Of a stretch of DNA of 64,000 bases, positions 1 to 64,000 are shown one piece after another. The stretch lies in NCBI GenBank assembly GCA_050258455.1, contig JBLMYT010000114.1, positions 55,995 to 119,994 on the forward strand, in the 5' to 3' direction. The stretch comes from Candidatus Omnitrophota bacterium. GTDB taxonomy: Bacteria > Acidobacteriota > Aminicenantia > UBA2199. The notes beneath the pieces were generated by a model. It worked only from the letters and a program-made list of their open reading frames with translations. It was not told the origin of the DNA and made no database searches. Both the position numbers and the translations under genes were made by a program. Position 1 is the stretch's first letter. Each line of letters begins with the position of its first letter.

Positions 1-349
1 ATGAACGGGGTTCCAGCGGCGTGAGGTAGGCGGTCGAAACCGTGTCTTCGCTGCCTTTGTTGAGGGTGATCGTTCGATAAACCTCGGTAAAACCGGGCTT
101 GGTGATTTTGATTTTAAATGTGCCCCCGAACTGAAAGATCAGTTTCCAGTCCCCGGTGCCGGTGCTTTGAACTGTGATGCCCGAAGCCGTGATCTGTGCT
201 TTGGCAATCGGTTTATCGGATATTGCGTCTTTGACCTTACCGTAGATAATGGTATTGGTGGTGGTTTCCGATTGTGGCCAAATCAGGAAAAGACTGGCGG
301 AAATAATAATCAAGAAAAATACGAATAAAATGGTTCCTTTTCTTTCCAT
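1..349 (-). CDS. Partial CDS: N-terminal 116 aa of a protein with a carboxypeptidase-regulatory-like (CarbopepD_reg) beta-sandwich domain, possibly the N-terminus of a TonB-dependent/SusC-like receptor. The C-terminus runs off the window start.
   Basis: The minus-strand ATG (reverse complement of 347-349) is preceded by a strong RBS, GGAGGAGGG. The N-terminal hydrophobic segment MERKGTILFVFFLIIISASLF is followed by IYGKVKDAISDKPIAKAQITASGITVQSTG, which is typical of the CarbopepD_reg fold. The frame stays open to position 1. This ORF is not in the supplied ORF track because it is truncated. Confidence 0.45.
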   Translation of the reverse strand, partial: MERKGTILFVFFLIIISASLFLIWPQSETTTNTIIYGKVKDAISDKPIAKAQITASGITVQSTGTGDWKLIFQFGGTFKIKITKPGFTEVYRTITLNKGSEDTVSTAYLTPLEPRS

Positions 350-497
350 TCAACCCTCCTCCTCACTTGTTTAATATTTTTAATTACGATCTATAATATA
401 CGCGTTTGGAAAATTAAAATCAATAAGGAGCTCCATAATGTTATTGACATTAAGGATAAAAAATGATATTTTTAGGCATGTACCATCGTTAATGGAT

Positions 498-570
498 GCG
501 CCTGTAGCTCAGAGGATAGAGCTTGGGATTCCTAATCCCAGTGCCGCAGGTTCGACTCCTGCCAGGCGCA
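498..570 (+). tRNA. tRNA-Arg, anticodon CCU (reads AGG)
   Basis: The cloverleaf was folded by hand. The acceptor stem GCGCCTG pairs with CAGGCGC, the D-stem GCTC pairs with GAGC, and the anticodon stem TGGGA pairs with TCCCA around the loop TTCCTAA (anticodon CCT). The T-stem GCAGG pairs with CCTGC around the T-loop TTCGACT, the variable loop is 5 nt and the discriminator is A. CCA is not encoded. Total length is 73 nt. Confidence 0.85.
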
Positions 571-620
571 CGCTTTGGTTTTATGCGTTTTTAAATAGTC
601 AATTTTTAAGGAGAAGCGTT

Positions 621-1130
621 ATGGCTTTCGATTCAAATCAGCATCATCGTGACACGGGTTACTCGACCCCATCGGGTTCAACATCCTTCTTTGGAAAAAC
701 CATTCGCATCGAAGGTGAAATTTCATCCGAGGAAGACCTGGTCATCGAAGGGCGAGTCAACGGGGATGTGAAGACCGGTAAAACATTAATTATCGGAAAA
801 GATGGATACGTCAACGGTAATATCTCTGCTTCCGTTGTTTGTATTGGAGGAAAAACCGAAGGTCATATCTCTGCTTCCGAAAAACTGGAAGTCTCTGCCG
901 AAGGAAGATGCGACGGAACGATTCGGTCGGGAAAGATCCAGGTGGAAGAAGGGGCGAAATTGAAAGTCACGGTCAATCAAGACGACGAACGCCCTCAGGT
1001 GAAGGATCAAAAACCTCTTAAGAAAGAAGAACCGATCAGCCAGGCCGTTGCCCCGATCGAAAGCGTGATCGAAAGCGTGGAAGAGGATGACTTTGCGGTC
1101 GCCGAAGTGGTCGAAGGCGTTGTTGAATAA
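621..1130 (+). CDS. Bactofilin-family cytoskeletal protein (DUF583/CcmA-like) with an acidic C-terminal tail
   Basis: The ATG at 621 follows AAGGAG at 608-613. Repeated G-rich beta-helix motifs (IEGEISSEEDLVIEGRVNGDVKTGKTLIIGKDGYVNGNISAS, VCIGGKTEGHISAS) are typical of bactofilins. The ORF-track start at 438 would overlap the tRNA and is rejected. Confidence 0.75.
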   Translation: MAFDSNQHHRDTGYSTPSGSTSFFGKTIRIEGEISSEEDLVIEGRVNGDVKTGKTLIIGKDGYVNGNISASVVCIGGKTEGHISASEKLEVSAEGRCDGTIRSGKIQVEEGAKLKVTVNQDDERPQVKDQKPLKKEEPISQAVAPIESVIESVEEDDFAVAEVVEGVVE

Positions 1131-1155
1131 GGTTGATAAATAATCGAATAAACTC

Positions 1156-1177
1156 ATAACTTTTATAAAAAAGTTAT
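1156..1177. promoter_or_regulatory. Perfect AT-rich hairpin/palindrome (9-bp stem ATAACTTTT / AAAAGTTAT, 4-nt loop) between the bactofilin and ABC genes. It may be an operator or a weak terminator.
   Basis: Seen directly in the sequence. It is followed by an A-rich run, not a T-run. Confidence 0.25.
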
Positions 1178-1208
1178 CAAACGCAAACAATAAAAAAATA
1201 AAAATCTC

Positions 1209-1895
1209 GTGGGGAACGGGGATTATCGATTCCGATTGAATGGGGTATCCAAATTCTATTCCGGCGTTCGAGCCTTAAACCGAATCGATTTAACCATTGA
1301 TGATCAAACGATCACCGCCCTGGTCGGCGAATCGGGCTGTGGCAAATCAACCCTGGCCCGAGTCCTGATGCGGCTGGAACCTTATGACGCAGGAGAAATC
1401 TTTTACAAAAACAAACCGATGGAATCGGTTCCGTTAAAACCCTTCAGACAAGAGAATCAAATCGTTTTTCAAAACCCGTTTTTATCCGTCAATCCATGTT
1501 TTAATGTGTATAAGATTATGGCAGAACCCTTGATAATCCAAAAAAAGGATAAGGAGACGATTAAAGAAAAAATCCTGCAATTGCTGGATGTCATCCGCAT
1601 TCCGGAACATTTTTTGACCAAATACCCGCGCGAGTTATCGGGCGGCGAATTGCAGCGGGTGGCACTGGCCCGGGCGTTGACGATCGAACCGGAGTTTTTG
1701 ATCCTGGACGAGCCATTTTCAGCCTTGGACGAGATGACCGCGTCCCGCCTGATCCGCCACTTTCGAGACGTAATGGAACGGTTGCATATCGGCGCCTTGT
1801 TTATCTCGCATCATCCCGGTCATGTGGCCCGGATGGCCGATGCGGTCCGAACCATGAAAAACGGAACGATCATTCCCAATAATTATCAACCGTAA
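1209..1895 (+). CDS. ABC transporter ATP-binding protein (peptide/nickel-type ATPase fold), orphan with no adjacent permease
   Basis: Walker A is GESGCGKST, the ABC signature is LSGGELQRV, Walker B is LILDEPFSALD and the H-loop is ISHH. The ORF track gives a GTG start at 1209, but the exact start is uncertain. Confidence 0.8.
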   Translation: MGNGDYRFRLNGVSKFYSGVRALNRIDLTIDDQTITALVGESGCGKSTLARVLMRLEPYDAGEIFYKNKPMESVPLKPFRQENQIVFQNPFLSVNPCFNVYKIMAEPLIIQKKDKETIKEKILQLLDVIRIPEHFLTKYPRELSGGELQRVALARALTIEPEFLILDEPFSALDEMTASRLIRHFRDVMERLHIGALFISHHPGHVARMADAVRTMKNGTIIPNNYQP

Positions 1896-1910
1896 TGACG
1901 ATCAACCGCG

Positions 1911-4484
1911 TTAATCGTTCAGCAGCTCGATGTGTTTCCGGATGGAAACCCATTTGAGAATCTCAAACCACATCACACTCAATATCCCGGCGCCAAATGA
2001 GATGAGAATATCGAGAGGATGAAAGGACGCGAAATGAAAAATTTTCTTTAAAAACGGGACGAAGATCACCAGCCCCAGAAACAGGGCCGCGCCCGGAATG
2101 ACCCACAAAACCGCCGGATTGGGTGTTTGAAGCGACGACGCAATGCTTCGCGACCAGGAGCGGTTGGCCAATAACAGGCAAATGTTGGATACGATTAAGG
2201 TGAAAAAGGAAAACGTGCGGGCCTCGGCTTCGGATTGACCGAGTCGAAGCGCCAGAACCAGAACCGCACTGATGACGATCAAGGAAAAGACACCCTGGAG
2301 CAGACTCAGGAGGATCAAACGCTTTCCAAACAGCGGGGCAAGGGGATTGCGCGGGGGCCTTTGCATGATCGTCGCTTCTTCGCTTTCCTGTTCAAAAACC
2401 ATCGTACAAGCCGGGTCGATGATTAATTCCAGAAAAACGATATGAACCGGAAAGAGGATAATGGGCCATTTGAACACCAGGGGAAAGAGCGAAATTCCGG
2501 CAATCGGAATATGAACGCTGATAATATAGGCCATGGATTTTTTTAAGTTATCGAAGATTCGCCGACCGAGTCGAACAGCAGCCACAATCGAGGAGAAATC
2601 GTCTTTTAACAGAACGATATCCGCAGACTCGCGAGCAACATCCGTGCCCCGCTCTCCCATGGCCACGCCGATATGAGCCGATTTCAAGGCCGGGGCATCG
2701 TTGACCCCATCGCCGGTCATGGCAACGATTTCGCCATTCGTTTTCAGGGCATTGACAATCCGAAGTTTCTGTTCGGGAACCACACGGGCAAAAATGGCGA
2801 TGTCCCGGATCATGGAGGCCAACTCCGCATCGCTCAATCGGTCCAGTTCATTCCCGGTGAGGATCCGCTCGGTATGTTTTAAACCGATCCGACGCCCGAT
2901 GTTTTGGGCAGTGACCGGATAATCGCCCGTAATCATCATCACCCGAATCCCTGCCTGATAACATTCGTTGATGGCTGCGGGAACGGTATCCCGGATGGGA
3001 TCCGCAAGCCCCACGAGCCCGAGGAACTCAAAGTCGAAATCGTGCTGGTTTTTGGGTAATTCGGGATTTGAGGAACGTGCACGGGCAACACCCAGGACGC
3101 GCATGCCTTCGGCTGCCATGAGAGATGTTTTTTCCGCGATGGCGTTTCGCTCGTCAAGACCTAAATGGCAGAGGTCGGTAATGGCTTCGGGGGCACCTTT
3201 GGCTGAAATAATGAAGTCCCCGGTTTCCGGAGATCGATACACATGGGAAAGGGAAAGCAGGGTATCGGAAAGCGGGTACTCGAGGATAAGGGGCCAGCCG
3301 TCGTGAAGATGCTCCGTATGGGAAAGTTTTTTCGTCCCCAGGGCCCGAAGGGCTTTCTCCATGGGGTCAAAAGGGTCGGATTTACTGGCCAGGATCCCGT
3401 ATTCCACAAGTTCGTGGAACGTTTCCGGCAGCGGGGATTTGGGATTTTCACGGATATCGAAAAACTCATCCCGAGCAAAGAGCTTTTGGATGGACATGCG
3501 ATTTTGGGTGAGGGTTCCGGTTTTATCCACGCACAGAACCGTTGCGGACCCGAGGGTTTCAACCGCAGCCATGCGCCGGGTTAAGACCTGTTTTTTAGAG
3601 ATTCGCCACGCCCCAATGGCCAGAAAGACCGTCAAAACAACGGGAAACTCTTCCGGTATCATGGCCATGGCCAGGGTCAGGCCCGAAAGGATTCCCTGAA
3701 TCCAATTTTGCCGAATTAACCCGTAGATTAAAACCATCACCATACAGAGAAGCGTGGCCACAATAAAAACGGTTTTGACGATTTTCAGGATCTCGTTTTG
3801 GAGGAACGTGCGTTCGGTCTCGATCGCGCGAAGGGATTTGCCGATCTTTCCGATTTCGGTATGAACCCCGGTTGCCACGATGCGGGCAAGGCCCTGACCT
3901 TGAACGATGAGGCTGGCCGAGTAGATAAAGGGAAGGTCGTCTCCGCCCGGTCGACGGGTGTCCGGGATGGCGTCCCCGAAATCCGGTTTTTTTCGAACCG
4001 GAATGGATTCGCCGGTGAGAAGCGATTCATCCGCGGTCAGGTTCATGCCCCAGAGCAGCAGGGCATCGGCCGGGACGCGGTCGCCTTCGTTGATGAGGAT
4101 GATATCGCCGGTAACCACCTCGCGTCCGGCGATTCGTTTTTGGATGCCGTCGCGGATGACGAGCGCGCGGGGACTCGACAGGTCCCGGAGCGCCTTCAAC
4201 GCATTTTCGGTTTTATTTTCCTGGTAGATGGTGATCCCAATGATGAAAAAAACAAAACCCAGGAGCATCACGGCTTCGTTCATATCTCCGAGCGTCAGGT
4301 ATATCGACCCGCAGGCCACCAGAAGGATGAGCATGGGTTCTTTGACGATTTCCAGGATGATTTTAAATATACTGCGTTTTTTGGCTGAGGGTAACTCATT
4401 GAAGCCGTCGGTGTTGAGTTTCTCCCGGGCTTCGGCTTCCGAAAGCCCCCGGATGTCGTTGATTTCATGCCCCAGTACCTTCAT
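1911..4484 (-). CDS. Cation-transporting P-type ATPase (P2-type, Ca2+/Mg2+-ATPase-like)
   Basis: The phosphorylation motif DKTGTLT, the ITGD motif and the TGDGVNDAPAL hinge are present. There are 10 predicted TM segments and the protein is 857 aa. Confidence 0.9.
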   Translation of the reverse strand: MKVLGHEINDIRGLSEAEAREKLNTDGFNELPSAKKRSIFKIILEIVKEPMLILLVACGSIYLTLGDMNEAVMLLGFVFFIIGITIYQENKTENALKALRDLSSPRALVIRDGIQKRIAGREVVTGDIILINEGDRVPADALLLWGMNLTADESLLTGESIPVRKKPDFGDAIPDTRRPGGDDLPFIYSASLIVQGQGLARIVATGVHTEIGKIGKSLRAIETERTFLQNEILKIVKTVFIVATLLCMVMVLIYGLIRQNWIQGILSGLTLAMAMIPEEFPVVLTVFLAIGAWRISKKQVLTRRMAAVETLGSATVLCVDKTGTLTQNRMSIQKLFARDEFFDIRENPKSPLPETFHELVEYGILASKSDPFDPMEKALRALGTKKLSHTEHLHDGWPLILEYPLSDTLLSLSHVYRSPETGDFIISAKGAPEAITDLCHLGLDERNAIAEKTSLMAAEGMRVLGVARARSSNPELPKNQHDFDFEFLGLVGLADPIRDTVPAAINECYQAGIRVMMITGDYPVTAQNIGRRIGLKHTERILTGNELDRLSDAELASMIRDIAIFARVVPEQKLRIVNALKTNGEIVAMTGDGVNDAPALKSAHIGVAMGERGTDVARESADIVLLKDDFSSIVAAVRLGRRIFDNLKKSMAYIISVHIPIAGISLFPLVFKWPIILFPVHIVFLELIIDPACTMVFEQESEEATIMQRPPRNPLAPLFGKRLILLSLLQGVFSLIVISAVLVLALRLGQSEAEARTFSFFTLIVSNICLLLANRSWSRSIASSLQTPNPAVLWVIPGAALFLGLVIFVPFLKKIFHFASFHPLDILISFGAGILSVMWFEILKWVSIRKHIELLND

Positions 4485-4518
4485 TTATTTTTTTCTCTTT
4501 ACTTCTTGTTATTTCCTG

Positions 4519-5127
4519 TTACTTCTTGTTTAATTGGTCCTGAAGTTCGGCGATGAGTCGTAAATATTCCTGGAGCAACCGTTGTTGCTCCTGAGCAATA
4601 CGGGTTAACGCCGTCACGACATCCTTTAACTGTTGATTCGTTAACTGTTGAGTCGCGTTCTCGGGTCCCCCGACAATGGTTTCAGCGGGAATGAGAATGG
4701 GAGTGGGTGGGGTGCGTTGCTCGACTTTAAACATTCTGCCGTTGGACCAATTCCCCAGTTCCTTCCCTGACGCGTCCAGGGCCCGGGTATACCAGACATA
4801 GATGCCTCCGTTTTTCAGGCTTTGGGTCGATGGCAGTTTCCAGGAGGGCGAACCGGAGGAGCCGGAGGTATCGATACGGATGAACGGCGATGACTTTGAC
4901 GCGATATCGGCGTAAGGTGAGACGCGATCCCCTGTGGTTTCAAAGAGCGCCAGCCGGTAAGCGGCGGCCTGGTCGGTGGCCGGCCAAACGAACCAGGGAC
5001 AAACTTCCCAGATGGTAAGTACTTCGGTTTCGCTTCCCGGTGAAGCCATCGGATTGTCGTCTTGGGCAATCGCCACGCCGCTTAAAAACATCAAAACAAA
5101 AACCAATATTATTTTTAATCCATTCAT
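4519..5127 (-). CDS. Secreted hypothetical protein with a signal peptide and a C-terminal coiled-coil
   Basis: The internal start MNGLKIILVFVLMFLSGVAIAQ at 5127 is preceded by a GAGAGGGG RBS, and the signal peptide cleavage site appears to be AIA-QD. No recognisable catalytic motif was found. The C-terminus, QQRLLQEYLRLIAELQDQLNKK, is coiled-coil-like. Confidence 0.5.
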   Translation of the reverse strand: MNGLKIILVFVLMFLSGVAIAQDDNPMASPGSETEVLTIWEVCPWFVWPATDQAAAYRLALFETTGDRVSPYADIASKSSPFIRIDTSGSSGSPSWKLPSTQSLKNGGIYVWYTRALDASGKELGNWSNGRMFKVEQRTPPTPILIPAETIVGGPENATQQLTNQQLKDVVTALTRIAQEQQRLLQEYLRLIAELQDQLNKK

Positions 5128-5383
5128 TTTCCCCTCTCTTACGTTTAAGTTCGAACAGATACTCATACAGATAATAATATAAGGGTAAAAAAGTTTCAAC
5201 CTTTTTTAAATTTTAAGAATTTTAAGACGTCTTTTCTTCCATTTCTTCATTTCTTCCAAGGAGAGGTTGACAAACCCGCGGATTACCAGTATATTAAAAT
5301 TTTGGATTAAAGCAAAGCATTGCCTTTGTTTTCCAAATTGGTTTCCCGATAACTTTACAAATTTTACAACAAAGGAGGATACG

Positions 5384-7429
5384 ATGACCAAACCTTTTTT
5401 GGGTTTCCTTGTGATAGGCTGCGTCATGTTCATGATCGGTACCACGATGCTTTCGGCTCAAAACGGGCCGAAGGCGATCGACCCGAAAACCATTGACTCG
5501 GTCAAGGAAACGCTTTTGAAACAATATGGCGAAGGCAGCCGCGAGCGGATCGAACGCGGCTTGCAGCAAGTGGCTCTCTTCTGGACGAAGGACGATGGCA
5601 CACCGGAGGAGTTTTCCGAATTTTGCAAGACCCAATTCATCGGTTCCGAGGAAGCGCTGGACGCCAACTTCAAACGTCTGGAAATGGATATGGAAAGTTT
5701 ATTCGGATATTTCAATGAGATGCGGACCGATTTGAAGCAGGCTCTCGATCTGACCTGGGGTCCCATTCAACCGATCGATATGGCAATGGGCGAATACAAT
5801 CCGTCCGCTCATTTGATCGATGATTTGTTTGCCAATAAAATCGCGTTTGCCATTCTGTTAAACTATCCCCATTATTCGCTGGAGGAAAAAATCCGGCTGG
5901 GTGAAACCTGGAACCGCAAACAGTGGGCACTCGCCCGCATGGGTGACGGATTTATGTCCCGGGTGCCGGCTTCGGTCTCCCAGGATATGACCAAGAATTT
6001 TACCCAGGCCGAAGCGTATATTGCCGATTACAACATCTACATGGGAGAACTGGTCGACAATGCCGGAAAAACGCATTTCCCCGCCGATATGAAACTCCTG
6101 AGCCATTGGAATTTAAGGGATGAATTACGGGCAAGATACAACGATCCCAATGGGCTCTTTAAACAGATGATGATCTATAAGGTCATGGATCGGATCATCA
6201 ATCAGGAGATCCCGGGTGTGGTCGTGAACAGTCCCACTTACCAATGGAACCCGTTTACCAATAAAGTCTATGAAAAGGGAAAGAACATTCAGACACCGGC
6301 CGAACCGGATACCCGTTACGCGAAATTCCTCAATTTATTTAAATCGATCAAGAAATCCGATTCCTATAATCCCTATCTTCCGACGCACATCAAGCGGATG
6401 TTCGAAGGGAACCGGGAATTGACCGAAGCCGAAGTGGAGTCGCTGTTTAAGGAGTTGATGTCTTCGAAAGAAGTGGCGCAAGTGGCTGCGTTGATTCAAA
6501 AACGGTTAAACCGAAAATTGCAACCGTTCGATATCTGGTACAATGGGTTTCGCACCCGGAGTGCGATGAGCGCCGAGGAGCTGGATAAAATCGTTGCCGC
6601 CAAATATCCGACGGCTCAGGCCTTTGAAAACGATATTGAAAACATCCTGATGAGGTTGGGTTTTGCCGACGATCGGGCCAAAGCCATTGCCGCCAAAATT
6701 CGCGTGGACCCTGCCCGGGGATCGGGCCATTGTTCGCCATCGCTCATGCGAAGTGCCAAATCGCGGCTGCGGACGCGGGTCCCGGAAGGCGGGATGAATT
6801 ACAAGGGGTATAACATCGCCATCCATGAACTGGGCCATGCGGTCGAATCCGTGCTGGATCTCGATTATATCGACTACTATTCGCTTTCGGGCGTTCCCAA
6901 TATTGCGTTTACCGAAGCGTTCGCGTTCCTCTTTCAACAGCGGGACCTCGAGCTTCTGGGAATTAAACAGGATGACCCTCAGGCCAAATATTTGGAGGCG
7001 CTGGATATTTTCTGGCAGGCGTGCGAAAGCATGGCCGACGGTTTGATGGACATGAAGGTCTGGAACTGGCTTTACAGCCATCCGGAGGCCACGCCGGCCG
7101 ACCTCAAGAAAGCCGTGATTGCCATTTCCAAGGATATCTGGAACCAATACTATGCCCCGGCGTTTAAGATCAAGGACCAGCCGATTACGGCGATTTACTC
7201 CCATATGATCGATTCCGCCCTCTATCTTCCCGATTATGCCATTGGGTATTTGATTCAATTTCAGATTGAGACCTACATGGAAGGAAAAGTGATCGGAAAA
7301 GAAATGGAACGGATGTGTCTGGCCGGTCGGGTGATTCCCCAACTGTGGATGAAGAATGCCGTGGGGGAAAAGATTTCGGTCAAACCGCTTCTGGACGCGG
7401 TGGATGAAGCGTTAAAAAACATCAAATAA
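5384..7429 (+). CDS. Secreted zinc metallopeptidase-like protein (HEXXH motif); family not resolved
   Basis: The ATG at 5384 follows the RBS AAAGGAGGA. The signal/TM peptide is MTKPFLGFLVIGCVMFMIGTTMLSAQ. The HEXXH zinc-binding motif is IAIHELGHAVESV. The ORF-track start at 5267 is probably a 5' overextension. Confidence 0.55.
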   Translation: MTKPFLGFLVIGCVMFMIGTTMLSAQNGPKAIDPKTIDSVKETLLKQYGEGSRERIERGLQQVALFWTKDDGTPEEFSEFCKTQFIGSEEALDANFKRLEMDMESLFGYFNEMRTDLKQALDLTWGPIQPIDMAMGEYNPSAHLIDDLFANKIAFAILLNYPHYSLEEKIRLGETWNRKQWALARMGDGFMSRVPASVSQDMTKNFTQAEAYIADYNIYMGELVDNAGKTHFPADMKLLSHWNLRDELRARYNDPNGLFKQMMIYKVMDRIINQEIPGVVVNSPTYQWNPFTNKVYEKGKNIQTPAEPDTRYAKFLNLFKSIKKSDSYNPYLPTHIKRMFEGNRELTEAEVESLFKELMSSKEVAQVAALIQKRLNRKLQPFDIWYNGFRTRSAMSAEELDKIVAAKYPTAQAFENDIENILMRLGFADDRAKAIAAKIRVDPARGSGHCSPSLMRSAKSRLRTRVPEGGMNYKGYNIAIHELGHAVESVLDLDYIDYYSLSGVPNIAFTEAFAFLFQQRDLELLGIKQDDPQAKYLEALDIFWQACESMADGLMDMKVWNWLYSHPEATPADLKKAVIAISKDIWNQYYAPAFKIKDQPITAIYSHMIDSALYLPDYAIGYLIQFQIETYMEGKVIGKEMERMCLAGRVIPQLWMKNAVGEKISVKPLLDAVDEALKNIK

Positions 7430-7450
7430 TATATCCGAATGGGATGATTT

Positions 7451-7476
7451 GTAGGGGCAGACCCGCGTGTCTGCCC
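7451..7476. repeat. REP-like palindromic element GTAGGGGCAGACCCGCGTGTCTGCCC. It belongs to the same family as the elements at 9862, 21784/21815, 25409 and 36805.
   Basis: An 8-bp stem GGGCAGAC/GTCTGCCC is preceded by GTAG. Near-identical sequences are found elsewhere in the window in both orientations. Confidence 0.6.
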
Positions 7477-7491
7477 GCTCTCCAATGAATT

Positions 7492-7510
7492 CGCTCCGCA
7501 GTGCGGAGCG
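7492..7510 (+). terminator. Rho-independent terminator-like hairpin (CGCTCCGCA G TGCGGAGCG followed by TTTT) downstream of the peptidase gene
   Basis: A perfect 9-bp GC-rich inverted repeat with a T-run lies in the convergent intergenic region 7430-7596. Confidence 0.55.
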
Positions 7511-7596
7511 TTTTGAAAAGGTCGTTCGGAAAAGGATTTTAGGGCGGCTCGCGAGCCGCCCCTAATTCACGCGTTACGCAGATTTCCCCTTATTTT

Positions 7597-9084
7597 TTAT
7601 CCGCAGTGCATAAATTTATTCACCAACTCTTTCAATGAATCGGCCTGGCCGAATAACTTCTCACTCAAATCTTTATCATTATGGCTTTTCAGATCTTTTG
7701 ACAGTTTGTCAATCATACCGGCCGGAAAGACACCGTATTTTTCATAATATTCGCGGTCTCTTAAGAGCGCTTCCGCCGATTCGAAACAGGAGGCCGGAAG
7801 TTGTCTCAAATTCTTGCATTTACTGGCATCTTCGCTGACAAACAGTTCTTCGGCCATTCGCAAGGAATTTGGATTGTCCAGGCCGTGCAGCGCCGCCACC
7901 GCCATACCGGCCAGCAATTGGTGCACATTGGCACTGCCATCCGGGCTTCGCAGTTCCACGGTCTGCGAATCCATGTCGCATCGGGTTTCGTTCGGCTCAT
8001 TGGAGTTGGCATCGCGGATCATGTTTTGAACGCCCAGCCACCCCAGCGGAACGCGCACGAGCACGGACCGGTTCCGGTCGCCCCAACAAATGGCTGTGGG
8101 CGCTTCCTGATGGGGAACCAGCCTCAAAAACGAGGTGGGCACAGTGTTACCAAAAGCCGTCAGCGACGGGGCCAGATGCAAGAAACCGGCAATCATCTTT
8201 TTGGCGGTATCGGTGAGCCCCTTTTCATCGGCCATCATGTTTTTCCCGTTTTTGACCAATCGGGTATGGATATGCAAGCCGCTGCCCGCATGGCCGACAA
8301 TGATTTTTGGCGCAAAACTCACTTCCAGGTTGTGCTTGTAGGCGACTTCCCGAACGACCCACTTGGCCAGGACCATTTGATCGGCCGCATCCTCGATCGG
8401 GGTCGGGAGCATTTCGATTTCATGCTGAACCATTTCAATATCGTTATGGATAATATTTCCCACTTCCGCATGCCCATATTTGATCTGACCGCCCATTTCA
8501 CTGATGGCCATCATGGCTTCCCGTCGCACGACTTCCCACTTGGAAAAGGGGTGCGACTCGTGGTACCCTTTCTGCTGGGTGATGGGAAAAATCGAATCGA
8601 CTTCCGAAAACAGGTAATATTCCAGTTCACCCAGGGCTTCAAAGGTCATCCCTGTTTTTTCTTTAAAAATATTATGGGCTTTTTTTACAATATATTCGGG
8701 AGAACTCTCCAATGGCTTGCCGTCCCTCGTGTAGTAGGAGCACAGGATGTCCAGCGTGGGAAAATCCGTGATGAACGGATTGATAAAAGCGGTTTTATAA
8801 CGGGGCACAACATAAAGATCACTGGATGAGGCATCGATGTAGGGAAACAGGCTGGATCCGTCCACCCGTTCGCCCGTGGAAAGAATCCGGTCCAGATACG
8901 CTTTGTTGTTGATCACAAAATTAAGCGTTTTCAATCGGCCATCACCGCCGACATAGCGAAAGTTGAGCATCCGAATGTTGTTATCGCCGATGAATTTGAT
9001 AATGTCTTTTTTGGTAAAATCCTCTGCGGGTTTATCCAGGTGCCTGACCAGTTTATTGGGGTTTAATGCAATACGGTCGTTCAT
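7597..9084 (-). CDS. Glutamine synthetase family protein (GlnA/PuuA-like glutamate-ammonia ligase fold)
   Basis: The 495-aa protein has a GS catalytic-domain signature around FAPKIIVGHAGSGLHIHTRL and an N-terminal beta-grasp region. The exact GS type cannot be assigned without an alignment. Confidence 0.65.
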   Translation of the reverse strand: MNDRIALNPNKLVRHLDKPAEDFTKKDIIKFIGDNNIRMLNFRYVGGDGRLKTLNFVINNKAYLDRILSTGERVDGSSLFPYIDASSSDLYVVPRYKTAFINPFITDFPTLDILCSYYTRDGKPLESSPEYIVKKAHNIFKEKTGMTFEALGELEYYLFSEVDSIFPITQQKGYHESHPFSKWEVVRREAMMAISEMGGQIKYGHAEVGNIIHNDIEMVQHEIEMLPTPIEDAADQMVLAKWVVREVAYKHNLEVSFAPKIIVGHAGSGLHIHTRLVKNGKNMMADEKGLTDTAKKMIAGFLHLAPSLTAFGNTVPTSFLRLVPHQEAPTAICWGDRNRSVLVRVPLGWLGVQNMIRDANSNEPNETRCDMDSQTVELRSPDGSANVHQLLAGMAVAALHGLDNPNSLRMAEELFVSEDASKCKNLRQLPASCFESAEALLRDREYYEKYGVFPAGMIDKLSKDLKSHNDKDLSEKLFGQADSLKELVNKFMHCG

Positions 9085-9191
9085 ATGGGAATTCTCCTTT
9101 ATGATTTTTTTAAGAGATAATAATATTATAAAAAATTTGTATAAAACACAAGAGGGTTGAAATAATTTTCATATCTGGTATATAATTAAGT

Positions 9192-9524
9192 ATGGGATAT
9201 ACATCGACATCGCGGCATAATCGGGGAAACGAATCCGAAATCGAACGCTTTATCAGCCATCATGCCACGTTAAAACCCGGCGATAAACTCGAAGGAAAAA
9301 TCATCGAGATCAAACCCAACGGCAATGTGCTGATTCACTTCGGCGCGTTTCGCGCCGTGGCCCAGGCCACGTTCCCGATCACCGAGGGCGAAACCATCCG
9401 TGTGATCGTGGTCTCCCGGTATCCGAAACTCAAATTGCAACTGGAAAACCGGGACGGCGAATTCGATGTCAAAAAACTGGGTCCGGATGCCCCGAACAGT
9501 AAAATGTTGGATGTCAAAGCCTGA
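9192..9524 (+). CDS. Hypothetical protein, possibly a FliK C-terminal (Flg_hook)-like domain protein that partners the downstream FlhB-like gene
   Basis: It lies 6 nt upstream of the FlhB-like ORF. The beta-rich segment LEGKIIEIKPNGNVLIHFGAFRAVAQATFPITEGETIRVIV is weakly reminiscent of FliK C-terminal domains. Confidence 0.35.
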   Translation: MGYTSTSRHNRGNESEIERFISHHATLKPGDKLEGKIIEIKPNGNVLIHFGAFRAVAQATFPITEGETIRVIVVSRYPKLKLQLENRDGEFDVKKLGPDAPNSKMLDVKA

Positions 9525-9530
9525 CCGCCC

Positions 9531-9857
9531 ATGAAAAACGAACAGTCAAATCCCGATAACGTAAACAAAAACAAAAACAAAAACCAAAGCCCAATGGATT
9601 TAACCCCTAAAAAAGCCGTGGCGTTAAAATACGAGATGGGAAAAGACCGGGCGCCCCGCATCGCCGCCAAAGGTTCCGATTTAATCGCGGAAAAAATTAT
9701 CGAAGTAGCCAGAGAGCATCATATCCCCCTTCACGAGGATAAAGAGATGATCCAGGTTCTGGATGCCCTGGACCTGGATATGGAAATTCCTCCCGAACTT
9801 TTTCGCGCCGTTGCCGAAGTCCTCGCGTTTATCTATCGGATGAACAAGAAAATCTAG
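9531..9857 (+). CDS. FlhB C-terminal domain-like protein (EscU/YscU/HrcU-family small protein, YlzI-like)
   Basis: KKAVALKYEMGKDRAPRIAAKGSDLIAEKIIEVAREHHIPLHEDKEMIQVLDALDLDMEIPPELFRAVAEVLAFIY matches the conserved FlhB-C/Bac_export_2 C-terminal fold motifs. Confidence 0.7.
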   Translation: MKNEQSNPDNVNKNKNKNQSPMDLTPKKAVALKYEMGKDRAPRIAAKGSDLIAEKIIEVAREHHIPLHEDKEMIQVLDALDLDMEIPPELFRAVAEVLAFIYRMNKKI

Positions 9858-9861
9858 TATC

Positions 9862-9887
9862 GGGCGCACACACGGGTGCGCCCCTAC
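9862..9887. repeat. REP-like palindrome GGGCGCACACACGGGTGCGCCCCTAC. The 28-mer at 9861-9888 is identical to 36804-36831, which lies inside the NRPS CDS.
   Basis: It sits in the convergent intergenic region between the FlhB-like gene and pilR. The stem is GGGCGCAC/GTGCGCCC. Confidence 0.65.
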
Positions 9888-9896
9888 GGAATTGGC

Positions 9897-11294
9897 CTAC
9901 TTTCCCTTTAAATTGTACTTATCCAACAGATACCGCAACGAGCGGTAATTGAGTTTCAGCATCTCGGCAGTTTTCTTGATACTGCTGTTGTTTAACTCCA
10001 GCGCTTTTAAAATAATCTTCCGGCTAACCGCATCGATATATTGAGAGAAATCAAAATGGTCATCGGATAAGAGGACACCGATATCATTTTCCAATTCACT
10101 TTTTCCGGAGGTATTGTACACCAATTCGGCGGGAAGCGAACTTAAACCGATAAATTTATTCTTTTCCAGAGCCACGGACCGTTCCACCACGTTTTCCAAC
10201 TCCCGAACATTTCCCGGCCAGGAATAAGCCATAAACAAATCCAAGATATCCTTTTCAAATCCTTCGATGCACCGGTTAAACCGGTTGTTGTAGTACGTTA
10301 AAAAATAATGTAAAAACAGGGGGATATCATCCTTTCGTTCCCGAAGCGGCGGCACGGCTATCGAAATGACATTCAGTCGGTAAAAGAGGTCCGACCGAAA
10401 TTCACCGTTTTTAATTCCTTCCATCAGGTCCTTGTTGGTCGAGGCAATAATTCGAACATCCACGTCGATCTCCCGATTTCCGCCCACGCGCCGGATTTTT
10501 CGCTCCTGGATGGCCCGCAACAATTTGACCTGCATCTTCTGCGACATCTCTCCGATTTCATCCAATAGAATCGTCCCCTTATCGGCCAATTCGAATAACC
10601 CTTCCTTATCCTTATAAGCATCGGTAAACGCCCCTTTGGTGTGACCGAACAATTCACTCTCCAGCAGATTCTCCGGTAACGCACCGCAGTTGATGGAGAC
10701 AAACTCATTGCCGGATCGTAAGCTCTTTTTGTGAATGGCCCGGGCAATCAACTCTTTACCCGTTCCGCTCTCCCCGCGAATGAGCACCGTGGAATCCGTT
10801 TGAGCTACCGAATCGATCAACTCGTAAATCTTTAACATCCGAAGGTTCTTTCCCACGATATTCTCAAATTTTTCTTTCTCCGCCAACTGGGACTTCAAGC
10901 GAATATTTTCGGTTTCGGCATTTCGTTTGGTCAGTGTTTTTTCAATAATCAACCGCAATTCATCGAGGTTGAACGGTTTGGTGATATAATCGGCGGCCCC
11001 CAGTTTCATGGCTTCGACCGCATCATTGGCCGACGCATACGCGGTAATCATAATGATCGGTATCTCCGATTTGATGATTTTGATCTTTTTAAGCAGCTCG
11101 ATGCCGCCGATGCCCGGCATTTTGATATCGGAAATGATCAGGTCAACGGTTTCCCCTTTTAACAGCGTCAGGGCATACTCGCTACTTTCAGCCAACGCCA
11201 CGTCATAATTACTCTTCTTCAGGACGATACTCAGCATATTTCGAATGCTGGGATCATCATCCACAATCAATATTTTTGCTTTTTCCTGAAACAT
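9897..11294 (-). CDS. pilR: Sigma-54-dependent response regulator (NtrC family), PilR-like
   Basis: The receiver domain is ILIVDDDPSIRNML...DIKMPG. The AAA+ sigma-54 activator domain has GESGTGKELIARAIH and the GAFTDA motif, and there is a C-terminal HTH. It is the last gene of the pilB-T-C-S-R block. The gene symbol is assigned by synteny only. Confidence 0.85.
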   Translation of the reverse strand: MFQEKAKILIVDDDPSIRNMLSIVLKKSNYDVALAESSEYALTLLKGETVDLIISDIKMPGIGGIELLKKIKIIKSEIPIIMITAYASANDAVEAMKLGAADYITKPFNLDELRLIIEKTLTKRNAETENIRLKSQLAEKEKFENIVGKNLRMLKIYELIDSVAQTDSTVLIRGESGTGKELIARAIHKKSLRSGNEFVSINCGALPENLLESELFGHTKGAFTDAYKDKEGLFELADKGTILLDEIGEMSQKMQVKLLRAIQERKIRRVGGNREIDVDVRIIASTNKDLMEGIKNGEFRSDLFYRLNVISIAVPPLRERKDDIPLFLHYFLTYYNNRFNRCIEGFEKDILDLFMAYSWPGNVRELENVVERSVALEKNKFIGLSSLPAELVYNTSGKSELENDIGVLLSDDHFDFSQYIDAVSRKIILKALELNNSSIKKTAEMLKLNYRSLRYLLDKYNLKGK

Positions 11295-12865
11295 ATGCGT
11301 ATCTCTGTACCAATATCCTTTTGCGAATCAATGGTAATCTCAAACCCATGATCATCCATAATCCGTTTCACCAGCGCCATCCCCAACCCGATCCCGGAGG
11401 TAAACCGGGAATAAAACGGGGTAAATATCCGGGGCAAATCCGCGGGCGCTATACCGATTCCATTATCGGCAATCGACAGGTAAACATCGTCCTCGTTCCG
11501 GTAAAGATTAATCTCAATGGTTCCGTTCTCATTCACGGCCTTGATCGCATTGGTAATCAGATTCCACAGGGCCTGCTTCATCTTCTTCATGTCGGCAGAC
11601 ACCCAATACCCGGGACTGTACTTGCGAATCAAGGTCACCCCCTGATGATGGATCAACACCAGCTCCGCAATTTCATCGATGAGCGCCGCCATATCGACCT
11701 GGCTCCGCTCCAGGGGCGTCACTTTGGTAAACTCCAGAAAGTATTCGATGGAATTGGATAACCGCGTGGATTCCCTCACAATGATATCCATCAACTTTTT
11801 ATACTCTTCATTTTCAAATTGCAGCTCTTTACTCAAAAACTGAACCGACCCCGAAATCGAGGCCAGAGGATTTCGAATCTCATGGGCAATACCCGCAGAC
11901 ATCTCCCCAATCAGCGCCAGATGCTCCTTTTTCTTCAACTCTTCTTCGATGGCCCGCCGCTGCGTCAAATCGGTCACGATAAACACAAACAACTTATCGA
12001 AGGAGTAAATCTTTTCAATGATGGAAACCGAAACCCCCAACGTCAACAGGTGACTCTGGATCTCAAAATAGTTTTTGTTGTCTTCCTGGGAAATCTTCCG
12101 GATTTGATTGGCATCGAACTTTGAAAACAACAAATCAAAGATATTGCTGCCGGCGTTGATTTTGAGCATGGATTTGGCTTTTTCATTGTAAGAGATAACC
12201 GCCCCGTTGGAGTCGCTGGTAATAAACCCATTCTCCATTTTTTCCATGACCGTGTTGTTGAGCAAAATCATGTCCCTTAAGTTCTCCCGGGCGTTTCGCA
12301 ATTCCGCGTCCGTTTTTCGCAGCCGGTCAAAGTAGTAGGAGGAAAGGAACGCCACACTCGAAAAGGCCAGAATACTCATCGCCAGATTGTAGACAAAATT
12401 CCCCAACGAAATCTCGACCGCGGCATTGGGCGGATAAAACGGAATGATCTCGAGGTAGATCAGATTCGAAAGCACCCCAAAGACGATAAACGATAAGGAG
12501 GCAATATAGATCGTGTCCCGCCGGTTCAAAAACACCGCCGATACAATGATCGGTAAAATGTAGAGGAAGTAAAACGGGCTTCGAAACGCCTGGGAAAAAT
12601 AAACCAGGATCGTAATCAACGTGATATCCACCATTAACTGGATATAGACCGCCACCCGGTAGTTCAGGCGCTTGAATAAGGGAAAATGCAGGAGACTGCA
12701 AAGAAACGCAACGCCCAGGGCGATAATAATGGGACGAGCCGGAAAGGGAATATCGAAGAGTAAAAGGAAAACCGAGATGAAGATAAGCGCGGATAAAACA
12801 GCAATACGAATGGAATTGACAAAGATAAACTTTCGTCTGATTTTCTTATCTTCTATCGCAATCAA
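11267..12865 (-). CDS. pilS: Sensor histidine kinase with a multi-TM N-terminal domain, PilS-like
   Basis: Six or more N-terminal TM helices are followed by a PAS-like region. The HisKA H-box is GIAHEIRNPLASISG and the HATPase_c G-boxes are DNGIGI and GIGLGMALV. The gene overlaps pilR by 28 nt. The start codon is uncertain; the ORF track uses TTG at 12865. Confidence 0.8.
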   Translation of the reverse strand: MIAIEDKKIRRKFIFVNSIRIAVLSALIFISVFLLLFDIPFPARPIIIALGVAFLCSLLHFPLFKRLNYRVAVYIQLMVDITLITILVYFSQAFRSPFYFLYILPIIVSAVFLNRRDTIYIASLSFIVFGVLSNLIYLEIIPFYPPNAAVEISLGNFVYNLAMSILAFSSVAFLSSYYFDRLRKTDAELRNARENLRDMILLNNTVMEKMENGFITSDSNGAVISYNEKAKSMLKINAGSNIFDLLFSKFDANQIRKISQEDNKNYFEIQSHLLTLGVSVSIIEKIYSFDKLFVFIVTDLTQRRAIEEELKKKEHLALIGEMSAGIAHEIRNPLASISGSVQFLSKELQFENEEYKKLMDIIVRESTRLSNSIEYFLEFTKVTPLERSQVDMAALIDEIAELVLIHHQGVTLIRKYSPGYWVSADMKKMKQALWNLITNAIKAVNENGTIEINLYRNEDDVYLSIADNGIGIAPADLPRIFTPFYSRFTSGIGLGMALVKRIMDDHGFEITIDSQKDIGTEIRICFRKKQKY

Positions 12866-12890
12866 TTTGATTTATGTCGTTTATTACTCG

Positions 12891-14105
12891 TTATCCGACT
12901 TTTCCGATGATGTCGAACATGGGCATGTACATGGCAATGATGACGCCGCCGACCAATCCGCCCAGAACGAGGATCAGGAGCGGTTCCATCAAGGCCACGA
13001 GCGCATCGACCGCATGGTTCACTTCTTCGTCGTAAAAATCCGCAATTTTCGACAACATCGTGGAAAGGGCTCCGGTCTGTTCCCCCACGGATACCATTTG
13101 CGTGACCATGTGGGGAAAAAGTTTTTGTTCTTCCCAAGAATCGCCCAGCGGTTTTCCTTCCTGGACCGATAACCGGCTTTTCAACACCGCATCTTCGATG
13201 ATGGAGTTTCCCGCGGTTTTGGCGGTAATGGTCATGGCTTCGATGATTTCGACACCGGAATTCAATAAGGTTTCAAGGGTACGCGTCATGCGGGCCACAC
13301 CGGATTTTAACAACAGACCGCCGAATACGGGGAGTTTTAATTTAATCCGGTCCAATACCCGTCGGCCTTTGTACGTGCGGTTGTACTTCCTCAAGGCAAA
13401 TACGCCCGCAATACCGGCCGCAATAATATACAAAATATTATATTGAACGAAATGAGACACATCGATAATAATCTGCGTGGGCATGGGAAGCGATGCCCCG
13501 AGGTTTTTAAATAAATCCTCAAATATCGGAACCACTTTGATCATGATGACAGCCGTAATGACCACGGCAATAATTAAAACGGCAATGGGATAAGAGAGCG
13601 CGGATTTGACTTTCCCGATCAATCGGTTCATGCTTTCGATGTATTGCGATAACCGCAGCAAAATGGTGTCAAGGTTACCCGACGCTTCACCGGCCTGGAT
13701 CATGCTGGTGTACAATTCATTAAAAATATCGGGGTACAACCGCATGGCATTGGAGAGGTTGGAACCGGCCTCGACATCTTTGCGAATCTCCTGGAGCGCT
13801 TCCTGGAAATATTTATTTTTCTGCTGGGCCGCCAATATCCCGAGGCCCTGCGTTACCGGCAATCCGGCATTGAACATAACGGCCAACTGGCGGTTGAATA
13901 CGGAGAGATCGCGAAGCGAAACGCCTTTTTTTCGCTTTCCCGAAATAAACGGGATGCGAAACGCCATGGCTTTGCGCTCGATGTTGATCACCTGAATTTG
14001 CTCCTTTTCCAGCGCAGCAATCAACTCCTGCTGGGAACGCACGTTCCGCTCCCCAGTCACCATATTTCCCATACGATTTTTTCCTTTATACTTAAATATC
14101 GGCAT
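12891..14105 (-). CDS. pilC: Type IV pilus assembly platform protein PilC (GspF family)
   Basis: Two GspF repeats and three TM segments are present. The N-terminus MPIFKYKGKNRMGNMVTGE is typical of PilC. Confidence 0.9.
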   Translation of the reverse strand: MPIFKYKGKNRMGNMVTGERNVRSQQELIAALEKEQIQVINIERKAMAFRIPFISGKRKKGVSLRDLSVFNRQLAVMFNAGLPVTQGLGILAAQQKNKYFQEALQEIRKDVEAGSNLSNAMRLYPDIFNELYTSMIQAGEASGNLDTILLRLSQYIESMNRLIGKVKSALSYPIAVLIIAVVITAVIMIKVVPIFEDLFKNLGASLPMPTQIIIDVSHFVQYNILYIIAAGIAGVFALRKYNRTYKGRRVLDRIKLKLPVFGGLLLKSGVARMTRTLETLLNSGVEIIEAMTITAKTAGNSIIEDAVLKSRLSVQEGKPLGDSWEEQKLFPHMVTQMVSVGEQTGALSTMLSKIADFYDEEVNHAVDALVALMEPLLILVLGGLVGGVIIAMYMPMFDIIGKVG

Positions 14106-14114
14106 GTTATTCCT

Positions 14115-15278
14115 CTAAAAATTTTCTAACGTTTTGCCCCGAACCGGGTTTTGTCCTTGAGGAACCGGAGATGTGCCATACGTGCTCTTCAATTGGGTGG
14201 ATAAAGCTCCCGGTCCCCGCTTGATCATCTCATTTAATTCCTCCGGATTGTGAGAGGTTTTCTGGGCTGTGTCCAATGAAATTTGTCGTTTAAAATACAG
14301 ATTGGCCAGGGATTGGTTGTAGGTAATCATCCCGTATTTTTCCTGGCCGGTTTGCATGGCCGAATAGATCTGATGGATCTTGTTATCCCGAATCAGATGC
14401 CTGACGGCCGGCGTGGGAATCAGCACTTCGATGGCCAATACCCGGCCGCGCCCATCGGCTCGCTGAAGGAGATTCTGGGTCACGATCCCTTCCAGATTCA
14501 TCGACAACTGGGTTCGGACCTGATCCTGCTGGTGCGGCGGGAAGACGTCGATCATACGGTTGATGGTCTGGGACGCCGAATTGGTGTGAAGGGTTCCAAA
14601 GGTCAGGTGACCGGTTTCGGCAATCGTAATTGCAGACTGAATCGTTTCCAGGTCTCTCATTTCCCCGATTAACACGACGTCGGGGTCTTCGCGGAGAACC
14701 GAGCGCAGGGCTTCGCTAAACCCTTTGGTGTCGGCGTGAAGCTCCCGCTGATTGATCATGGCTTTCTTGTGCGAATGCAGGTATTCGATGGGATCTTCGA
14801 TCGTGATGATATGAACGGGTTTTTCACTATTGATCTTATCGATCATGGCCGCCAGCGTTGTGGTTTTACCCGAACCCGTGGGGCCGGTGACCAATACCAG
14901 TCCCCGAGGTTTTTCCGCCATTTTGGCCACCACCTGCGGGAGTCCCAATTTTTCAAAACTCCAGATTTCATAGGGGATCCGCCGAAACGCACCGGCGACG
15001 GCTCCCCTCTGCATAAAGATATTGGCACGAAACCGGGCAATCCCTTTGATACCGAAGGAAAAATCCAGCTCCCAACTCTCCTCGAATTTGTACTTTTGGT
15101 TATCATTCAGGATACTGTAAATGAGTTGCTTGGTCTCTGCGGGCGTTAACTGAGGATGCTCGATTCGTTTTAAATCGCCGTGAACCCGGATAACCGGTGA
15201 AGAATTGGTCGTGACGTGAAGGTCGGTCCCTCCTTCGTCCACCATGATTTTCAATAACTGAGGAAGCGGGAGTGCCAT
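14115..15278 (-). CDS. pilT: Twitching-motility retraction ATPase PilT
   Basis: Walker A is LVLVTGPTGSGKTTTLAAMI, the Asp box and His box are present, and the AIRNLIRE-like motif is VRHLIRDNKIHQIYS. The protein is 387 aa. Confidence 0.9.
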   Translation of the reverse strand: MALPLPQLLKIMVDEGGTDLHVTTNSSPVIRVHGDLKRIEHPQLTPAETKQLIYSILNDNQKYKFEESWELDFSFGIKGIARFRANIFMQRGAVAGAFRRIPYEIWSFEKLGLPQVVAKMAEKPRGLVLVTGPTGSGKTTTLAAMIDKINSEKPVHIITIEDPIEYLHSHKKAMINQRELHADTKGFSEALRSVLREDPDVVLIGEMRDLETIQSAITIAETGHLTFGTLHTNSASQTINRMIDVFPPHQQDQVRTQLSMNLEGIVTQNLLQRADGRGRVLAIEVLIPTPAVRHLIRDNKIHQIYSAMQTGQEKYGMITYNQSLANLYFKRQISLDTAQKTSHNPEELNEMIKRGPGALSTQLKSTYGTSPVPQGQNPVRGKTLENF

Positions 15279-15298
15279 GTTGTTCTCCTATTTCTATT

Positions 15299-17008
15299 TT
15301 ATAATTTGGATGTTTCCCTGACCACTTCATCGATGGACGTGGCACCGAGCTTGATTTTTTCGATGCCGCTCAATCGAAGGGTCAGCATTCCTTTTTCTTT
15401 CGCCTTTTGTCTTAATTCGGTGGTCGAGGCACCGATCATGATTTGCTCGCGTAATTCTTCGTCAATTTCCATGACTTCGAATAATCCGACTCTTCCCTTG
15501 TACCCCGTGTTGCTGCATTTTTCACACCCATTGGGTTCGAAAATCTTGGCGCTTTTGGCCTCTTCGGGCAGAAAACCGACATCGATCAGGGTTTGAACGG
15601 GTGTTTTGGCCGGTTTTTTACAGGAACACAACCGCCGGACCAATCGCTGGGCCGCCACGAGGCGGACCGCACTGGCCACGAGAAACGGCTCGATGCCCAT
15701 GTTAATCAACCGGGCAATCGTCGAGGGCGCATCGTTGGTATGAAGCGTGGACAACACCAGGTGTCCGGTTAATGCGGCTTTGATCGCAATGTCAGCCGTC
15801 TCAAAATCACGGATCTCCCCGACCAGGATGATGTTGGGGTCCTGCCGGAGGAACGAACGCAGCGCTGCCGGGAAGGTCAACCCGATCGCTTCCCGGATGT
15901 TGACCTGGTTGATTCCGAACAGGTTGAATTCAACCGGGTTTTCCGCGGTCAGGATGTTGACTTCATCGCTGTTTAACTTGGAAATGGCCGAATACAGGGT
16001 ATTGGTTTTTCCCGACCCGGTCGGACCCGTGACCAGCACGATGCCCCAGGGTTCGGAAATACTCTTTTCAAACCGCTGCATGGAGAGGGGTTCAAAACCC
16101 AGTTTGGTCATGTCCAGCATCAAATTGTCTTTATCCAGCAATCGGATAACAATTTTTTCACCGTGAATCGTGGGCAGCGACGAGACGCGCATGTCGATGG
16201 ATTTGGTTTTACCATCCACCTGCAATTTGGTCTTGATACGCCCATCCTGGGGAAGCCGGCGTTCGGCAATATCGATCCCGGCAATCAGCTTGACCCGGGA
16301 TAAAACCTTGTTTTTCAAATTCATCGGAGGCGTCATGTATTCGTGCAAGACACCGTCGATTCGAAACCGAATTCGAAAGACTTTTTCATACGGTTCGAAA
16401 TGAATATCCGAGGCGCCTTTGGTGACCGAGTCCTGGAAAATCAAATTCACGAGTTTAATGGCCGGAGCATCTTCGTCATTCTCACCTTCATACCCATATT
16501 CCTCTTCATCGGCCACCAATTGGACGGAACTTTCGTCCACTTCTCCCAACTCGAATTCTTCGAGGAATTTTTGGGCTTCAATGCCCGTGGACGATCCGTA
16601 ATATTTATCGATCGCCTGAATAATCGAACTCTCCGGTGAGATCACAGCCTGGATTCGTAAGTTGGTGGAAAAACGGATTTCCTCCTGAACAAACAGGTTG
16701 GAGGGATCCGCCATGGCCAGGGTCAGGATGGAGCCGATCCGGTGAACCGGCATGACAATGTGTTTGCGGGCCGTCTCGGGCTTGATCAATTCCAATACCC
16801 GTTCATCGATATCGAATTTGGATAAATTAATGGACGGGTAACCGAATTGTTTACTCAATGCCTGGGCAATGTCTTCTTCGGTGACATACCCCATCCGGAT
16901 CAGAATGCTCCCCAATTTTCCGGGTTCTTTTTTCTGTGCCTCCAGGGCGTTTGTCAGTTGCTCCTGGGTAATTTTATTATCATCTAGTAAAAACTCTCCA
17001 ATCTTCAT
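15299..17008 (-). CDS. pilB: Type IV pilus assembly ATPase PilB (GspE family)
   Basis: An N-terminal GSPII_E_N domain is present. Walker A is VLVTGPTGSGKTNTLYSAI and the tetracysteine motif is CSCKK...CEKC. The protein is 569 aa. Confidence 0.9.
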   Translation of the reverse strand: MKIGEFLLDDNKITQEQLTNALEAQKKEPGKLGSILIRMGYVTEEDIAQALSKQFGYPSINLSKFDIDERVLELIKPETARKHIVMPVHRIGSILTLAMADPSNLFVQEEIRFSTNLRIQAVISPESSIIQAIDKYYGSSTGIEAQKFLEEFELGEVDESSVQLVADEEEYGYEGENDEDAPAIKLVNLIFQDSVTKGASDIHFEPYEKVFRIRFRIDGVLHEYMTPPMNLKNKVLSRVKLIAGIDIAERRLPQDGRIKTKLQVDGKTKSIDMRVSSLPTIHGEKIVIRLLDKDNLMLDMTKLGFEPLSMQRFEKSISEPWGIVLVTGPTGSGKTNTLYSAISKLNSDEVNILTAENPVEFNLFGINQVNIREAIGLTFPAALRSFLRQDPNIILVGEIRDFETADIAIKAALTGHLVLSTLHTNDAPSTIARLINMGIEPFLVASAVRLVAAQRLVRRLCSCKKPAKTPVQTLIDVGFLPEEAKSAKIFEPNGCEKCSNTGYKGRVGLFEVMEIDEELREQIMIGASTTELRQKAKEKGMLTLRLSGIEKIKLGATSIDEVVRETSKL

Positions 17009-17055
17009 TGTCCTTGCCTGTTATGTGTTTTTACTTACTCTTTTATTCTTTCGGT

Positions 17056-18240
17056 TCACTTAACCAATATAAAACCTGATACTGCGAGATTTTTTACCGA
17101 TCCCCCGCTATTTAGTCCGATTGCCAGATCCACGATAAAGTTCTTGAGATTGAATCCCAATCCCAATCCATACAGGGCATTGGATTCGTTACCCAAAAAA
17201 TGCTTTTGATTTAAATCGTTGAACATCCCCCCTCTGACAAATAGTTTATTATTAAAAAATCCTTTCTCAATACCGAATGAAATGGGTTGCATGGCTTCGC
17301 CCGTATAGAGCAAATCCGCTTTTTGCAAATCCATATCCAGATAAAATCCCCAACTGGGGTTGGGGCGAAACGCCAGACCCGCGGTAAACCGTCTCGGAAT
17401 TTGGATGTCCCGCACCGGGCTTTGAATTTTGGCTTTTCCGAAATTTTTCACGGCCATTCCGACCGTAAAATAATTGCCCAGACCAATATTAAGACCGACA
17501 TCGGACACGATTTTCGAAAAACTTTTTCCTCCGTCTTTACCGGCATTGGTCCAACCGTACCGAAGGTAGTCGGCGGTGCCGGTTCCTGCCGTAAAAATAT
17601 CGGACACAATGGAACGATTAAAGTCATTGATTTTCCCATTCAAATAGTGAACGGCAATTCCCAAATGAATCGAGCTGTAAATCTGAAGGCCATAGGCCAA
17701 GGAAATCTGTTTGTACTTGAGCCCTAGAAAATTCATGTTCAACGACGCGATATCCTCGTTGGTGACCTCGGAAATATCTTTATTAAAGATACCGGTTCCG
17801 GGATCGACCGGACTCACCACCGCGGTATTGACAAACGAGACGGCAAACCCATAACCCTTGGAAACAAAACCGGGTATACTGGAGCTGTATCCATTCATGC
17901 CGTTTTTGGACCCGTACAGGTCTTTGAGTTTTGAAAAAAGGGCGGTCTTATTCTGCGCATTGAGATGACTAAAATTCGCCAACTCGACTCCCAGCACCTC
18001 GCTCAACCGATCCTGAAAATTTTTGTCGTCCAGGTAACTATTTTGGTATTGGTAACCATAGAGCTGGTAATCGTTTGACGATAAAATTGCGGGGTTGATA
18101 AAGATGGAGTTGATGTCGTAATTAAATGCCGAGGATGCGTATCCGAGAGATAATGACCGCGCGCCGTAATACGAAGGGACAACGGAAAAGACGTGAATTG
18201 TCAGCCCGCATAATATAATCAGCATAATTCGTTTTTTCAT
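17056..18240 (-). CDS. Secreted protein, probably outer-membrane-associated (beta-rich, Gly/Ser/Tyr-rich), encoded immediately upstream of pilB
   Basis: The internal start MKKRIMLIILCGLTIHVFS at 18240 carries a signal peptide. The composition is typical of OM beta-barrel proteins. No family could be assigned. Confidence 0.45.
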   Translation of the reverse strand: MKKRIMLIILCGLTIHVFSVVPSYYGARSLSLGYASSAFNYDINSIFINPAILSSNDYQLYGYQYQNSYLDDKNFQDRLSEVLGVELANFSHLNAQNKTALFSKLKDLYGSKNGMNGYSSSIPGFVSKGYGFAVSFVNTAVVSPVDPGTGIFNKDISEVTNEDIASLNMNFLGLKYKQISLAYGLQIYSSIHLGIAVHYLNGKINDFNRSIVSDIFTAGTGTADYLRYGWTNAGKDGGKSFSKIVSDVGLNIGLGNYFTVGMAVKNFGKAKIQSPVRDIQIPRRFTAGLAFRPNPSWGFYLDMDLQKADLLYTGEAMQPISFGIEKGFFNNKLFVRGGMFNDLNQKHFLGNESNALYGLGLGFNLKNFIVDLAIGLNSGGSVKNLAVSGFILVK

Positions 18241-18331
18241 TCTTTCTATAATACAATACCAAAAATGAATATGCAATACTCTGCGTCAAAACTTTTGAAT
18301 TTATTATAAGCGAAACAATTAATATCGTCGA

Positions 18332-19021
18332 TTAATTGTCCATCAATCCCCTGTTTTTAAAACTAAAACTGCTGGTTTTGCCGATAATAATATGATCCAA
18401 CAGCCGGATTCCCAGAAGGTCGGCGGATTCCTGCAATCGCTTGGTAATCAGGATATCTTCGGCGCTGGGATGCACATCGCCGCCCGGATGATTGTGAACG
18501 CAAATGATACTGGCGGCCCGATCGGTCAATGCATCGGCAAAGACTTCCCGCGGATGAATGAGCGATTGATTCAGCGTCCCGATAAACACCGTGCGCTTCT
18601 CGATCAGATGGTTCCCTCCATCCAGCGTGAGCGTCAAAAAATATTCCTGCTTTTTTTCCCGTAATTCTTCGACCAGCGGAAGCACGTCCACATCGTTTCG
18701 AATCCGGATGCCCACATGAACCAGAAAACGCCGGGAATACTCGATCGCTGCCAGAAGCTGACAGGCCCGAACCGCTCCGATTCCTTCCACCCCTTGCAGT
18801 TTCTCCAGAGAGAGCGTGCAAAAATTATCTTCGATGATTTCCGTGATCTCATGAGCGATCTCATACAGATCGCGATTTCGGGTCCCGCATCCCACCAGAA
18901 CCGCCGCCAATTCGAGGTTGGACAGGGATTCCGGCCCGCGTGTGACCATCTTCTCTCGGGGACGGTCGAACCGGGGAACGTCTTTAAATTTCCTAATGCC
19001 GCTTTTGTTCGATTTTGCCAT
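18332..19021 (-). CDS. radC: RadC-family protein (JAB/MPN domain, UPF0758)
   Basis: The JAMM motif is ICVHNHPGGDVHPSAEDILITKRL and there is an N-terminal HhH region. Confidence 0.85.
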   Translation of the reverse strand: MAKSNKSGIRKFKDVPRFDRPREKMVTRGPESLSNLELAAVLVGCGTRNRDLYEIAHEITEIIEDNFCTLSLEKLQGVEGIGAVRACQLLAAIEYSRRFLVHVGIRIRNDVDVLPLVEELREKKQEYFLTLTLDGGNHLIEKRTVFIGTLNQSLIHPREVFADALTDRAASIICVHNHPGGDVHPSAEDILITKRLQESADLLGIRLLDHIIIGKTSSFSFKNRGLMDN

Positions 19022-19139
19022 AAAAACATCCTTCGACGTTAAGTTTTACAGCAAAACCAAAAAAATGTCAAATATTTTTAACTTTATATTTTATATTTTT
19101 CGATATTTTCTTCGCTATTTTTCGATTCGATAAGCGCCA

Positions 19140-19625
19140 TTATTTCCCGAGGAGTTCCTTGACCTTCTGTTTCAACTCTTCGCCCCTCAATCCGGAGGCC
19201 ACGATTTTTCCTTTTTTGATCACAAACACCGACGGAATAAATTGAACATTGTATTTCTCGGCGATCTCGCCCCCGACTTTCCGATCGATAATGTGAACCC
19301 AGTCCATCTTCAGGTCCTTGACAAACTGCACCGCATTCTGATCGTTCCGTTCAAACCCGTTCACGCTGATGATTTCAAAATTTTTATTGTTTTTAAACGT
19401 ATTCTTCAGGGAAACCAACGTCGGGATTTCCTTTCGGCAGGGCCCGCACCACGTTGCCCAAAAATCGAGAACAACGATTTTATTGTTGAAATCAGATAAT
19501 TTTATCTTTTTTCCATTCGTATCCACCGCGCTGAAATTAAACGCGTCCGAATCGGCAACCACGGTCAACGAGGTGCATGACAAAACCACGATCATCATGA
19601 GAAAAAGAAACATTTGCTTTTTCAT
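19140..19625 (-). CDS. TlpA/ResA-like thiol-disulfide oxidoreductase lipoprotein (thioredoxin fold)
   Basis: The lipobox is VLSCTS and the CxxC active site is WATWCGPCRKE. Confidence 0.85.
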   Translation of the reverse strand: MKKQMFLFLMMIVVLSCTSLTVVADSDAFNFSAVDTNGKKIKLSDFNNKIVVLDFWATWCGPCRKEIPTLVSLKNTFKNNKNFEIISVNGFERNDQNAVQFVKDLKMDWVHIIDRKVGGEIAEKYNVQFIPSVFVIKKGKIVASGLRGEELKQKVKELLGK

Positions 19626-19838
19626 TCTTCAAAATCTCCTTATGTTTTACTTCGGAATCCCACGCGACCCCACGTCCATCATCCGAAACTGAATTATATC
19701 ACCAATAGCATAAAAAAAAAATATGGCTTCCATTAAAACAAATAAAATTCGTTTACCAGAGAAGTTCTATTGATTTTTCATGAAATATGCGGTATCATTC
19801 TTTTACTCCTGATACGCCGTAACAACGTTTTTTAGACG

Positions 19839-21740
19839 ATGAGAAACCTTGAAAATATACATCAAGCGTTAATACAAATTTTTAGAGCGAGTCTTTGCCG
19901 GGAAGGGTCTTTGGAAGAATTAGCAAGGATTTGCCATGACGAATTCATCCAGTTAATGGATACCGATAAAGCTAAAAATTTTTATATTGCCGTTCATGTG
20001 GGGGATTACAACTACCTTCTGCCGTACTACAAAGACGAAAAGGATTCGTATCATCCCACCAATGCCCCCTACAATTTAAAAGGCGGCCTCACCGACCATA
20101 TCATGAGGACTGGGAAAACCGAGTTAATCGATAAGAAAAGACTCGCGTATCTTCTGGAACAGGGAATTGTCAAGGGAGTGATCGGCTCCGAACCCCAGGA
20201 GTGGCTGGGCACGCCCCTGATTTATGGGGGGCGGCAACTCGGTGTCATGGGAATTTTTACCTATGAACCCCATATCCATTACTCCGAAGAGGATGTGGAA
20301 TTGTTCGATGCCTTGTCCGGGGATATCGCTCTGGCGATCGAACGCAAGAATAGAGACCGGGAATCCAACGAAGTTAAAGAAAACCTTGAAATAAGAGTCC
20401 AGAAAAAGTCCGAGGAAATCTTAAAGAAAAATACCGAGCTCAAACGGGAGATCGGGAAAGTCAAAAAGAGCGAAAAAATTCAGCGGGTGCTTTTCAATAT
20501 CTCCGAGGCGAAAAGCAAAGAAAAAAACCTTTCCGACTTGTTGAAAAAGATCCACGAACAGGTAAAATCCTTAATGGATGCCACCAATTTTTATGTGGCC
20601 ATTGTCGTGGATAAAGAAAAGGGGCTCTACCGTTTCCCCTATATCACCGATGAGAACCCCGAAGAGCTCGAAGATCCTGAAGATGTCGTGGATGTTTCCA
20701 ACGGACTCACCCATTTCGTATTAAAAACCGAACAGGCCTTACTGGGGGATCGCCCGGCCCTGTTGGCCTTAAAATCCGCCTACAATGTCGGGGTCGTGGG
20801 AAAACTCCCCTACTCCTGGCTGGGGATTCCGTTACGCACCGACCACGGGGAAATCCTGGGGGTGGTTGCCGTTCAAAGTTACACCGACCCCGAAGCCTAC
20901 AATCATACAGACAAAAAGATTTTATCCATTATTTCAACCAGCATTGCCGATGCCGTCAAACACAAGCAACTGGAAGAAGAAAAAGTCATCCTGGAAGAAA
21001 AACTGCTGGACTTAAAGAAAATGGAAGCCATGGGCATTCTGGCCTCGGGCGTCGCCCATGAATTCAATAATCTCCTGAGTATCATCATGGGACACGCGTA
21101 TACCGGCATGCTGGAAAGTATGAAAGGCGATTACAATTACAAACGCTATGAAAAAATCGAAAGAGCCGGCGAACGCGCCGCCGAATTGATCGAAAAACTG
21201 ATGATCCTGGCCCAGAAGCGGGACAAGGAAAAAATTTATATCAAAGAAATCGATAAAGCCATTGAAACCGCGGTGACCGGGTTTCAGCAACGCGTCCAAA
21301 ACCAGGGTAAGTTCGAAATCCTTATCGATATCAAAGAAAAACTGTGGCCGGTTCTCTTCGGTTGGCATGAAATCGACGATATCATGATCAACCTGCTGGA
21401 AAATGCGTTTCATGCCATCTCCGGGCAAAACGCAGGAGACGGTCAAATCCGGATTTCAGCGGAAAACCTCCATAACCGATCGCCCAATGCGTCCTTTTTA
21501 AAGAATTCGGTCAAATACATCTACCTCAAAATCTCAGACAATGGTCACGGCATGGACAAATGCACCATGGCTCAAATATTTAATCCCTTTTTTACGACCA
21601 AAGAACCGGGAAAAGGCACCGGCCTGGGCCTGGCGATTGTGTTTTCGATTATCAAAAAATACGAAGGCATGATCGACGTCGAATCCGAACCCGGAAAGGG
21701 AACGACCTTTCACATCTTTTTACCTTCCACGGAAAGTTAA
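19839..21740 (+). CDS. Cytoplasmic sensor histidine kinase with tandem GAF domains
   Basis: Two GAF-like regions are present. The HisKA H-box is [16 protein letters not shown] and the HATPase_c motifs are DNGHGM and GTGLGLAIV. Confidence 0.85.
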
Positions 21741-21783
21741 CCTTCCAAACCATCCCCTTCATAGCCTTTACTGACTTTTTTAA

Positions 21784-21836
21784 GGGCGATTCGCGAATCG
21801 CCCCTACCAAAATTGGGGCGCACCGCGGTGCGCCCC
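21784..21836. repeat. Two adjacent REP-like palindromes (GGGCGATTCGCGAATCGCCCCTAC and GGGGCGCACCGCGGTGCGCCCC) in a convergent intergenic region
   Basis: They are perfect 10-bp and 9-bp stems. The second is a variant of the GGGCGCAC..GTGCGCCC family. Confidence 0.6.
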
Positions 21837-21871
21837 GATAAACTATTCTTTAATCCTATTACTTCCAACGA

Positions 21872-23536
21872 TTATTTCTTTTCGTCCTGTTTCACAGGGG
21901 TTTTAAGATAACGGTCCCCGGATTCCTGGACAATCTTTTTGTACCAGGATTTCGGATACTCGGGATGGGTAATATTGCCCTTTTCGTCTCTCACGTTGCC
22001 ATCCAGATACTTCACGATTAACGATTCACCCAATTTTTTCCATCGGGCAACCACCGCATCGCCTTCTGAGGCCGAGTAATTGGAGAGATACTCCCGGGCC
22101 AATTCGGGTCCGGTTTTGTATAACGCCAGAGCGGTTTTATCCACTTCCGGCTGGTCGGCAAAGAATTTCCCTTCCAGTTCGCGCTGAACGACCTGAACAT
22201 CCTGGATCATGTCACAATACCGGGAATAGGTGTAATTGGCCACAAAGTTAAAAACCCAAAACGCCGAGTCCCAACTGAAATGGTGAAAGTCCGCCGTGCC
22301 CCGGGCAAAGCTTTTCGGAACTTTTTTGATTCCGCAGTACATGGGGATATACACCGTGCTGTACGTGTCATCGACACCAAACCACGTGATCCCGCCAATG
22401 ATATTCGGCAACCAGGATCGGCACTGAGAGACGAAGGAGTATCCCGTTTGCTGCGTGGAAACGGCCCGTTCGTGAACGTATTCCGGGGCGTCTTTTTTAT
22501 CTTTATCTTCCAGTTTCCATTCCATGGGGCGCCAGCGATAGGGCAGCGCAAAGGGGCCGGCCCCGACGTCCTGGGTCATATCCATGGGGGTTCCTTCGTA
22601 ATGATCTCGCATCAGTTCCATGACATCCCGAACCGATAATTTTTTATCCGGTTTGATCCATAAAGGCATGACATTTTTCGGGTTGTGCCCCAGGGCATAA
22701 TCCAAATATTTCTCTACCTGTTTCGAATCCGGGGTCACCCGGTGAAACATGCACCAAACCCTGGCTTCGCAGGCACGCAGACCGCCAAAGTCGGGAGGCG
22801 CATACGCATCCACGAAACTAAAGTCTTCGTCTTTCCCGTTAAAGTATCCTTTTTCCCGGGCAAATGAAATGGTATCCGGTGCGTACATGCAATTTAATTT
22901 ATCGTTTAACGGAAATTGACGGATCCTTGCCTGGTTGGCGTGGCCGCTGATATACCCATCGGGAACGCGTCGGGCCACCCACACGGCGCCTTTTTTGTCC
23001 GGGCCTTTGGAAATCATATCCATGATCCAGACTTCATTGGGATCGGCAATGGAAAACGATTCCCCTGTGCTGTAATATCCGTATTCGGCGACCAGTTCGC
23101 CCATCACGCGGATCGCGTCCCGGGCGGTTTTGGCTCTTTGGAGTGCCAGGTTCATCAGGCTGACGTAATCGATCAGCGCCTTCGGGTCCTTTAATTCCTC
23201 ACGGCCGCCGAAAGTCGTTTCACCGATCGTGACCTGATGTTCATTGATCAGCCCGACAACTGCATAGGTATGGGCCGCTTGTTTGATTTTACCGAGGTAT
23301 TTTCCGGTATCTCCTTCATAGATATCCACCAGGGTTCCCTCGCGGTAATCGGCTGCGGGTAAATATTGAAGCTCACCGTATAATTCATGAGAATCGGCAG
23401 AATAAGTGATCATGGTGCTTCCGTCAGTCGAAGCACCTTTGGTGATTAAATAATTCGTGCATGCGTGTATCGAGATGTTGAAAGCCAACACCGACAAGGC
23501 GATTCCCATTGTCACCATTAATAGAATTCTTTTCAT
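21872..23536 (-). CDS. Secreted C69-family dipeptidase (Ntn-hydrolase type)
   Basis: The signal peptide is immediately followed by Cys (AFNISIHA-CTNYLITKGASTDGS). An N-terminal nucleophile cysteine right after the signal peptide is the hallmark of peptidase family C69. Confidence 0.7.
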   Translation of the reverse strand: MKRILLMVTMGIALSVLAFNISIHACTNYLITKGASTDGSTMITYSADSHELYGELQYLPAADYREGTLVDIYEGDTGKYLGKIKQAAHTYAVVGLINEHQVTIGETTFGGREELKDPKALIDYVSLMNLALQRAKTARDAIRVMGELVAEYGYYSTGESFSIADPNEVWIMDMISKGPDKKGAVWVARRVPDGYISGHANQARIRQFPLNDKLNCMYAPDTISFAREKGYFNGKDEDFSFVDAYAPPDFGGLRACEARVWCMFHRVTPDSKQVEKYLDYALGHNPKNVMPLWIKPDKKLSVRDVMELMRDHYEGTPMDMTQDVGAGPFALPYRWRPMEWKLEDKDKKDAPEYVHERAVSTQQTGYSFVSQCRSWLPNIIGGITWFGVDDTYSTVYIPMYCGIKKVPKSFARGTADFHHFSWDSAFWVFNFVANYTYSRYCDMIQDVQVVQRELEGKFFADQPEVDKTALALYKTGPELAREYLSNYSASEGDAVVARWKKLGESLIVKYLDGNVRDEKGNITHPEYPKSWYKKIVQESGDRYLKTPVKQDEKK

Positions 23537-23945
23537 GATTTCATTTCTCCTTTTAATGAATGATTAAGATATGACGTTTTGATTGGTTATGAACCATATT
23601 ATAAACCATATATTATTGTATAAAAAAGATTGTATCGTGTCAATCTCTTTGTGTTTTTATAGTTGGTAATTCCCTGCGCATTGTGGGGGGGTTCCGATCA
23701 AAAGTTGGAGGGTATCGATCAAAAGAAACCGGAAAAAGATATCGAAATGACAGAATCCGACGAGTAATCAAAATCTGAAAAAGGGGCAGGGCATGAAGAT
23801 GCCCGACCCTGTCAGGGTTACATTTTCAATTTCAGTTGAATCCTCACGAATCAATGTTGCCATCGATTGGCAAAGTACAGCATCCGAACCATTTTTTCAA
23901 CTTTACTTTATTCATCAGGGAATAGTAAATAGAAATACCAGGAAA

Positions 23946-23974
23946 TTGAAAAAAGATCCAAAATATGGTATTAT
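23946..23974 (+). promoter_or_regulatory. Candidate sigma70-type promoter for the NRPS operon: TTGAAA-17 nt-TATTAT, with TG at the extended -10 position
   Basis: The -35 element is at 23946-23951, the TG is at 23966-23967 and the -10 element is at 23969-23974. This lies about 150 nt upstream of the NRPS-1 ATG in a 585-bp AT-rich divergent intergenic region. It is a pattern match only. Confidence 0.3.
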
Positions 23975-24121
23975 TTATTTTAAAAGTGGGGACTATTGGT
24001 TTCATTTGAGCTCTCCCAAAACAAAGACAAAATTTAAATTTATGATAGACGTATAGAAGCGTTGGCAGAAGCTGCCATCGTTCAAACAATCGATTATTCA
24101 GACAAGATAAGGAGTGATACC

Positions 24122-27100
24122 ATGTACAGGAGTGGTCTATCCGATTTCGATCGGTTATGGATTGCTGCAGGAAAAAAGGCCAAAGAAAAACAATATTGGA
24201 CCGAAAAATTATCCGGAAAATTGTCAACCAGTCGTTTTCCATATTCTCATTTTCATAAAGACGTAATTACCGAAAACTTATATAGCCATTCGGTTTACCT
24301 CGGTTTTGATGAGCATATATCTTCGCAATTGGTAAAATGGAGTGCGAATTCCGATATCCGCCTTCACATTATATTAAGCGCCGTACTGACACTTTTACTC
24401 TCAAAATATACGGGTAATGAGGATATCATTATGGGTACGCCGGTTTCTCACGGAGGACACGGAGAAACAAATGAAGATGCGGCTGTTATCAATACGGTCT
24501 TGGCATTACGTCATCAACTGAATGGTGAAATGCCGTTCAAGGAATTGCTGTTCCAGGTCAGACAAACCATCATTGAAGCGGATGAAAACCAGAATTATCC
24601 GTTTGAAGTATTGGTCAGGCAATTGGAAACGCCGTTTTCAGAGGAGGGGTGTCCCCTTTTCGATGTCGCGGTGGTATTGGAAAACATTCAGAATAAAGAG
24701 CATCTTTCAGCAATTAATCCAAAAGTCATCTTTTCGTTTTTACGGATTGAAAAACATATTGAAGGCAAAATAATATATAACACGCATTTTTATCATCGGC
24801 AGATGATTGAACGCATTGCCCTTCATTTTGGGCATATTGTGGAAATCATATTATCCGATCCCAATAGGAAGATATCGGAGATCGAGGTCATCACCGAAAA
24901 TGAAAAGAGACAATTATTAAATGATTTTAACAATACGGCGGCGGAATATCCGAAAGATAAAACCATTCATGAATTATTTGAAGATCAGGCAGAGAAAACG
25001 CCGGATCATATAGCAGTTATAGGTTCAATTTCTGTGCGGGCGCTTCGCCAATTATCCCTACAAATTTCCTATCGACAACTGAATGAACGATCCGAACAAT
25101 TGGCGAATAAATTAATCCAAGAAAACGTTCAACCCGATATTATTGTGGGTATAAAGATCGGGCGCTCGGTTGAGATGATTATCGGAATTTTGGGAATATT
25201 AAAAGCAGGTGGCGCATATTTACCCATTGATCCGGATTACCCGCAGGAACGGATTGATTATATGGTAAAGGATAGTGGTGCGGCATTGTTGGTTACCACC
25301 AACCATGAAGAAGGTGAGAAGTTAAGAAGTTGGGAAGTTAAGAAAGTGCTCTTTTTAGATCCTCTTAATCTCTCAGCTTCTCAACCTCTTAACTTCTCTT
25401 TAAATTCCGTAGGGGCAGATCCGTGTATCTGCCCGAGTACTTCTCTATTACCGGTAATCGGTAACCGGCCACTGGCCACTTCTCTCGCTTATGTTATTTA
25501 TACCTCCGGTTCAACCGGAAGTCCCAAAGGAGTAATGGTCGAGCATCGAAACGTTATTCGTTTAGTGAAAAATACGAATTTCATTGATTTTCAACCCGAA
25601 GATCGATTATTACAAACCGGGGCATTGGCGTTTGATGCCTCCACGTTTGAAATATGGGGCGCGTTGTTAAATGGTCTTAGCCTTCATCTGATGGATAAAG
25701 AAGACGTATTGAACCCGGATAAATTAAAGAAGCGCATGATTGAGCATCAAATCACCATCATGTGGATGACATCCCCGTTCTTTAATCAGATGGTGCAAAG
25801 TAATGAAGAAATCTTTGGACCTCTTCGTTATTTATTGGTTGGGGGCGATGTCTTATCCCCGTCGCATATCGATCGGGTACGAAAGCGGTTTCCCGGTTTG
25901 AGGGTTGTTAATGGTTATGGGCCGACCGAGAATACGACTTTTTCCACCACGTTTTTGATCGATAAGGATGATGAGGAAAAGATTCCCATCGGTAAACCCA
26001 TTGCCAATTCAACCGCTTATGTTGTGGATAGACATGGAGCTCTGCAACCGGTCGGAATTGCCGGAGAATTGTGGGTTGGAGGGGACGGTGTATCCCGCGG
26101 GTATTTAAACAACCCGGAATTGACGGCCCAGAAATTTTCCTCTGTGCCCTCCGTGACCTCTGTGGCTAAAAATTTATACAAAACCGGGGACCTGTGCCAG
26201 TGGATGGAGGACGGCAATATCGAATTCTTGGGTCGCATCGATCAGCAGGTAAAGATCAGAGGATTTCGCATTGAATTGGAAGAAATCGAGCATCGATTAT
26301 TGAAGCATCCGGCCATTCAAGACGCTGTCATTGTTGTGAAACACGATAAATATAAAAACAAGTATCTCTGCGCTTATATTGTTTCAAAAGATCCCTGTGA
26401 TCCCGCCCAATTAAGAGAATACCTAATAAAATATTTACCGGATTACATGATCCCGTCCCATTTCGGGCTCATAGAGAAAATACCGCTAACTCCGAATGGT
26501 AAAGTCGACCGGAAAGCATTACCCGAAATAAAGGTGAAAACAGGCCCGGATTATGTTGGGGCCGGGGATACGATCGAAGAAAAATTGTCAGCCATATGGT
26601 CCGATGTTCTGGAAATCGAAAAAAACGCCATTGGGATTCATGACAATTTTTTCAATCTGGGTGGACATTCCTTAAAGGCCGTTCGATTAATTTCTGAAAT
26701 TCATAACCAACTAAGTGTCAAATTATCCCTAACGGAAATATTCGCCTTTCCAACGGTAAAGGATTTGGCCGGGTATATAAGGGGCGCGCGCAGAAATGAA
26801 TATGCAATGATCGAGACGGTGGAAGAAAGAGAATACTATGACGTGGCCCAGGCCCAGGAACGGTTATGGATATTGGATCAGGTCCAAACGGAACTGACCG
26901 CTTACAATATTCCCGGTTATGTGGTATTCGAAAATTTGAATCGCAACGCTCTTCAACAGGCATTCGAATCGTTAATAAAACGCCATGAAATTTTGAGGAC
27001 CACGTTTATCACCGTAAATGGGGAACTCAAACAAAAAGTGCATGATTTTAAAAATCATGATATCCGGATAAATTATCTCGATTTGAGAAGAGAAGAAAAA

Positions 27101-28213
27101 AGAGGAGCCATCGTTGAAAGCTTAAAAGAAAAAGAAATGAGTACACCGTTTAACCTGGAAAAAGGTCCCTTATTAAGGAGCACATTGCTCCATGTCGAAG
27201 ATCATCGGTATATATTTTTATATACCCTGCATCATATTATTTCGGATGGATGGTCGATGGATATCCTACAAACGGAATTTATGACCCTTTATCAAGCGTA
27301 TTGCAGCGGTCAAGAGAACCCCTTGCCACCCCTTCGGATTCAATACAAAGATTACACCTACTGGCAGATGAAGCAATTGGCCGGCGAAAACTTAAAAAAC
27401 CACGAAGATTATTGGTTGAACCGGTTTAATGGCGACCTACCGGTTCTGGAACTGCCCCTCGATTACCCTCGCTCGGAACTACGGTCATTTGCGGGCGAAT
27501 TTATCCTATTTTCGTTAAGTAAGGAAATGACCGGACACTTAAAACGGATGTGCAATGAATTGGGCACCACTCTGTTTATCATCTTGCTGGCAATGGTAAA
27601 GGTTTTCTTGTATCGATATACAGGCCAAACGGACATTATTGTTGGAACTCCGGTTGCCGGTAGAGACCATAAAGACCTGGAAAATCAAATCGGTTTTTAT
27701 GTAAACATGTTGGCATTAAGAAATCAACTAACCAAAGGTCAGAGTTTCAGAGACGTTTTGGAAATGGTTAAACGCAGTACCCTGGAAGCCTTTGAACACC
27801 AGGTCTATCCCTTTGACCGTCTGGTTCATGAGTTAAAGGCCGTAAAGGATCTGAGTCGTCATCCCTTGTTTGATGTGGTGGTAATTTTAAGAAACCCCAT
27901 GAACGCGCCGGAACAAGTAAACCTGAGGACATTGCCGGAAGCAAATAGAGACGACGAATGGGTTGAAAACGGAGTAGAGGCCAGTAAGTTTGATTTAGGC
28001 TTAGGCTTCACCGACCAGGGCGATCAAATCATTGCCCATTTCAGATACAATGCGCAATTATTTAAAAGAGAACGAATCATGCTTATACGGGAACGGTTTA
28101 TCGGGTTGATGACAGATATTGTTTCCCATCTGGATAAAGAAATAGATGACCTCATGTTTACGTCTGAAGCAGAGAAAGGAAAACCGAAAAACAAATTTAA
28201 AGGAGGATTTTAA
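24122..28213 (+). CDS. NRPS 1 (one module): orphan C-domain C-lobe, then A, PCP and a complete C domain
   Basis: The ATG at 24122 follows AAGGAG at 24108-24113. The A-domain cores present are A1 ISYRQLNERSEQLA, A2 LKAGGAYLPIDPDYP, A3 LAYVIYTSGSTGSPKGV, A5 NGYGPTE, A6 GELWVGGDGVSRGYL, A7 YKTGD, A8 GRIDQQVKIRGFRIELEEIE and A10 NGKVDRKALPE. The PCP motif is LGGHSLKAV. The C domain carries HHIISDGWS. The stop is 3 nt before NRPS 2. Confidence 0.9.
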   Translation: MYRSGLSDFDRLWIAAGKKAKEKQYWTEKLSGKLSTSRFPYSHFHKDVITENLYSHSVYLGFDEHISSQLVKWSANSDIRLHIILSAVLTLLLSKYTGNEDIIMGTPVSHGGHGETNEDAAVINTVLALRHQLNGEMPFKELLFQVRQTIIEADENQNYPFEVLVRQLETPFSEEGCPLFDVAVVLENIQNKEHLSAINPKVIFSFLRIEKHIEGKIIYNTHFYHRQMIERIALHFGHIVEIILSDPNRKISEIEVITENEKRQLLNDFNNTAAEYPKDKTIHELFEDQAEKTPDHIAVIGSISVRALRQLSLQISYRQLNERSEQLANKLIQENVQPDIIVGIKIGRSVEMIIGILGILKAGGAYLPIDPDYPQERIDYMVKDSGAALLVTTNHEEGEKLRSWEVKKVLFLDPLNLSASQPLNFSLNSVGADPCICPSTSLLPVIGNRPLATSLAYVIYTSGSTGSPKGVMVEHRNVIRLVKNTNFIDFQPEDRLLQTGALAFDASTFEIWGALLNGLSLHLMDKEDVLNPDKLKKRMIEHQITIMWMTSPFFNQMVQSNEEIFGPLRYLLVGGDVLSPSHIDRVRKRFPGLRVVNGYGPTENTTFSTTFLIDKDDEEKIPIGKPIANSTAYVVDRHGALQPVGIAGELWVGGDGVSRGYLNNPELTAQKFSSVPSVTSVAKNLYKTGDLCQWMEDGNIEFLGRIDQQVKIRGFRIELEEIEHRLLKHPAIQDAVIVVKHDKYKNKYLCAYIVSKDPCDPAQLREYLIKYLPDYMIPSHFGLIEKIPLTPNGKVDRKALPEIKVKTGPDYVGAGDTIEEKLSAIWSDVLEIEKNAIGIHDNFFNLGGHSLKAVRLISEIHNQLSVKLSLTEIFAFPTVKDLAGYIRGARRNEYAMIETVEEREYYDVAQAQERLWILDQVQTELTAYNIPGYVVFENLNRNALQQAFESLIKRHEILRTTFITVNGELKQKVHDFKNHDIRINYLDLRREEKRGAIVESLKEKEMSTPFNLEKGPLLRSTLLHVEDHRYIFLYTLHHIISDGWSMDILQTEFMTLYQAYCSGQENPLPPLRIQYKDYTYWQMKQLAGENLKNHEDYWLNRFNGDLPVLELPLDYPRSELRSFAGEFILFSLSKEMTGHLKRMCNELGTTLFIILLAMVKVFLYRYTGQTDIIVGTPVAGRDHKDLENQIGFYVNMLALRNQLTKGQSFRDVLEMVKRSTLEAFEHQVYPFDRLVHELKAVKDLSRHPLFDVVVILRNPMNAPEQVNLRTLPEANRDDEWVENGVEASKFDLGLGFTDQGDQIIAHFRYNAQLFKRERIMLIRERFIGLMTDIVSHLDKEIDDLMFTSEAEKGKPKNKFKGGF
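25321..25440. repeat. MITE/REP-like element embedded in frame in the NRPS-1 A-domain A2-A3 loop. The left end GTTAAGAAGTTGGGAAGTTAAGAAAG is identical to 36739-36764, and the internal palindrome GTAGGGGCAGATCCGTGTATCTGCCC is at 25409-25434.
   Basis: The left terminus is an identical 26-mer shared with the second copy. Imperfect terminal inverted repeats are present (GAAGTTAAGAA ... TCTTAACTTC). The encoded peptide, LRSWEVKKVLFLDPLNLSASQPLNFSLNSVGADPCICPSTSLL, is low-complexity and unlike canonical A-domain sequence. Confidence 0.55.
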
Positions 28214-28216
28214 TCA

Positions 28217-31200
28217 ATGGCGGTCGACATCCACACCCTCGCTCTATACAACACATGTGAGGATTATTGGCTTAAAACACTGAATGGCGTAACGCTTACC
28301 CCTATTTTTGGGGATCAAAGTAATAACGGTATTAGCACCCGCGATTCATGGCGTGTGGCATTTCCTCCCGGCCTGTCAGATTCTATTCACTCCATGGTCC
28401 GGGGGGAAGATACCAATGCTTTTTTGATTTTTCTTACAGCGTTTAATATTTTAATATATAAATATACCCACGCGGATGATATATTAATCCATACCCCGGA
28501 TTTCCGGGATGAAGAATCTAAAAATTCCGAAGATGCAATGCTTTTCTTCCGTACCCATCCGGGTGAGGATCAAATCATTCGTGATTTATTAAACCAATTC
28601 CTTTCCGAATTAAACGGGGCCTATGAAAATCATCAATTCCTTTATGAATCATTGCTCAGACGTTTTAATGATAACCAAAATGGAGACGTTAACGCCTTAT
28701 CCGCTTTTGGTTTGCGGTATAACCGATTTAATCTGGAAAGCTTGCGGATGGAAGCAAGTCATTTGTTTTTTTCAATCGAGCAACGCGATCATGGCATCGA
28801 TCTTTTGATTCACTATCATACCTGTTCCTACACCTCGGATCAAATTGCTCAATTGGCACGGCATTATATCCATATCTTGGCCTCGATGGTGTCAAATTTG
28901 GACACCCCGCTTCATGCCATCGGTATATTTTCGCCGGAGGACAAACAAAAATTAATGGAGTTTATCGGAGAAGAAATCGAGGCCCCGGAGGAGGGGAAAA
29001 CATTTTTGGCCCGATTCGAACGCCAGGTTGAAGACTCGCCCCAATCTCCCGCCTTAGCCTGCGGGCCCGTGACATTGAGTTACCGGGCGTTAAATGAAAG
29101 GGCCAATCAACTGGCCCGACGATTACGTCACGAGGCTCCCCTCGCCAACGATGATTCCGTGGCCCTGGTGATGGACCGATCCCCAAAGATGGTGGAGAGC
29201 ATTCTGGCCGTATGGAAATGCGGGGCCGCTTATATCCCCATCGATCCGTCGTATCCCCAGGAGCGAATCGACACGATTATCAACGACTCCGGCGCCAAAT
29301 TGATGATTCGTGAAACGGGTAATATTTCATTTAAAGTGGAACAAACCCTGAAACCGGCAACCAGGGTCATTTACCTGGATCAAATCGAAAATGACCGCTT
29401 ACATGAGGATAAGACCAACCTTTGCGTTCCCCGACATCCCGGGGATCTGGCTTATATTATTTATACATCAGGCTCCACGGGTAAACCCAAAGGCGTCATG
29501 ATCGAACAGCGAGGCATGATGAATCATCTTCATGCCAAGATTTCGGAAATCCAAATCGATGCGACAAGCGTGATTGCTCAAAATGCCTCACACTGTTTCG
29601 ATATCTCCGTCTGGCAATTTTTCGCTGCCCTGTTGGTCGGCGGTAAAACAATTATTTATTCTGACCAGGCCGTGTTAAACCCCACGGCGTTTACCCGACA
29701 GTTGGCTGAGGATGGGGTTAATATATTGGAGGTCGTGCCATCCTATTTGTCAGTAATATTAGATCTAATCGAAGATCAGCAGACAGGCGATGCACTCGCC
29801 GGGTGTCGCTGCTTGTTGGTCACGGGCGAAAGCGTGAAGCCCGGCCTCGTGAACCGGTGGTTCAAAACATTTCCGGGTATACGAATGGTGAATGCTTATG
29901 GCCCCACCGAAGCATCCGACGACATCACCCATTTCGTGATGGACCGGTTCCCCGGGACCGGAAATATCCCAATCGGTAAAACGCTTCGTAACTTTCGTAT
30001 TTACATCGTAAATTCGCGTATGGAGCTATGTCCCGTCGGTGTGAAAGGTGAAATTCTCGTATCGGGACTCGGCGTCGGACGGGGGTATCTGAATGACATA
30101 AAAAAGACCACGGACGCCTTTATGGAAGATCCCTTTCGGCCGGAACGGGGTTTTCGGTTGTACAAAACCGGTGATATCGGACGCTATTTACCTGACGGCA
30201 ATATCGAATTTTTTGGCAGAAAAGATTACCAGGTGAAAGTCCGGGGTTATCGAATCGAGCTCGAAGAGATCGAGAATAAATTATCCCGCCTTGACGGAAT
30301 CCGGGATGCGGCAGTCGTTGAGAAAGACAGTAAAAATAAAGGCGACGGCATGTATTTGTGCGCTTATATCACGCTGCGCGATGGCGTCCGGACACGGACG
30401 GAAGAGATTAAAACCGAATTGGCCCGGACGCTTCCCCATTACATGATCCCGGCCTTTATTGTTGTGCTCGACGCCTTGCCATTGACCCCCAACGGCAAAT
30501 TGGACCGCAAGGCATTACCGGATCCGGATGAATCCGGAATCGGGGACGTCGCGTATGTGGCGCCCCGCAATGCCATTGAAATCAAGTTGGCGGAGATATG
30601 GCGACAGGTCATCGGAGTGGAGCAGATCGGCATTCACGATAACTTTTTTGCGTTGGGAGGAAATTCATTACTGGGAATTCGGATTGTGAACAAAATTCAG
30701 GAATGGTTGCACGAAACCGTTCATGTCACCATCCTCTTTTTGGCCCCGACGATTGAGCAGTTGGCGGTGAAACTGGAGAGTTACCGGCAGGAAAAAGAGA
30801 CCCGAATCAATGAGGCGGATATCGCGGAACTTCGGTCTCTCATGCCTCCCTTGCCCCCTCTGCCTTCCCATTTGGTTCGCCCGGGTAAAACCCCTCCGGT
30901 CCTGTTCATTTTGTGTCCGCCCCGGTCCGGTTCCACGTTGTTAAGGGTTATATTGGCCGGCCATCCCGGGTTATTTGCGCCACAGGAGTTGCAATTGCTG
31001 TCCTTCAATACGCTGACGGAGCGAAAAGCGGCCCTTTCCGGGACCTACAGCCTTTACCTGGAGGGAGTGATCCGGGCCATCATGGAGATGAAGGCGATTG
31101 GTGCGGACCAGGCCAAACAGATCATGGAAGCATTTGAAGCCCAGGGGATGACGGTGCAGGAGTTTTACGGCATCCTTCAGCATTGGCTGGGGGAAACGAT

Positions 31201-34200
31201 GCTGGTAGAGAAAACCCCGCAATATGCTTACGATATCAATGTCCTGCAACGGGCGGAAGCGTATTTTGATTCCGCCCTTTACATTCATCTGGTTCGAAAC
31301 CCCTATGCGGTGATTCATTCGTACGAAAACGCGCGGTTGGACCAATTGTTTGAATATCCCCACCGTTTTTCGACTCGGGAATTGGCCGAATTGTTGTGGG
31401 TCATTTGCAACCAGAATATCTTGCAGTTCCTGGAGACAATCCCTGCCGGACGGAAATACCGGATGGAGTATGAAGAATTGGTTGGAAACCCGGAATCGGT
31501 GGTATCCCGCATGTGCGAGCACTTCGGTTTGGAATTTGACCGGGGAATGCTGGATGTATATGATGATGCCGGCCACCGGATGACGGACGGTATCTATGCC
31601 GAATCAAAGATGCTCGGAGATGTCAAATTCTTCAGCCATACGTCCATTGACACGACGTCCGTGGAGAAGTGGAAGGAGAAATATACAACCGAATTTTTGG
31701 GACAAACCGCCGTGGATTTGGCGAAATATTTTGGGTATTTGAGGGGACGCCATGAATACCCGACGATTGAACCGGCACCTGAGAAAGAGTATTATGAATT
31801 ATCGCCAGCCCAAAGACGATTATGGTTATTGGACCGGCTGGTGGAGAACCAGATTGCCTATAACATGCCGGGGGCCTATTGGGTGGAAGGGAATTTACAC
31901 ATCGATGTATTGGAAAAATCGTATGCGGCAGCAATTAAGCGACATGAAATATTGAGAACCACGTTTGTATCCGTGGAAGGCCCCCCCCGGCAAAAAATTC
32001 ACGCTTTTGAAGCGATGGGGTACCGGTTGGATTATCTGGATCTAAGAACGGATCCGGGTCGGGAAGAAACGGCAGCGTATCTGATCCGGGAAGAAGCCGC
32101 CAAACCGTTCAATCTGGAACAGGGACCTTTAATCCGGACCCGGTTGATTCATATGGATGCCAATCGGTATATATTTTTATTTAACATGCATCACATTATT
32201 TCGGATGGGTGGTCGATGCATGGATTAATGAAGGAAATCATCGCATATTATGACGCCTATGCCACGAACAGTGCGGAGTCTCTTGAGCCGTTGCGATTGC
32301 AATATAAAGATTATTCGGAGTGGATGACTCGTGAATCCACGCAGCGGGTCCTTCAACAACAGGAAAAATATTGGCTCGACCAATTTGCAGAAGACATCCC
32401 GGTCTTAAGTTTACCCACCGATTACGCGCGACCGGCAATCATGAGTTTTGAAGGACATACTGTCAACTTTGATTTTACGGCCCAGGAAACAGGGGAATTG
32501 ACCAAAGTGGCCCGGTCCGAGGGAGTTACTTTATTTATTTTATTAATTTCCATTTTCAATGTATTTTTGTCTAAAGTCAGCGGTGAGGAGGATATAATTA
32601 TCGGAACGCCCGTTGCTGGCCGGAATCATCCGGATCTGGAACACATCCTTGGGATGTTTGTCAACACATTGGCGCTGCGCAACTATCCTCGGGGAGAAAT
32701 GACCTTTATCCGGTTTCTTCATCACCTGAAAACCCTGATGTTAGAGGCCTTTGAGAATCAGGATTACCCCTTTGAAACCCTGGTTGAAAAATTGGAAATA
32801 ACGCGCGACACGAGTCGTAATCCACTCTTCGACGTCATGTTTACCATTCAGGATATTTATGAATCGGACAGGGGCTTGAATCAATTCAGCGACCTGAAAA
32901 TAAAACCCTATGCCTTCGACCATCGAATATCCAAATTTGATTTGTTACTCGCCACATTTGAAACCGATGGAAGGGTCTGTTTTGTCTTTGAGTATTGTAC
33001 GGCGTTGTTCCGGGAGGGCACCATCCAAAGATTTATTCAGTACGTGAAAGCCATTGCCCGGTCGATTATTCAAGACCCTGCGATCCGAATATCCGATATG
33101 GAGATCATAACCCCGGAGGAAAAGCGACAAATTATTTCGGATTTTAATCGTACGCAAGCTGCTTATCCATCGGATAAAACGATCGAAATGTTGTTTGAAG
33201 ACCAGGTGAAAAAAACGCCTGATTGCATTGCGGTTATCGGTTCCACGGTATCGCTCCCCAAACCCGTAGAAACGTTGTGTACAGCGTTCCTTCACCTAAC
33301 GTATAAAGAATTGAATGAACGATCCGATCGATTGGCGTATGAATTAATACAAAAAGGCGTTGAGCCGGATGCCATTGTCGGCATAAAAATCGAACGTTCC
33401 ATTCAAATGATTATCGGGATTTTTGCCATTTTGAAAGCAGGTGGCGCTTATCTTCCCATCGATCCGGATTACCCCCAGGAACGCATCGAATACATGTTAA
33501 AGGATAGCCAGGCGCATTTATTGGTAACTCATTGTTTAGGGGCAGCCCCATGCATTGGCCCGGGTGTTATTAACCCGGAACTTCCCTCCGTACCCGCTGT
33601 GTCCGCCGTGAGAGAAAAATCAAATCTTGCCTATGTCATTTACACTTCCGGTTCAACGGGAATGCCCAAAGGGGTCGTGGTCAAAAGGGAAGGATTTTTA
33701 AATTTACTCTATTGGTACATCAACGAATTTAATATAAATCCAAACGATAACGTTTTACTCATTGCATCGGTGAGTTTTGATTTGGCGCAAAAAAACGTAT
33801 TTAGTTCTTTTATGGTCGGCGGATGTTTGACTTTAGCCTCCCCTGGGCTCCCGGATTATTCAACGCTCTCGAAGCTTATCCAAAAAGCGCCAATCACCCT
33901 GATCAATTGTGCGCCCAGTGTCTTTTATCCATTGGTAGAATTTAATCGGAATTCGGGTTTTACGGATTTAAACACATTGCGATGGGTCATTCTCGGTGGT
34001 GAACCGATTTTAATCGAAAAGCTTTTACCCTGGATGGATTCCGAATCGTATCGATGTCAGATTGCCAACACGTATGGGCCGACCGAATGCACAGACATTG
34101 CCTCTTGTTACCGCATTCCCAATGAAAAAATTCGGGATTTAAAATCAATACCCATCGGAAAACCCGTTTCCAATGTAGCGGTTTATATATTGGGTAAATA

Positions 34201-37200
34201 CCGGGAGATACTCCCGGTGGGTGTGGTCGGGGAATTGTATATCGGGGGGATCGGGGTATCCCAGGGGTATTATAACAACAGGCAATTAACGGAGGAGAAA
34301 TTTTTGGAATTATCCCATTTACCGGAATCGAAAATATACCGGACCGGGGATATGGGGCGATGGTTGGACGATGGAAATATTGAGTTTTTAGGGCGAGTCG
34401 ATGATCAGGTTAAAATAAATGGCATGAGAATCGAGCTGGGAGAAATCGAGCATGTATTGTTGAGTCATAACGAGATTAAGGATGCGGTTGTTATTGTCCA
34501 TAAAAAAGAAAAGACGGATTACTATTTATGTGCCTACATCATTTCGCATAAGAATTTATCGATAGCAGATATACAGGAATATTTATCGTATCGTTTACCT
34601 CAATATATGATACCAACCCACTTTATTCAGCTCGAGCACATACCGTTAACACCCAGTGGAAAAGTAGATAAACGGTCTTTGCCTGATCCTGAAATGGGGT
34701 CTACACGGTCGTACATTGCGCCCGAAAATGCAGTGGAAAAAGAAATGGTGAAAATTTGGGCAGAAGTTCTGGGAATGGCAAAAGATCGAATCAGTATGGA
34801 TGATAATTTTTTCCAATTGGGGGGACATTCTATAAAAGCATCGTTATTGGTATCCCAAATTCGTAAAGCATTTGATGTGAATATTTCACTATCGGATATA
34901 TTCCGGATTTCCACGGTTCGGGGATTATCTCATCAAATTAAAGGATCGGTTAAGGAAAAATACCTTTCGATACCCCCTGCTGAGAAGAAAGAATACTATG
35001 AGTTATCTTCGGCACAAAGGCGCTTATACATTTTACACCAGATGGATGAAAAGGGGATCAATTACAATATTTCGTCTGTGTTTCTATTGGAAGGGGAGAT
35101 TGATAAAGATAGATTTGAGGGGACGTTTAGGCAGCTTATCGATCGGCATGAGAGTTTGCGAACATCATTTCCGATGGTCGGTAATGAACCGATGCAGCGA
35201 ATTCATGATGATGTTGAATTTGAAATTAATTATTTAGCCACAGAGTTCACAGGGGACACAGAGGGGGAAGGGAAGAAGGTAAGTGGAATAGAGAATTTTA
35301 TTAAATTTTTCGATTTATCTAAAGCGCCATTGATGCGTGTGGAATTGATGAGAGTCGACGATAACACGCATCTTCTTGCAGTGGGCATGCATCATATTAT
35401 TTCGGATGGAACTTCCATGAATATTGTGGTGCAAGATTTCATGGCGTTTTATAAGGGTGAAGAATTGCCGGAAGTACAAATTCAGTATAGGGATTTTTCA
35501 GAGTGGCAGAAACGGGAAAATCAAAAAGAATTGCGAAAGCAGCAAGAGGCGTTCTGGTTAAACGAATTTGAAGGGGAAATACCGGTATTGGATCTTCCGG
35601 CGGATTTTTTAAGGCCTTCGATTCAGAGTTTTGAAGGAAGACGGGTCCAATTTGAACTGGATAAAGAAACCACCGGATTATTGAAAGCGTTGGCGTTGGA
35701 GACTGGTGCCACTTTATATATGATGCTTTTGGCTTTATACAACGTGTTTTTATCTAAAATCTGTAATCAGGAGGATATTGTTATCGGTTCGCCGATTGCG
35801 GGGAGAAGTCATTCTGATTTAGAGAAAGTTGTCGGAATGTTTGTCAATACATTGGCCTTACGGAATTATCCGATAGGAGAAAAAGTATTTACTGATTTTT
35901 TGGAGGAAGTAAAAGGAAACATCTTAAGAGATTTTGAAAATCAGGAATATCCTTATGAAGAATTGGTGGAACGGGTGTTGGTAAACAGGGACACCGGTCG
36001 GAATCCGTTATTTGACACCATGTTTGTGTTACAGAATGCGGATATGCAATCGTTGGCGATTCCCGGACTGGTATTAACTCCTTATGAATATGAGAATCAC
36101 GTATCCAAGTTTGATTTGACATTATCCGCAATAGAAAAAGAAGATCGTTTATGTTTTACATTTGAATACAGCACGAAGCTATTTAAGCGTGAAACGATTG
36201 AGCGATTCATTTCATATTTTAAGAACATCGTTAACGGTGTTATTGAGAATAGAGCTCGAACCCTTTCGAATTTTGAGATTATTACGGAAGAAGAGAAGAA
36301 TCATCTGTTATATGATTTTAATCATACAGAGGTCGAATATACGAAAGATAAGACCATTCAACAATTATTTGAAGAGCGGGCATGCCGGGGATGGGATAGG
36401 ATTGCATTGGTCGGCGCTATTTCCGGTATAGGGGCAGCCTCAGGTGTCTGCCCTCAATTATCTTACGCTGAATTGAATGAACGATCGAATCGATTCGCCT
36501 ATGAGTTAATCCAAAAAGGCGTTGGACCCGATGTGATTGTGGGGATAAAAATCGAACGGTCTATTGAAATGATCATCGGTATTCTGGGAGTTTTGAAAGC
36601 CGGCGGCGCGTATTTACCGATTGACCCCGGTTTGCCGCAGGAACGGGTCGATTATATGTTAAATGATAGTAGAGCTAAATTTATTTTTCTCACGGAGCAC
36701 ACAGGGGACACGGGGGGGAGTGGTGTAGAAGTTGAGACGTTAAGAAGTTGGGAAGTTAAGAAAGCGGTCTTTTTAGATCCTTTTAACCTCTCAGTTTGTC
36801 CAGCGGGCGCACACACGGGTGCGCCCCTACGTAATTCCGAATCAATTTCCCTTTTAGATCAACTTAACCTCTCATCTTCTCAACCTCTTAACTTCTTCCC
36901 TTCCTCCGTGCCCCCCGTGTCCTCCGTGAGAAATCATTCAAATCTTGCTTATATCATTTACACATCCGGTTCCACCGGGAAACCTAAAGGCGTATTCATT
37001 CGCCATTCGAATATCTGTCCGTTGCTGCATTGGGGATACGAGCATTTGGCGTTGACGAGCGATGACCGTTCGGTTCAGAATTTATCCTATTATTTCGATT
37101 GGTCCGTATGGGAGATATTTATTGCATTAACGTCCGGGGCCGGTCTTCACATGGTATCCAATGAACTGATCATGGATGGGGTGAGTTATGCCGATTACAT

Positions 37201-39709
37201 GAACCGTTATGGAATTACAGTATTGCATATTACGCCCACGCATTTTCAGGCGCTCATTTTTTCGGGGAAGCGTTTACCGTCATTGCGTCATTTGTGTTTT
37301 GGCGCCGAAAAGCTTGCCCATGATTTGGTGGAGAAGAGCATTGAGGTTATCGAACCTCAATGCCGAATCTATAACATGTATGGTCCCACCGAAGCCACGA
37401 TTATGGCAGCGGTATTAACGATCGATCGGTCCAGGTTACCGTTTTACAGTCAGTTGTCCGGTGTTCCGATCGGAGAAAATCTGGGAAATAATGTCCTTTT
37501 CATATTGGACAGAAGTTTTAACTTGTGTCCGATCCATATCTTTGGCGAATTATACATCGGCGGTGACGGCGTTTCACCGGGATACTTAAACAACCCCGAA
37601 TTAACAGTTAAACGGTTTATCTCCGTGACCTCCGTGCGCTCCGTGAGAGACAAATTATATAAAACCGGGGATTTATGTCGATGGTTGGATGATGGAACCA
37701 TTGAGTTTTTGCATCGCATGGATGAGCAGGTTAAGATCAGGGGATTTCGCATTGAGTTGGGGGAGATTGAAAGTCGTTTATTAACGTGTGATCACATCAA
37801 AGAAGCCGTCGTCATTGTGAGAGAAAAGACGAGCGGCGACAAATATCTGGCTGCGTATGTGGTTTCGGATATTGAACTTTCGGAATCCGAATTAAACGAT
37901 TATTTATTAAAGACATTACCGGACTATATGGTCCCTTCTTCTTTTACGCAATTGGAAAAAATTCCGTTAAATCCCAATGGAAAATTGGACCGCAAAGCAT
38001 TACCTGAACCAGAGTGGAAAGGGGAGACCGGTTATGCGGCCCCGCAAAATGCTACGCAAGTCAAACTGGTAGAGATATGGTCCGATATCTTAAATGTCGA
38101 AGAAAATTCTATTGGCATAGACACCAATTTCTTTCAATTGGGAGGGCATTCATTGAAAGCAGTCCTCTTGCTTTCCAAAATCCATCAAGCGTTGAGTGTC
38201 AAACTCCCATTTATTCAACTCTTTAAAACCCCAACCATCAGAGAATTGTCCTCATATATAAAAGGGATGACGAAAGCGAAGGCGGAAGTCATTGAACCGG
38301 TGGAACAAAAAGAATATTACCGGCTGTCATCGGCTCAGAAACGGATTTTCTTCATGCAGCAATTGGATCCGGCCAGTACCACCTATAATATCCCGCAGGC
38401 CAATCTCATTCGCGGGCAATTGGACCTGGTCTTATTGGACTCCACCTTTTACCGTTTGTTGCAACGCCATGAGAGTTTGAGAACGTCGTTTGAGATGATC
38501 CATGAAGAACCGGCGCAACGCATTCATCCCGACGTGAGATTTAATATTGAATATTCTACCGGTAAACCCGGGCTTGGGAGCCCGGGTACCGGAGAACCGG
38601 TTGAGGATTTCACCCCTTACCTCGAAGGTTTTGTCAAACCCTTTGATTTGAGCCAAGCGCCCTTAATCCGGGTTAAAGTGGTCGAAATCGAGCGATTCAC
38701 GCATATCCTGCTGATCGATGTCCATCATATCGTCACCGATGGGGTATCCAATGGGATACTACTCAGGGATTTCGATTTTCTGTATCGGAATAAAGGCGCA
38801 GAATTACCGGAGTTACGGATCCAGTACAAAGAATATGCCGAATGGCAAGGCCGCAAGGATCAAAGACAAAGGTTAACGCAGCAGGAAAATTACTGGTTGC
38901 ATCAATTGGGGCACGGTATTCCGGTTCTTGATATTCCGACCGATTATCCCCGGCCGACCCCCCGAAGTCTAAAAGGCGATGCGATCCGGTGGGATATCGA
39001 TGAAACTTTGTCTGCCCGTATTCGGGCGTTCGTAAGCGATGTCGGTTGCACGTTAAATATTTTCTTCCTGGCTGTCCATCAGGTGCTATTGGCAAAATAT
39101 TCGAACCAAGAAGATATTATTGTCGGAACCGTATCCGCTGGCCGGCGACATGCCGATTTGGAACATACCGTTGGAATGTTTATCAACATGTTGGCTATCC
39201 GCAACCAGCCGTATAAAGAGAAAGTATTTAAAGACTTTTTGTTGGAAGTCAAACAACGGTCGATCGATGCGTATGAAAACCAGGATTACCAATTCGATGA
39301 CCTGGTCTTAAAATTGGGATTACAAAGGGCTCAGGACCGCACCCCCATATTTGAGACGGTATTTGTGGTTCAGAATCTTGAAATGGGGCACTCCCTTAAA
39401 CAGGACGGTCTCACCGCATCAGAGGAAATCAGTGTGTTGGAAATTCCCAGGAGCCAGTTGGAAAGCCAATACTATGATTTGATCTTTCAAGCCGAGGAAA
39501 GGCCGGACGTCATCAAAATGGTGCTGCTGTATGCCACGGCCCTATTCAAACGCTCCACTGCCGAATGGATCCAAAAACACTTTATGGACATTTTGGCCCA
39601 GGTGGTCAAACAACCGGATTTAAAATTAATGGATATTGAGATCACCCAACAATTTTTGAAAGCCGATTCCAACGTGATTAAAGATCAGCCATCGGATTTT
39701 CGATTTTAG
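28217..39709 (+). CDS. NRPS 2 (three modules): orphan C-lobe, then A-PCP-sulfotransferase, C-A-PCP, C-A-PCP and a final C
   Basis: There are three complete A domains, with A3 cores LAYIIYTSGSTGKPKGV, LAYVIYTSGSTGMPKGV and LAYIIYTSGSTGKPKGVF. The three PCPs are LGGNSLLG, LGGHSIKAS and LGGHSLKAV. The three C domains carry HHIISDGWS, HHIISDGTS and HHIVTDGVS. An embedded sulfotransferase domain has a 5'-PSB-like motif CPPRSGSTLL and a 3'-PB-like motif RNPYAVIHS. The RBS AGGAGGA lies inside the end of NRPS 1. The protein is 3830 aa. Confidence 0.9.
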   Translation: MAVDIHTLALYNTCEDYWLKTLNGVTLTPIFGDQSNNGISTRDSWRVAFPPGLSDSIHSMVRGEDTNAFLIFLTAFNILIYKYTHADDILIHTPDFRDEESKNSEDAMLFFRTHPGEDQIIRDLLNQFLSELNGAYENHQFLYESLLRRFNDNQNGDVNALSAFGLRYNRFNLESLRMEASHLFFSIEQRDHGIDLLIHYHTCSYTSDQIAQLARHYIHILASMVSNLDTPLHAIGIFSPEDKQKLMEFIGEEIEAPEEGKTFLARFERQVEDSPQSPALACGPVTLSYRALNERANQLARRLRHEAPLANDDSVALVMDRSPKMVESILAVWKCGAAYIPIDPSYPQERIDTIINDSGAKLMIRETGNISFKVEQTLKPATRVIYLDQIENDRLHEDKTNLCVPRHPGDLAYIIYTSGSTGKPKGVMIEQRGMMNHLHAKISEIQIDATSVIAQNASHCFDISVWQFFAALLVGGKTIIYSDQAVLNPTAFTRQLAEDGVNILEVVPSYLSVILDLIEDQQTGDALAGCRCLLVTGESVKPGLVNRWFKTFPGIRMVNAYGPTEASDDITHFVMDRFPGTGNIPIGKTLRNFRIYIVNSRMELCPVGVKGEILVSGLGVGRGYLNDIKKTTDAFMEDPFRPERGFRLYKTGDIGRYLPDGNIEFFGRKDYQVKVRGYRIELEEIENKLSRLDGIRDAAVVEKDSKNKGDGMYLCAYITLRDGVRTRTEEIKTELARTLPHYMIPAFIVVLDALPLTPNGKLDRKALPDPDESGIGDVAYVAPRNAIEIKLAEIWRQVIGVEQIGIHDNFFALGGNSLLGIRIVNKIQEWLHETVHVTILFLAPTIEQLAVKLESYRQEKETRINEADIAELRSLMPPLPPLPSHLVRPGKTPPVLFILCPPRSGSTLLRVILAGHPGLFAPQELQLLSFNTLTERKAALSGTYSLYLEGVIRAIMEMKAIGADQAKQIMEAFEAQGMTVQEFYGILQHWLGETMLVEKTPQYAYDINVLQRAEAYFDSALYIHLVRNPYAVIHSYENARLDQLFEYPHRFSTRELAELLWVICNQNILQFLETIPAGRKYRMEYEELVGNPESVVSRMCEHFGLEFDRGMLDVYDDAGHRMTDGIYAESKMLGDVKFFSHTSIDTTSVEKWKEKYTTEFLGQTAVDLAKYFGYLRGRHEYPTIEPAPEKEYYELSPAQRRLWLLDRLVENQIAYNMPGAYWVEGNLHIDVLEKSYAAAIKRHEILRTTFVSVEGPPRQKIHAFEAMGYRLDYLDLRTDPGREETAAYLIREEAAKPFNLEQGPLIRTRLIHMDANRYIFLFNMHHIISDGWSMHGLMKEIIAYYDAYATNSAESLEPLRLQYKDYSEWMTRESTQRVLQQQEKYWLDQFAEDIPVLSLPTDYARPAIMSFEGHTVNFDFTAQETGELTKVARSEGVTLFILLISIFNVFLSKVSGEEDIIIGTPVAGRNHPDLEHILGMFVNTLALRNYPRGEMTFIRFLHHLKTLMLEAFENQDYPFETLVEKLEITRDTSRNPLFDVMFTIQDIYESDRGLNQFSDLKIKPYAFDHRISKFDLLLATFETDGRVCFVFEYCTALFREGTIQRFIQYVKAIARSIIQDPAIRISDMEIITPEEKRQIISDFNRTQAAYPSDKTIEMLFEDQVKKTPDCIAVIGSTVSLPKPVETLCTAFLHLTYKELNERSDRLAYELIQKGVEPDAIVGIKIERSIQMIIGIFAILKAGGAYLPIDPDYPQERIEYMLKDSQAHLLVTHCLGAAPCIGPGVINPELPSVPAVSAVREKSNLAYVIYTSGSTGMPKGVVVKREGFLNLLYWYINEFNINPNDNVLLIASVSFDLAQKNVFSSFMVGGCLTLASPGLPDYSTLSKLIQKAPITLINCAPSVFYPLVEFNRNSGFTDLNTLRWVILGGEPILIEKLLPWMDSESYRCQIANTYGPTECTDIASCYRIPNEKIRDLKSIPIGKPVSNVAVYILGKYREILPVGVVGELYIGGIGVSQGYYNNRQLTEEKFLELSHLPESKIYRTGDMGRWLDDGNIEFLGRVDDQVKINGMRIELGEIEHVLLSHNEIKDAVVIVHKKEKTDYYLCAYIISHKNLSIADIQEYLSYRLPQYMIPTHFIQLEHIPLTPSGKVDKRSLPDPEMGSTRSYIAPENAVEKEMVKIWAEVLGMAKDRISMDDNFFQLGGHSIKASLLVSQIRKAFDVNISLSDIFRISTVRGLSHQIKGSVKEKYLSIPPAEKKEYYELSSAQRRLYILHQMDEKGINYNISSVFLLEGEIDKDRFEGTFRQLIDRHESLRTSFPMVGNEPMQRIHDDVEFEINYLATEFTGDTEGEGKKVSGIENFIKFFDLSKAPLMRVELMRVDDNTHLLAVGMHHIISDGTSMNIVVQDFMAFYKGEELPEVQIQYRDFSEWQKRENQKELRKQQEAFWLNEFEGEIPVLDLPADFLRPSIQSFEGRRVQFELDKETTGLLKALALETGATLYMMLLALYNVFLSKICNQEDIVIGSPIAGRSHSDLEKVVGMFVNTLALRNYPIGEKVFTDFLEEVKGNILRDFENQEYPYEELVERVLVNRDTGRNPLFDTMFVLQNADMQSLAIPGLVLTPYEYENHVSKFDLTLSAIEKEDRLCFTFEYSTKLFKRETIERFISYFKNIVNGVIENRARTLSNFEIITEEEKNHLLYDFNHTEVEYTKDKTIQQLFEERACRGWDRIALVGAISGIGAASGVCPQLSYAELNERSNRFAYELIQKGVGPDVIVGIKIERSIEMIIGILGVLKAGGAYLPIDPGLPQERVDYMLNDSRAKFIFLTEHTGDTGGSGVEVETLRSWEVKKAVFLDPFNLSVCPAGAHTGAPLRNSESISLLDQLNLSSSQPLNFFPSSVPPVSSVRNHSNLAYIIYTSGSTGKPKGVFIRHSNICPLLHWGYEHLALTSDDRSVQNLSYYFDWSVWEIFIALTSGAGLHMVSNELIMDGVSYADYMNRYGITVLHITPTHFQALIFSGKRLPSLRHLCFGAEKLAHDLVEKSIEVIEPQCRIYNMYGPTEATIMAAVLTIDRSRLPFYSQLSGVPIGENLGNNVLFILDRSFNLCPIHIFGELYIGGDGVSPGYLNNPELTVKRFISVTSVRSVRDKLYKTGDLCRWLDDGTIEFLHRMDEQVKIRGFRIELGEIESRLLTCDHIKEAVVIVREKTSGDKYLAAYVVSDIELSESELNDYLLKTLPDYMVPSSFTQLEKIPLNPNGKLDRKALPEPEWKGETGYAAPQNATQVKLVEIWSDILNVEENSIGIDTNFFQLGGHSLKAVLLLSKIHQALSVKLPFIQLFKTPTIRELSSYIKGMTKAKAEVIEPVEQKEYYRLSSAQKRIFFMQQLDPASTTYNIPQANLIRGQLDLVLLDSTFYRLLQRHESLRTSFEMIHEEPAQRIHPDVRFNIEYSTGKPGLGSPGTGEPVEDFTPYLEGFVKPFDLSQAPLIRVKVVEIERFTHILLIDVHHIVTDGVSNGILLRDFDFLYRNKGAELPELRIQYKEYAEWQGRKDQRQRLTQQENYWLHQLGHGIPVLDIPTDYPRPTPRSLKGDAIRWDIDETLSARIRAFVSDVGCTLNIFFLAVHQVLLAKYSNQEDIIVGTVSAGRRHADLEHTVGMFINMLAIRNQPYKEKVFKDFLLEVKQRSIDAYENQDYQFDDLVLKLGLQRAQDRTPIFETVFVVQNLEMGHSLKQDGLTASEEISVLEIPRSQLESQYYDLIFQAEERPDVIKMVLLYATALFKRSTAEWIQKHFMDILAQVVKQPDLKLMDIEITQQFLKADSNVIKDQPSDFRF
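36739..36950. repeat. Second, longer copy of the MITE/REP-like element, in frame in the A2-A3 loop of NRPS-2 module 3. It contains the palindrome GGGCGCACACACGGGTGCGCCCCTAC at 36805-36830 and a duplicated TTTTAGATC..CTTAACCTCTCA segment.
   Basis: The 26-mer at 36739-36764 is identical to 25321-25346, and the 28-mer at 36804-36831 is identical to intergenic 9861-9888. A repeated segment (CTTTTTAGATCCTTTTAACCTCTCAG ... CCTTTTAGATCAACTTAACCTCTCAT) flanks the palindrome and resembles a target duplication. Translation stays in frame as VCPAGAHTGAPLRNSES. Confidence 0.55.
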
Positions 39710-39744
39710 AGAAATGTGATATAAATAGTGAAGGAGTTTTTAAC

Positions 39745-41433
39745 ATGAAAACGTTCAAGGACAGCAAAATACTTTTGGTGTTACTGCCTTTTTGGACCCC
39801 TTTGATTCCCCCTCCGGGAATCGCCGGTCTTAAAAGTTTTCTTCAGGGATACGGCTTTCGCGTCAAAGCCGTGGATGCCAACATCGAACCCGAATTTAAA
39901 TACATACACGATAAATATTTTGATACCTTAAGAGCCATGCTTCCCGAAGATAAATGGGGAAATTTTTTCAAGGTGGGTTATGAAGTATTACGAAATCATC
40001 TGATGGCTCATATCAATCATACCGAGCCCGGGCAATATATCGCGTTGGTCAAATTGTTGATATATCGAAATTATTACGTCAATGTGAACGATCATCAGGT
40101 GTTTGGATTAAATGGAATCCTGGATGAATTTTATGCCCGGCTGGAAACGTATGTTTCGGGCCTATTGGAAAAGGAGACGCCTGATGTATTGGGGGTATCG
40201 ACCACAGTCGGAACGCTCCCGGCCACGATGGTTGCCTGTGAAGTTACCAAACGGAAGTACCCCCACATCATGACGGTAATGGGCGGGTGTCTCTTTTCCT
40301 GGAGTTTGCATCAATCGCCTGACTTTGATGTTTTATTGGAAAAAGTTCCTTATATCGATAAAATTATTATTGGGGAAGGGGAGCAGTTGTTCTTGAAATT
40401 ACTTCAAGGCGAGCTCCCGGCATCTCAACGGGTGTATTCCCTTCAAGACATCGATGGAAAAGAACTGGACATTTCCCAGGCCACGATTCCCGATCTTTCG
40501 GACTTCGATTTGCAGGCCTATCCCTACCTGGTGGCTTCCGGCTCCATCGGATGTTCGTTTCAATGCGGCTTTTGTAATTTCCCCTCGTTGTATGGAAAAT
40601 ACAGAAAAAAAGAGGCCAAACGGATTGTTGACGAAATGACTGCGTTATACAGGGCCTATAAGTCTCAGATCTTTTTTATGAGCGATTTACTCATAAATCC
40701 GATTTTGCCTGAACTGTCAACTGAATTACTCAAATCCGAACGCATGTTTTATTGGGATGTGCATATGCGGTTGGATGAGCCCGTGACCAATCCGGAAAAT
40801 ACCCTCTTGTGGCGGCGTGCCGGTTTGTATCGGGCCCGGTTGGGGTTGGAGAGCGGGTCGCAGCGCGTGCTGAATTTGATGAATAAAAAGATTACCGTGG
40901 ACCAGGCCAAGGCCGCCATATCCAGCCTGGCGTATGCAGGGATCAAAACCTCGGTGTTCATCGTGGTAGGGTTTCCCGGGGAAACCGAAGCGGATTTCCA
41001 ACAAACCCTGGATTTTATCGAAGAAATGAAGCATGATATCTGGCACGTGGAAAGCACCCCGTTTCAGTATTTTTATACGGGCCAGGTCGAAGCCGACGAG
41101 TGGGCCAGGCACCGGAAACTCCTCTATCCCGCCGAATTCCGGGATATGTTGGTGACTCAAACCTGGATATTGGACTGCGAACCAACCCAGGAAGACACGT
41201 ATGACCGGGTCAATCGATTGGAAAAACATCTGCACCGATTGAATATACCCGATCCTTTTTCGTCCTTAGAGAATCATTACTACGCCGATGAACGTTGGAA
41301 ACGGCTTCATGAAAACGCTGTGCCTTCACTGGTGGAGTTTAAGAGTAATGACGACGTGGATGAGAAGAACAACATTAAGACATTGATCCTGGCGGAGAAA
41401 AAAACGCAGGAAAATGCAGCGTTTCGTTTTTAA
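39745..41433 (+). CDS. B12-binding radical SAM enzyme (class B radical SAM, probable methyltransferase)
   Basis: The N-terminal cobalamin-binding Rossmann domain is ILLVLLPFWTPLIPPPGIAGLKSFL ... IIIGEGEQLF. The radical SAM cluster motif is CSFQCGFC (CxxxCxxC). The RBS is AAGGAG. The protein is 562 aa. Confidence 0.85.
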   Translation: MKTFKDSKILLVLLPFWTPLIPPPGIAGLKSFLQGYGFRVKAVDANIEPEFKYIHDKYFDTLRAMLPEDKWGNFFKVGYEVLRNHLMAHINHTEPGQYIALVKLLIYRNYYVNVNDHQVFGLNGILDEFYARLETYVSGLLEKETPDVLGVSTTVGTLPATMVACEVTKRKYPHIMTVMGGCLFSWSLHQSPDFDVLLEKVPYIDKIIIGEGEQLFLKLLQGELPASQRVYSLQDIDGKELDISQATIPDLSDFDLQAYPYLVASGSIGCSFQCGFCNFPSLYGKYRKKEAKRIVDEMTALYRAYKSQIFFMSDLLINPILPELSTELLKSERMFYWDVHMRLDEPVTNPENTLLWRRAGLYRARLGLESGSQRVLNLMNKKITVDQAKAAISSLAYAGIKTSVFIVVGFPGETEADFQQTLDFIEEMKHDIWHVESTPFQYFYTGQVEADEWARHRKLLYPAEFRDMLVTQTWILDCEPTQEDTYDRVNRLEKHLHRLNIPDPFSSLENHYYADERWKRLHENAVPSLVEFKSNDDVDEKNNIKTLILAEKKTQENAAFRF

Positions 41434-41457
41434 ATATGTGGATACAGAGGAGAAGCA

Positions 41458-44400
41458 ATGAAGAATCAACGCCATCATGAGCTTGGAAATGTCGTGCTTG
41501 CAGCAAGACAATCGGAAAAAGAAAGAACGTACTGGAAAAATAAACTGGCGGGCGAATTACATCCCGGTCATTTTCCGTTTGATAAAAAACCAATGGGCCA
41601 TGTCCCCCGCCATCGGGATACCGTCCCATTTGAGATCGATGGGGACGTGTTCGCGAAACTCACCTGGATCATCAATGGGGCCGACACCTTACTCCATGTT
41701 ATTTTATGTTCGGTCGTGAAGGTATTACTTCATAAATATACAGGTAATACAGATATGATTATCGGTACACCGATTTATAAACAGGATATCGCAGGCGATT
41801 TTGTGAATACTATCTTGATTTTAAGAAATAAACTCGAAACGGCTATGAGTTTTAAGGACTTCTTGTTTCAGGTTAGAGACAGTCTTAATGAAGCCGTGGA
41901 GCATCAGAATTATCCGGTCGAAGGGATCTTCTATGACCTGGGGTTGCCCTACAACAGGGAGGACTGCCACTTGTTCGATACGGTGGTGATTCTGGAAAAT
42001 ATTCAAGCCTCCCACTATATCGACCACGTCAACCGGAATATTCTCTTCTCCTTTTTGCGGACCGATGGCGGGATGAACGGAACCATCGAATATAACACGA
42101 CCCTGTTTGAACGCCACACCATCGAGCGCATCCTGACCAGTCTCTTATTTATCATGCGCCAGGTCCTGTTTAATGTCACCATACCGTTGGATCAGGTGGA
42201 TGCCCTGACCGAAGACGAGAAGAAAACGCTATTAAGGGATTTCAATGGTCATGAAATCCAATATCCGAAGGAAAAAACGCTCCAGGATTTGTTTGAAGCG
42301 CAGGTCGAGACATCTCCGGACCGGGTCGCCGTGGTATACGACGGGCAAACATTAACGTACCGGGAATTGAACCGGAGGGCCAACCGTCTGGCCTGGTTAT
42401 TGAGGCATCAGCGGGTTGGCCCCAACGCTGTGGTCGGATTGATCAGCGAGCGGTCGTTAAATATGATTATCGGAATATGGGGGATTTTGAAATCCGGTGC
42501 TGCGTATTTACCCATTGACCCCTTATCGCCCACCAACCGCCTAATGGCCTTGGTACGGGACAGCGAGCCGTCTCATTTGGTTTTAACCGATAAGACGGTG
42601 GAACGACATTCGTACATGGCTTTCTTAAATCAGGATTTGGCCCATGTCAAGTTCATCAAAACGCCGCCCCGGCCGCCCATCGGCGAATTGGATATGCTGC
42701 CGTTCCCGGATCGTTCCCTGGTGGATTATGAGGTTTACAACCGGTATATTGGGCAGGCATTGGCCAAAAATAAAATGGTTCTTCAGGGATCCCGTGGGTG
42801 CCCGTTTAATTGTGCCTTTTGTCATAAGATATGGCCCAAAAAGCAAGTGAGCCGGTCCGCCGAAAATATCTTTGCGGAAATGCGCGTGTATTATGACATG
42901 GGGGTTCGCCGATTCGCTTTTGTGGATGACATATTTAATTTAAATATCGCTAATACATCGAGGCTATTCGACATGCTCATCGATCATCAGTTGAAGGTGG
43001 AATTATTCCTCGCGTTACGCGGGGATATCTTAACTCCCGAGTACATCGACCTCATGGTTCGAGCAGGGGCCGTGCGGATTACCATGTCACTGGAAACCGC
43101 CTCCGAACGCCTTCAAACCCTCATCGGCAAAAAGCTAAACCTTGACCGATTCCGGAAAAATATCGAGTACGTGTGTGAAAAGTACCCTCATGTTATCCTG
43201 GAGCTCAATACCCTGCATGGCATCCCGACCGAAACTCCCGAGGAAGCCCGCATGACCCTGGACTTTATTAAAGGGTTGAAGTGGCTCCATTTCCCCTATG
43301 TCCATGTCTTGAAAATTTATCAGAATACCGACATGGAAAAGATTGCCCTGCGAAGCGGTATTTCAAAAGAGGCCATTATCAGATCCGAAAATCTCGCCTA
43401 CCATGAGCTTCCGGAGACACTCCCGTTCGACAAAACGTTCTCGAAAAATTACCAGGCGGATTTTTTCAATAATTATTTCATGTCCAAAGAGCGTCTCCTC
43501 CGGGTGTTACCCTTCCAGATGAAGATTTTAACCGAAGACGAAATCGTACAGAAATACGACAGCTATGTGCCGGCGGATATTCATTCGCTTGACGATTTAT
43601 TGGCATATGCCGGCATTCGGAGAGACGAGTTGTCCATAACCCAATGTCGATCGGAAGAGCAAATCGCGATCCCGGATTTTAATCAAAAACTTCGGGCGGC
43701 TTTTCCTAAAACACCCCCCGCGGATTCGGCACAGGAATTGAAAATTTTACTCCTGGATTTATCCCAATTATTTACCGCCAATAAAAAGATGCTGTACGAT
43801 ATATTCGAGCCGCCGCTCGGGTTAATGAATTTATTGAGTTACGCGAGCCATCGATTGCCCGGTAAAATTAACGGGAAAATCGCAAAATCCCGGGTTGATT
43901 TTAATAATTACCGGGAGTTAAAAGCCCTTCTCGATGAATTTAAACCCGATGTTATCGGAGTTCGAACACTGAGTTTTTTCAAAGATTTTTTTCATCAAAC
44001 CATTGGGTTGATTCGTCAATGGGGAATTCAAACGCCAATTATTGCCGGAGGGCCTTACGTCACGAGTGATTATTTAACCATTCTGGCTGATCCGAATATC
44101 GATTTAATGGTCATTGGGGAGGGGGAGCTCACGTTCTGTGAGGTGATCGAGCGAATCATGGCCAATAACGGCCAGTTACCCGGACCTGAGGCGTTGCACC
44201 AAATCCCCGGGATCGTGTTTGCCACTCGGAGCGACAAAAACCAAACGGCCAGTCGCCCGCTTATTCAGATGGACGAAGTCATGAGATATACCCCGGATAT
44301 CCCGGATCATAATCCCCCGAGCATCAATCGGCCCGACGATCTATCCTATGTCATTTTTACTTCCGGCTCTACCGGTAAGCCCAAAGGCGTTAAGATCAGA

Positions 44401-47400
44401 CATCAAAGTGTTCACAACCTGGTCATTGGGTTAACCGAGCGCATTTACCACCGGTACTCACCCGGAGCTGCGGTCAGTTTGGTTGCCCCATACATCTTTG
44501 ATGCGTCGATAAAACAGATATTTGCCGCCCTGGTTTTGGGGCACACTCTCGATGTGGTCCCCGAAGATGCGCGGACCGACGGGGCTCGGTTGAGCGATTT
44601 CTTTAGACGACATCAGGTTGATATTATCGATGGAACCCCCACGCATCTTCGCTTGTTGCGGGAAATTCTGGGGAGCGGAAACCCGGGATTTTCCCCTCGG
44701 CATTTTGTGATTGGAGGAGAGGCCTTCCCCCGCGGACTGGCCCGAGAAATAGGAGAGATATTCAATATCAACGGGCACGCGTGCACCATTACCAATGTAT
44801 ACGGCCCGACCGAATGTTGCGATGTCTCGACCACGTATGAAATGACCCTTGAGGATCCCCACCCGGGGGATATTCTACCTATCGGTAAGCCCATGCCCAA
44901 TGTCCGTGTTTATATTCTGGATCCGGATCTTCGATTGGTGCCGATCGGAATGATGGGCGAATTGTGTATCGGAGGCGATGGGGTTGCGGCCGGTTATTTA
45001 AACAGCGATGTGCTCACATCGCAAAAGTTTATTGAGAATCCCTTTGAAAAAGGGACATCGTTGTATCGAAGCGGTGACCTGGTTCGATGGTTGGCGAATG
45101 GGCATATCGAATTCGTGGGGAGAAAGGACCATCAAATTAAAATCCGGGGATTCCGGATCGAACCCGGAGAAATTGAGAAACAACTCCTGCATATTGAGCA
45201 TATCAAGGAATGCATGGTCGTGGCGAAAAAAGACGCCAGGGGCGATAACTTTTTATGTGCGTATATTGTTCCCCGGCACGGCGAAATCGCGTTGAAGCAG
45301 ATGACCACCGTGAACCCTCCCTTTCATTTTGAAAAAATGATCAAAAAACATTCCGAGTTTCGCCTAAACGATATGGCACTCAGTGGGGATATGTTTATCT
45401 CGGAGGCGTTGACAAACCCTGGCGATTCCCAACCCCGCACCCGCTCTTTTGCTCAGCATTTTCAAACGTTGGTAATGGAAAAAAGCGATGAAATCGCGGT
45501 GAAATCAGGTACCCAATCTTTGTCGTTTCATTTGCTGGATGCTCAATCCAACCGGTTGGCAAGACGAATTATCGAATCGTACGATGACCGGTTCCAATTA
45601 TCCGGAGAAGAACATAACCGGTACCAACGTCAAATCCTCCTGGACCGCTGGGGAGTGGAATGTCAGGAAAAGCTTAAAAGTACAACGGTATTTGTTGCCG
45701 GGGCCGGCGGCATTGGGTCTCAGATCATCCAGCAACTGGCGCTGCTGGGATTCGGCACCTTGATCATCTGCGATGACGATACAGTGGAATTGTCGAATTT
45801 AAACCGTCAGAGTATGCATGATCTGTCGCGAATGGGTATGAATAAGGCCTTGTCAGCCCAAATGACCGTCCAGCGAATAAACCCTCACGTTACCGTGAGG
45901 GTGCGACAGGAGCGAATCAAATGGGAGAATATTGATGATTTGGTCGAAGATTCCCAAATCATTTTCGATTGCGTGGATGACCTTGAAACCAAATTCATCC
46001 TATCCGAGGCCGCAGTAGCTCGGCAAATTCCCCACATCCTTTCCGGGATGATCGAGGTCAATTCATTTGCTGCTATTTTGCATGCCCCCCGTACCGCTTG
46101 CTTCCATTGCATTTATGACCGGAGCAAAGTCGATGAAATTAACGAAATGAGGAAAACCGTTACCAATTACCGGAAGAAACCTTTCCCCGTTGCTGCCCCG
46201 GCTCTTTTTGTGACGACCGGTTTTGTATGCAACGAAGCGCTCAAAATCGTGTTGGGGTTTGAAAACCCGGCGTATGATAAATTTTTTGTATTCAACCAGA
46301 TGGGAACGCCTCGAATTGTCGAAACGGAAGGGTACAAACAAATGACGTTTGCATTTAACGATCATTTAAAGCAGACCTCCAAAGCCCAGGGATTTGATTG
46401 GGATATATGTTGGAGTGGAAAGTTTGTCGAAGAATTGACGATCGGCCCGGATCCCCATTGCCCCCTTTGTTCCCAAAAGCGGCGGCAACAAGCGGGTACT
46501 CGGTCCGAAGGAACCGGAATCGGGCATACGGGTTCGCCGGCGGTAAATAACGAAACAAAGGGGCACCAATCCGTGGCCTCGATCTTGAATAATGACGTGG
46601 GGTCGATTTTGTCGCTTCTCGGCACCTTTAAATCGGGAAAAACCTACGTTCCGCTCAATCCCACGTCCCCCGATAAAAAATTGGCTTACCTGGTTGAGGC
46701 GATCGGTTCCCGGTTAATACTGACCGATAGTGAAAATCTCGATCACGCATTAAAAATCAGGGATCGGGTGAATAAGCGAATCCCTGTAATTAATATCGAT
46801 GAGGTCGGTGATGAAGACGATGGCTTAACCGAAATCCCGGATATCGATATCTCTCCCGATTCCGAAGCTTATCTTTTCCCTCAATTTAATACCCGGAGTC
46901 AGGATGTTCCGTTAACGCCCTCCGGGTTGCGGGAGTTTTTGTTAAAGGAATTACCGGACTATATGATTCCCAATTATTTTATGGAAATTGAAACGTTTCC
47001 TTTGACCGCCAATGGAAAATTGGATATCGATGCCTTGCCGGAACCCAGGATCGGCCAGCCGGATGAAAATCATGAAGTTCCCCGAAATCCGGTTGAAAAA
47101 AAATTAGCCGAAATCTGGTCGGATGTTCTTTCGGTCAATGGGGATTTGATTGGAATCAACTCTCATTTTTTCGATTTGGGGGGGCATTCCTTGCGAGCGA
47201 CATCGCTGATCGCCAAAATCAACAAAGAATTTAATGTTAAAGTGCCCCTGGTGGAAGTTTTTCGCACGCCGACCATCAAAGGCCTGGCGCAATTTATCTC
47301 CAATTCCCAAAGAGAGAACGCGAGCGTTAGTGATGATGCTCACCTGGTGAGGCTCAACGTGCGACCCGGAGAATCCGGGAACTTGTTCTTTATCCATGAA

Positions 47401-48195
47401 ATTAGTGGAGGCGTGGATGGCTATATGGAATTTGTTCTCCACCTGGATGTGAATCTGAATTGTTGGGGGATTCGGGCCGCATGGGATGATTACCCGGCGC
47501 CCAAAAATCAAACCATTGAAGAGATGGCAACTCGCTACATCGAAACAATGAAGATGGTTCAGCCCCGCGGGCCTTATTTTCTGGTCGGGTGGTCGCTGGG
47601 CGGATCCATTGCCTTTGAAATGGTTCGGCAATTGGAACAATCGAATGAACCTATAGGGTTTGTGTCTTTGATTGATTCGGTGGGGCCCCGTGGCGCTTTC
47701 CAAAAAGATGCCCTCCCTTTTACGTCCGAATCTGAGAAGGCGTTTGTCCGTCGTGCCATATCGGATCCCGAGCTCCATGAAAAACTTGAAAGCGCTTCAG
47801 GGTTGGATCAAATTTGGTCTGTAATTGGGGAATATCTGGAGAAGACCCCCGCCGGTATGGATATCCTGAAAGAGGAAATCCGGAAAAATACCAATCCCGG
47901 AATGGGGATAGACGGGCAGATAAAGCCGATGGATATGATTAAACGATTCAATATGGCACGCACGCTGGCGAATGCATGGTCGCTGTATAATCCGGCCGAA
48001 AAAATCAAAACACCGATCCATTACGTTGCGGCGGTCAGGTCGAAAGAGACTATTAAAGATAAATGGGAGGATTATTCCGAACAACCGATTTTACATTATG
48101 AAATTGACGGGGACCATTTCTCCATATTTCGAAAGCCGGATGTCCTCGCTTTTGCAGAAAAATTTTGTAATATGGTGCGTACTGTTATATCATGA
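41458..48195 (+). CDS. Terminal NRPS 3: orphan C-lobe, then one A domain split by two insertions, then PCP and thioesterase. The first insertion is a radical SAM plus B12-binding unit between A2 and A3. The second is a ThiF/MoeB E1-like domain between A8 and A9/A10.
   Basis: The A cores in order are A1 LTYRELNRRANRLA and A2 LKSGAAYLPIDP, then an insertion of about 590 aa. The insertion carries the radical SAM motif GSRGCPFNCAFCH and later a B12-binding Rossmann segment ILLLDL..PPLGLMNLLSYA..KPDVIGVRTLSF..IIAGGPY..MVIGEGE. The A cores resume with A3 LSYVIFTSGSTGKPKGV, A4 FDAS, A5 NVYGPTE, A6 GELCIGGDGVAAGYL, A7 YRSGDL and A8 GRKDHQIKIRGFRIEPGEIE. A second insertion of about 450 aa carries the E1 Rossmann segment YQRQILLDRWGVECQEKLKSTTVFVAGAGGIGSQIIQQLALLGFGTLIICDDDTVELSNLNRQ and two CxxC pairs (CFHC, CPLC). 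The A domain ends with A9/A10 LPDYMIPNYF..TANGKLDIDALPEP. The PCP motif is LGGHSLRAT and the TE motif is GWSLGGSIA. The protein is 2245 aa and has no internal stop codons. Confidence 0.85.
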   Translation: MKNQRHHELGNVVLAARQSEKERTYWKNKLAGELHPGHFPFDKKPMGHVPRHRDTVPFEIDGDVFAKLTWIINGADTLLHVILCSVVKVLLHKYTGNTDMIIGTPIYKQDIAGDFVNTILILRNKLETAMSFKDFLFQVRDSLNEAVEHQNYPVEGIFYDLGLPYNREDCHLFDTVVILENIQASHYIDHVNRNILFSFLRTDGGMNGTIEYNTTLFERHTIERILTSLLFIMRQVLFNVTIPLDQVDALTEDEKKTLLRDFNGHEIQYPKEKTLQDLFEAQVETSPDRVAVVYDGQTLTYRELNRRANRLAWLLRHQRVGPNAVVGLISERSLNMIIGIWGILKSGAAYLPIDPLSPTNRLMALVRDSEPSHLVLTDKTVERHSYMAFLNQDLAHVKFIKTPPRPPIGELDMLPFPDRSLVDYEVYNRYIGQALAKNKMVLQGSRGCPFNCAFCHKIWPKKQVSRSAENIFAEMRVYYDMGVRRFAFVDDIFNLNIANTSRLFDMLIDHQLKVELFLALRGDILTPEYIDLMVRAGAVRITMSLETASERLQTLIGKKLNLDRFRKNIEYVCEKYPHVILELNTLHGIPTETPEEARMTLDFIKGLKWLHFPYVHVLKIYQNTDMEKIALRSGISKEAIIRSENLAYHELPETLPFDKTFSKNYQADFFNNYFMSKERLLRVLPFQMKILTEDEIVQKYDSYVPADIHSLDDLLAYAGIRRDELSITQCRSEEQIAIPDFNQKLRAAFPKTPPADSAQELKILLLDLSQLFTANKKMLYDIFEPPLGLMNLLSYASHRLPGKINGKIAKSRVDFNNYRELKALLDEFKPDVIGVRTLSFFKDFFHQTIGLIRQWGIQTPIIAGGPYVTSDYLTILADPNIDLMVIGEGELTFCEVIERIMANNGQLPGPEALHQIPGIVFATRSDKNQTASRPLIQMDEVMRYTPDIPDHNPPSINRPDDLSYVIFTSGSTGKPKGVKIRHQSVHNLVIGLTERIYHRYSPGAAVSLVAPYIFDASIKQIFAALVLGHTLDVVPEDARTDGARLSDFFRRHQVDIIDGTPTHLRLLREILGSGNPGFSPRHFVIGGEAFPRGLAREIGEIFNINGHACTITNVYGPTECCDVSTTYEMTLEDPHPGDILPIGKPMPNVRVYILDPDLRLVPIGMMGELCIGGDGVAAGYLNSDVLTSQKFIENPFEKGTSLYRSGDLVRWLANGHIEFVGRKDHQIKIRGFRIEPGEIEKQLLHIEHIKECMVVAKKDARGDNFLCAYIVPRHGEIALKQMTTVNPPFHFEKMIKKHSEFRLNDMALSGDMFISEALTNPGDSQPRTRSFAQHFQTLVMEKSDEIAVKSGTQSLSFHLLDAQSNRLARRIIESYDDRFQLSGEEHNRYQRQILLDRWGVECQEKLKSTTVFVAGAGGIGSQIIQQLALLGFGTLIICDDDTVELSNLNRQSMHDLSRMGMNKALSAQMTVQRINPHVTVRVRQERIKWENIDDLVEDSQIIFDCVDDLETKFILSEAAVARQIPHILSGMIEVNSFAAILHAPRTACFHCIYDRSKVDEINEMRKTVTNYRKKPFPVAAPALFVTTGFVCNEALKIVLGFENPAYDKFFVFNQMGTPRIVETEGYKQMTFAFNDHLKQTSKAQGFDWDICWSGKFVEELTIGPDPHCPLCSQKRRQQAGTRSEGTGIGHTGSPAVNNETKGHQSVASILNNDVGSILSLLGTFKSGKTYVPLNPTSPDKKLAYLVEAIGSRLILTDSENLDHALKIRDRVNKRIPVINIDEVGDEDDGLTEIPDIDISPDSEAYLFPQFNTRSQDVPLTPSGLREFLLKELPDYMIPNYFMEIETFPLTANGKLDIDALPEPRIGQPDENHEVPRNPVEKKLAEIWSDVLSVNGDLIGINSHFFDLGGHSLRATSLIAKINKEFNVKVPLVEVFRTPTIKGLAQFISNSQRENASVSDDAHLVRLNVRPGESGNLFFIHEISGGVDGYMEFVLHLDVNLNCWGIRAAWDDYPAPKNQTIEEMATRYIETMKMVQPRGPYFLVGWSLGGSIAFEMVRQLEQSNEPIGFVSLIDSVGPRGAFQKDALPFTSESEKAFVRRAISDPELHEKLESASGLDQIWSVIGEYLEKTPAGMDILKEEIRKNTNPGMGIDGQIKPMDMIKRFNMARTLANAWSLYNPAEKIKTPIHYVAAVRSKETIKDKWEDYSEQPILHYEIDGDHFSIFRKPDVLAFAEKFCNMVRTVIS

Positions 48196-48244
48196 GTAGC
48201 GGCAATAAAAATCAATTTTTAAATCAATTTTTAAAGGTGAATAA

Positions 48245-49279
48245 ATGAAAGAAAAAAAATGTTCGTTTCAACTGTTTTTAAGTATATGGATTGTCATTTT
48301 CATGTTTGGAGCATCCGTCGTAGGGGCCGTTGAGAACCCCTTGAGTCTCTCAACGGTTCAAGAGGGGGTCTATCGGATCGTGGGTTTGAATCTTGAGGTT
48401 AATGTGACCTGTCTGGTCACCGGGGAAGGGGTATTGGTCATCGATTCAGGTACGAATCCTGTGGAAGGGCGATGGATTGTCGAGCGAATCAAAGAAAAAA
48501 CAGATAAACCGATTAAATATGTCGTGCTAACCCATTACCATTTTGATCATTCGGCGGGGTTAATGGGATTTCCCAAAGATGTAACGGTTTTGGCGCACGC
48601 CAATTGTTATCAAAATATTTCCAAATACAATGAAGCCCGGCGGGTCTCGCTGGTAGAGAAGGTTTTACCGGGGCAGATCCAGGGGATTCGTCAGGAGCTT
48701 GAAACGTTAAAAAAACAAAATAGCCCTGATATTAAAGAAAATGAAACGAAATTGGAAAACCTGACGCGGCAGTTGGAGGCATTCCAAAAAGCGAATGTGG
48801 TGTTGCCTTCCGTCACGTTTGAACAACAGTTGGTGCTCCGGTTGGGAGGAGAAAAAATCGAATGTATTTATCCGGGGCCGACGCATACCAATGGTAGTAT
48901 TTGCGTTTATGTACCGGACAAAAAATTATTAGTCACCGGGGATATGGTGTTCAATGGTTTTATTCCGTATATCGATTGGAAAGCGGGTTCCAATACCCGG
49001 AACTGGATCGATCAATTGGGGAAATTATCCCAATGGAATATTGAAACGGTGATCCCGGGTCATGGCGAACCGGTTGGCAAAGCGGTCCTGGATGAGCAGA
49101 AACGTTTTCTCTCGGATTTGAGGGCCAGTGTAACCGAGGCCATCGGTAAAGGATTGACGTTGGACCAAATGAAGACATCGATTAAATTGGCCAATTACAG
49201 TCATTTAAAATTTCCGAATTTCCTTGGTAGTGATATCGAATCGGTTTATGTCGAATTGACAAATAGCAAAAAGGAATAG
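48245..49279 (+). CDS. Secreted metallo-beta-lactamase-fold hydrolase
   Basis: There is a signal peptide. The MBL motif is THYHFDHSAG (HxHxDH), with further downstream His and Asp ligands. Confidence 0.8.
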   Translation: MKEKKCSFQLFLSIWIVIFMFGASVVGAVENPLSLSTVQEGVYRIVGLNLEVNVTCLVTGEGVLVIDSGTNPVEGRWIVERIKEKTDKPIKYVVLTHYHFDHSAGLMGFPKDVTVLAHANCYQNISKYNEARRVSLVEKVLPGQIQGIRQELETLKKQNSPDIKENETKLENLTRQLEAFQKANVVLPSVTFEQQLVLRLGGEKIECIYPGPTHTNGSICVYVPDKKLLVTGDMVFNGFIPYIDWKAGSNTRNWIDQLGKLSQWNIETVIPGHGEPVGKAVLDEQKRFLSDLRASVTEAIGKGLTLDQMKTSIKLANYSHLKFPNFLGSDIESVYVELTNSKKE

Positions 49280-49299
49280 GTTTGAAGAGGAGAAGCGGC

Positions 49300-50241
49300 A
49301 TGACGTTTGAAGAAACAATCGCATCGTCGAGAGTCGTATTAACGGAGGGGGGAATGGTTGAGCGAATTCGGCGGGATCCGGAAGTGCAATTGGATCCGTT
49401 TATTGCCCATTCGGGGTTGGTATATGAGGAAACCGGGCGTCGTGTTCTCGGCCGTATTTACAGGGAATACATCGACGTTGCCCACAGGTATCAGCTTCCC
49501 ATGATGAGTTATGCGCCCACCTGGAGGGCGAATCCGGAGAATCTCAAGAAATCGTTTTTTTGTAACTGTAAAGATATAACCATGGACTGTGTCGATTTCT
49601 TAAAGGAAATTCGGGCATGTTACGGCGAGTATTCTCCGTCGATTTTTATTGGGGGGTTAATGGCATGTAAGGGGAATGCGTATTGTCCGGAAGAAGCTCT
49701 GTCGAAAGAGGAAGCGGTAGTGTTTCACCGGGAGCAAGCGGAGGCGTTGGCGCGAAGCAAGGTGGATTTTATCAAAGCCGCTACTTTACCGGCAGTTTCC
49801 GAAGCCTATGGAATTGCGAAAGCCATTGCCTCCCAGGGAATTCCGTATATTTTAAGTTTTGTGGTCCGGCCCGATGGGTGCGTACTGGATGGAACCCCAA
49901 TTTATAGCGCAATTGAATGGATTGATTCGGAAATCCATCCCAAACCGATTTTTTATATGTTGAATTGTGTGCATCCGAAGATATTTGATCAAGCCGTCAG
50001 CCAGGAATCCAATATGTCCAAACAGGTAACCCGGCGGATTTTGGGGTTTCAAGCCAACACGTCTTCAAAGAGTCCAAAGGAGTTAGATAATTTATCCTAT
50101 TTGGATACATTGCCCCCAGAGGAGTTTGGCGGGATGATGATTGCGTTACACCGAAAATTTGCGATTAAAGTTTTAGGCGGGTGTTGTGGAACCGATGCCA
50201 GACATATTATCGAGATAGCCAAAAAATTAAAAAATTCCTGA
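49300..50241 (+). CDS. Homocysteine S-methyltransferase-family protein (PF02574-like; the same fold as the MetH homocysteine-binding domain)
   Basis: The C-terminal zinc-ligand motif is GGCCGTDARHI, with upstream Cys at CVHP. The ATG at 49300 follows GAGGAG. The ORF track starts at TTG 49282. Confidence 0.7.
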   Translation: MTFEETIASSRVVLTEGGMVERIRRDPEVQLDPFIAHSGLVYEETGRRVLGRIYREYIDVAHRYQLPMMSYAPTWRANPENLKKSFFCNCKDITMDCVDFLKEIRACYGEYSPSIFIGGLMACKGNAYCPEEALSKEEAVVFHREQAEALARSKVDFIKAATLPAVSEAYGIAKAIASQGIPYILSFVVRPDGCVLDGTPIYSAIEWIDSEIHPKPIFYMLNCVHPKIFDQAVSQESNMSKQVTRRILGFQANTSSKSPKELDNLSYLDTLPPEEFGGMMIALHRKFAIKVLGGCCGTDARHIIEIAKKLKNS

Positions 50242-50280
50242 CACTCCCATCATGCTCAGAAGTCGATTTGCCAAGTACGC

Positions 50281-51729
50281 TTATTTTAAAGCGGAAACCG
50301 CTGTATGAATGAGCTCAAACAAGGGCTGTGGATAAATTCCCATGGCCACCAAAAGAATGGTCAATACCCCAATGGCAAACATCCCGGGCGAGGCAAAAGA
50401 AACCGGTTCGATTTCACCGTCTCTCGTTCGGGTAAGCAAGATGTAAACGACTCGTAAATAATAAAACAAGCCAATTATACTCCCGATAATGAGCGCGGCT
50501 AATAATACCCATAAATTCCGCTGAATTCCGATGGAGATGAGATAGATTTTAGCCATAAATCCAAAAGTAAAAGGGAAACCCGCCAACGAAAAGAGAAAAA
50601 TAACAAACGCCGCGGTAAGCCAGGGATGCCGATACGCCAAACCCCGAAAGTCTTCCAATTCGTCGGCTTCCTTTCCACCGGAAGAAGACAACAAGATCAC
50701 CACACCAAACGCCCCCATGATGGTAATAATATAAGCCAATAGATAAAAAATAACGGCGGTGTAACCGATCGGATGAAAGATCACCATGGGAACCATCAAA
50801 TACCCCAAATGCCCGATCGATGAATAAGCCAACAGTCGCTTGACATGGTTTTGCAAGAGCGCCAACAGATTCCCGACTAACATGGACGCGGCCGCCAAAA
50901 GACTCAGCATGAACTTCATCCCCGGATGATCAGCAGGCGCTGCCCAGGTCAACAACCGAACCAACAGGATCACGACCGCACCTTTGGAAACGGTGGTGAC
51001 AAACGCAGTCACCGGAGATGGCGCGCCCTGATAGATATCGGGCGCCCACATGTGAAAGGGCACCAACGCGAGTTTAAATCCAACGCCCAAAATGATCAAG
51101 GCCAATCCTGCGAGAAACCATAAATTGGCATTCCCATCCGAGGCATAAATCCGCGATAATTCCATAAACGACATGGATCCGGAATCGCCATAAACGAGAG
51201 CCATTCCAAAGAGAATAAATGCGGTTGCAACCGAAGCAAGAATCAAATACTTGACGCCGGCTTCAAGACGCAGAAGCTTTGCGGGATTGTATGCAATCAT
51301 GGCGTACAACGATACGCTGAGAATTTCCAGTCCCAAAAAGAATGAAATGAAATGCGTGCTGACGGTTAAAACCGATGCCCCCAACAGCGATAAAAGCAGT
51401 AAGACATAAAACTCTTCCTTTTCCCCGGTTTCAGTTCCAAAATACCCAAACGCAAACGCAACAACCGCCAATCCGAAAAGGAACAGAAAGGACTGACATA
51501 ATATCGCATACATATCCACGGTGATTAATTCCCCGGTCCAGGAGGTTCCGGTGATTCCGATTAAGGATATCAACGCTAAAACCAATGATCCGCCGGTAAA
51601 TAAAACAATCGGGAAATAGGTCCGCTTAAAGGTAATCCATACCATCAATCCAATGGCGGCAACACCCAGAATTGCCAATGGGAGAAGCGAGAAGATGTTA
51701 TTTCCCGGCATGAAATCCTCCTCCGACAA
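50281..51729 (-). CDS. nuoN: NADH-quinone oxidoreductase subunit N
   Basis: It is a 14-TM antiporter-like subunit and the last gene of the nuo operon. The exact start is uncertain, since it overlaps nuoM. Confidence 0.85.
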   Translation of the reverse strand: MSEEDFMPGNNIFSLLPLAILGVAAIGLMVWITFKRTYFPIVLFTGGSLVLALISLIGITGTSWTGELITVDMYAILCQSFLFLFGLAVVAFAFGYFGTETGEKEEFYVLLLLSLLGASVLTVSTHFISFFLGLEILSVSLYAMIAYNPAKLLRLEAGVKYLILASVATAFILFGMALVYGDSGSMSFMELSRIYASDGNANLWFLAGLALIILGVGFKLALVPFHMWAPDIYQGAPSPVTAFVTTVSKGAVVILLVRLLTWAAPADHPGMKFMLSLLAAASMLVGNLLALLQNHVKRLLAYSSIGHLGYLMVPMVIFHPIGYTAVIFYLLAYIITIMGAFGVVILLSSSGGKEADELEDFRGLAYRHPWLTAAFVIFLFSLAGFPFTFGFMAKIYLISIGIQRNLWVLLAALIIGSIIGLFYYLRVVYILLTRTRDGEIEPVSFASPGMFAIGVLTILLVAMGIYPQPLFELIHTAVSALK

Positions 51730-53218
51730 ACAAGGGACGCGGGACGGTTGAACCGGGTCGCACGTTCTGATAAATCCCCTTCATGGCCGGCTCCGAAACA
51801 TCGAGCACGGGACGCGGATAAATCCCTAACCCGAGAAGGAAGATCACGGCTAACGCCAATATCAGGGTTTCACGAGCGGAAAGATCCGAGACATGCATGC
51901 CGGCCGGCGGTACCCCATACACGGCTCGCTGCAACAGACTCAACGAATAAATGGTGGCTACGACCAATCCGATGGCTGCAATGGCAGTCAGGGTGGCACT
52001 GATGGAATAACTGCCGAAAAGGATTAAAAACTCGCCGATAAAGTTTCCGATTCCCGGAAGTCCAAGGGAAGCGAGTGCAAAAAATAAAATGAATGCGGAT
52101 ATGCGCGGAGCCTGGGTCCACATGCCTCCCATATGCGCCAATTCCCGCGTGTTCAACCGTTCCTGCACCTGTCCGGCAATCACAAACAACGCACCGGTAC
52201 TCAATCCGTGACAAATGATCTGCATGACCGCGCCCTGAAACGCGAGAGGATTTAACGCAAATATTCCCAATAACACAAATCCCATGTGACTGATACTGGT
52301 ATACGCTACCAGACGTTTGAAGTCGGTCTGCGCAAAGGCCAAAACGGCGCCGTAAAGGATACCGGCCACACCCAATGCCATGGCAATGGGCGCAAATGCC
52401 TGAGCCGCCCCGGGAAATAACGGTACCACAAATCGCACCATGCCGTACGCACCTGTTTTTAATAACAGCCCGGCAAGAATGACACTTCCCGCTGTGGGCG
52501 CTTCGGTATGGGCATCCGCCAACCAGGTATGCAACGGCACGGCCGGCATCTTTACGGCAAATGCAATAAAAAAACCCAACAACAAAAACATGGCCTGACG
52601 AGGACCCAGTTCCGTGCCTATCAATTGCAGGTAATCAAAGGTCCATATGCCCGTGATCCGCCCATGAATCACTACCAATCCGAGGATCGATAGGAGCATC
52701 AACAAGCCACCGGCCTGGGTAAAGATGAAAAATTTGACGGACGCGTACACGCGCCGTTCATGCCCCCAAAGACTGATCAAAAAATACATGGGAATTAACA
52801 TCAATTCCCAAAAGAAATAGAACAAAAACAAATCCATGGCCATAAAGACGCCGGTAATCCCGGCTAAAATCAGGAGTAAATTGAAATGAAAAAACCCGAC
52901 GCGCCGCTGTATCTCATGCCAGGAACAAAGCACGGAAAAAATTCCCAGAAAAAAGGTCAGCAACAGTAACAACAAACTGAGTCCATCCATGGCGAAATGC
53001 AAGCGAATCCCGAAAATGGGTATCCAGGGCCGATCAAACTCGGCCATCCATCGAGTTCCCCCGTAACGATGCGATAACCAATAACCAAGGGTTAAACCAA
53101 CGTTCAACGTTAAGACGATGAGCGAAATCCAACGCGGACCATTCTTCGAATTATGTCCGAAACCCCACGCCAGAAACGCGCCCACCAGCAAAAATATTAG
53201 CATTAATATGAGTATCAT
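51698..53218 (-). CDS. nuoM: NADH-quinone oxidoreductase subunit M
   Basis: It is an antiporter-like subunit. The start is taken at MILILMLIFLLVG (ATG at 53218), which overlaps the nuoL stop as ATGA. The ORF-track 5' extension is rejected. Confidence 0.85.
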   Translation of the reverse strand: MILILMLIFLLVGAFLAWGFGHNSKNGPRWISLIVLTLNVGLTLGYWLSHRYGGTRWMAEFDRPWIPIFGIRLHFAMDGLSLLLLLLTFFLGIFSVLCSWHEIQRRVGFFHFNLLLILAGITGVFMAMDLFLFYFFWELMLIPMYFLISLWGHERRVYASVKFFIFTQAGGLLMLLSILGLVVIHGRITGIWTFDYLQLIGTELGPRQAMFLLLGFFIAFAVKMPAVPLHTWLADAHTEAPTAGSVILAGLLLKTGAYGMVRFVVPLFPGAAQAFAPIAMALGVAGILYGAVLAFAQTDFKRLVAYTSISHMGFVLLGIFALNPLAFQGAVMQIICHGLSTGALFVIAGQVQERLNTRELAHMGGMWTQAPRISAFILFFALASLGLPGIGNFIGEFLILFGSYSISATLTAIAAIGLVVATIYSLSLLQRAVYGVPPAGMHVSDLSARETLILALAVIFLLGLGIYPRPVLDVSEPAMKGIYQNVRPGSTVPRPLFVGGGFHAGK

Positions 53219-55080
53219 AGGAACACCACCAATGCCACAATCACGATGGCACCCGCGACAATTGCCGCCGCATAAATCCGAACTTTTCCTTCCTGCGTCA
53301 ACCGGAGGACCCGATGCACCCTCACCGTGACCCAACTCACACCATCCACGAACCGATCGATCCCATCGTTTTTATTGATTCCGGACACCCATCGAAAGGG
53401 CCGCACCCAAACCCATTGGTACACGTGATCGATTCCCCATCCTTCCCGAAAGAAACGGGTGATCCACGCTTGCGTTTTTGAAGGAATGGCAACGGGCAGT
53501 TTTCTGTTTTGATAATAAAGTCTGATTGCCCAATAAATTCCAAGAAGAACCACCAGCGCTGAGATCCCTTTCACGTACGTTTCCCCGAAAATGCTGTGGG
53601 CAACGCGAGACACAGTCGGTAATCCATGCTCCAGAAACCGGGGAACGCCCAGTAACCCGCAAATGAGGGTGAAACACGCCAGAATCACGACGGGTATCTT
53701 CATGGCTTGCCCGGTTTCATGGCGAATATCGGAGTTTGCGGGTCCGAAAAACACGAGAAATACCATGCGAAAGGTGTACAGCGCAGTCAGAAACGCCCCC
53801 ATTTCTCCGATAAACCATAACCAGCCATTGGACGATGGAGTGGAAAAGATATCCCAGAGGATGCGATCCTTACTCAGAAAAGCCGAACCGAGAAACGGGA
53901 CTGCCGATAACGCCAGCGCCCCGATCAGAAAGGTGATAAATGCCACCGGTACTTTTTTGAATAATCCCCCCATGTGTCGCATGTCCTGTTCCCCATCGAG
54001 GCTGTGAATGACAAGCCCTGCCGCCAGAAAGAGCAAGGCTTTAAAAAAGGCGTGAGTAAAGAAATGAAAGATGGCCGAAGCCCACGCCCCGACTCCCAGA
54101 GCGAGAAACATGTAACCGATTTGACTGATGGTGGAATACGCCAGCGTGCGTTTGATGTCGGTTTGAACCATGGCGGAAATACCGGCCATAAGCAACGTTA
54201 CCCCTCCGATGACGGCAGTGGCCATTAACACCGCAGGCGCCAGTTCAAACAGGACATGGGTTCGGGCAATGAGGTAAACGCCCGCAGTCACCATGGTGGC
54301 GGCATGAATCAGGGCACTGACGGGTGTCGGGCCTGCCATGGCATCGGGCAACCAGGTTTGCAACGGCAATTGCGCGGATTTTCCGACGGCACCGCCGAGC
54401 AACAGCACCGAGGCCCAGACCACAGGCGCAGCGCCGATCATCCATTTGTGCGGCGCCATGGAAAGGATCTCCTGAATATTCAATGTTTTGGTCGTGTTAA
54501 ACAACAGGAACAATCCCACTGCCATCACGGTATCACCCACACGGGTGATGATAAACGCCTTTTGCCCCGCCAATACATTGTCCGGATTCTTATACCAGAA
54601 TCCGATTAACAGGTAACTGCACAACCCGACGCCTTCCCACCCGAAAAACAGGAGCAAGAGGTTATCGGCTAAGAGTAAGAGGACCATGGATCCGACAAAG
54701 AGATTCATGTACGCAAAAAACCGACTGAACCCGTCGTCATTTTCCATATACCCGACCGAATACCAATGGATGAAAAACCCGACCACGGTCACGATCACGA
54801 CCATCACCAATGACAGCGGATCCAGGACAAAGCCAATGTCTGCGCTCAAACCGCCGGTATTGACAAAGGTGAATACCGATTGGGAAAACCGGTAACCGGG
54901 CGGAGGAGAGGATACAAATGAGGCGGCAACGATCAGGGTGACCAGAGCCGAAAGCGCCACGGAACCGCAGCCAATCCAGGAAACCTGTCTGGACGAACAT
55001 CTTTTTCCGATCAACGCCAAAACGAGAAACCCGAGCAGAGGAAACACCGGAATCCACACCAGCCATCGAAGCATCATCAT
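53215..55080 (-). CDS. nuoL: NADH-quinone oxidoreductase subunit L
   Basis: It is a 621-aa antiporter-like subunit with a long C-terminal extension. Confidence 0.9.
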   Translation of the reverse strand: MMMLRWLVWIPVFPLLGFLVLALIGKRCSSRQVSWIGCGSVALSALVTLIVAASFVSSPPPGYRFSQSVFTFVNTGGLSADIGFVLDPLSLVMVVIVTVVGFFIHWYSVGYMENDDGFSRFFAYMNLFVGSMVLLLLADNLLLLFFGWEGVGLCSYLLIGFWYKNPDNVLAGQKAFIITRVGDTVMAVGLFLLFNTTKTLNIQEILSMAPHKWMIGAAPVVWASVLLLGGAVGKSAQLPLQTWLPDAMAGPTPVSALIHAATMVTAGVYLIARTHVLFELAPAVLMATAVIGGVTLLMAGISAMVQTDIKRTLAYSTISQIGYMFLALGVGAWASAIFHFFTHAFFKALLFLAAGLVIHSLDGEQDMRHMGGLFKKVPVAFITFLIGALALSAVPFLGSAFLSKDRILWDIFSTPSSNGWLWFIGEMGAFLTALYTFRMVFLVFFGPANSDIRHETGQAMKIPVVILACFTLICGLLGVPRFLEHGLPTVSRVAHSIFGETYVKGISALVVLLGIYWAIRLYYQNRKLPVAIPSKTQAWITRFFREGWGIDHVYQWVWVRPFRWVSGINKNDGIDRFVDGVSWVTVRVHRVLRLTQEGKVRIYAAAIVAGAIVIVALVVFL

Positions 55081-55085
55081 CTTCC

Positions 55086-55394
55086 TTACCCCCGCATACT
55101 GGAAAGGACATCGCTGTCCAGGTTTTTAAATTTCCGGTGCACCTGCACGAGCAGACCCAAACCCACGGCTGCTTCGGCGCCGGCAGCGGTCAGGATGAAA
55201 ATAAACATGACCTGGCCGTCGGCCTGTCCCCATCGGGCCGCAGCAGCAATAAAGGCCAGTGCGGACGCGTTAATCATGATTTCCAGAGACATTAATGTAA
55301 ACAAGAGATTGCGGCGCGTCAGTACGCCGGCCACACCGAGAATGAATAACACGGCCGCCAACCCCAAACTATACGCGATCGGAATTCCGTTCAT
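55086..55394 (-). CDS. nuoK: NADH-quinone oxidoreductase subunit K
   Basis: The protein is 102 aa. GLEIMINASALAFIA and GQADGQVMFIFILTAAGAEAAVGL match conserved NuoK/ND4L motifs. Confidence 0.9.
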   Translation of the reverse strand: MNGIPIAYSLGLAAVLFILGVAGVLTRRNLLFTLMSLEIMINASALAFIAAAARWGQADGQVMFIFILTAAGAEAAVGLGLLVQVHRKFKNLDSDVLSSMRG

Positions 55395-55896
55395 CCGGAC
55401 TCTCCTTATGTTTCTTACTCAAATGCAAGGCACCGACCAATGCGGCGAGCAGCAGCACGGACGCGAGTTCCACCCCTAACCCGTACGTTCCGAAAAGAGA
55501 GAGCCCCACCTGCCGGGGATCGATCGCCATTCGTGGATACGTGGCTTCACTGCCTCGCCGGATCACGACAACCAACCATTCCACCAATAGAATGGCACTC
55601 AGAATCGACGGGCCCACCCAGGTTCCCGGCCGTAATAGGAATCGTTCCTGATTGAGGGTTTTGTCACCGGCGTTGAGCATCATGACGGCAAACAGGAACA
55701 GAACCATGATGGCCCCTGCATAGATGATGACTTCCAGCGCGGCTGCCAGATGCGCACCCAGGATGAAAAAAATCGTGGAAACAGCCAGAAGAGAGACCAC
55801 GAGGTACACCAGGGCATGAACCGCCTGCTTGCGCGTGATGGCCAAAAAGGTCGCGCCGATTGCCACCAGAGCAGAGATAAAAAATACGATTATCAT
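55369..55896 (-). CDS. nuoJ: NADH-quinone oxidoreductase subunit J
   Basis: It has 5 TM segments, an ND6-like profile, and sits in the expected operon position. Confidence 0.8.
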   Translation of the reverse strand: MIIVFFISALVAIGATFLAITRKQAVHALVYLVVSLLAVSTIFFILGAHLAAALEVIIYAGAIMVLFLFAVMMLNAGDKTLNQERFLLRPGTWVGPSILSAILLVEWLVVVIRRGSEATYPRMAIDPRQVGLSLFGTYGLGVELASVLLLAALVGALHLSKKHKESPDERNSDRV

Positions 55897-55933
55897 TGCG
55901 TTATCTCCTTATCCTCATCCTCATCCTATCCGT

Positions 55934-56449
55934 TTAAGGAAGCAGATCGCGCACATCGATGGGCGGCGCTTCGTTTTCCGCTTCGCCTTTGTCTTTTCCC
56001 TGGATGCGCTGTCCGGCGACCCGGTAAAAATTATAGTCCGGGTACTTGCCGGTTCCCTGAATGAGGAGGTCTTCTTTTTCATAAACCATATCGCTGCGGC
56101 GGTATTCACTCATTTCAAAATCGGGAATCAGTTGAATCGCATAGGTCGGGCAGGCTTCTTCACACATTCCACAGAAAATACAACGCGAGAAATTGATACG
56201 AAAAAAACCGGGAAACCGTCGCCCATCCGGTGCGGTATCGGCTTGCAGCGCAATGCAATCGACCGGGCATGCGGCTGCACACAGATAACATGCGACGCAG
56301 CGCTCCTGACCTTCGGGATCGCGCGACAGGATGATGCGTCCTCGCCACCGCGGCGGCAACGGGACTTTTTCTTCCGGGTATTGGATGGTGACCCGCTTTC
56401 GAAACATGTGCCGAAACACCAATGCCATTGTTTTCAAAATACTAAACAT
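55934..56449 (-). CDS. nuoI: NADH-quinone oxidoreductase subunit I (2x[4Fe-4S] ferredoxin)
   Basis: The two 4Fe-4S motifs are [16 protein letters not shown] and [12 protein letters not shown]. Confidence 0.9.
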
Positions 56450-56472
56450 ACCGACCTCTCTCCCCCTACTGT

Positions 56473-57429
56473 TTACTGTTGCGCCATGAGAATCACGGCA
56501 CCGGTAATTAACAGATTAGCCAATGAAATGGGTAACGCTAATTTCCATCCCCATGCCATCAATTGGTCGAAACGGGGACGCGGCAATGACCCGCGCAGCA
56601 AGATAAAGATACAAATAAACACAAGGGTCTTTATCAAAAACCACAGCGCAGGCGGCAGCCAGGGCCCCAGCCATCCTCCGAAAAAGAGCGTGACCATTAA
56701 TGCCGATACCAGGATGATCCCCAGATACTCGCCGACAAAAAACATGCCGAATTTCATTCCCGAATACTCGGAATGAAAACCGGCAACGAGCTCATTTTCA
56801 GCTTCGGGAAGGTCAAACGGCAAACGGCGTGTTTCCGCCAGTCCGGCGATAAAAAATACCACCAATCCGACCACCTGCGGGATACAGAACCACAGGTTCT
56901 GCTGAGCCTCAACAATCGTTACCAGATTGAAACTTCCGGCTTGCATGACCACACCCATGAGCGACAGTCCCATGAACACTTCATAGCTGATCATCTGGGC
57001 GGCACCGCGAAGTCCGCCCAATAGAGAGTACTTGTTGTTGGACGACCATCCGGCAAGAACAATGCTGTACACGCCGAGCGACGACATGGCTAAAACGAAC
57101 AACAATCCGATGTCGAGTTGAGCCACCACGATTTGCCGGGTAAAGGGAATCACGGCCGCACTCAGCAACACGGTGATCATGATCACGGCCGGTGCCAACA
57201 CAAATACCGCTTTGTCGGCAAAAGGCGGGATCCAGTCTTCTTTGGTAAAGATTTTGATGACATCGGCGAGCACTTGCAATAAACCGAACGGACCTGCCCG
57301 GTTGGGACCATAGCGGTCCTGCCACAATGCCAGGAGACGGCGTTCCAGCCAGATCAGGCCGGCAGCCACAGTTAACATGGCAGCCAGCACGACCACGATG
57401 ATCAGAAAGAAATACACGGTTTCATTCAT
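56473..57429 (-). CDS. nuoH: NADH-quinone oxidoreductase subunit H
   Basis: The start is taken at [13 protein letters not shown] (57429), overlapping the nuoG stop by 8 nt. It has an ND1-like 8-TM profile. The ORF-track 5' extension is rejected. Confidence 0.85.
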
Positions 57430-60298
57430 GGGATGTCCATTCTTTATTTTCTCGGTTCTCGCCGTTGACAAAGATGCGGCCCCATGCGGGACACAGGCGA
57501 CCGGCGATGTTGTTAAACGGTCCCACGGGAATACCCACGGTTCCTTCGGGAAGAGACGGAATGGATTTGACCCGAAACCTGGCGATCTCTCCGCCCAGTG
57601 CCGCACTCACCCATTCGCCCTCGCGAACGCCGAGCGTGTCCATGGTTGGTTGATTCATTCCCACATACGGGACTTCAATCAATGTGGCAATCGGCGGACT
57701 CAATCGGCTGAGGGGTTCGGAACCAAAAATATGGTGCATTGGTAAAAACATCCATCGGTCTTCTTCCGGGGTAAACAGCGGCGCAATGTATTCCCAGTAT
57801 TCCACGGCAAGGGAGGGTTCGAGCGGAAGCAACTGAATCCCGGGATGGAAATGCTCCAGCGGTCCCCCGACTTCCTGCTGAAATTTATTTAACGCCTGAA
57901 CCGAGTTCCACTCGGGCCACCAGTAGCGGGGGATCAGGCCTGCGGGAATATTTCCTTCATGGGCGTCCGCGCCTTCCATTGAAAACACAAACGGGGAATC
58001 CGGATCTTCCGGCGGCTTTTCGTCAAAAACAGAGATATGGGCGTTCATTGCCGTGCGTCCGCTGTAACCCGGGGATTGCCGGGCAATCTTTTGATCCAGG
58101 ATTCGCCCATCCTTTTCCCCCCCGCTTGAATAACCCAAACCCAAATTACTAAAACCTAAAAAATCAAACGCTTTTGAAAGGGGTTGCACCCCTGTCGATC
58201 CGGAAGCCTTTTCTCGAAAAGAGTTTTGGCGGTCGGAGACAATGGCGGTTCGGATATCATCCAGATTCTCCCAGCTCAATTCTCCGGGCGTTTCGAATAA
58301 CTTATCCATATCCAGCAGCCATTTCCAGCTTTCTTTCACCGGAGGTAAGGGCTCCAATACTTTAAAGAAAGGCTGGGCTCGGCCTTCGTTATTAATATAA
58401 ATTCCTTCGCCTTCGGTAAATGGGGATACCGGCAAAAGCAGCGTGCTCTTTTCGGCGGTTCGGGTGTAGGTATGATCCAGGACGATTCGGTGTTTAAATT
58501 GATCCATGAACCGGGAAAACAACTGGGGGTGAATGATTTTTGCCAGATCGGTTTCAAGGATGATCACCGTATCGATTCCCCCTTCTTCCATCTTTTTCAA
58601 TGCATTGTTCAAACCGGACGGTCCCAACAATGAAAGCCCGAGGCTGTTGCATTCGGGAACGACAAAACACCATTTGACGTTCGGGTTCGTGTCATAGAGG
58701 GCCAATGCAATATTGGCGGCCGCTTGAATGACGGTTTCCGAGCCGCACCCGGTCCCGGAAACGATCAAGGGTTGCCGGGCATTGTCCAGTTCGCGGGCAA
58801 TTTCTTCGACCAATCGCTGCATGTCTTCCGAAAGATCGTTGCTTTCGGCCAGGTCCGAATTGAGTTCATGAGCAATGGCCATGGCGATGCGCCCAATATT
58901 TCCGGGTGCCATATACCGACACGTCCGGGCAATATCATCCAGTCGGGTGGCAGTCATGGTAAAACTATACAGCGGTCCGTTCTGGTTTTGACTGACTTCG
59001 CGCACACCGGCATCGTTCCAGTACTCGACGCCGTGTTTGTCTGCCAGGGTAATCGCCTCATTGCGCACGGCCTGACGCAGAGACAACGCCAACATCGGCG
59101 CGGTCTGAGTCACATCTTCGCCCAGGATCAAGACCACATCGGACTTGGCAACGCCGGCAAGCGACGCAGGGCTTACCGGTCCTTTTCGAAGAATATCCCG
59201 AATCAAGGTAATCAGGGAAAAGTGCTGATCCGAAAGACCGGCATAAAAATGCGCTTCCCCGACCAATGCCCGAAGCACCATGTTGGCTTCCATGGACGCG
59301 CGGGGCGAACCGATCCCCATGATCTTGCCAACCTGAGGCGCCAGCCTCTTAAAATAGTCCATCGCGGCTTCGGGACTCACCGGTGTTTTGCCTTCCCCAT
59401 TCATTTTCATTCCATTGCGCCGAATATGACGAATCCGCAATTTACTATTGACAAATCCATAGCCGAACCGTCCGCGGTCACATAAAAAATACCCATTCAC
59501 ATCCGGGTGGTACCGGTTATAGACGCGGCGAACGTCCCCGTAACGTGCCGCAGGAATCGTATTGCATCCCAATCCGCACAGCGGGCAAACGGATGGCGCG
59601 GTTTGCCAGTCCCATTTGCGGGTATAGGTTTTATTCAACGTCTTATCGGTGAATACCCCGGTGGGGCAAATCTCGATGAGGTTTCCACTGAATTCGCTTT
59701 CCAGTTTTCCTTCCGTGAAACGGCCGAAATACACCCGGTCATGCACGCCGAATACATCCAGATCTCGCCCCCCGGCATAGTTTCGGTAATACCGCACACA
59801 CCGGTAACATTGAATACAGCGGTTCATCTCATGATCGATGAACGGCCCCAGGTCCTGATCGCGGTAGGTTCGTTTGTTGAAATGGGTTCGGCGAATGGTG
59901 TGACCGGTCATGACGGTCATATCCTGAAGGTGGCATTCGCCTCCCTCATCGCAAACCGGGCAATCGTGGGGATGATTCACCATCAGCCATTCGATGACCG
60001 AAGCGCGAAACGCGCGGGCTTCCGGATCTGAAATCGAAATCCGCATGTTTTCGGTAACCGCGGTCATACACGCCATGATAATCTTTCCTTTTTTATCTGT
60101 TTCATCTTTAAATTGCTTGACCGCACACTGACGGCAGGCACCGACGGAATGCAACGCCGGATGCCAACAAAAATAGGGCAAATCGAATTTTAATGATAAA
60201 CAGACCTGAAGAAGGTTCTGCCCGCTCTTGACCGTATAGGGTTTATTTTCGATGAATAGGGTCAATGTTTTGGCTTCGTTTTGGGATTCGTCGGTCAT
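57422..60298 (-). CDS. nuoG: NADH-quinone oxidoreductase subunit G (75-kDa Fe-S/molybdopterin-fold subunit)
   Basis: The start is taken at [21 protein letters not shown] (60298), overlapping nuoF as ATGA. It carries 2Fe-2S and 4Fe-4S Cys clusters ([27 protein letters not shown]) and a C-terminal molybdopterin-oxidoreductase-like domain. Confidence 0.9.
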
Positions 60299-61587
60299 TC
60301 GTGTCTCCACGGGCAGCGTTGATCCTTGATATGCTGCTGAAAATCGTCCATAAAATAATCCAGGGCGCTTTGCAAGGGTTCCATGGCCCCGGGCGCCAAC
60401 ATGCAAAACGTTCGTCCCGGTCCCAGCATTCGGGTTTGTTCCCGCAAGATGTCGAGGTCTTCCATGGTTCCGGTTCCGGCTTCGATACTTTCCAATATGT
60501 TCACGATCCAGGGTAAACCCTCGCGGCACGGGGTGCACCATCCGCAGGATTCGCGGGCAAAAAAGCGTTCCAGTTGCAACACAAATGCCACCGGGCAGGT
60601 TCGGTCATCGAGAACGATCATGGTTCCCGTGCCCAACCGACTTCCGGTTTTGGGCATGGAATCAAAATCCATGGGCGTATCCAGATGTTTGTCCAACACA
60701 AACTCAGTGGATGCACCGCCCGGAATAATTCCCCGCATGCGGAAGCCCTCTTTCATTCCTCCGGCGCGGTCTTCAAAAATTTCCCGAATGGTCACGCCAA
60801 GCGGCAGTTCCCACAACCCGGGACGGTTGACCCGACCGCTCACTCCGTATAATTTGGACCCGCCTTCGTTGCTGCGGCTGATGTTTTTAAACCAATCCAC
60901 GCCATTGTTGATAATATGAGGCACATTGCAAATGGTTTCCACGTTGTTGACAATCGTGGGTTTACCGAAAAGCCCGCAAAACTGCGGATACGGCGGTTTG
61001 GGTCGGGGAACGGCGCGTTTTCCCTGAAGCGCGTTGAGAAGCCCGGTTTCTTCGCCGCACATGTAACGCCCGGCACTGACGTGCAGGTAAATGTCGAGGT
61101 CAAAACCGGAACCGAGAATATTTTTTCCGATGTATCCCGCATGGTACGCTTCGGCCAGGGCGTTTCGAAGTCGGTCTTCGGCGGTATAATAACCGGCCCG
61201 AAGAAAAATATACGCAATCTCTGCCCCAATCGCAAACGACGATAGGATGATGCCTTCGATCAACTGGTGGGGATCGCCTTCCATTAACCACCGGTCTTTG
61301 AAGGTTCCGGGTTCCATTTCATCGGCATTCACGATGAAATATTTGGGACGGGGAGCATTCTCGTCCATGGGCATAATTTTCCATTTTTTACCCGTACTGA
61401 AACCGGCGCCGCCGCGTCCGCGCAACCCCGATTGGAGCACCCACGTCGTGATGTCTTCGGGTTTCATCTTGAGACCGCGTGTCAACGACCGGTAACCGCC
61501 GGCGTTCGTGTATTCCTGAAGACTCAACGGCTTGCGGCCTTTTGTGATGTGTTGTCCCAGGGGAAGCGTCGGGTATGCGTTCGGCAT
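60295..61587 (-). CDS. nuoF: NADH-quinone oxidoreductase subunit F (51 kDa, FMN/NADH-binding)
   Basis: The NADH/FMN glycine-rich motifs are GRGGAGFSTGKKW and GEETGLLNALQGKR. The 4Fe-4S motif is CGWCTPCREG. Confidence 0.9.
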   Translation of the reverse strand: MPNAYPTLPLGQHITKGRKPLSLQEYTNAGGYRSLTRGLKMKPEDITTWVLQSGLRGRGGAGFSTGKKWKIMPMDENAPRPKYFIVNADEMEPGTFKDRWLMEGDPHQLIEGIILSSFAIGAEIAYIFLRAGYYTAEDRLRNALAEAYHAGYIGKNILGSGFDLDIYLHVSAGRYMCGEETGLLNALQGKRAVPRPKPPYPQFCGLFGKPTIVNNVETICNVPHIINNGVDWFKNISRSNEGGSKLYGVSGRVNRPGLWELPLGVTIREIFEDRAGGMKEGFRMRGIIPGGASTEFVLDKHLDTPMDFDSMPKTGSRLGTGTMIVLDDRTCPVAFVLQLERFFARESCGWCTPCREGLPWIVNILESIEAGTGTMEDLDILREQTRMLGPGRTFCMLAPGAMEPLQSALDYFMDDFQQHIKDQRCPWRHE

Positions 61588-61595
61588 TTTCGCTT

Positions 61596-62075
61596 CTATC
61601 CCCTATTCAACCCCTGCACGTCGTTTAGGATCTCATCGATTCGTTCAACGGTTAAATCGGTGTGCAGGGTTTGATCGATCATCATGACCGGTGCTTTCTC
61701 ACAAACGCCGAGACACGCCGTGGGCAACAGGGTAAACATGCCGTCGGCTGTGGTCTGCCCGGGCGTAATCTCCAATTTTCGACATAAATAATCGAGCAGG
61801 GTTTCGCTACCCAAAATCCAACAGGAAATACTGTCGCAAACCAGAATGATGTGTTTTCCCACGGGTTTGCGAAAGATGAGGTTATAGAATGTGGCGATGT
61901 TCTCGACTTCTGCGGGATCCAGTCCCAGGTAGTCGCCAATATCGTGAATCGCTTCATCGGAAATCCATCCCCGATGCCGTTGAACGATTTTCAGGGCTTC
62001 GATGCCGACAGCCTGCTTGTTCTGGTAATATGTCACTTCTTGTTCAATTTCGTTGATTTCGATTTTTTGTAACAT
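61596..62075 (-). CDS. nuoE: NADH-quinone oxidoreductase subunit E (24 kDa, 2Fe-2S)
   Basis: The thioredoxin-like 2Fe-2S cysteines are CDSISC....CLGVCEKAP. Confidence 0.85.
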   Translation of the reverse strand: MLQKIEINEIEQEVTYYQNKQAVGIEALKIVQRHRGWISDEAIHDIGDYLGLDPAEVENIATFYNLIFRKPVGKHIILVCDSISCWILGSETLLDYLCRKLEITPGQTTADGMFTLLPTACLGVCEKAPVMMIDQTLHTDLTVERIDEILNDVQGLNRG

Positions 62076-62082
62076 GGTCCAC

Positions 62083-63852
62083 TCACCGGTCTACATCGCC
62101 TAAAACAAAATCGATGCTTCCGAGTATGGCAATCAGGTCCGCCACCATTAATCCGCGGCTGATCAGCGGGACGGTTTGCAGATGGGCAAAGGACGGGGTA
62201 CGCACCCGCAACCGGTAAGCGCTCACGTTGTGATCGCTTATGAGATAATACCCGTTGCTGCCTTTGGTGGCTTCAATGGCCACAAACGATTCCCCGGCCG
62301 GAAGAACCGGCCCCCAGCTCACACCGAGAAAATGGGTAATCAGGGTTTCAATATCGTGCATGGTGCGTTCCTTTAACGGCGGTGTGGTTAGCGGATGATC
62401 GGACTTGTGCTTTCCCGGCGGCATATTCTCCAGGCATTGGGTGATAATGCGTAGACTTTGGCGCATTTCTTCGACTCGAACCCGGCCCCGATCGTAGCAG
62501 TCCCCATTTTTCCCGATGGGAATCTCAAACTCGAAATGCTCATAACCGGAATACGGCCGTTTCTTTCGCCAATCCCAGTTGAACCCACAGGCCCGCAGGT
62601 TCGGACCGGTCACCCCCCACTCGATCGCCTCTTTGACCGAGTATGCACCGATCCCAACCGTACGGGCTTTTACAATGCGATTTTCCATCATCATGCCATC
62701 GTACTCCTTTAAGCGGCCGGGAAAATAATCGATAAATTCTTTCACCAGTTTGTCCCAGCCGTGGGGCAAATCATTGGTGACGCCGCCGATGCGAAACCAG
62801 CCGGGATGCAGGCGGGCTCCGGTAACGGCTTCAACGATTTTTAAGATGCGTTCGCGGTCGCTGAACATATAAAATACCGGAGACAGCGCCCCCATGTCCT
62901 GGAGAAAGGTTCCGTACCAGACCAGATGACTGGAGAGGCGGAATAATTCGGCCATCATGATGCGGATGGTTTTGACCCGGTCGGGCACCTCGATTCCCGC
63001 GAGTTGTTCGACTGCCAGCACGTAAGGAAAATTGTTCATCACACCGCCGAGGTAATCGATGCGGTCGGTATAAGGAATATACGAATGCCAGGTCTGGCGT
63101 TCCCCCATCTTTTCAGCGGCCCGGTGATGGTAACCGATATCCATGACCGCGTCGCGAATCTTTTCGCCGGACAGTTGTAAAATAATGCGCATCGGTCCAT
63201 GGGTTCCCGGATGCTGCGGACCGAAGTTCAAAAACAGGTAATCCGTATCGTCGTCGCTCTCTTTCATCCCGAACGCTTCCGGGTTTACTTTCAAACGATC
63301 CTGTTCGGCTTCTTCGCGTTCATCCGGAAGAAGAAACGGCCCCATTTCCGTGGCCCGGCACGGATGTTCCTTTCGCAAGGGGTGGCCTTTCCAGGAAGAG
63401 GGAAGCAGAATACGGCGTAAATCCGGATGGTTGGAAATGTGAATCCCGAACATGTCCCAGATTTCTCGTTCGTACCAGTTGGCCGACGGATAGATCCCGG
63501 TTATGGTGGGCAATTGGGGCGCTTCGCCCTGAAGCGGTACCTTGAGACGGATATCCTGGTTTCGCTCATAGGAAAGCAAATGATACACGCCGGTAAAATC
63601 CGAAGCCGGTTGACCCTCGCGGTCCTTTCGTTTGCGTTCATCGATGGCAGTCAGATCGTACAACGTTGAAAACGGTTGATCGATTTGACCTTTCAAATAG
63701 TTTAACATATCGATGAGTCTATTTTCGGAAACCCAAAGCGTCGGGATTTGATCCTGCGTGTCCTGAATCGTCAGGATATCTTTTCCGAAAACCTGGCGAA
63801 GGTCCTGCACCAGTTGCGAGGCATGGGATTGGACGTGATCTTGGGTGTTCAT
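62083..63852 (-). CDS. nuoCD: Fused NADH-quinone oxidoreductase subunit C/D
   Basis: A single 589-aa ORF carries an N-terminal 30-kDa (NuoC) region and a C-terminal 49-kDa (NuoD) region with [13 protein letters not shown] and the conserved C-terminal RxPxFxxL region. The RBS is GAGGAAA. Confidence 0.9.
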
Positions 63853-63859
63853 CGTTTCC

Positions 63860-64000
63860 TCAAACCGTATCCATGGACGGCAGGGTAGTCATTTGAATAC
63901 GCGCGTCGTGTTTGGCTTCACGCCGGGACATAACGGGAGGCCGTTCCACATTTTGGGGGCCGACGACCCAACTGAGCGGGCGTTTCTCGGTTCCCACGAG
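63860..64000 (-). CDS. nuoB: Partial CDS: the C-terminal 47 aa of the gene upstream of nuoCD, probably nuoB (20-kDa subunit). The N-terminus runs off the window end.
   Basis: The open frame ends ...PSMDTV* with a stop at 63860-63862, 7 nt before the nuoCD RBS. The assignment rests on operon position only. Confidence 0.4.

Follow-up and report, generated by a model that had tools for sequence, protein, structure and literature searches.

A nonribosomal peptide synthetase (NRPS) cluster in a Candidatus Omnitrophota metagenome-assembled genome (MAG) contains an adenylation (A) domain that is interrupted at both canonical sites, by a radical SAM/B12 unit between motifs a2 and a3 and by an E1-like ThiF unit between a8 and a9. 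No description of such a two-enzyme insertion in one A domain was found in the literature, and these embedded units suggest that anaerobes carry out on-line peptide chemistry of a new kind. The explanation that we favor combines the anatomy of the operon with the on-line tailoring chemistry set out below, and we give it as a whole a probability of roughly 0.55. All reactions of the proposed pathway are deduced from sequence, models, and comparison.

Within the window, the whole stretch of 64,000 nucleotides that was analyzed, the open reading frame (ORF) listing places six co-directional genes at 24122-50241 of the plus strand (NCBI proteins MGE5343416.1-MGE5343421.1), and all features given below are on this strand. 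The gaps between the genes are 3, 35, 24, 49, and 20 nt, and a Shine–Dalgarno-like sequence precedes every start, such as AAGGAG 7 nt 5' of the ATG of NRPS1 at 24122. An earlier note had described this tight layout with a ribosome binding site for each gene, and the ORF coordinates agree with it, including the 3 nt between the NRPS1 stop (28213) and the NRPS2 ATG (28217). Its AT-rich upstream region is likewise present as a divergent intergenic stretch of 585 bp (23537-24121) with 35.2% GC, compared to 45.5% for the cluster, and harbors a sigma70-like site (TTGAAA-17-TATTAT, 23946-23974, plus strand). Convergent nuoN/M/L-like genes start 39 nt 3' of the cluster, so the downstream boundary by nuoN stands. 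Of the two housekeeping neighborhoods claimed, nuo adjoins the cluster, whereas the pil genes are real but do not adjoin, lying at 9897-17008, about 7 kb upstream; the immediate upstream neighbors are a C69 peptidase and a GAF histidine kinase. Since none of the terminator-like sites falls within an intergenic gap of the six genes, and since the order of the stand-alone radical SAM gene, the ThiF-bearing NRPS gene with its thioesterase, and the MBL gene is kept in two related loci (L001 and L002, the latter also with the Hcy-MT gene), the arrangement is consistent with one transcript for all six genes. The cluster is genuine and intact, as 26 kb of open frames and E-values down to 0 are not produced by chance.

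Pfam recognized five A domains, four full condensation (C) domains, five peptidyl carrier proteins (PCP), and one thioesterase (TE), which is the count of the earlier note. The catalytic motifs are intact (four HHxxxDG, five GG[HN]S[LI], two CxxxCxxC, GWSLG, HxHxDH, and RSGST), and motifs a3 and a10 were found in all five A domains. The tailoring activities that had been claimed were also recovered, namely an in-line PAPS-type sulfotransferase (Sulfotransfer_3, E 4e-28, RSGST intact), a stand-alone B12-binding radical SAM enzyme (Pfam domains and CxxxCxxC), radical SAM/B12 and ThiF units inside one A domain (split residues, Pfam, and motifs all agree), and an MBL-fold protein together with a MetH-Hcy-domain-like protein (Lactamase_B, E 7e-28, and S-methyl_trans, E 5e-29, with intact metal motifs).

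NRPS1 (1363 aa, MGE5343416.1, 24122-28213) begins with a vestigial C-terminal lobe of a C domain (24176-24919), which covers only positions 191-456 of the Pfam profile and lacks HHxxxDG. It continues with A1 (24977-26503, code DAFWLGGTFK, which we take to be Val-like), PCP1 (GGHSL, 26579-26779), and a full C domain at its C-terminus (HHIISDG, 26831-28177). NRPS2 (3830 aa, MGE5343417.1, 28217-39709) has a similar half-C lobe (28247-28954), A2 (29015-30499, code DIWELTADDK with acidic pocket residues), PCP2 (GGNSL, 30584-30766), the sulfotransferase, a full C domain (HHIISDG, 31787-33133), A3 (33194-34663, code DLKNIGTDIK), PCP3 (GGHSI, 34748-34933), a further full C domain (HHIISDG, 34988-36310), A4 (36371-37984, code DWWHCGMIMK), PCP4 (GGHSL, 38063-38260), and a C-terminal full C domain (HHIVTDG, 38309-39661). 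From A1 to A5 the codes, extracted by comparison with GrsA, are tentatively read as Val-like, X, X, X, and Glu-like; the GrsA control reproduced DAWTIAAICK. NRPS1, NRPS2, and NRPS4 each open with a C-terminal lobe only, and the lobes of NRPS4 and NRPS1 are 38% identical. The first reading of this DNA had passed over these half-C domains, the vestigial A fragments nested around ThiF, the permuted order of the embedded radical SAM/B12 unit, and any role for ThiF. The Pfam scan detected no epimerization (E) domain in the cluster.

The sulfotransferase of NRPS2 (30896-31540) is of the CurM/OLS type and carries the 5'-PSB motif RSGST. Comparison with solved structures returned 4GBM (E 3.9e-61) and 4GOX (E 1.1e-57), followed by the next best sulfotransferase at about 1e-3. 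The similarity to CurM/OLS is near full length (residues 29-293 versus 29-288 of 4GBM), the PAPS motifs are present, and the domain directly follows a carrier protein. Sulfotransferases of the activating CurM/OLS type place sulfate on a carrier-bound β-hydroxyacyl thioester as a leaving group, which is then eliminated. Unlike CurM/OLS, in which a terminal TE and decarboxylative elimination follow, the domain here has a C domain after it and lies midway in an NRPS, and its substrate would be an aminoacyl- or peptidyl-S-PCP. Most of its database relatives are small ACP-sulfotransferase didomain proteins; among them the NRPS-embedded form occurs only in P0171 (partial) and P0078, and in P0078 it comes after a Thr-code A domain. 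The enzyme is proposed to sulfonate the residue bound to PCP2, and the sulfate, which could stay, may instead depart as a leaving group and not appear in the product.

The earlier note predicted a sulfated peptide. The PAPS sulfotransferase on which this prediction rests is present, but retention of the sulfate is uncertain because the closest kin are the activating enzymes. In an account built on retention, a stable sulfate ester yields a sulfated pentapeptide, the radical SAM enzymes do no more than C-methylate, and only a peripheral part falls to the ThiF, MBL, and Hcy-MT proteins. Sulfate is retained in the product of the oci system, and PAPS-binding motifs are intact in our domain. The oci cyanopeptolin synthetase of Planktothrix is, as here, an NRPS with an in-line sulfotransferase (PMC2533009), although the likeness is one of domain layout and the oci domain sits in a loading region with a glyceric-acid-loading domain, unlike the mid-NRPS position found here. 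This account is possible, yet we consider it the less probable one, as it has to explain a sulfotransferase far nearer to CurM/OLS than to other solved sulfotransferases and leaves no role for a strictly conserved and intact ThiF.

NRPS4 (2245 aa, MGE5343419.1, 41458-48195) has the order half-C-A5-PCP5-TE. After the half-C lobe (41500-42234), A5 is split cleanly into residues 259-380, 946-1273, and 1815-1880. Its first part (42235-42597) contains a1 (LTYRELN) and a2 (LKSGAAYLPID), the second (44293-45276) runs from a3 to a8 and carries the code DAKDVGVDVK, which is Glu-like with deviations from the canonical code for Glu at positions 5, 8, and 9, and the third (46900-47097) contains a9 (LPDYMIP) and a10 (NGKLD). 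PCP5 (GGHSL, 47101-47298) and the TE (GWSLG, 47383-48159) follow, and the TE would free a heavily modified pentapeptide. The first insert, of about 565 aa (42598-44292), comprises a radical SAM core, a helical region, and a B12-binding-like Rossmann domain according to Pfam, alignment, and the structural model. The second, of about 541 aa (45277-46899), contains a vestigial a1' (LSFHLLD), a ThiF/MoeB-type E1-like adenylyltransferase core (45598-46332), and a vestigial a2' (FKSGKTYVPLN), so that remnants of a second A domain lie on both sides of ThiF.

In known interrupted A domains, methyltransferase (M) domains are found between a2 and a3 (TioN), at a8-a9 (KtzH), or back to back (ColG and DidJ), and A5 uses exactly these two permissive sites. 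Like them, it retains the full set of core motifs, with the a10 lysine lying 3' of the insert. Unlike the M, KR, and Ox inserts of these systems, the inserts of A5 are a radical SAM/B12 unit and an E1-like ThiF, and the second brings along pieces of another A domain. A 2020 census that covers interrupted A domains of bacteria makes no mention of radical SAM/B12 or ThiF inserts (PMC8341866).

Two Radical_SAM plus B12-binding units were found in the cluster with Pfam. The stand-alone enzyme (562 aa, MGE5343418.1, 39745-41433) is of the class B type and has the canonical order, with B12-binding at residues 140-217 and the radical SAM core at 269-425 (CxxxCxxC at 270). In the embedded unit (CxxxCxxC at NRPS4 residue 448) the core precedes the B12-like domain and the order is thus permuted; the insert aligns at its end with the B12 region of the stand-alone enzyme and at its start with the core of that enzyme, and the N-terminal B12 region of KedN5 likewise aligns to the end. 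Mmp10 shares the order of core before cobalamin-type Rossmann domain and is a known case of a B12 domain at the C-terminus (PMC8828468). The AF2 model of the insert is one compact unit (pLDDT 83.5, pTM 0.85). Among the 120 closest NRPS relatives in public data, 107 contain the insert, in hosts with Thr-, Pro-, Ile-, Asp-, Leu-, Glu-, and Gln-type codes, from which we infer that it is a portable in-line tailoring cassette. Most likely it adds a methyl group to an unactivated carbon in the residue carried by the PCP of its module. It would thereby fill the role of the SAM-dependent M domain in known interrupted A domains and be an in-cis counterpart of CysS (cystobactamid) and DscE (discodermin), which act in trans with NRPSs. 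The stand-alone enzyme, which would add a second radical modification to the same residue or intermediate, belongs to a family distinct from CysS and DscE, as all its NCBIfam scores are far below the cutoffs.

The embedded unit might instead perform dehydration or dehydroxylation, epimerization, or cross-linking, with a Rossmann domain that may not bind cobalamin. The best match of the insert in both sequence and structure is AprD4, a diol dehydratase that is not known to use cobalamin, Pfam scores for B12-binding lie at the threshold (32.1-34.3 bits, cutoff 32.1), and E domains are missing from the cluster. We regard this as doubtful, since the other close structural matches are the B12-dependent methylases TsrM, MgmA, CysS, TokK, and Mmp10, and since the C-terminal domain of the insert matches cobalamin-binding domains in structure comparison. 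Moreover, the host codes include Pro, Ile, Thr, Asp, and Gln types, residue kinds that class B methylases C-methylate in bottromycin and polytheonamide.

The ThiF unit matches Pfam with E 2e-56, and its best NCBIfam matches are ThiF, MoeB, and UbaA, with MoeZ also found. Its model aligns to MoeB and ThiF with target-normalized TM scores of 0.89-0.91, and MccB and PaaA are also top matches. Across 13 copies, both embedded and stand-alone and 45-69% identical, the motifs RYxRQ, GxGG, and SNLNRQ as well as D168/D170, K192, and D233/D236 (numbering of alignment A1) are invariant, as is a four-cysteine Zn site, the second cysteine pair of which lies just 3' of the core. The insert is rare: of 1.84 billion proteins, about 60 representatives carry it. 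Asp/Glu-type codes occur in 20 of the 25 A domains that host ThiF in this architecture and in 42 of 639 background A domains (Fisher p 4e-18, in a test that ignores shared ancestry). ThiF-A-PCP tridomain proteins also carry Glu-type codes; in a second architecture, where a complete A domain carries ThiF between its a1 and a2 motifs, the codes (DAMHVGGVT and SAMHDGGVI) are not clearly acidic. The near restriction to Asp/Glu-type hosts suggests that the unit activates the side-chain carboxylate of the loaded residue, which would be the only free carboxylate on an aminoacyl- or peptidyl-S-PCP.

In the proposed reaction, ATP would be used to adenylate that side chain, and the acyl-adenylate would be caught by an N or S nucleophile to give a lactam or isopeptide, an amide, or a thioacid. 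Genes for a nucleophile donor (rhodanese, desulfurase, or amidotransferase) were not found in the cluster. This step would be the assembly-line equivalent of the chemistry of MccB, PaaA, and GrcB, which, like the oxazolone-pathway enzyme, share the fold and the ATP/Mg residues of the embedded ThiF. PaaA works on Glu side chains, and the code of the host A5 is Glu-like. The embedded ThiF differs in that it lacks an RRE or peptide-clamp domain and lies inside an NRPS module between A-domain remnants, and its presumed substrate is bound to a carrier protein instead of being a ribosomal peptide as in RiPPs. ThiF-like enzymes are defined by carboxyl-group nucleotidylation, and a 2025 review lists only one validated member outside RiPPs and none in an NRPS (PMC12596934).

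The family matches to ThiF, MoeB, UbaA, and MoeZ and the Zn site, which is as in ThiF/MoeB, are also what one would expect if the unit adenylated the C-terminal Gly-Gly of a ThiS/MoaD-like carrier encoded elsewhere. The resulting thiocarboxylate would give sulfur to an NRPS intermediate, possibly with the radical SAM enzymes, and the Zn-thiolate methyltransferase two genes downstream, which is kept in L002, would S-methylate the thiol. Such a role is improbable: a search of the window and 13 related loci turned up no small sense-strand ORF with a terminal GG, the cluster encodes no rhodanese or desulfurase domain, sequence comparison revealed no counterpart of ThiF Cys184, the Hcy-MT occurs in only two of the clusters, and the tie of the insert to Asp/Glu-type A domains would be left unexplained.

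E1-like enzymes are dimers, and a ThiF unit could serve as a non-catalytic scaffold that dimerizes the terminal module or docks the stand-alone radical SAM enzyme, leaving purely radical SAM chemistry. Full-length orthologues of the latter adjoin the ThiF-bearing gene in the window and in L001, L002, L003, L006, and L011, and a 558-aa B12-radical SAM gene is directly upstream of it in L090. In most close relatives a stand-alone radical SAM gene immediately precedes the ThiF-bearing gene. Binding-only ThiF-like proteins are documented in RiPP pathways, for example as partners of azoline cyclodehydratases (PMC12596934). A scaffold is nevertheless quite improbable, because invariant nucleotide/Mg residues and Zn site at this level of divergence are unexpected for a decayed protein, the fold is complete, and the presumed partner is missing from several loci (none within 10 kb of the ThiF-bearing gene in L012-L015).

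Clusters of this type are present in further MAGs, with identities of 55-69%. A mis-assembly, chimera, or decaying pseudogene can hardly be credited even though the source is a MAG and each protein forms a cluster of its own at 90% identity, as the 2245-aa frame is unbroken with every motif intact, the same double interruption recurs in P0002, P0003, and P0005, which come from independent assemblies of other phyla and are 55-69% identical, and the ThiF unit has its some 60 representatives. The composition had been called unprecedented, which holds for characterized pathways only: none with this domain set was found, in a comparison that MIBiG lay outside. Against it stand the syntenic MAG clusters, the frequency of the radical SAM/B12 insert among relatives, and the oci sulfotransferase precedent.

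The last two genes encode the MBL-fold metallo-hydrolase (344 aa, HYHFDH, MGE5343420.1, 48245-49279) and a homocysteine S-methyltransferase-family protein (Hcy-MT, 313 aa, MGE5343421.1, 49300-50241). The former has a signal-like hydrophobic segment at its N-terminus, kept in orthologues, and would be exported to act outside the cytoplasm in processing or self-protection. The latter retains the Zn-thiolate cysteines (LNC and GGCCG) and scores far under the NCBIfam equivalog cutoffs (63 versus 215). It may S-methylate a thiol or thioacid, or recycle homocysteine from the SAM-consuming steps. A start at TTG 49282 is less likely for this gene than ATG 49300, which has GAGGAG 8 nt upstream and agrees with the start of the orthologue and the NCBI gene call.

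Six co-directional plus-strand ORFs occupy 24.1-50.2 kb in the mechanical ORF listing (24122-50241), between a divergent gene that ends at 23536 and a convergent one that ends at 50281. Scanning the whole proteins and ten sub-segments with Pfam gave half-C, A, PCP and C for NRPS1; half-C, A, PCP, sulfotransferase (ST), C, A, PCP, C, A, PCP and C for NRPS2; B12-binding and Radical_SAM for a stand-alone radical SAM enzyme (rSAM) of 562 aa; half-C, an A domain with two interruptions, PCP and TE for NRPS4; Lactamase_B for the MBL gene product; and S-methyl_trans (homocysteine S-methyltransferase family) for the Hcy-MT gene product. An earlier note had counted five A, four full C, five PCP and one TE domain, which is exactly the tally of the Pfam scans, and its A, C, PCP, TE, ST, rSAM and ThiF assignments are borne out with catalytic signatures intact. 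These signatures include four HHxxxDG, five GG[HN]S[LI], two CxxxCxxC, GWSLG, the RSGST PAPS motif, HxHxDH, and the Zn cysteines of the Hcy-MT. All five A domains carry TSGSTGxPK and PLxxxGK (Pfam AMP-binding E 1e-89 to 8e-225), and a3 and a10 are present in each. The A motifs, phosphopantetheinyl-serine carriers, HHxxxDG C domains and terminal GxSxG TE are those of a modular (type I) NRPS. The NRPS feature is real, intact and conserved, and its anatomy is as described; we regard this as practically certain.

The genes are tightly spaced, as had been proposed, with gaps of 3, 35, 24, 49 and 20 nt and a Shine-Dalgarno-like sequence before each start. For the last gene, ATG 49300 is a likelier start than TTG 49282 of the mechanical ORF, because it has GAGGAG 8 nt upstream and agrees with the orthologue and with the NCBI call. 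No terminator-like site falls inside an intergenic gap between 39.6 and 50.4 kb, where the number of such sites is within shuffle expectation, and terminator and promoter scans inside the operon gave nothing above that expectation. The 585-bp upstream region is indeed AT-rich (35.2% GC vs 45.5% for the cluster). GC skew is high locally (34001-36000, +0.24; 48001-50000, +0.20) compared with about 0 to 0.1 elsewhere in the cluster. The convergent nuoN reported downstream is represented by three convergent Proton_antipo_M genes (nuoN/M/L-like). The pil genes (PilB/T/C-like, PilS/PilR-like) are also real, but they lie at 9.9-17.0 kb and are not adjacent to the operon, whose nearest genes on the upstream side encode a C69 peptidase and a GAF histidine kinase. 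The C69-family peptidase (21872-23536, minus strand) has a lipoprotein-like signal, MKRILLMVTMGIALSVLAFNISIHAC, and is divergent from the operon, sharing the 585-bp region with it. It may belong to the cluster, in processing or immunity; the related loci lack this upstream context. Pfam, at E up to 1e-4, matches neither of two further ORFs, 5267-7429 (plus, 720 aa) and 17056-18276 (minus, 406 aa). A "Candidatus Omnitrophota bacterium" MAG encodes a protein with 100% identity to NRPS4; the six proteins are consecutive NCBI entries with generic names (MGE5343416.1-MGE5343421.1), and each is a singleton at 90% identity.

Interrupted A domains are a main NRPS route to diversified building blocks and are also engineering targets. 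To our knowledge, their inserts have so far been cofactor-simple methyl-, keto- or oxido-reductase domains. The terminal A domain of the cluster (A5, in NRPS4) was compared by BLAST with the four uninterrupted A-PCP units. As the earlier note had claimed, two enzymes are spliced into it: A5 is split into residues 259-380, 946-1273 and 1815-1880, and the joins are seamless, with reference position 491 resuming at 493. The motif order is a2 (344), insert 1, a3 (968), a8 (1221), insert 2, a9 (1832) and a10 (1852), so that host motifs stand on both sides of each foreign catalytic domain. The a2-a3 and a8-a9 positions are the two places where A domains are known to tolerate inserts, and their simultaneous interruption was called absent from Nature in 2020. 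A natural double interruption recurs in six database relatives (P0002, P0003, P0005, P0027, P0033 and P0106). The contents of A5, Radical_SAM plus B12-binding in insert 1 and ThiF in insert 2, fall outside the catalogued insert types M, KR, Ox and MOx, and neither radical SAM nor B12 nor ThiF appears in a 2020 census of interrupted A domains in bacteria (PMC8341866). The cluster belongs to a known kind, the NRPSs, to which it contributes two new types of A-domain insert, a natural double interruption at a2-a3 and a8-a9, and a CurM-type activating sulfotransferase placed in a peptide context.

Insert 1 carries an rSAM core (445-604) followed by a B12-binding match (822-896) that scores at threshold level in Pfam. 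The stand-alone enzyme has the order canonical for class B rSAM methylases (B12 140-217, rSAM 269-425), whereas that of insert 1 is reversed; the CxxxCxxC [4Fe-4S]/SAM motif of class B enzymes is present in a partial TIM barrel. By BLAST, residues 262-429 of the stand-alone rSAM align to NRPS4 440-608 and residues 99-236 to 787-919, and the N-terminal B12 region of the KedN5 NCBIfam model aligns to the end of the insert. Modelled by AlphaFold2 from 16 inserts, the unit forms one compact body (pLDDT 83.5, pTM 0.85), and its C-terminal α/β domain matches the B12 domains of MetH, corrinoid proteins and mutases. Mmp10 is a characterised methylase with a C-terminal B12 domain that acts on a peptide sp3 carbon (PMC8828468); this known exception among class B methylases shares the rSAM-then-B12 order with insert 1.

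We infer that insert 1 would C-methylate a carrier-bound residue. CysS and DscE are radical SAM methylases that work in trans with NRPSs, and insert 1 is proposed as an in-cis version, which would bring the methylation of unactivated carbon onto the NRPS assembly line. Other radical chemistry is also possible because of a similarity to AprD4 and the threshold-level B12 score. A 2025 paper described an NRPS with a stand-alone rSAM C-methyltransferase as "an unusual enzyme combination", and no description of an embedded rSAM/B12 unit was found in the open-access literature, including that on NRPSs of Aminicenantes and Omnitrophota. The composition of the cluster had been called unprecedented. 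It is uncharacterised in that literature, but it is recurrent in uncultured anaerobes: the rSAM/B12 insert is present in 107 of the best 120 database relatives of NRPS4 and occurs commonly in NRPSs of such anaerobes, for example Aminicenantes and Acidobacteriota. Bearers include Aminicenantes, Acidobacteria, Bacteroidales and the cultured Abyssisolibacter fermentans. Their host A domains have mostly canonical codes, which are Thr-like (about 20), Pro-like (about 25), Ile-like (about 15), and also Asp-, Leu-, Glu- and Gln-like. This diversity argues that insert 1 is a portable tailoring cassette, independent of substrate in the manner of M domains.

Insert 2 contains a ThiF core at NRPS4 residues 1381-1625 (Pfam ThiF E 2e-56, 191 bits vs a cutoff of 28). 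Its best NCBIfam matches are ThiF, MoeB, UbaA and MoeZ, all under their equivalog cutoffs (156 bits vs 275 for ThiF, 151 vs 266 for MoeB); judged by these scores, the embedded ThiF is a superfamily member and not a ThiF or MoeB orthologue. An alignment of nine embedded and four stand-alone relatives (A1, 45-69% identity) has RYxRQ, GxGG, D168/D170, SNLNRQ, K192 and D233/D236 invariant, as are C277, C280, C397 and C400, the two CxxC pairs of a tetracysteine Zn site. The unit thus retains a Rossmann ATP site, the Arg/Asp residues for ATP and Mg, and a complete fold. A model of it has the entire MoeB/ThiF fold, with a target TM of 0.89-0.91 to 1JW9 and 1ZUD; its top matches also include MccB and PaaA. 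ThiF Cys184 has no counterpart in the embedded ThiF. The core is preceded by an a1-like LSFHLLD...NRLA and followed by an a2-like FKSGKTYVPLN (flanks 45277-45597 and 46333-46899), and the a2-like flank comprises about 90 residues corresponding to Pfam AMP-binding positions 46-136. These flanks read as remnants of a second A domain. The architecture in the window may represent a ThiF-interrupted A domain that was fused, with deletion, into the Asub of the neighbouring A domain.

ThiF units among relatives were detected by phmmer. Searched exhaustively with a profile, 1.84 billion representative proteins include about 60 multidomain proteins with the unit; stand-alone ThiFs (about 300 aa) rank next, ahead of ordinary NRPSs, whose match is confined to the a2-like flank. 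When 185,579 species genomes were scanned, the full unit was present in five MAGs among the best 80 loci, from Aminicenantes, Acidobacteriota, Lutisporaceae, Spirochaetota and Bacillota. Two classes can be distinguished. Class I, to which the window belongs, has ThiF and A remnants within a complete A domain, in its Asub; class II has an A domain that is complete except that ThiF separates a1 from a2, and includes ThiF-A-PCP tridomain proteins. One of the latter is encoded by the cultured Clostridiaceae bacterium M8S5 (CP118523.1; related locus L009, 10001-13103), with 909 aa and the Glu-type code DAKDIGVIY; its gene lies outside any large NRPS cluster and is followed by an unannotated 129-aa ORF. 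This protein is a tractable model for ThiF/A/PCP chemistry, and together with the rSAM-interrupted NRPS of A. fermentans it provides a cultured entry point.

In an aminoacyl- or peptidyl-thioester, the side-chain carboxylate is the only free one. The host A domains of class I have Asp-type (DL[TS]K..H..) or Glu-type (DAKD....) codes in 20 of 25 cases, compared with 42 acidic-type codes among 639 background A domains of the same data set (Fisher p 4e-18, a value that carries no phylogenetic correction). A5 itself has the code DAKDVGVDVK, and the tridomain proteins have DAKDIGIVD and DAKDIGVIY; the codes of class II (DAMHVGGVT and the like) cannot clearly be called acidic. Nucleotidylation of a carboxyl group is the defining reaction of E1-like enzymes (PMC12596934). 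E1 carboxylate chemistry, the lone side-chain carboxylate and the link to acidic codes together suggest that ThiF would adenylate the side-chain carboxylate of a PCP-bound acidic residue, with an N or S nucleophile capturing the adenylate. For this proposed chemistry of the cluster we estimate a probability of about one half.

The embedded ThiF could instead activate a ThiS/MoaD-like sulfur carrier. A ubiquitin-fold partner with a terminal Gly-Gly would be needed for this, and neither the window nor 13 related loci showed a sense-strand small ORF that ends in GG, which weakens the explanation. A purely structural role, with ThiF as a non-catalytic scaffold, sits poorly with an invariant active site.

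As a general statement, side-chain adenylation can be extended to ThiF-interrupted A domains at large only tentatively. They would perform an undescribed on-line NRPS reaction, ATP-dependent activation of Asp or Glu side chains on the carrier, and intramolecular N- or S-capture would give a lactam, imide, isopeptide or thioacid. If true, this reaction and the embedded B12 rSAM would amount to a RiPP tailoring repertoire, namely polytheonamide- or bottromycin-type C-methylation and MccB/PaaA/GrcB-type E1 chemistry, rebuilt inside NRPS modules of uncultured anaerobes. A 2025 review of ThiF enzymes lists no ThiF-like enzyme in an NRPS and, outside RiPPs, a single validated one (PMC12596934), and no description of the embedded unit was found in the open-access literature. 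The link to Asp/Glu-type codes provides a concrete hypothesis for a new carrier-protein-based activation chemistry. In a more daring sub-reading, attack of an amine on the adenylate would give a strained lactam, and the exported MBL hydrolase would serve for self-protection of the producer.

Loci related to the window differ in what surrounds the ThiF. A stand-alone ThiF 57% identical to the insert lies in an NRPS cluster at L007 (7708-13250), on the metagenome scaffold of P0134, which NCBI lists as a Halanaerobiales MAG protein. It is preceded by genes for a RaSEA-like radical SAM protein, which scores above the NCBIfam cutoff, and for a GntC/VioD-type PLP cyclodehydratase, and followed by those for a 3HCDH-type dehydrogenase and an FkbH-like protein; by annotation, this is a different tailoring set around the same ThiF type. 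The PLP enzyme was considered as a desulfurase and rejected on its cyclodehydratase assignment. Locus L006 (1-25262) has two consecutive ThiF-bearing NRPS genes with a stand-alone rSAM upstream of the first, and its cluster starts with an asparagine-synthetase-like gene (GATase and Asn_synthase). At L010, a class I glutamine amidotransferase adjoins a ThiF-A-PCP gene. It is possible that these amidotransferase-type genes provide nitrogen donors for the activated carboxylate.

Full-length orthologues of the stand-alone rSAM adjoin the ThiF-bearing gene in five related loci (L001, L002, L003, L006 and L011; phmmer E 1e-175 or better), and L090 has a 558-aa B12-rSAM gene directly upstream of it. 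A different rSAM occupies this place in L005, and none is present within 10 kb in L012-L015, on which ground the idea that ThiF requires the stand-alone rSAM was rejected. The stand-alone rSAM is a frequent, non-obligatory partner of the ThiF-bearing gene. The MBL is confined to the closest clusters (window, L001 and L002), and its signal-like N-terminus is kept in all three. Assignment to the subclass B1 beta-lactamases was rejected (93 bits vs an NCBIfam cutoff of 200; HxHxDH, with Asp, by eye, at the Cys221 position), and the protein is predicted to be a generic di-zinc MBL hydrolase. The Hcy-MT belongs to PF02574 (102.6 bits vs a cutoff of 22) with the LNC and GGCCG Zn cysteines, which are kept in its 75% identical L002 orthologue. 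Its best NCBIfam score of 63 bits vs 215 does not support orthology to MmuM, BHMT or the MetH Hcy domain. The putative enzyme may S-methylate a thiol or thioacid of the product, or it may recycle homocysteine.

The product had been predicted to be a sulfated peptide. The in-line PAPS sulfotransferase behind this prediction is real, but a sulfate in the product is uncertain with an ST of the CurM/OLS type. Its nearest solved relatives are the activating STs of CurM and OLS (4GBM, E 3.9e-61; 4GOX, E 1.1e-57), and the next ST follows at about 1e-3. It shares with them the RSGST PAPS motif and a preceding carrier, PCP2 ending 43 residues upstream. The TE that eliminates sulfate and CO2 downstream of CurM/OLS-type STs is missing at this place; a C domain follows, and the sole TE of the cluster is three modules downstream. 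The closest database relatives of the ST are ACP-ST didomain proteins of about 430-450 aa, and the NRPS-embedded form is found only in P0171 (partial, C and ST, 71% identity) and P0078. In the latter, an Aminicenantes NRPS that has an rSAM/B12 insert too, residues 1165-1868 show the same CurM-type ST in-line behind an A domain whose code, DFWNIGMVH, is the canonical one for Thr, and this supports sulfonation at the beta-hydroxyl of an amino acid on its carrier. The beta-hydroxyacyl-S-ACP substrate of CurM has a chemical analogue in a beta-hydroxy-aminoacyl-S-PCP; by this analogy the sulfate may be a leaving group, for dehydration or substitution, and not a feature of the product. Its retention in the product is possible, and the oci cyanopeptolin NRPS is a precedent for an in-line ST (PMC2533009). 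The specificity code of A2, DIWELTADDK, has no assignment. A full-text literature search gave no match for the A5 code or for the four codes that are unassigned.

The subunit junctions have a further peculiarity. NRPS1, NRPS2 and NRPS4 open with the C-terminal lobe of a C domain only (24176-24919, 28247-28954 and 41500-42234; Pfam profile positions about 190-456, without HHxxxDG), and the preceding protein ends in a full C domain. The lobes are 20-29% identical to full C domains. A half-C start is present in 85 of 118 relatives and a full-C end in 60 of 120, and this unusual "C | half-C-A" junction is a trait of the whole clade. The half-C lobe may be a platform or docking element for the A domain.

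Follow-up and report, generated by a model that had tools for sequence, protein, structure and literature searches.

Organization of the NRPS Locus

The window analysed, which is the whole 64,000-nucleotide stretch of DNA, contains three NRPS genes and a gene for a free-standing radical SAM enzyme, all located on the plus strand. NRPS1 (24122..28213, +) has the domain order half-C – A – T – C, in which half-C denotes an isolated C-terminal lobe (C-lobe) of a condensation domain at the protein N-terminus, referred to here as the head. NRPS2 (28217..39709, +) is organized as half-C – A – T – sulfotransferase – C – A – T – C – A – T – C. The B12-binding radical SAM enzyme (rSAM; 39745..41433, +; PF04055 and PF02310) is encoded between NRPS2 and NRPS3. 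NRPS3 (41458..48195, +) displays the order half-C – A – T – TE, and its A domain is interrupted by a radical SAM/B12 insert and a ThiF-like insert. NRPS1 and NRPS2 each end in a complete C domain, as had been predicted. The terminal C domain of NRPS1 (26810..28147, +) comprises an N-lobe with the motif HHIISDG and a C-lobe (Pfam profile positions 3–452, 383 bits), and that of NRPS2 (38270..39631, +) carries HHIVTDG (positions 2–452, 365 bits).

The original prediction was that each of the three NRPS proteins starts with the C-terminal lobe of a C domain only. This is confirmed by half-matches to PF00668 and by alignment. The PF00668 scan matched aa 39–286 of NRPS1 (TTG numbering) to profile positions 191–456 (127 bits), aa 11–246 of NRPS2 to positions 191–455 (57 bits) and aa 15–259 of NRPS3 to positions 187–456 (117 bits). 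The peptides quoted in the prediction are found in the sequence, and the proposed ranges (24122–24900, 28217–28970 and 41458–42290) cover the right regions with limits that turned out slightly shorter. The NRPS1 head comprises aa 1–252 (24122..24877, +; Pfam and our own lobe HMM, covering 1–249), the degenerate NRPS2 head aa 12–233 (28250..28915, +; Pfam 191–455) and the NRPS3 head aa 1–245 (41458..42192, +; Pfam and lobe HMM, covering 1–249). In the alignment against the four full C domains of the cluster, all three heads start at the C4-motif region, and nothing was found in them opposite the motifs C1–C3, HHxxxDG included. The HHxxxDG motif is present in all four full C domains and in none of the three heads. 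A six-frame HMM search of the whole window at maximum sensitivity revealed four N-lobes versus seven C-lobes, and no N-lobe remnant upstream of the NRPS1, NRPS2 or NRPS3 starts. The respective ATG codons are preceded by the Shine-Dalgarno sequences AAGGAG, AGGAGG and GAGGAG, and the three start codons are genuine. The heads are thus not divergent full C domains, as they have neither N-lobe nor catalytic motif, and for the same reason they fall outside the catalytic condensation domains (PF00668, LCL-type). The cluster encodes five A domains and four full C domains, which already gives a colinear assembly line without the half-Cs. Therefore the heads are supernumerary as well as non-catalytic, as had been proposed.

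The heads fall into the class of orphan C-lobes represented by C* of ACV synthetase and the ADA domain of Lys2-type reductases. Each has a lone C-lobe fold at the protein N-terminus with the N-lobe absent, and sequence matches in the PDB place the head on the C-lobes of TycC, Txo1 and LgrA. The A domain follows directly through a C-A-type linker and begins about 35 aa past the lobe. In NRPS1 this linker (24878..24976, +; ..ISEIEVITENEKRQLLNDFNNTAAEYPKDK..) was delimited by alignment with internal C-A linkers, and the A-domain HMM match begins at aa 286. The ADA region of Lys2 is matched by all three heads. Each head is a C*/ADA-type C-terminal lobe that stands alone, lacks catalytic function and is permanently fused to the A domain at the start of the polypeptide. 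The orphan half-C is a domain type already described, which the original prediction had not recognised, since its closest relatives are C* and ADA, both of which are needed for adenylation. No dedicated NCBIfam model for the head was found.

Conservation of the Orphan Heads

The orphan heads form a subfamily of their own. The nearest neighbour was another orphan for 62 of 66 orphan heads and an internal lobe for each of the 684 internal lobes. The mean identity is 35% among orphans versus 24% between orphans and internal lobes, and at the former value the orphans are as well conserved as functional C-lobes. The orphan consensus reads AAxQxxKEKxYWLxKLSGE..FPYD..GSDxRLHMIL..KYTGNxDII.G.PIYKQ..TFKELLLQVRQT..ENQNYP.E..FPLFD..LLENIH. 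The subfamily is shorter by about 6 aa before C5 and by about 17 aa after C7, and the segments at the floor-loop and latch positions, which normally contact the N-lobe, are missing. The head boundary is uniform in more than 100 representatives from several phyla and is the same in about 100 full-length homologues with a Met start. Many of the orphan heads occur in half-C-A-T proteins of about 900 aa. Many database homologues are partial metagenome gene calls, and P0034 and P0038, counted as orphans in the survey, resemble truncated internal lobes.

The NRPS1 head is a canonical member of the subfamily and shares 81% identity with the head of P0001 over the match columns. The NRPS3 head carries a Tyr signature (..YPVEGIFYDL..) typical of heads encoded after a free rSAM gene. 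In the NRPS2 head the C5–C7-like motifs are eroded and the KEKxYW..KLSGE start is absent; it shares 21% identity with other orphans and 17–22% with internal lobes, and its best local matches are all N-terminal orphan heads. A recent tandem duplication of the adjoining C-lobe was considered as the source of the NRPS2 head and rejected, the head being only 19% identical to the terminal C-lobe of NRPS1. The internal n-c-c-A units of P0139 were considered as a fusion of the two partners proposed below, and were set aside because P0139 is one protein and its head belongs to another type.

Predicted Role in Support of the Adenylation Domain

A single-sequence AlphaFold model of aa 1–280 (pLDDT 35) was discarded in favour of an AF2 model of NRPS1 aa 1–700, which was built with an alignment of orphan-type proteins only (pLDDT 86.8, pTM 0.85). 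This model places the half-C against the A core, in the arrangement known from solved C-A didomains. The model superposes as one body on the C-A didomain crystal structures of Txo1 (TM 0.83), McyB (0.81), LgrA (0.83) and SrfA-C (0.79), versus a TM of about 0.5 with A-only structures. The predicted interface is not independent evidence, because AlphaFold was trained on C-A didomain structures. The three heads match positions 33–222 of the Lys2 model TIGR03443, corresponding to the ADA region, with E-values of 8e-14, 2e-8 and 1e-9; the whole-protein scores lie far under the family cut-off and the sequence relationship is distant.

Experiments on homologous domains point in the same direction. 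Removal of C* from ACV synthetase abolishes substrate use by module 1, and adenylation is lost in NPS3 without ADA (PMC7884236). The C-lobe by itself alters the activity and selectivity of the A domain. The exchange unit of XUC engineering is C_Asub-A-T-C_Dsub (Bozhueyuek et al. 2019). C_Asub-A-T constructs of GxpS are also known, and in one engineered GxpS case, which speaks against the explanation proposed below, the addition of a bare C-lobe lowered A-domain activity. The predicted structure supports an A-domain-supporting role of the heads in this cluster. According to sequence and prediction, a head that lacks the N-lobe, HHxxxDG and the floor-loop and latch segments would pack on the A core like the C-lobe of a normal C-A didomain. 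Its basic function would then be to maintain the fold, activity and selectivity of the A domain, as the experiments on homologous domains suggest.

An Aromatic Tail Shared by C-Ending Subunits and rSAM Enzymes

NRPS2 ends in an acidic-aromatic tail of typical appearance (..DQPSDFRF-COOH; 39632..39706, +), and the free rSAM enzyme ends in ..QENAAFRF-COOH (41407–41430), so that the FRF ending is common to both. The basic, atypical tail of NRPS1 (..SEAEKGKPKNKFKGGF-COOH; 28148..28210, +), which ends in ..KFKGGF, does not follow the tail motif, defined as (D/E)(D/E)G-D-(F/W)-x-F-COOH. The GG codons of this tail overlap the AGGAGG ribosome-binding site of NRPS2. A constraint imposed by ribosome-binding sites was considered as the cause of the tails in general and was discarded. 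Only the GG of NRPS1 overlaps a Shine-Dalgarno sequence, the NRPS2 and rSAM tails are separate from the next one, and Phe codons are not purine-rich.

The distribution of the tail was surveyed in 79 metagenome loci, which were fetched with the half-C as bait. The motif is present in 68 of 93 ORFs ending in a full C domain and in 29 of 35 rSAM ORFs, versus 0/31 T-ending, 0/4 TE-ending and 11/210 other ORFs. As in docking pairs, a conserved C-terminal peptide is thus limited to the C-ending and rSAM proteins, as against none of the 35 T- or TE-ending ones. A database search recovered the tail at the end of 112 of 120 homologues of the free B12-radical-SAM enzyme.

The tail-bearing genes adjoin half-C-headed genes directly upstream. 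The upstream neighbour of the 89 orphan-headed ORFs is a tail-bearing C-ending ORF in 31 cases and a tail-bearing rSAM gene in 28 (59/89 in total), while 11 have no upstream gene, as is the case for NRPS1, and four follow a T- or TE-ending protein; these neighbourhood counts are biased because the half-C served as bait, and only four loci chosen through rSAM offset the bias. In all four of these loci, which were picked via rSAM alone and belong to other phyla, the triad C-tail | rSAM-tail | half-C-A is found. C-ending ORFs carry the tail in 52 of 65 cases when a half-C or rSAM gene follows, versus one of seven before an A-start or full-C-start gene (p = 0.001). Of the 31 loci of at least 15 kb, 12 have half-C heads but no rSAM gene.

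The tails of one cluster co-vary. Within triads, residue −2 of the two tails is identical in 8 of 22 cases (shuffle p = 0.002), and the rare W-type and I/L-ending variants appear in both tails of one cluster; duplication of the junction DNA at insertion of the rSAM gene may account for part of this co-variation. The common Tyr signature of heads after a free rSAM gene is significant and linked to rSAM. No residue co-variation between tail and head survives multiple testing, with only three W-type tails in the set. A literature search turned up neither the tail motif nor A domains interrupted by rSAM, which is a weak negative as most subscription journals lie outside its coverage. What seems to be new is the putative partner of the half-C, i.e., the shared tail.

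Proposed Docking Role of the Heads

We propose that the heads are A-domain partners of the C*/ADA type and, in addition, likely receptors for the tail of the upstream subunit and of the free rSAM enzyme. We assign this explanation as a whole a probability of roughly 0.55. According to comparative genomics, the head probably binds the tail peptide borne by the free B12-radical-SAM enzyme and by the upstream subunit with its terminal full C domain, in the lineage covered here (Omnitrophota, Aminicenantes, Acidobacteriota and some Bacillota and Bacteroidota). Docking would keep the upstream C domain beside the downstream A-T pair and so permit peptide bond formation where C and A are split between two genes. 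A second effect would be delivery of the rSAM enzyme to the amino acid carried by this module, and the free rSAM would do in trans what the rSAM insert in the NRPS3 A domain does in cis. At the present locus, the NRPS3 head would receive two tails, that of NRPS2 (..DFRF) and that of rSAM (..AFRF), and the atypical NRPS1 tail may be matched to the atypical NRPS2 head. The NRPS1 head may be an A-domain cap only or a second rSAM site.

More tentatively, and with somewhat less than even confidence, the orphan half-C can be regarded as the receptor of an undescribed NRPS docking system occurring in several mostly uncultured phyla. The tail peptide would insert into the surface vacated by the N-lobe, and one code would serve both the joining of subunits at C|A splits and the recruitment of B12-radical-SAM enzymes to carrier-bound amino acids, as a peptide-based counterpart of the recruitment of P450s by X-domains. 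In every triad the tails of the upstream C domain and of rSAM would compete for one head. The putative receptor could also be the A or T domain of the downstream subunit, or the tails may bind something else. The original prediction had suggested docking or recruitment of the trans-acting rSAM enzyme. This idea gains indirect support from the genetics, because tail-bearing genes lie next to the heads and the tails co-vary within clusters, and the tail common to the rSAM and C-ending proteins is consistent with it. Recruitment of rSAM is not the only role, because half-C heads are also found in rSAM-less loci and at the start of assembly lines, as in NRPS1.

A rather unlikely alternative, though the strongest of those considered, is that the heads are pure A-domain caps with a structural, activating function of the C*/ADA type, and that the shared tail either serves some unrelated purpose or binds elsewhere, on a T domain, an A domain or a third protein. 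The AF2 model with its fit on C-A didomains, the ADA match, the deletion experiments on ACVS C* and ADA, the heads without a tail-bearing neighbour and the rSAM-less loci are all compatible with such caps. However, they leave unexplained why tail genes lie directly upstream of half-C-headed genes, why the tail is mostly absent when an A-start or full-C-start gene follows a C-ending ORF, and why the heads after rSAM genes form a subclass with a signature. The heads could instead be functionless evolutionary scars, left by module recombination or gene splitting at the inter-lobe hinge as the natural equivalent of the engineered XUC breakpoint. They do begin exactly at the inter-lobe hinge/C4 region where XUC fusions are made, and the NRPS2 head is strongly eroded, as its 57-bit match shows. 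A neutral relic would, however, be expected to decay or vanish, whereas the orphans are as conserved among themselves as functional C-lobes, possess invariant motifs of their own and have precise loop deletions and a uniform boundary in common across phyla. This makes such an origin improbable.

Synthetic NRPSs can be divided between the lobes (XUC and type S concepts), and natural heads might by analogy be split C-domain halves that obtain an N-lobe in trans from another protein to give an active C domain. We consider this very improbable, as no orphan N-lobe exists in the six frames of the window, the upstream C domains are complete, the line of five A and four full C domains is already colinear, and the orphans lack the very segments that contact an N-lobe. 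Finally, wrong starts, frameshifts or truncated gene calls could mimic orphan heads, and the partial gene calls among the database homologues and the appearance of P0034 and P0038 are what such artefacts would produce. The strong ribosome-binding sites at all three starts, the lack of an in-frame N-lobe upstream, the recovery of the same cluster in an independent assembly and the identical boundary in the full-length, Met-starting homologues reduce the chance of an annotation or assembly artefact to almost nil.

Orphan C-lobes before A domains are usually dismissed in cluster annotation as "truncated, probably inactive C*," and their recognition as a conserved subfamily provides a rule for reading half-C-A architectures. 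If the pairing of tail and half-C is true, it would offer a compact, portable docking pair for NRPS splits at C|A, a junction poorly handled by current engineering, and a means of attaching tailoring enzymes, for example B12-radical-SAM C-methyltransferases, to a module of choice. The tail motif could then also be used as a bioinformatic handle for subunit order and for the target module of trans-acting rSAM enzymes in clusters of uncultured Omnitrophota, Aminicenantes and Acidobacteriota. If the pairing is false, what remains is a set of additional members of a class already known, C*/ADA.

Comparison With Known Systems

ADA is the adenylation-activating domain of fungal Lys2-type alpha-aminoadipate reductases such as NPS3 and Lys2 (Kalb et al. 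2015, as cited in PMC7884236). Like the heads, it is N-terminal, spans about 200–250 aa directly before the A domain and has been modelled as an isolated C-lobe without HHxxxDG, and it is required for adenylation. Unlike the heads, ADA is part of a primary-metabolism reductase with just one module; it has no partner protein upstream, and a docking role is not known for it. C* was described in module 1 of ACV synthetase (Iacovelli et al. 2021, PMC7884236), and the same annotation, with the wording quoted above, was given to ThdA (PMC7253712) and FmqA (PMC10212144). It is likewise a lone C-lobe that forms the N-terminal part of an initiation module, without N-lobe and catalytic motif and with C6/C7 partly kept, and its deletion inactivates the module. 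In all three proteins C* has been described only in the first module of the assembly line, whereas the heads are present on every subunit, even after a protein with a complete terminal C domain. The heads also differ from C* in keeping C5–C7-like motifs and in forming a well-defined subfamily linked to the tail motif. The XUC units resemble the heads in their boundary, which is the inter-lobe hinge, and in the notion that C-lobe plus A domain act as one functional unit. XUC units are, however, completed to a working C domain by the N-lobe of the neighbouring unit, whereas natural heads are never completed.

The X-domain, a catalytically dead member of the C superfamily, offers trans-acting tailoring enzymes a platform for their work on carrier-bound substrates. 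Haslinger and co-workers reportedly found in 2015 that the X-domain of glycopeptide NRPSs recruits the P450 Oxy enzymes. The half-C gave a weak alignment with the C-lobe half of the X-domain of Tcp12 (4tx2, E 9e-7). The X-domain differs from the heads in having both lobes and in lying between the T and TE domains of the last module, and its contact with P450s involves a protein-protein surface instead of a C-terminal peptide. The heads have a single lobe at an N-terminal site, and in NRPS3 the T domain is followed directly by TE. The comparison with X-domains made in the original prediction is therefore one of functional analogy and not of membership.

In the COM/docking domains of multi-subunit NRPSs, a tail after a T or E domain docks on the N-terminus of a C domain. 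The proposed pair of tail and head resembles them in that a short C-terminal peptide would be matched to an N-terminal element of the next subunit, and cluster-specific variation could set the order of the subunits. Classical docking pairs bridge T|C or E|C junctions, whereas tail and head would meet at a C|A junction, with a half-C as presumed receptor and a tail that a tailoring enzyme carries as well. Related loci contain both junction types side by side.

Domain organization of the cluster

Each of the three NRPS genes of the cluster opens with the C-terminal lobe of a condensation (C) domain, referred to here as the head or half-C. NRPS1 (24122–28213, + strand) encodes half-C, A, T and C domains, and NRPS2 (28217–39709, +) encodes half-C, A, T, sulfotransferase, C, A, T, C, A, T and C. 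NRPS3 (41458–48195, +) comprises half-C, an A domain with a radical SAM/B12 insert and a ThiF-like insert, T and TE. A free B12-binding radical SAM (rSAM) gene is located at 39745–41433 (+); its product is 100% identical to an NCBI-listed protein from a Candidatus Omnitrophota MAG. The Pfam match of all three N-termini is confined to the second half of PF00668, covering profile positions 191–456 in NRPS1 (127 bits), 191–455 in NRPS2 (57 bits) and 187–456 in NRPS3 (117 bits). In an alignment that includes the cluster's four complete C domains, the heads start at the C4 motif region, retain C5-, C6- and C7-like motifs and have no counterpart of C1–C3, including HHxxxDG. Separate HMMs were built for the N-lobe and the C-lobe, and the window was searched in six frames at maximum sensitivity. 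Exactly four N-lobes and seven C-lobes were found in the whole window, and no N-lobe relic was detected upstream of the three starts. A good Shine-Dalgarno sequence precedes all three ATG codons; that of NRPS2 sits within the last codons of NRPS1. These results confirm the original prediction that the heads are C-lobes lacking the N-lobe and the catalytic motif. Its view that NRPS1 and NRPS2 end in a complete C domain is borne out by Pfam, and the half-Cs are indeed supernumerary, since five A and four full C domains already form a colinear pentapeptide line without them.

Relation to known isolated C-lobes

All three heads resemble the Lys2 model TIGR03443 (NCBIfam) at positions 33–222, corresponding to the adenylation-activating (ADA) domain. 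Like the heads, the C* region at the N-terminus of ACV synthetase is an isolated C-lobe without N-lobe or HHxxxDG (Iacovelli et al., PMC7884236). When C* is deleted, the module 1 substrate is no longer used, while modules 2 and 3 still work (PMC7884236); the same paper reports that NPS3 without ADA loses adenylation activity. Truncated C* heads have also been drawn for the thermoactinoamide synthetase ThdA (PMC7253712) and for FmqA (PMC10212144). In microcystin and GxpS module experiments, the C-lobe alone changes the activity and selectivity of the A domain. Because C* and ADA have been described and tested elsewhere, neither the domain type nor its basic function of capping the A domain is new. 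The original prediction recognized the heads as non-catalytic half domains and missed their tie to this class.

The structure of residues 1–700 of NRPS1 was predicted with AlphaFold, using an alignment of orphan-headed proteins only (pLDDT 86.8, pTM 0.85). Foldseek superposes the model on C-A didomains of the PDB as one unit, with query-normalised TM-scores of 0.83 for both Txo1 (6oyf) and LgrA, 0.81 for McyB C1A1 (8hlk) and 0.79 for SrfA-C; A-only structures score about 0.5. The model thus predicts that the head packs where the C-lobe sits in a canonical C-A platform. Since AlphaFold was trained on C-A structures, the model is supportive and not independent. The assignment of the heads as C*/ADA-type caps, which keep the N-terminal A domain in a normal C-A platform, is well supported.

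A family of orphan C-lobes

A phmmer search with residues 1–280 of NRPS1 against 1.84 billion representatives yielded 53,647 C-domain proteins, and the best 150 were annotated with the lobe HMMs. Among these 150, 66 open with an orphan C-lobe at an identical boundary, and in most of the 66 the last domain is a full C, a T or a TE. The nearest neighbour is another orphan for 62/66 orphan lobes and an internal lobe for 684/684 internal lobes; mean identity is 35% between orphans and 24% between orphan and internal lobes. The orphan consensus contains (I/V)AAxQxxKEKxYWLxKLSGE..FPYD, GSDxRLHMIL, KYTGNxDIIxGxPIYKQ, TFKELLLQVRQT, ENQNYPxE, FPLFD and LLENIH, which are absent from internal lobes. Orphan lobes have a median length of 236 aa, versus 262 for internal lobes, being shorter by ~6 residues just before C5 and by ~17 just after C7. 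By position, these deletions appear to coincide with the latch and the floor loop, the two parts of a C-lobe that extend across to its N-lobe (PMC11546977).

By these four measures, orphan lobes are a group apart, and the heads represent a domain family. That they are functionless recombination scars is unlikely, because the orphan heads are conserved. Still more improbable is that the heads are halves of split C domains that another protein completes in trans; two findings contradict this, namely that there is no orphan N-lobe and that the heads have lost the loops at the positions of the latch and floor loop. An artefact is excluded; the gene order recurs in an independent Logan assembly.

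The NRPS2 head, a degenerate family member, shares 21% identity with other orphans, yet its best matches are all N-terminal orphans. Its origin as a copy of the terminal C-lobe of NRPS1 was ruled out (19% identity). The surveyed protein P0139 (5423 aa) contains internal units in which no more than about 16 residues separate a complete C domain from a supernumerary C-lobe, with A after it; extra C-lobes are therefore not confined to protein N-termini. In the related locus L002, the ORF at 15673–20793 follows a T-ending protein and opens with a C-lobe of the internal, not the orphan, type (..LHTDYPRS..), which may mean that a normal C domain was truly split or truncated, or that the assembly is wrong here.

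A C-terminal tail shared with radical SAM enzymes

Proteins whose last domain is a full C extend ~25 residues beyond it, and this extension closes with an acidic stretch followed by F-x-F at the extreme C-terminus. In 79 metagenome loci retrieved with the orphan-head alignment as bait and then annotated, this tail was present in 68/93 unique ORFs ending in full C and 29/35 rSAM homologues, and in 0/31 ORFs ending in T, 0/4 ending in TE and 11/210 others (Fisher p = 1.6e-15 and 7.7e-44). Used as a database query, the window rSAM protein, which ends in ..ENAAFRF, gave 120 homologues (48–100% identity), 112 of them ending in (D/E)(D/E)G-D-(F/W)-x-F-COOH. The NRPS2 tail, ..DQPSDFRF, is typical. 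We found no description of a tail common to C-ending subunits and rSAM enzymes in the literature searched, and it seems to be undescribed there.

The ORF directly upstream of an orphan head is usually a full-C-ending synthetase or a homologue of the window rSAM, both with the same tail. For 89 evaluable heads, the upstream neighbour was a tailed C-ending ORF in 31 cases, a tailed rSAM in 28, a C-ending or rSAM ORF not matching the strict motif in 14, no NRPS or rSAM ORF in 11, a T- or TE-ending ORF in 4 and a tailed single C-lobe in 1. C-ending ORFs have the tail in 52/65 cases before a half-C or rSAM, versus 1/7 before an A-start or full-C-start (p = 0.001). As the half-C bait biases this sample, four loci picked via rSAM homologues (Herbinix, other Bacillota, Cytophagales and a JGI contig) were examined, and the triad of C-tail, rSAM-tail and half-C-A genes was found in 4/4. 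Within triads, the two unrelated tailed proteins carry matching variants: the -2 residue is identical in 8/22 (shuffle p = 0.002), and three rare Trp-type tails and one Ile-ending pair occur on both partners of their clusters. The window pair is DFRF (NRPS2) and AFRF (rSAM). Similarity within triads might come partly from duplicated junction DNA. A Tyr after the C6-like motif is common to heads behind a free rSAM gene; 22/24 Tyr-bearing heads follow rSAM (p = 5e-8, a statistic that ignores relatedness), and this Tyr is present in the NRPS3 head and absent from that of NRPS1.

Putative role of the heads

The suggestion that the heads serve in docking or recruitment is partly supported: the shared tail, gene adjacency and tail co-variation argue for it. 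The half-C itself is already known as a C*/ADA cap. A role as A-domain cap and nothing more is plausible, if on the doubtful side. The reading with the best support combines two layers: the cap and, as comparative genomics suggests, a putative landing site for the aromatic tail. This candidate site would allow the head to hold on to the upstream C domain where a gene split separates C from A, and to bring the B12-rSAM enzyme to the amino acid that the head's own module carries. The two tails of each triad would compete for one head, and their receptor could also lie elsewhere in the downstream subunit. The NRPS1 tail (..KFKGGF) is atypical and basic and faces the atypical NRPS2 head, a single case that fits a pairing code. 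The NRPS1 head lacks a partner upstream. Docking and recruitment can be tested directly by way of the conserved tail that C-ending subunits have in common with rSAM enzymes.

T/C junctions in related loci use other, helical acidic tails and full-C heads, so two junction types coexist, which could enforce subunit order. Both are mixed within the clusters L008/L013 (JABAOF010000279.1), L009, L090 and L091, where T-ending proteins carry helical acidic tails (e.g. ..LMQQTLRKLDEED) followed by full-C heads, and C-ending proteins carry aromatic tails followed by half-C heads. In L008, three consecutive genes have nearly identical half-C heads, two of them behind T-ending proteins with no full C between.

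Other features of the cluster

Two interruptions split the only A domain of NRPS3, at 42595–44290 and about 45622–46302 (aa about 380–943 and 1389–1615). The first interruption, between N-terminal A motifs, is the radical SAM and B12-binding insert; the second is a ThiF/E1-like domain, after which an additional A-like fragment (aa 1701–1783) precedes the end of the A domain. The same architecture occurs in L004, L009 and a JGI contig, and the literature searched yielded no account of it. An rSAM insert within the A domain of a half-C-headed module, the fused alternative, is found in many metagenome loci. Directly 3′ of NRPS3, a metallo-beta-lactamase-fold gene and a homocysteine-S-methyltransferase-like gene occupy 48245–50241 (+); the rSAM enzymes might depend on the product of the latter for methyl or cobalamin chemistry. 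The Sulfotransfer_3 domain of NRPS2 (30897–31540, aa 894–1108) lies between the first T and the next C, and the related PKS/NRPS locus L008 likewise has a sulfotransferase. A near-identical Ser/Pro-rich insert (..LRSWEVKK.VFLDP.NLS...SQPLNF..) separates A core motifs in NRPS1 (about 25370–25460, aa 417–447) and in the third NRPS2 module (aa about 2890–2960), with a pLDDT below 50 in the model.

Follow-up and report, generated by a model that had tools for sequence, protein, structure and literature searches.

Which kind of sequence can settle in frame inside the adenylation (A) domains of NRPS genes and leave the genes unbroken? In the 64-kb window considered here (the whole stretch of DNA that was analysed, from a Candidatus Aminicenantes genome), palindromic repeats occur both between genes and within NRPS coding sequence, and an earlier note had read the coding copies as parts of a MITE, a single element bounded by TIRs. 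The coordinates and identities given there were all re-found, and part of the reading stands: the palindrome is of a dispersed, presumed-mobile type and lies in frame in the permissive A2-A3 loop of an unbroken gene. What falls is the single element with TIRs. The A2-A3 loops of three NRPS A domains probably contain a nest of independent short hairpin repeats rather than one MITE. REPs are found in frame within low-confidence or surface loops of NRPS genes that already hold an older simple-repeat hairpin, which is a new example of a phenomenon already known and no new kind of element.

GTAG-tagged hairpins in the window

The palindrome has the form GTAG-GGGCNNAY-CCGYGT-RTNNGCCC, a 26-nt hairpin in which a GTAG foot precedes an 8-bp GC stem (GGGCNNAY) closed by a CCGYGT loop. 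The pattern GTAGGGGC-N(10-24)-GCCC occurs at exactly five sites in the window where shuffles lead one to expect 0.05, namely 7451-7476(+), 9862-9887(-), 21784-21807(-), 25409-25434(+) and 36805-36830(-), and a stricter scan for GTAG-tagged perfect hairpins returned six sites against 0.16 in shuffles. Three of the five copies are intergenic, and two of these are accompanied by a second hairpin:

7451..7476, + strand: intergenic GTAG REP GTAGGGGCAGACCCGCGTGTCTGCCC, between convergent genes
7543-7566: related hairpin with a CTAA tail, accompanying the 7451 REP
9862..9887, - strand: intergenic GTAG REP GTAGGGGCGCACCCGTGTGTGCGCCC, between a 108-aa ORF (+) and pilR (-)
21784..21807, - strand: intergenic GTAG REP variant GTAGGGGCGATTCGCGAATCGCCC with a perfect 10-bp stem
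21816-21838: untagged GC hairpin, after the 21784 REP

All five copies begin with GTAG, the GT[AG]G foot of GTAG REPs, and continue into a perfect GC-rich stem of 8-10 bp; together with one decayed copy they are dispersed over the 64 kb. Its sequence identifies the palindrome as a GTAG-tagged REP belonging to the type that accompanies RAYT tyrosine transposases of subclass 2.4 (Bertels group 4). Each of the three intergenic sites lies between convergent ORFs, as had been claimed, and REPs have been described in such positions (PMC3733652). Most copies in the window are singles, in contrast to the inverted doublets typical of REPINs: the only loose pairs are the 7451 copy with the CTAA-tailed hairpin at 7543 and the 21784 copy with the untagged hairpin at 21816, and the coding copies stand singly. 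Neither a Y1 transposase nor a RAYT gene was found in the 64-kb window.

The same hairpin in other genomes and in RAYT genes

At least 115 loci, from about 20 phylum-level groups, contain the degenerate 26-mer, with compensating stem variants (GCGGAC/GTCCGC, GCAGAC/GTCTGC and GCGCAC/GTGCGC) and, in these other genomes, frequent inverted doublets. Within most sampled subclass 2.4 RAYT transposases (motif criteria taken from PMC6006769) the hairpin is in frame and encodes VGADxxxCP and GxHxGxPL, the same peptide types as those of the NRPS inserts, VGADPCICP and GAHTGAPLR; according to Quentin et al., in-frame REPs are the rule inside these genes (PMC6006769). The ORFs of loci L056, L074 and L096 combine the HuH motif NH[IF]H with an in-frame hairpin, and those of L056 and L074 also carry WQ and YIxNNP, while an ORF of L108 has NH[IF]H and a REP-like peptide only. 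All four RAYT-like ORFs match NCBIfam REP_Tyr_transpos below its cutoff, and Pfam Y1_Tnp exceeds its gathering score in two of the four, the other two being without a match. We attribute these weak scores to profiles split by the REP inserts, and because of them the RAYT assignment rests on the motifs and the published description. The window copy at 7451 is identical to the REP of the Latescibacterota locus L074, which lies inside the RAYT-like ORF with NHIH, WQ and YIxNNP, and this places it in the same sequence family as the REPs of a characterised RAYT subclass. A literature search for the hairpin sequence returned unrelated primer matches only. At one locus (L035) four copies spaced by 69, 138 and 138 nt were considered as a CRISPR; the intervening sequence is itself repeated, and the locus is thus a tandem array with no spacers.

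In the three closest Aminicenantes relatives sampled (PilB 91-92% identical; 58 kb), neither REPs of the GTAG type nor octamer arrays were detected. Synteny with these relatives stops right after pilR, i.e. at the REP site, so that they offer no clean orthologous empty site.

Repeats within the A2-A3 loops of NRPS1 and NRPS2

The coding copies belong to a more elaborate arrangement, which is best developed in NRPS1 and in module 3 of NRPS2:

25199-25231: core A2 (LKAGGAYLPID), NRPS1
25309..25346, + strand: 5' array of about 4.5 tandem octanucleotide units (GAAGKTRA), encoding EGEKLRSWEVKK; identity to its NRPS2 module 3 counterpart 88%
25347..25362, + strand: spacer of the array hairpin, encoding the beta-strand VLFLD, which ordinary A domains also have there in the alignment
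25363..25398, + strand: 3' complementary octamer array (TYAMCTTC units), encoding PLNLSASQPLNFS
25409..25434, + strand: in-frame GTAG REP GTAGGGGCAGATCCGTGTATCTGCCC, encoding VGADPCICP
25484-25531: core A3 (LAYxIYTSGSTG), NRPS1
33536-33561, + strand: decayed REP tTAGGGGCAGCCCCATGCATTGGCCC, encoding LGAAPCIGP, A2-A3 loop of NRPS2 module 2
36593-36625: core A2 (LKAGGAYLPID), NRPS2 module 3
36686..36716, + strand: 5' arm of the outer inverted repeat, TTTCTCACGGAGCACACAGGGGACACGGGGG, NRPS2 module 3
36727..36764, + strand: 5' octamer array encoding VEVETLRSWEVKK, including the shared 26-mer, NRPS2 module 3
36771..36851, + strand: insertion unit of 81 nt (27 codons), 24 nt of duplicated sequence (TTTTAGATC..CTCTCAG) plus 57 nt that bear the REP
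36805..36830, - strand: in-frame GTAG REP in reverse orientation, encoding GAHTGAPL(R), NRPS2 module 3
36852..36902, + strand: 3' complementary octamer array encoding LLDQLNLSSSQPLNFF; 91% identical to 25353-25397
36903..36933, + strand: 3' arm of the outer inverted repeat, CCTCCGTGCCCCCCGTGTCCTCCGTGAGAAA, encoding SSVPPVSSVRN, NRPS2 module 3
36944-36991: core A3 (LAYxIYTSGSTG), NRPS2 module 3

Both blocks lie between core A2 and core A3 within uninterrupted ORFs, and they encode in-frame, low-complexity peptides, as the earlier note had said, with frames open across ORFs of 4.1 kb and 11.5 kb. At 73-77% nucleotide identity, the three A domains are paralogues of one another; identity to the best NRPS homologues reaches only about 59-64%. 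The inverted arms pair with 77-86% complementarity in NRPS1 (25309-25343 with 25363-25397) and 82% in module 3 (36727-36760 with 36863-36896). In NRPS1, short palindromes continue from after the REP up to 25483. In module 3, the duplicated TTTTAGATC..CTCTCA segment recurs at 36771 and 36852, a spacing of 81 nt (27 codons), and the A-domain alignment shows the 81-nt piece in this copy only. The REP within it belongs to a 28-mer (36804-36831) identical to the intergenic 9861-9888, with no extension of the identity on either side.

Two further features were absent from the earlier note. The first is the decayed REP of module 2, a third coding copy, which agrees with the 25409 copy at 20 of 26 positions (manual count) and shares its reading frame; its hairpin is lost. 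The second is the outer inverted repeat of module 3, whose arms (36686-36716 and 36903-36933) are 87% complementary. Module 2 retains a homologous outer-repeat 3' arm at about 33586-33612 without its partner, and a 19-mer in the C domain of NRPS1 (24444-24462) is the exact reverse complement of 36915-36933. We considered whether the outer repeat is a dispersed family and rejected this, as its 12-mer core GGACACGGGGGG had no match among 240 other loci; a 13-mer scan returned the 19-nt relative at 24444-24462 within the window and three isolated single 13-mer matches in other loci. The repeats give the DNA a strong tendency to fold, with z = -6.1 for the NRPS1 insert and z = -6.2 for the whole 261-nt module 3 region, as against z = +0.1 for the unmodified loop of NRPS2 module 1.

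Repeats inside NRPS genes can in principle be an artefact of assembly or sequencing, as repeats can mislead metagenome assemblers and many of the homologous contigs are short. Against this, the frames are open throughout both long ORFs, the same architecture is present in four independent assemblies, and the decayed copy of module 2 shows evolution in place, which makes the likelihood of an artefact negligible.

The supposed terminal repeats are octanucleotide arrays

The 26-mer GTTAAGAAGTTGGGAAGTTAAGAAAG shared by the two blocks occurs in the window at 25321 and 36739 only (0 expected). What had been taken for a 26-mer TIR belongs to a repeat in its own right, octanucleotides in tandem, (GAAGKTRA)n, followed downstream by a complementary array; the earlier note had not recorded its 8-nt periodicity. 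In its coding orientation, a perfect octamer array would have a stop codon every 24 nt, and the arrays stay readable because one unit has TGG instead of TGA. Arrays of this type are present in at least 120 metagenome contigs, with one of 137 matches in an A-domain context. In an Acidobacteriota MAG (L116), an Aminicenantes MAG (L117) and a metagenome contig (L163), the array occupies the same A2-A3 site in the same frame, and these array-bearing loops are without a REP. The repeats are not confined to the two A domains, palindrome and arrays both being found elsewhere. The arm peptide EGEKVRSWEGEKV recurs in homologous A domains of the two Acidobacteriota/Aminicenantes MAGs and the one metagenome contig, and in none from unrelated taxa, so that the refutation which the earlier note had set for itself, the same peptide stretch in homologous A domains of unrelated taxa, applies in part. 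The two families scarcely co-occur, arrays being found at 0 of 115 REP loci and REPs at 3 of 120 array loci. Since arms and palindrome occur independently of each other, the block is not one element bounded by TIRs.

These observations bear on the proposal that one composite MITE, with the octamer arms as its TIRs and the palindrome inside, was transposed whole into two A domains. In both coding copies the shared 26-mer does stand together with an inverted arm and a palindrome, and the arms are 88-91% identical between NRPS1 and module 3 against 73% for the flanking A-domain DNA. However, arms without a palindrome sit at the same loop site in the three homologous loci, palindromes without arms occur at the three intergenic sites and at 115 or more loci elsewhere, and the two families are so seldom found together. 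The coding palindromes also differ from each other in stem sequence, orientation and place relative to the arms, and the arms, as 8-nt tandem arrays that are found without the palindrome as well, do not resemble transposase-type TIRs. Moreover, the whole block is present in two paralogous A domains only and is not a recurring unit, and no target-site duplication flanks it; the 24-nt duplication on either side of the 57-nt REP-bearing piece of module 3 is too long for a classical one. The composite-MITE model is thus largely refuted, and we regard it as very improbable.

The opposite possibility is that nothing moved, and that duplication of A-domain modules with gene conversion between paralogues accounts for all copies. 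The paralogy of the three A domains agrees with this, as do the arrays at the same site and frame in paralogues and in homologues from other assemblies, which fit inheritance of the array. It cannot account for the REPs: the module 3 28-mer recurs unchanged 27 kb away in the intergenic DNA beside pilR, the hairpin occurs at two further intergenic sites, and the NRPS1 and module 3 REPs are opposite in orientation and at non-homologous positions. Octamer arrays with this sequence are also scattered over at least 120 non-NRPS contigs. A history without mobility is therefore unlikely.

For the arrays, inheritance by the A-domain clade and its paralogous modules from a common ancestor is most likely, to judge from the sequences compared, and these would be compatible with repeated insertion as well. 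The higher identity of the arrays than of their flanks could mean later homogenisation or later arrival. A preference of REPs for short-period tandem arrays was dropped as an explanation of the nesting: arrays of 6-9 nt units lie within 70 nt of 6.4% of 125 REPs from other genomes and of 2.8% of random positions (p = 0.03; the control positions were not intergenic-matched), and the effect is too weak.

A tolerant loop and the question of function

In the AlphaFold model (mean pLDDT 86.7) the VLFL strand is kept (residues 123-126), with a mean pLDDT of about 82 over the 10-residue block 121-130; the 10-residue blocks over residues 131-160 fall to means of 48-58, with the REP-encoded residues 144-153 below 50. 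It is most likely, on this predicted structure, that the inserts are translated as disordered surface loops without a catalytic role, translation being something we infer from the open frames. Across the insert region Pfam recognises AMP-binding only, and no folded auxiliary domain of an interrupted A domain is present. The a2-a3 position is a documented site of A-domain interruption (PMC8341866), and in NRPS3, also in this window, a radical SAM/B12 module separates A2 from A3. An Rfam scan of the whole window at gathering thresholds returned one tRNA (498-570) only, with no structured RNA or self-splicing intron at the insert sites.

The hairpins may instead be kept for a function, either by pausing translation or transcription and thus aiding folding of the megasynthase, or as recombination points for the exchange of modules or subdomains. 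The strong folds (z about -6) speak for this, and so do the arms, which co-vary between genomes (GTTAAGA/TCTTAAC in the window, GGTGAGA/TCTTACC in L116), and the different octamer inverted pair that surrounds the same beta-strand in L163. However, L117 and domain 1 of L163 have unrelated CATCATT repeats in place of the 3' arm, so that conservation does not extend to the hairpin; no such structure is present in module 1 or in most homologues, pairing is lost in the module 2 REP, and we suggest that co-variation of inverted arrays can also come from template switching without selection. A retained function is accordingly quite improbable. In a broader version, NRPS surface loops (A2-A3 and the loop before core A1) would be recurrent, non-neutral sinks for at least three hairpin-repeat families in Aminicenantes/Acidobacteriota, with microhomology or hairpin breaks driving recombination, or with translation being paced; we think it doubtful that this is so.

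A proposed history of the inserts

In characterised systems, REPs are thought to be copied by a RAYT enzyme acting on single-stranded DNA. We propose that REPs would have been copied in the same way in the source genome, a step that can only be inferred, as the window contains no RAYT gene. Copies landing in intergenic DNA would persist, and those landing in genes would do so only if the extra residues do no harm and the reading frame is preserved. As stop codons are absent from five of the six REP reading frames, an insert length divisible by three is the main requirement. Three copies of different ages would have survived in the A2-A3 loops: the 36805 copy, whose 28-nt identity to an intergenic copy suggests recency; the 25409 copy, with a different stem variant and its hairpin kept; and the 33536 copy, which is decayed and has lost its pairing. 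As the NRPS1 and module 3 REPs differ in stem, orientation and position relative to the arms, they point to separate insertions into a pre-existing array. That older layer would consist of two tandem octanucleotide arrays in inverted orientation, one on either side of the native codons of the beta-strand VLFLD, and a third layer may be the inverted repeat of CACGGRG-type units that encloses the module 3 copy.

Relation to known systems and implications

The nearest counterparts are the GTAG REPs and REPINs of subclass 2.4 RAYTs (Quentin et al. 2018; Bertels group 4), with which the window copies share the GTAG foot, the GC-rich hairpin and dispersal between convergent genes (PMC6006769, PMC3733652). 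They differ in being mostly singles instead of inverted doublets, and in that three insertions of different age lie in the same loop of paralogous A domains, atop another repeat. The insertion had been presented as a rare example of its kind; in-frame GTAG REPs are in fact catalogued in many unrelated genes, among them the P. syringae NRPS Psyr_1958 with its REP dimer (PMC3733652). Interrupted A domains (a2-a3, a6-a7, a8-a9) are alike in the a2-a3 point of entry and in an A domain intact around the insert (PMC8341866). Known interruptions are folded catalytic domains (methyltransferases of 260-390 aa; PMC8341866), whereas the inserts described here are of about 30-50 aa, low in complexity and in model confidence, and have DNA repeats as their source.

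Bacterial MITEs (Nezha, Correia/NEMIS, RUP, ERIC) are likewise small, non-coding, hairpin-forming and sometimes located inside genes. MITEs have TIRs of 15-30 bp that match an IS transposase, and a target-site duplication is usual, whereas the present arms consist of 8-nt units in tandem, are found on their own as well, and do not bound a block that recurs as a whole. Rickettsia palindromic elements (RPEs) resemble the inserts in that in-frame palindromes are tolerated in surface segments, a likeness of behaviour. Ogata et al. 2000 reportedly described them as short palindromic repeats in frame in functional protein-coding genes. RPE-1 has been described as longer palindromic inserts, and the intragenic RPE-4 and RPE-6 of R. 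conorii are counted among CGTC repeats (PMC3733652). Cyanobacterial STRR sequences are similar as tandem arrays of 7-8 nt dispersed in genomes, sometimes with nested small hairpin repeats. Heptamer arrays of this type and small dispersed repeats are said to have been reported by Mazel 1990 and Elhai 2008. The present arrays differ in their 8-nt unit, their sequence, their Aminicenantes/Acidobacteriota host and their in-frame location in coding sequence.

Current understanding of REPs or NRPSs is unchanged by this finding, and its consequences are of four kinds: (i) Annotation. VGADPCICP, GAHTGAPLR and EGEKVRSWEGEKV in NRPS A domains of uncultured Acidobacteriota are products of DNA repeats, neither specificity residues nor new domains, and such repeat-derived stretches bear on the prediction of A-domain substrates, on the calling of module boundaries and on engineering. 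(ii) A widespread repeat. For the octanucleotide array no published description was found, and searches of the literature on octamer or STRR-type arrays and Aminicenantes NRPSs returned nothing relevant. (iii) Engineering. The A2-A3 loop takes 30-50 extra residues of arbitrary sequence, which supports its use as an insertion site. (iv) Range of REPs. That subclass 2.4-type REPs survive in frame within genes was known; the present case extends this to a new phylum and to biosynthetic megasynthases.

REP copies in the window

The earlier note placed a palindrome at three convergent intergenic sites and two coding sites. A pattern scan recovered all of these copies (GTAGGGGC-N(10-24)-GCCC; 5 matches in the window against 0.05 expected from shuffles), and a decayed third coding copy joins them.

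REP copies within the window; all but the decayed copy match GTAGGGGC-N(10-24)-GCCC
7451-7476, + strand: REP, intergenic
9862-9887, - strand: REP, intergenic, adjoining pilR
21784-21807, - strand: REP, intergenic
25409-25434, + strand: REP in frame in the A2-A3 interval of NRPS1, peptide VGADPCICP
33536-33561: decayed REP in the A2-A3 loop of NRPS2 module 2, peptide LGAAPCIGP
36805-36830, - strand: REP in frame in the A2-A3 interval of NRPS2 module 3, peptide GAHTGAPLR

Restricting the scan to perfect GC hairpins with a GTAG tag gave 6 sites in the window versus 0.16 in shuffles. A GTAG-tagged perfect hairpin, GTAGGGTTTCCCGGGGAAACC at 40966-40986, lies in frame within the stand-alone radical SAM gene and may be another REP type or a chance match. 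All three intergenic REPs lie between convergent ORFs, and the 28-mer at 36804-36831 is indeed identical to 9861-9888. The NRPS1 REP is a different stem variant from that of module 3, with pairing still perfect, and the module 2 copy shares 20 of its 26 positions with the NRPS1 copy (counted by hand) and has lost its pairing. These three coding REPs of graded decay fit a history of several arrivals, each then decaying with no constraint except at the protein level. Reading through the REP is open in five of six frames.

A widespread GTAG-tagged REP family

The palindrome has GTAG at its foot, GGGCNNAY as its 8-bp stem and CCGYGT as its loop, an anatomy that matches GTAG-tagged REPs (PMC3733652, PMC6006769). 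On sequence grounds we assign it to the subclass 2.4 type and take it as the mobile layer of the NRPS nest. Scanning one genome per species with GTAGGGGCRSAYCCGYGTRTSYGCCC returned at least 115 loci, among which the 26-nt hairpin spans about 20 phylum-level groups, gut Ruminococcus and Phocaeicola included; record titles of the listed loci name Chloroflexota, several Deltaproteobacteria groups, Clostridia/Ruminococcus, Bacteroidales, Cyanobacteriota, Acidobacteriota, Nitrospinota, Latescibacterota and others. The 137 matches among the loci listed comprise a few stem variants whose two sides vary in a compensating way (GCGGAC/GTCCGC, GCAGAC/GTCTGC, GCGCAC/GTGCGC), and behind many of them lies a second copy in inverted orientation, REPIN-like. 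Such retention of foot and loop with compensating stems is unusually strong cross-phylum conservation for a REP. No paper quoting the hairpin sequence was found in the literature searched. Separately, a Shackletoniella antarctica MAG (L035, 2140-2510) carries four REPs spaced 69, 138 and 138 nt within a tandem repeat; a CRISPR reading was ruled out because the intervening sequence is itself repeated. The REP pattern also occurs in 14 stretches of viral contigs from IMG/VR (L241-L259), and the octamer described below in 5; both counts are small, and the DNA is possibly of prophage or host origin.

ORFs of four loci contain the HuH motif MPNH[IF]H, and WQ and YIxNNP can also be read in two of them (L056, L074); these motifs are the signature of TnpA-Y1 subclass 2.4 (PMC6006769). 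The hairpin lies in frame just 3' of the HuH motif in L056, L074 and L096, and Quentin et al. describe REPs in frame inside the transposase gene as unique to subclass 2.4, with REPs in unrelated genes as well (PMC6006769). NCBIfam labels the RAYT-like ORFs as REP-associated tyrosine transposase at scores below cutoff, and two of the four exceed the Pfam Y1_Tnp gathering score; we attribute the weak scores to REP inserts splitting the profiles. Searching for homologues of the L074 protein gave at least 7,898 relatives, among which peptides of the types VGADPCICP and GAHTGAPLR, as in the NRPS loops, are seen, and the window REP at 7451 equals the L074 REP base for base. We infer the transposition mechanism of the REPs here from this family membership.

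Octanucleotide arrays and a nest of repeats

The NRPS1 and module 3 blocks share the 26-mer GTTAAGAAGTTGGGAAGTTAAGAAAG, found in the window only at 25321 and 36739, and each has an imperfect inverted arm, as the earlier note reported. The 5' arm is a tandem octanucleotide array (GAAGGTGA GAAGTTAA GAAGTTGG GAAGTTAA GAAAG) and the 3' arm a complementary one. With 8-nt units, the translation repeats every 24 nt, or 8 residues (EGEKVRSW). If the GAAGGTGA array were perfect, all frames of that strand would meet a TGA at 24-nt intervals; the coding arrays carry a TTGG or GTGG unit, read as Trp. The closest A-domain homologues (about 59-64% protein identity) come from Acidobacteriota/Aminicenantes MAGs, and three other assemblies carry the same array at the same A2-A3 site and in the same frame.

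Arrays at the same site in other assemblies
L116 (Acidobacteriota MAG, homologue P0004): EGEKVRRWEGENV; both arms present, REP absent
L117 (Aminicenantes MAG, homologue P0022): EGEKVRSWEGEKV; CATCATT repeats in place of the 3' arm
L163 (metagenome contig), domain 1: SEKVRSWEGEKV

Scanning metagenomes with AGAAGKTGGGAAGKTRAGAA matched at least 120 contigs, and 1 of 137 octamer matches among those listed had an A-domain context, most lying in short stop-free stretches. An inverted complementary array lay within 250 nt of 23 of 117 arrays (~20%) versus none in shuffles, at a 16-of-20 threshold. Because REPs and arrays are seldom found together in the loci sampled, and arrays occur elsewhere, the arms are an independent, widespread repeat; the single MITE with terminal inverted repeats proposed earlier thus gives way to a nest of independent repeats, whose octamer arms would predate the REPs in this A-domain clade. 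The octamer-array family appears undescribed, no description having been found in the literature searched. In metagenome contigs its arrays, (GAGAAGGT)n, are often long (for example L120 5627-9967, L123 6295-6434, L215) and adjoin other simple repeats, CGGAAGTCGGAATGCGGAAG and GGGCAGAGGGCATAGCGCAT. A second A domain of the related giant NRPS in L163 has a different inverted octamer pair at 5039-5170, (GAAGAGCG)n / (CGCTTCCT)n, on either side of the native beta-strand codons (FDIIFID) and again in the A2-A3 position; the array-strand-complementary array arrangement therefore recurs with unrelated units.

Module 3 contains the duplicated segment noticed earlier (TTTTAGATC..CTCTCA, copies 81 nt apart) and an outer inverted repeat (36686-36716 with 36903-36933). 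In an alignment of these loops, the 81-nt piece, made up of the REP and the 24-nt duplication, occurs only in module 3, as does the outer 5' arm, and the REP-bearing tail only in NRPS1. The first condensation domain of NRPS1 contains, in frame at 24444-24462, a 19-mer, TTTCTCACGGAGGACACGG, that is the exact reverse complement of 36915-36933; this 19-mer and the outer repeat are a third short repeat family within these NRPS genes. Single-strand folds are strong for the two blocks (z -6.1 and -6.2; unmodified module 1 loop, z +0.1), and the sites matched no Rfam family.

Relatives and synteny

Database proteins match the window's PilB at 89-94% identity, and several of them bear the label Candidatus Aminicenantes or Acidobacteriota. 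Relatives reached through PilB contained no REPs of this type or octamer arrays in 58 kb, and synteny with them ends at the REP site. This pattern fits the patchy RAYT distribution reported in PMC6006769. Elsewhere in the window, a tRNA gene (498-570) lies within the mechanically called ORF 438-1130. The bactofilin domain of that ORF begins at residue 84, and the true gene start is probably downstream of the tRNA.

The A2-A3 loop as host site

Both blocks lie, as first described, between core A2 (LKAGGAYLPID) and core A3 (LAYxIYTSGSTG), in frame within the uninterrupted ORFs 24062-28213 and 28217-39709. AlphaFold models the NRPS1 A core with mean pLDDT 86.7 and pTM 0.89, keeping the native strand VLFL (residues 123-126); 10-residue blocks over 131-160 score 48-58, and REP residues 144-153 below 50. 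In the A domain of module 2 (stretch 33431-33673), only about 35 residues separate the LLVT strand from core A3; the usual vvxLD strand is missing, and the decayed REP is there instead.

A domains are known to be interrupted in the a2-a3 interval (PMC8341866), and NRPS3 of the window carries a radical SAM/B12 module there. That A domain (NRPS3 at 41458-48195; A2 42490-42519, A3 44356-44388) is interrupted by ~600 aa that include Radical_SAM and B12-binding domains. NRPS3 has a further insertion, a ThiF domain ahead of its carrier domain, and a stand-alone B12/radical SAM gene (39745-41433) lies just upstream; in the survey of interrupted A domains, all listed interruptions are class I methyltransferases and radical SAM goes unmentioned (PMC8341866). 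A different variable loop, immediately ahead of core A1, also holds in-frame REPs in the L163 NRPS and apparently in homologue P0021 (peptide VGAGPRVCP). In-frame REPs, one of these cases in an NRPS, are already on record: Di Nocera et al. catalogued intragenic GTAG REPs, including a REP dimer in the P. syringae NRPS Psyr_1958 (PMC3733652).

An attraction of REPs to tandem arrays was considered and not adopted as explanation, the enrichment being weak and poorly controlled. The simplest reading is a survivorship filter, in which insertions persist if they preserve the frame and add residues that do no harm. Among homologues P0001-P0120, many of the closest Acidobacteriota, Aminicenantes and Deferrimicrobium A2-A3 loops are other repeat-like translations (HHSSFIIHHSSHSS, SEIRISKSETNPNDQNINDQN, IVNYRLSMS), suggesting that simple repeats may collect in this loop quite generally across the clade. 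Besides the octamer-array family, what keeps some interest is that repeats from three families have built up in one and the same loop in paralogous A domains.
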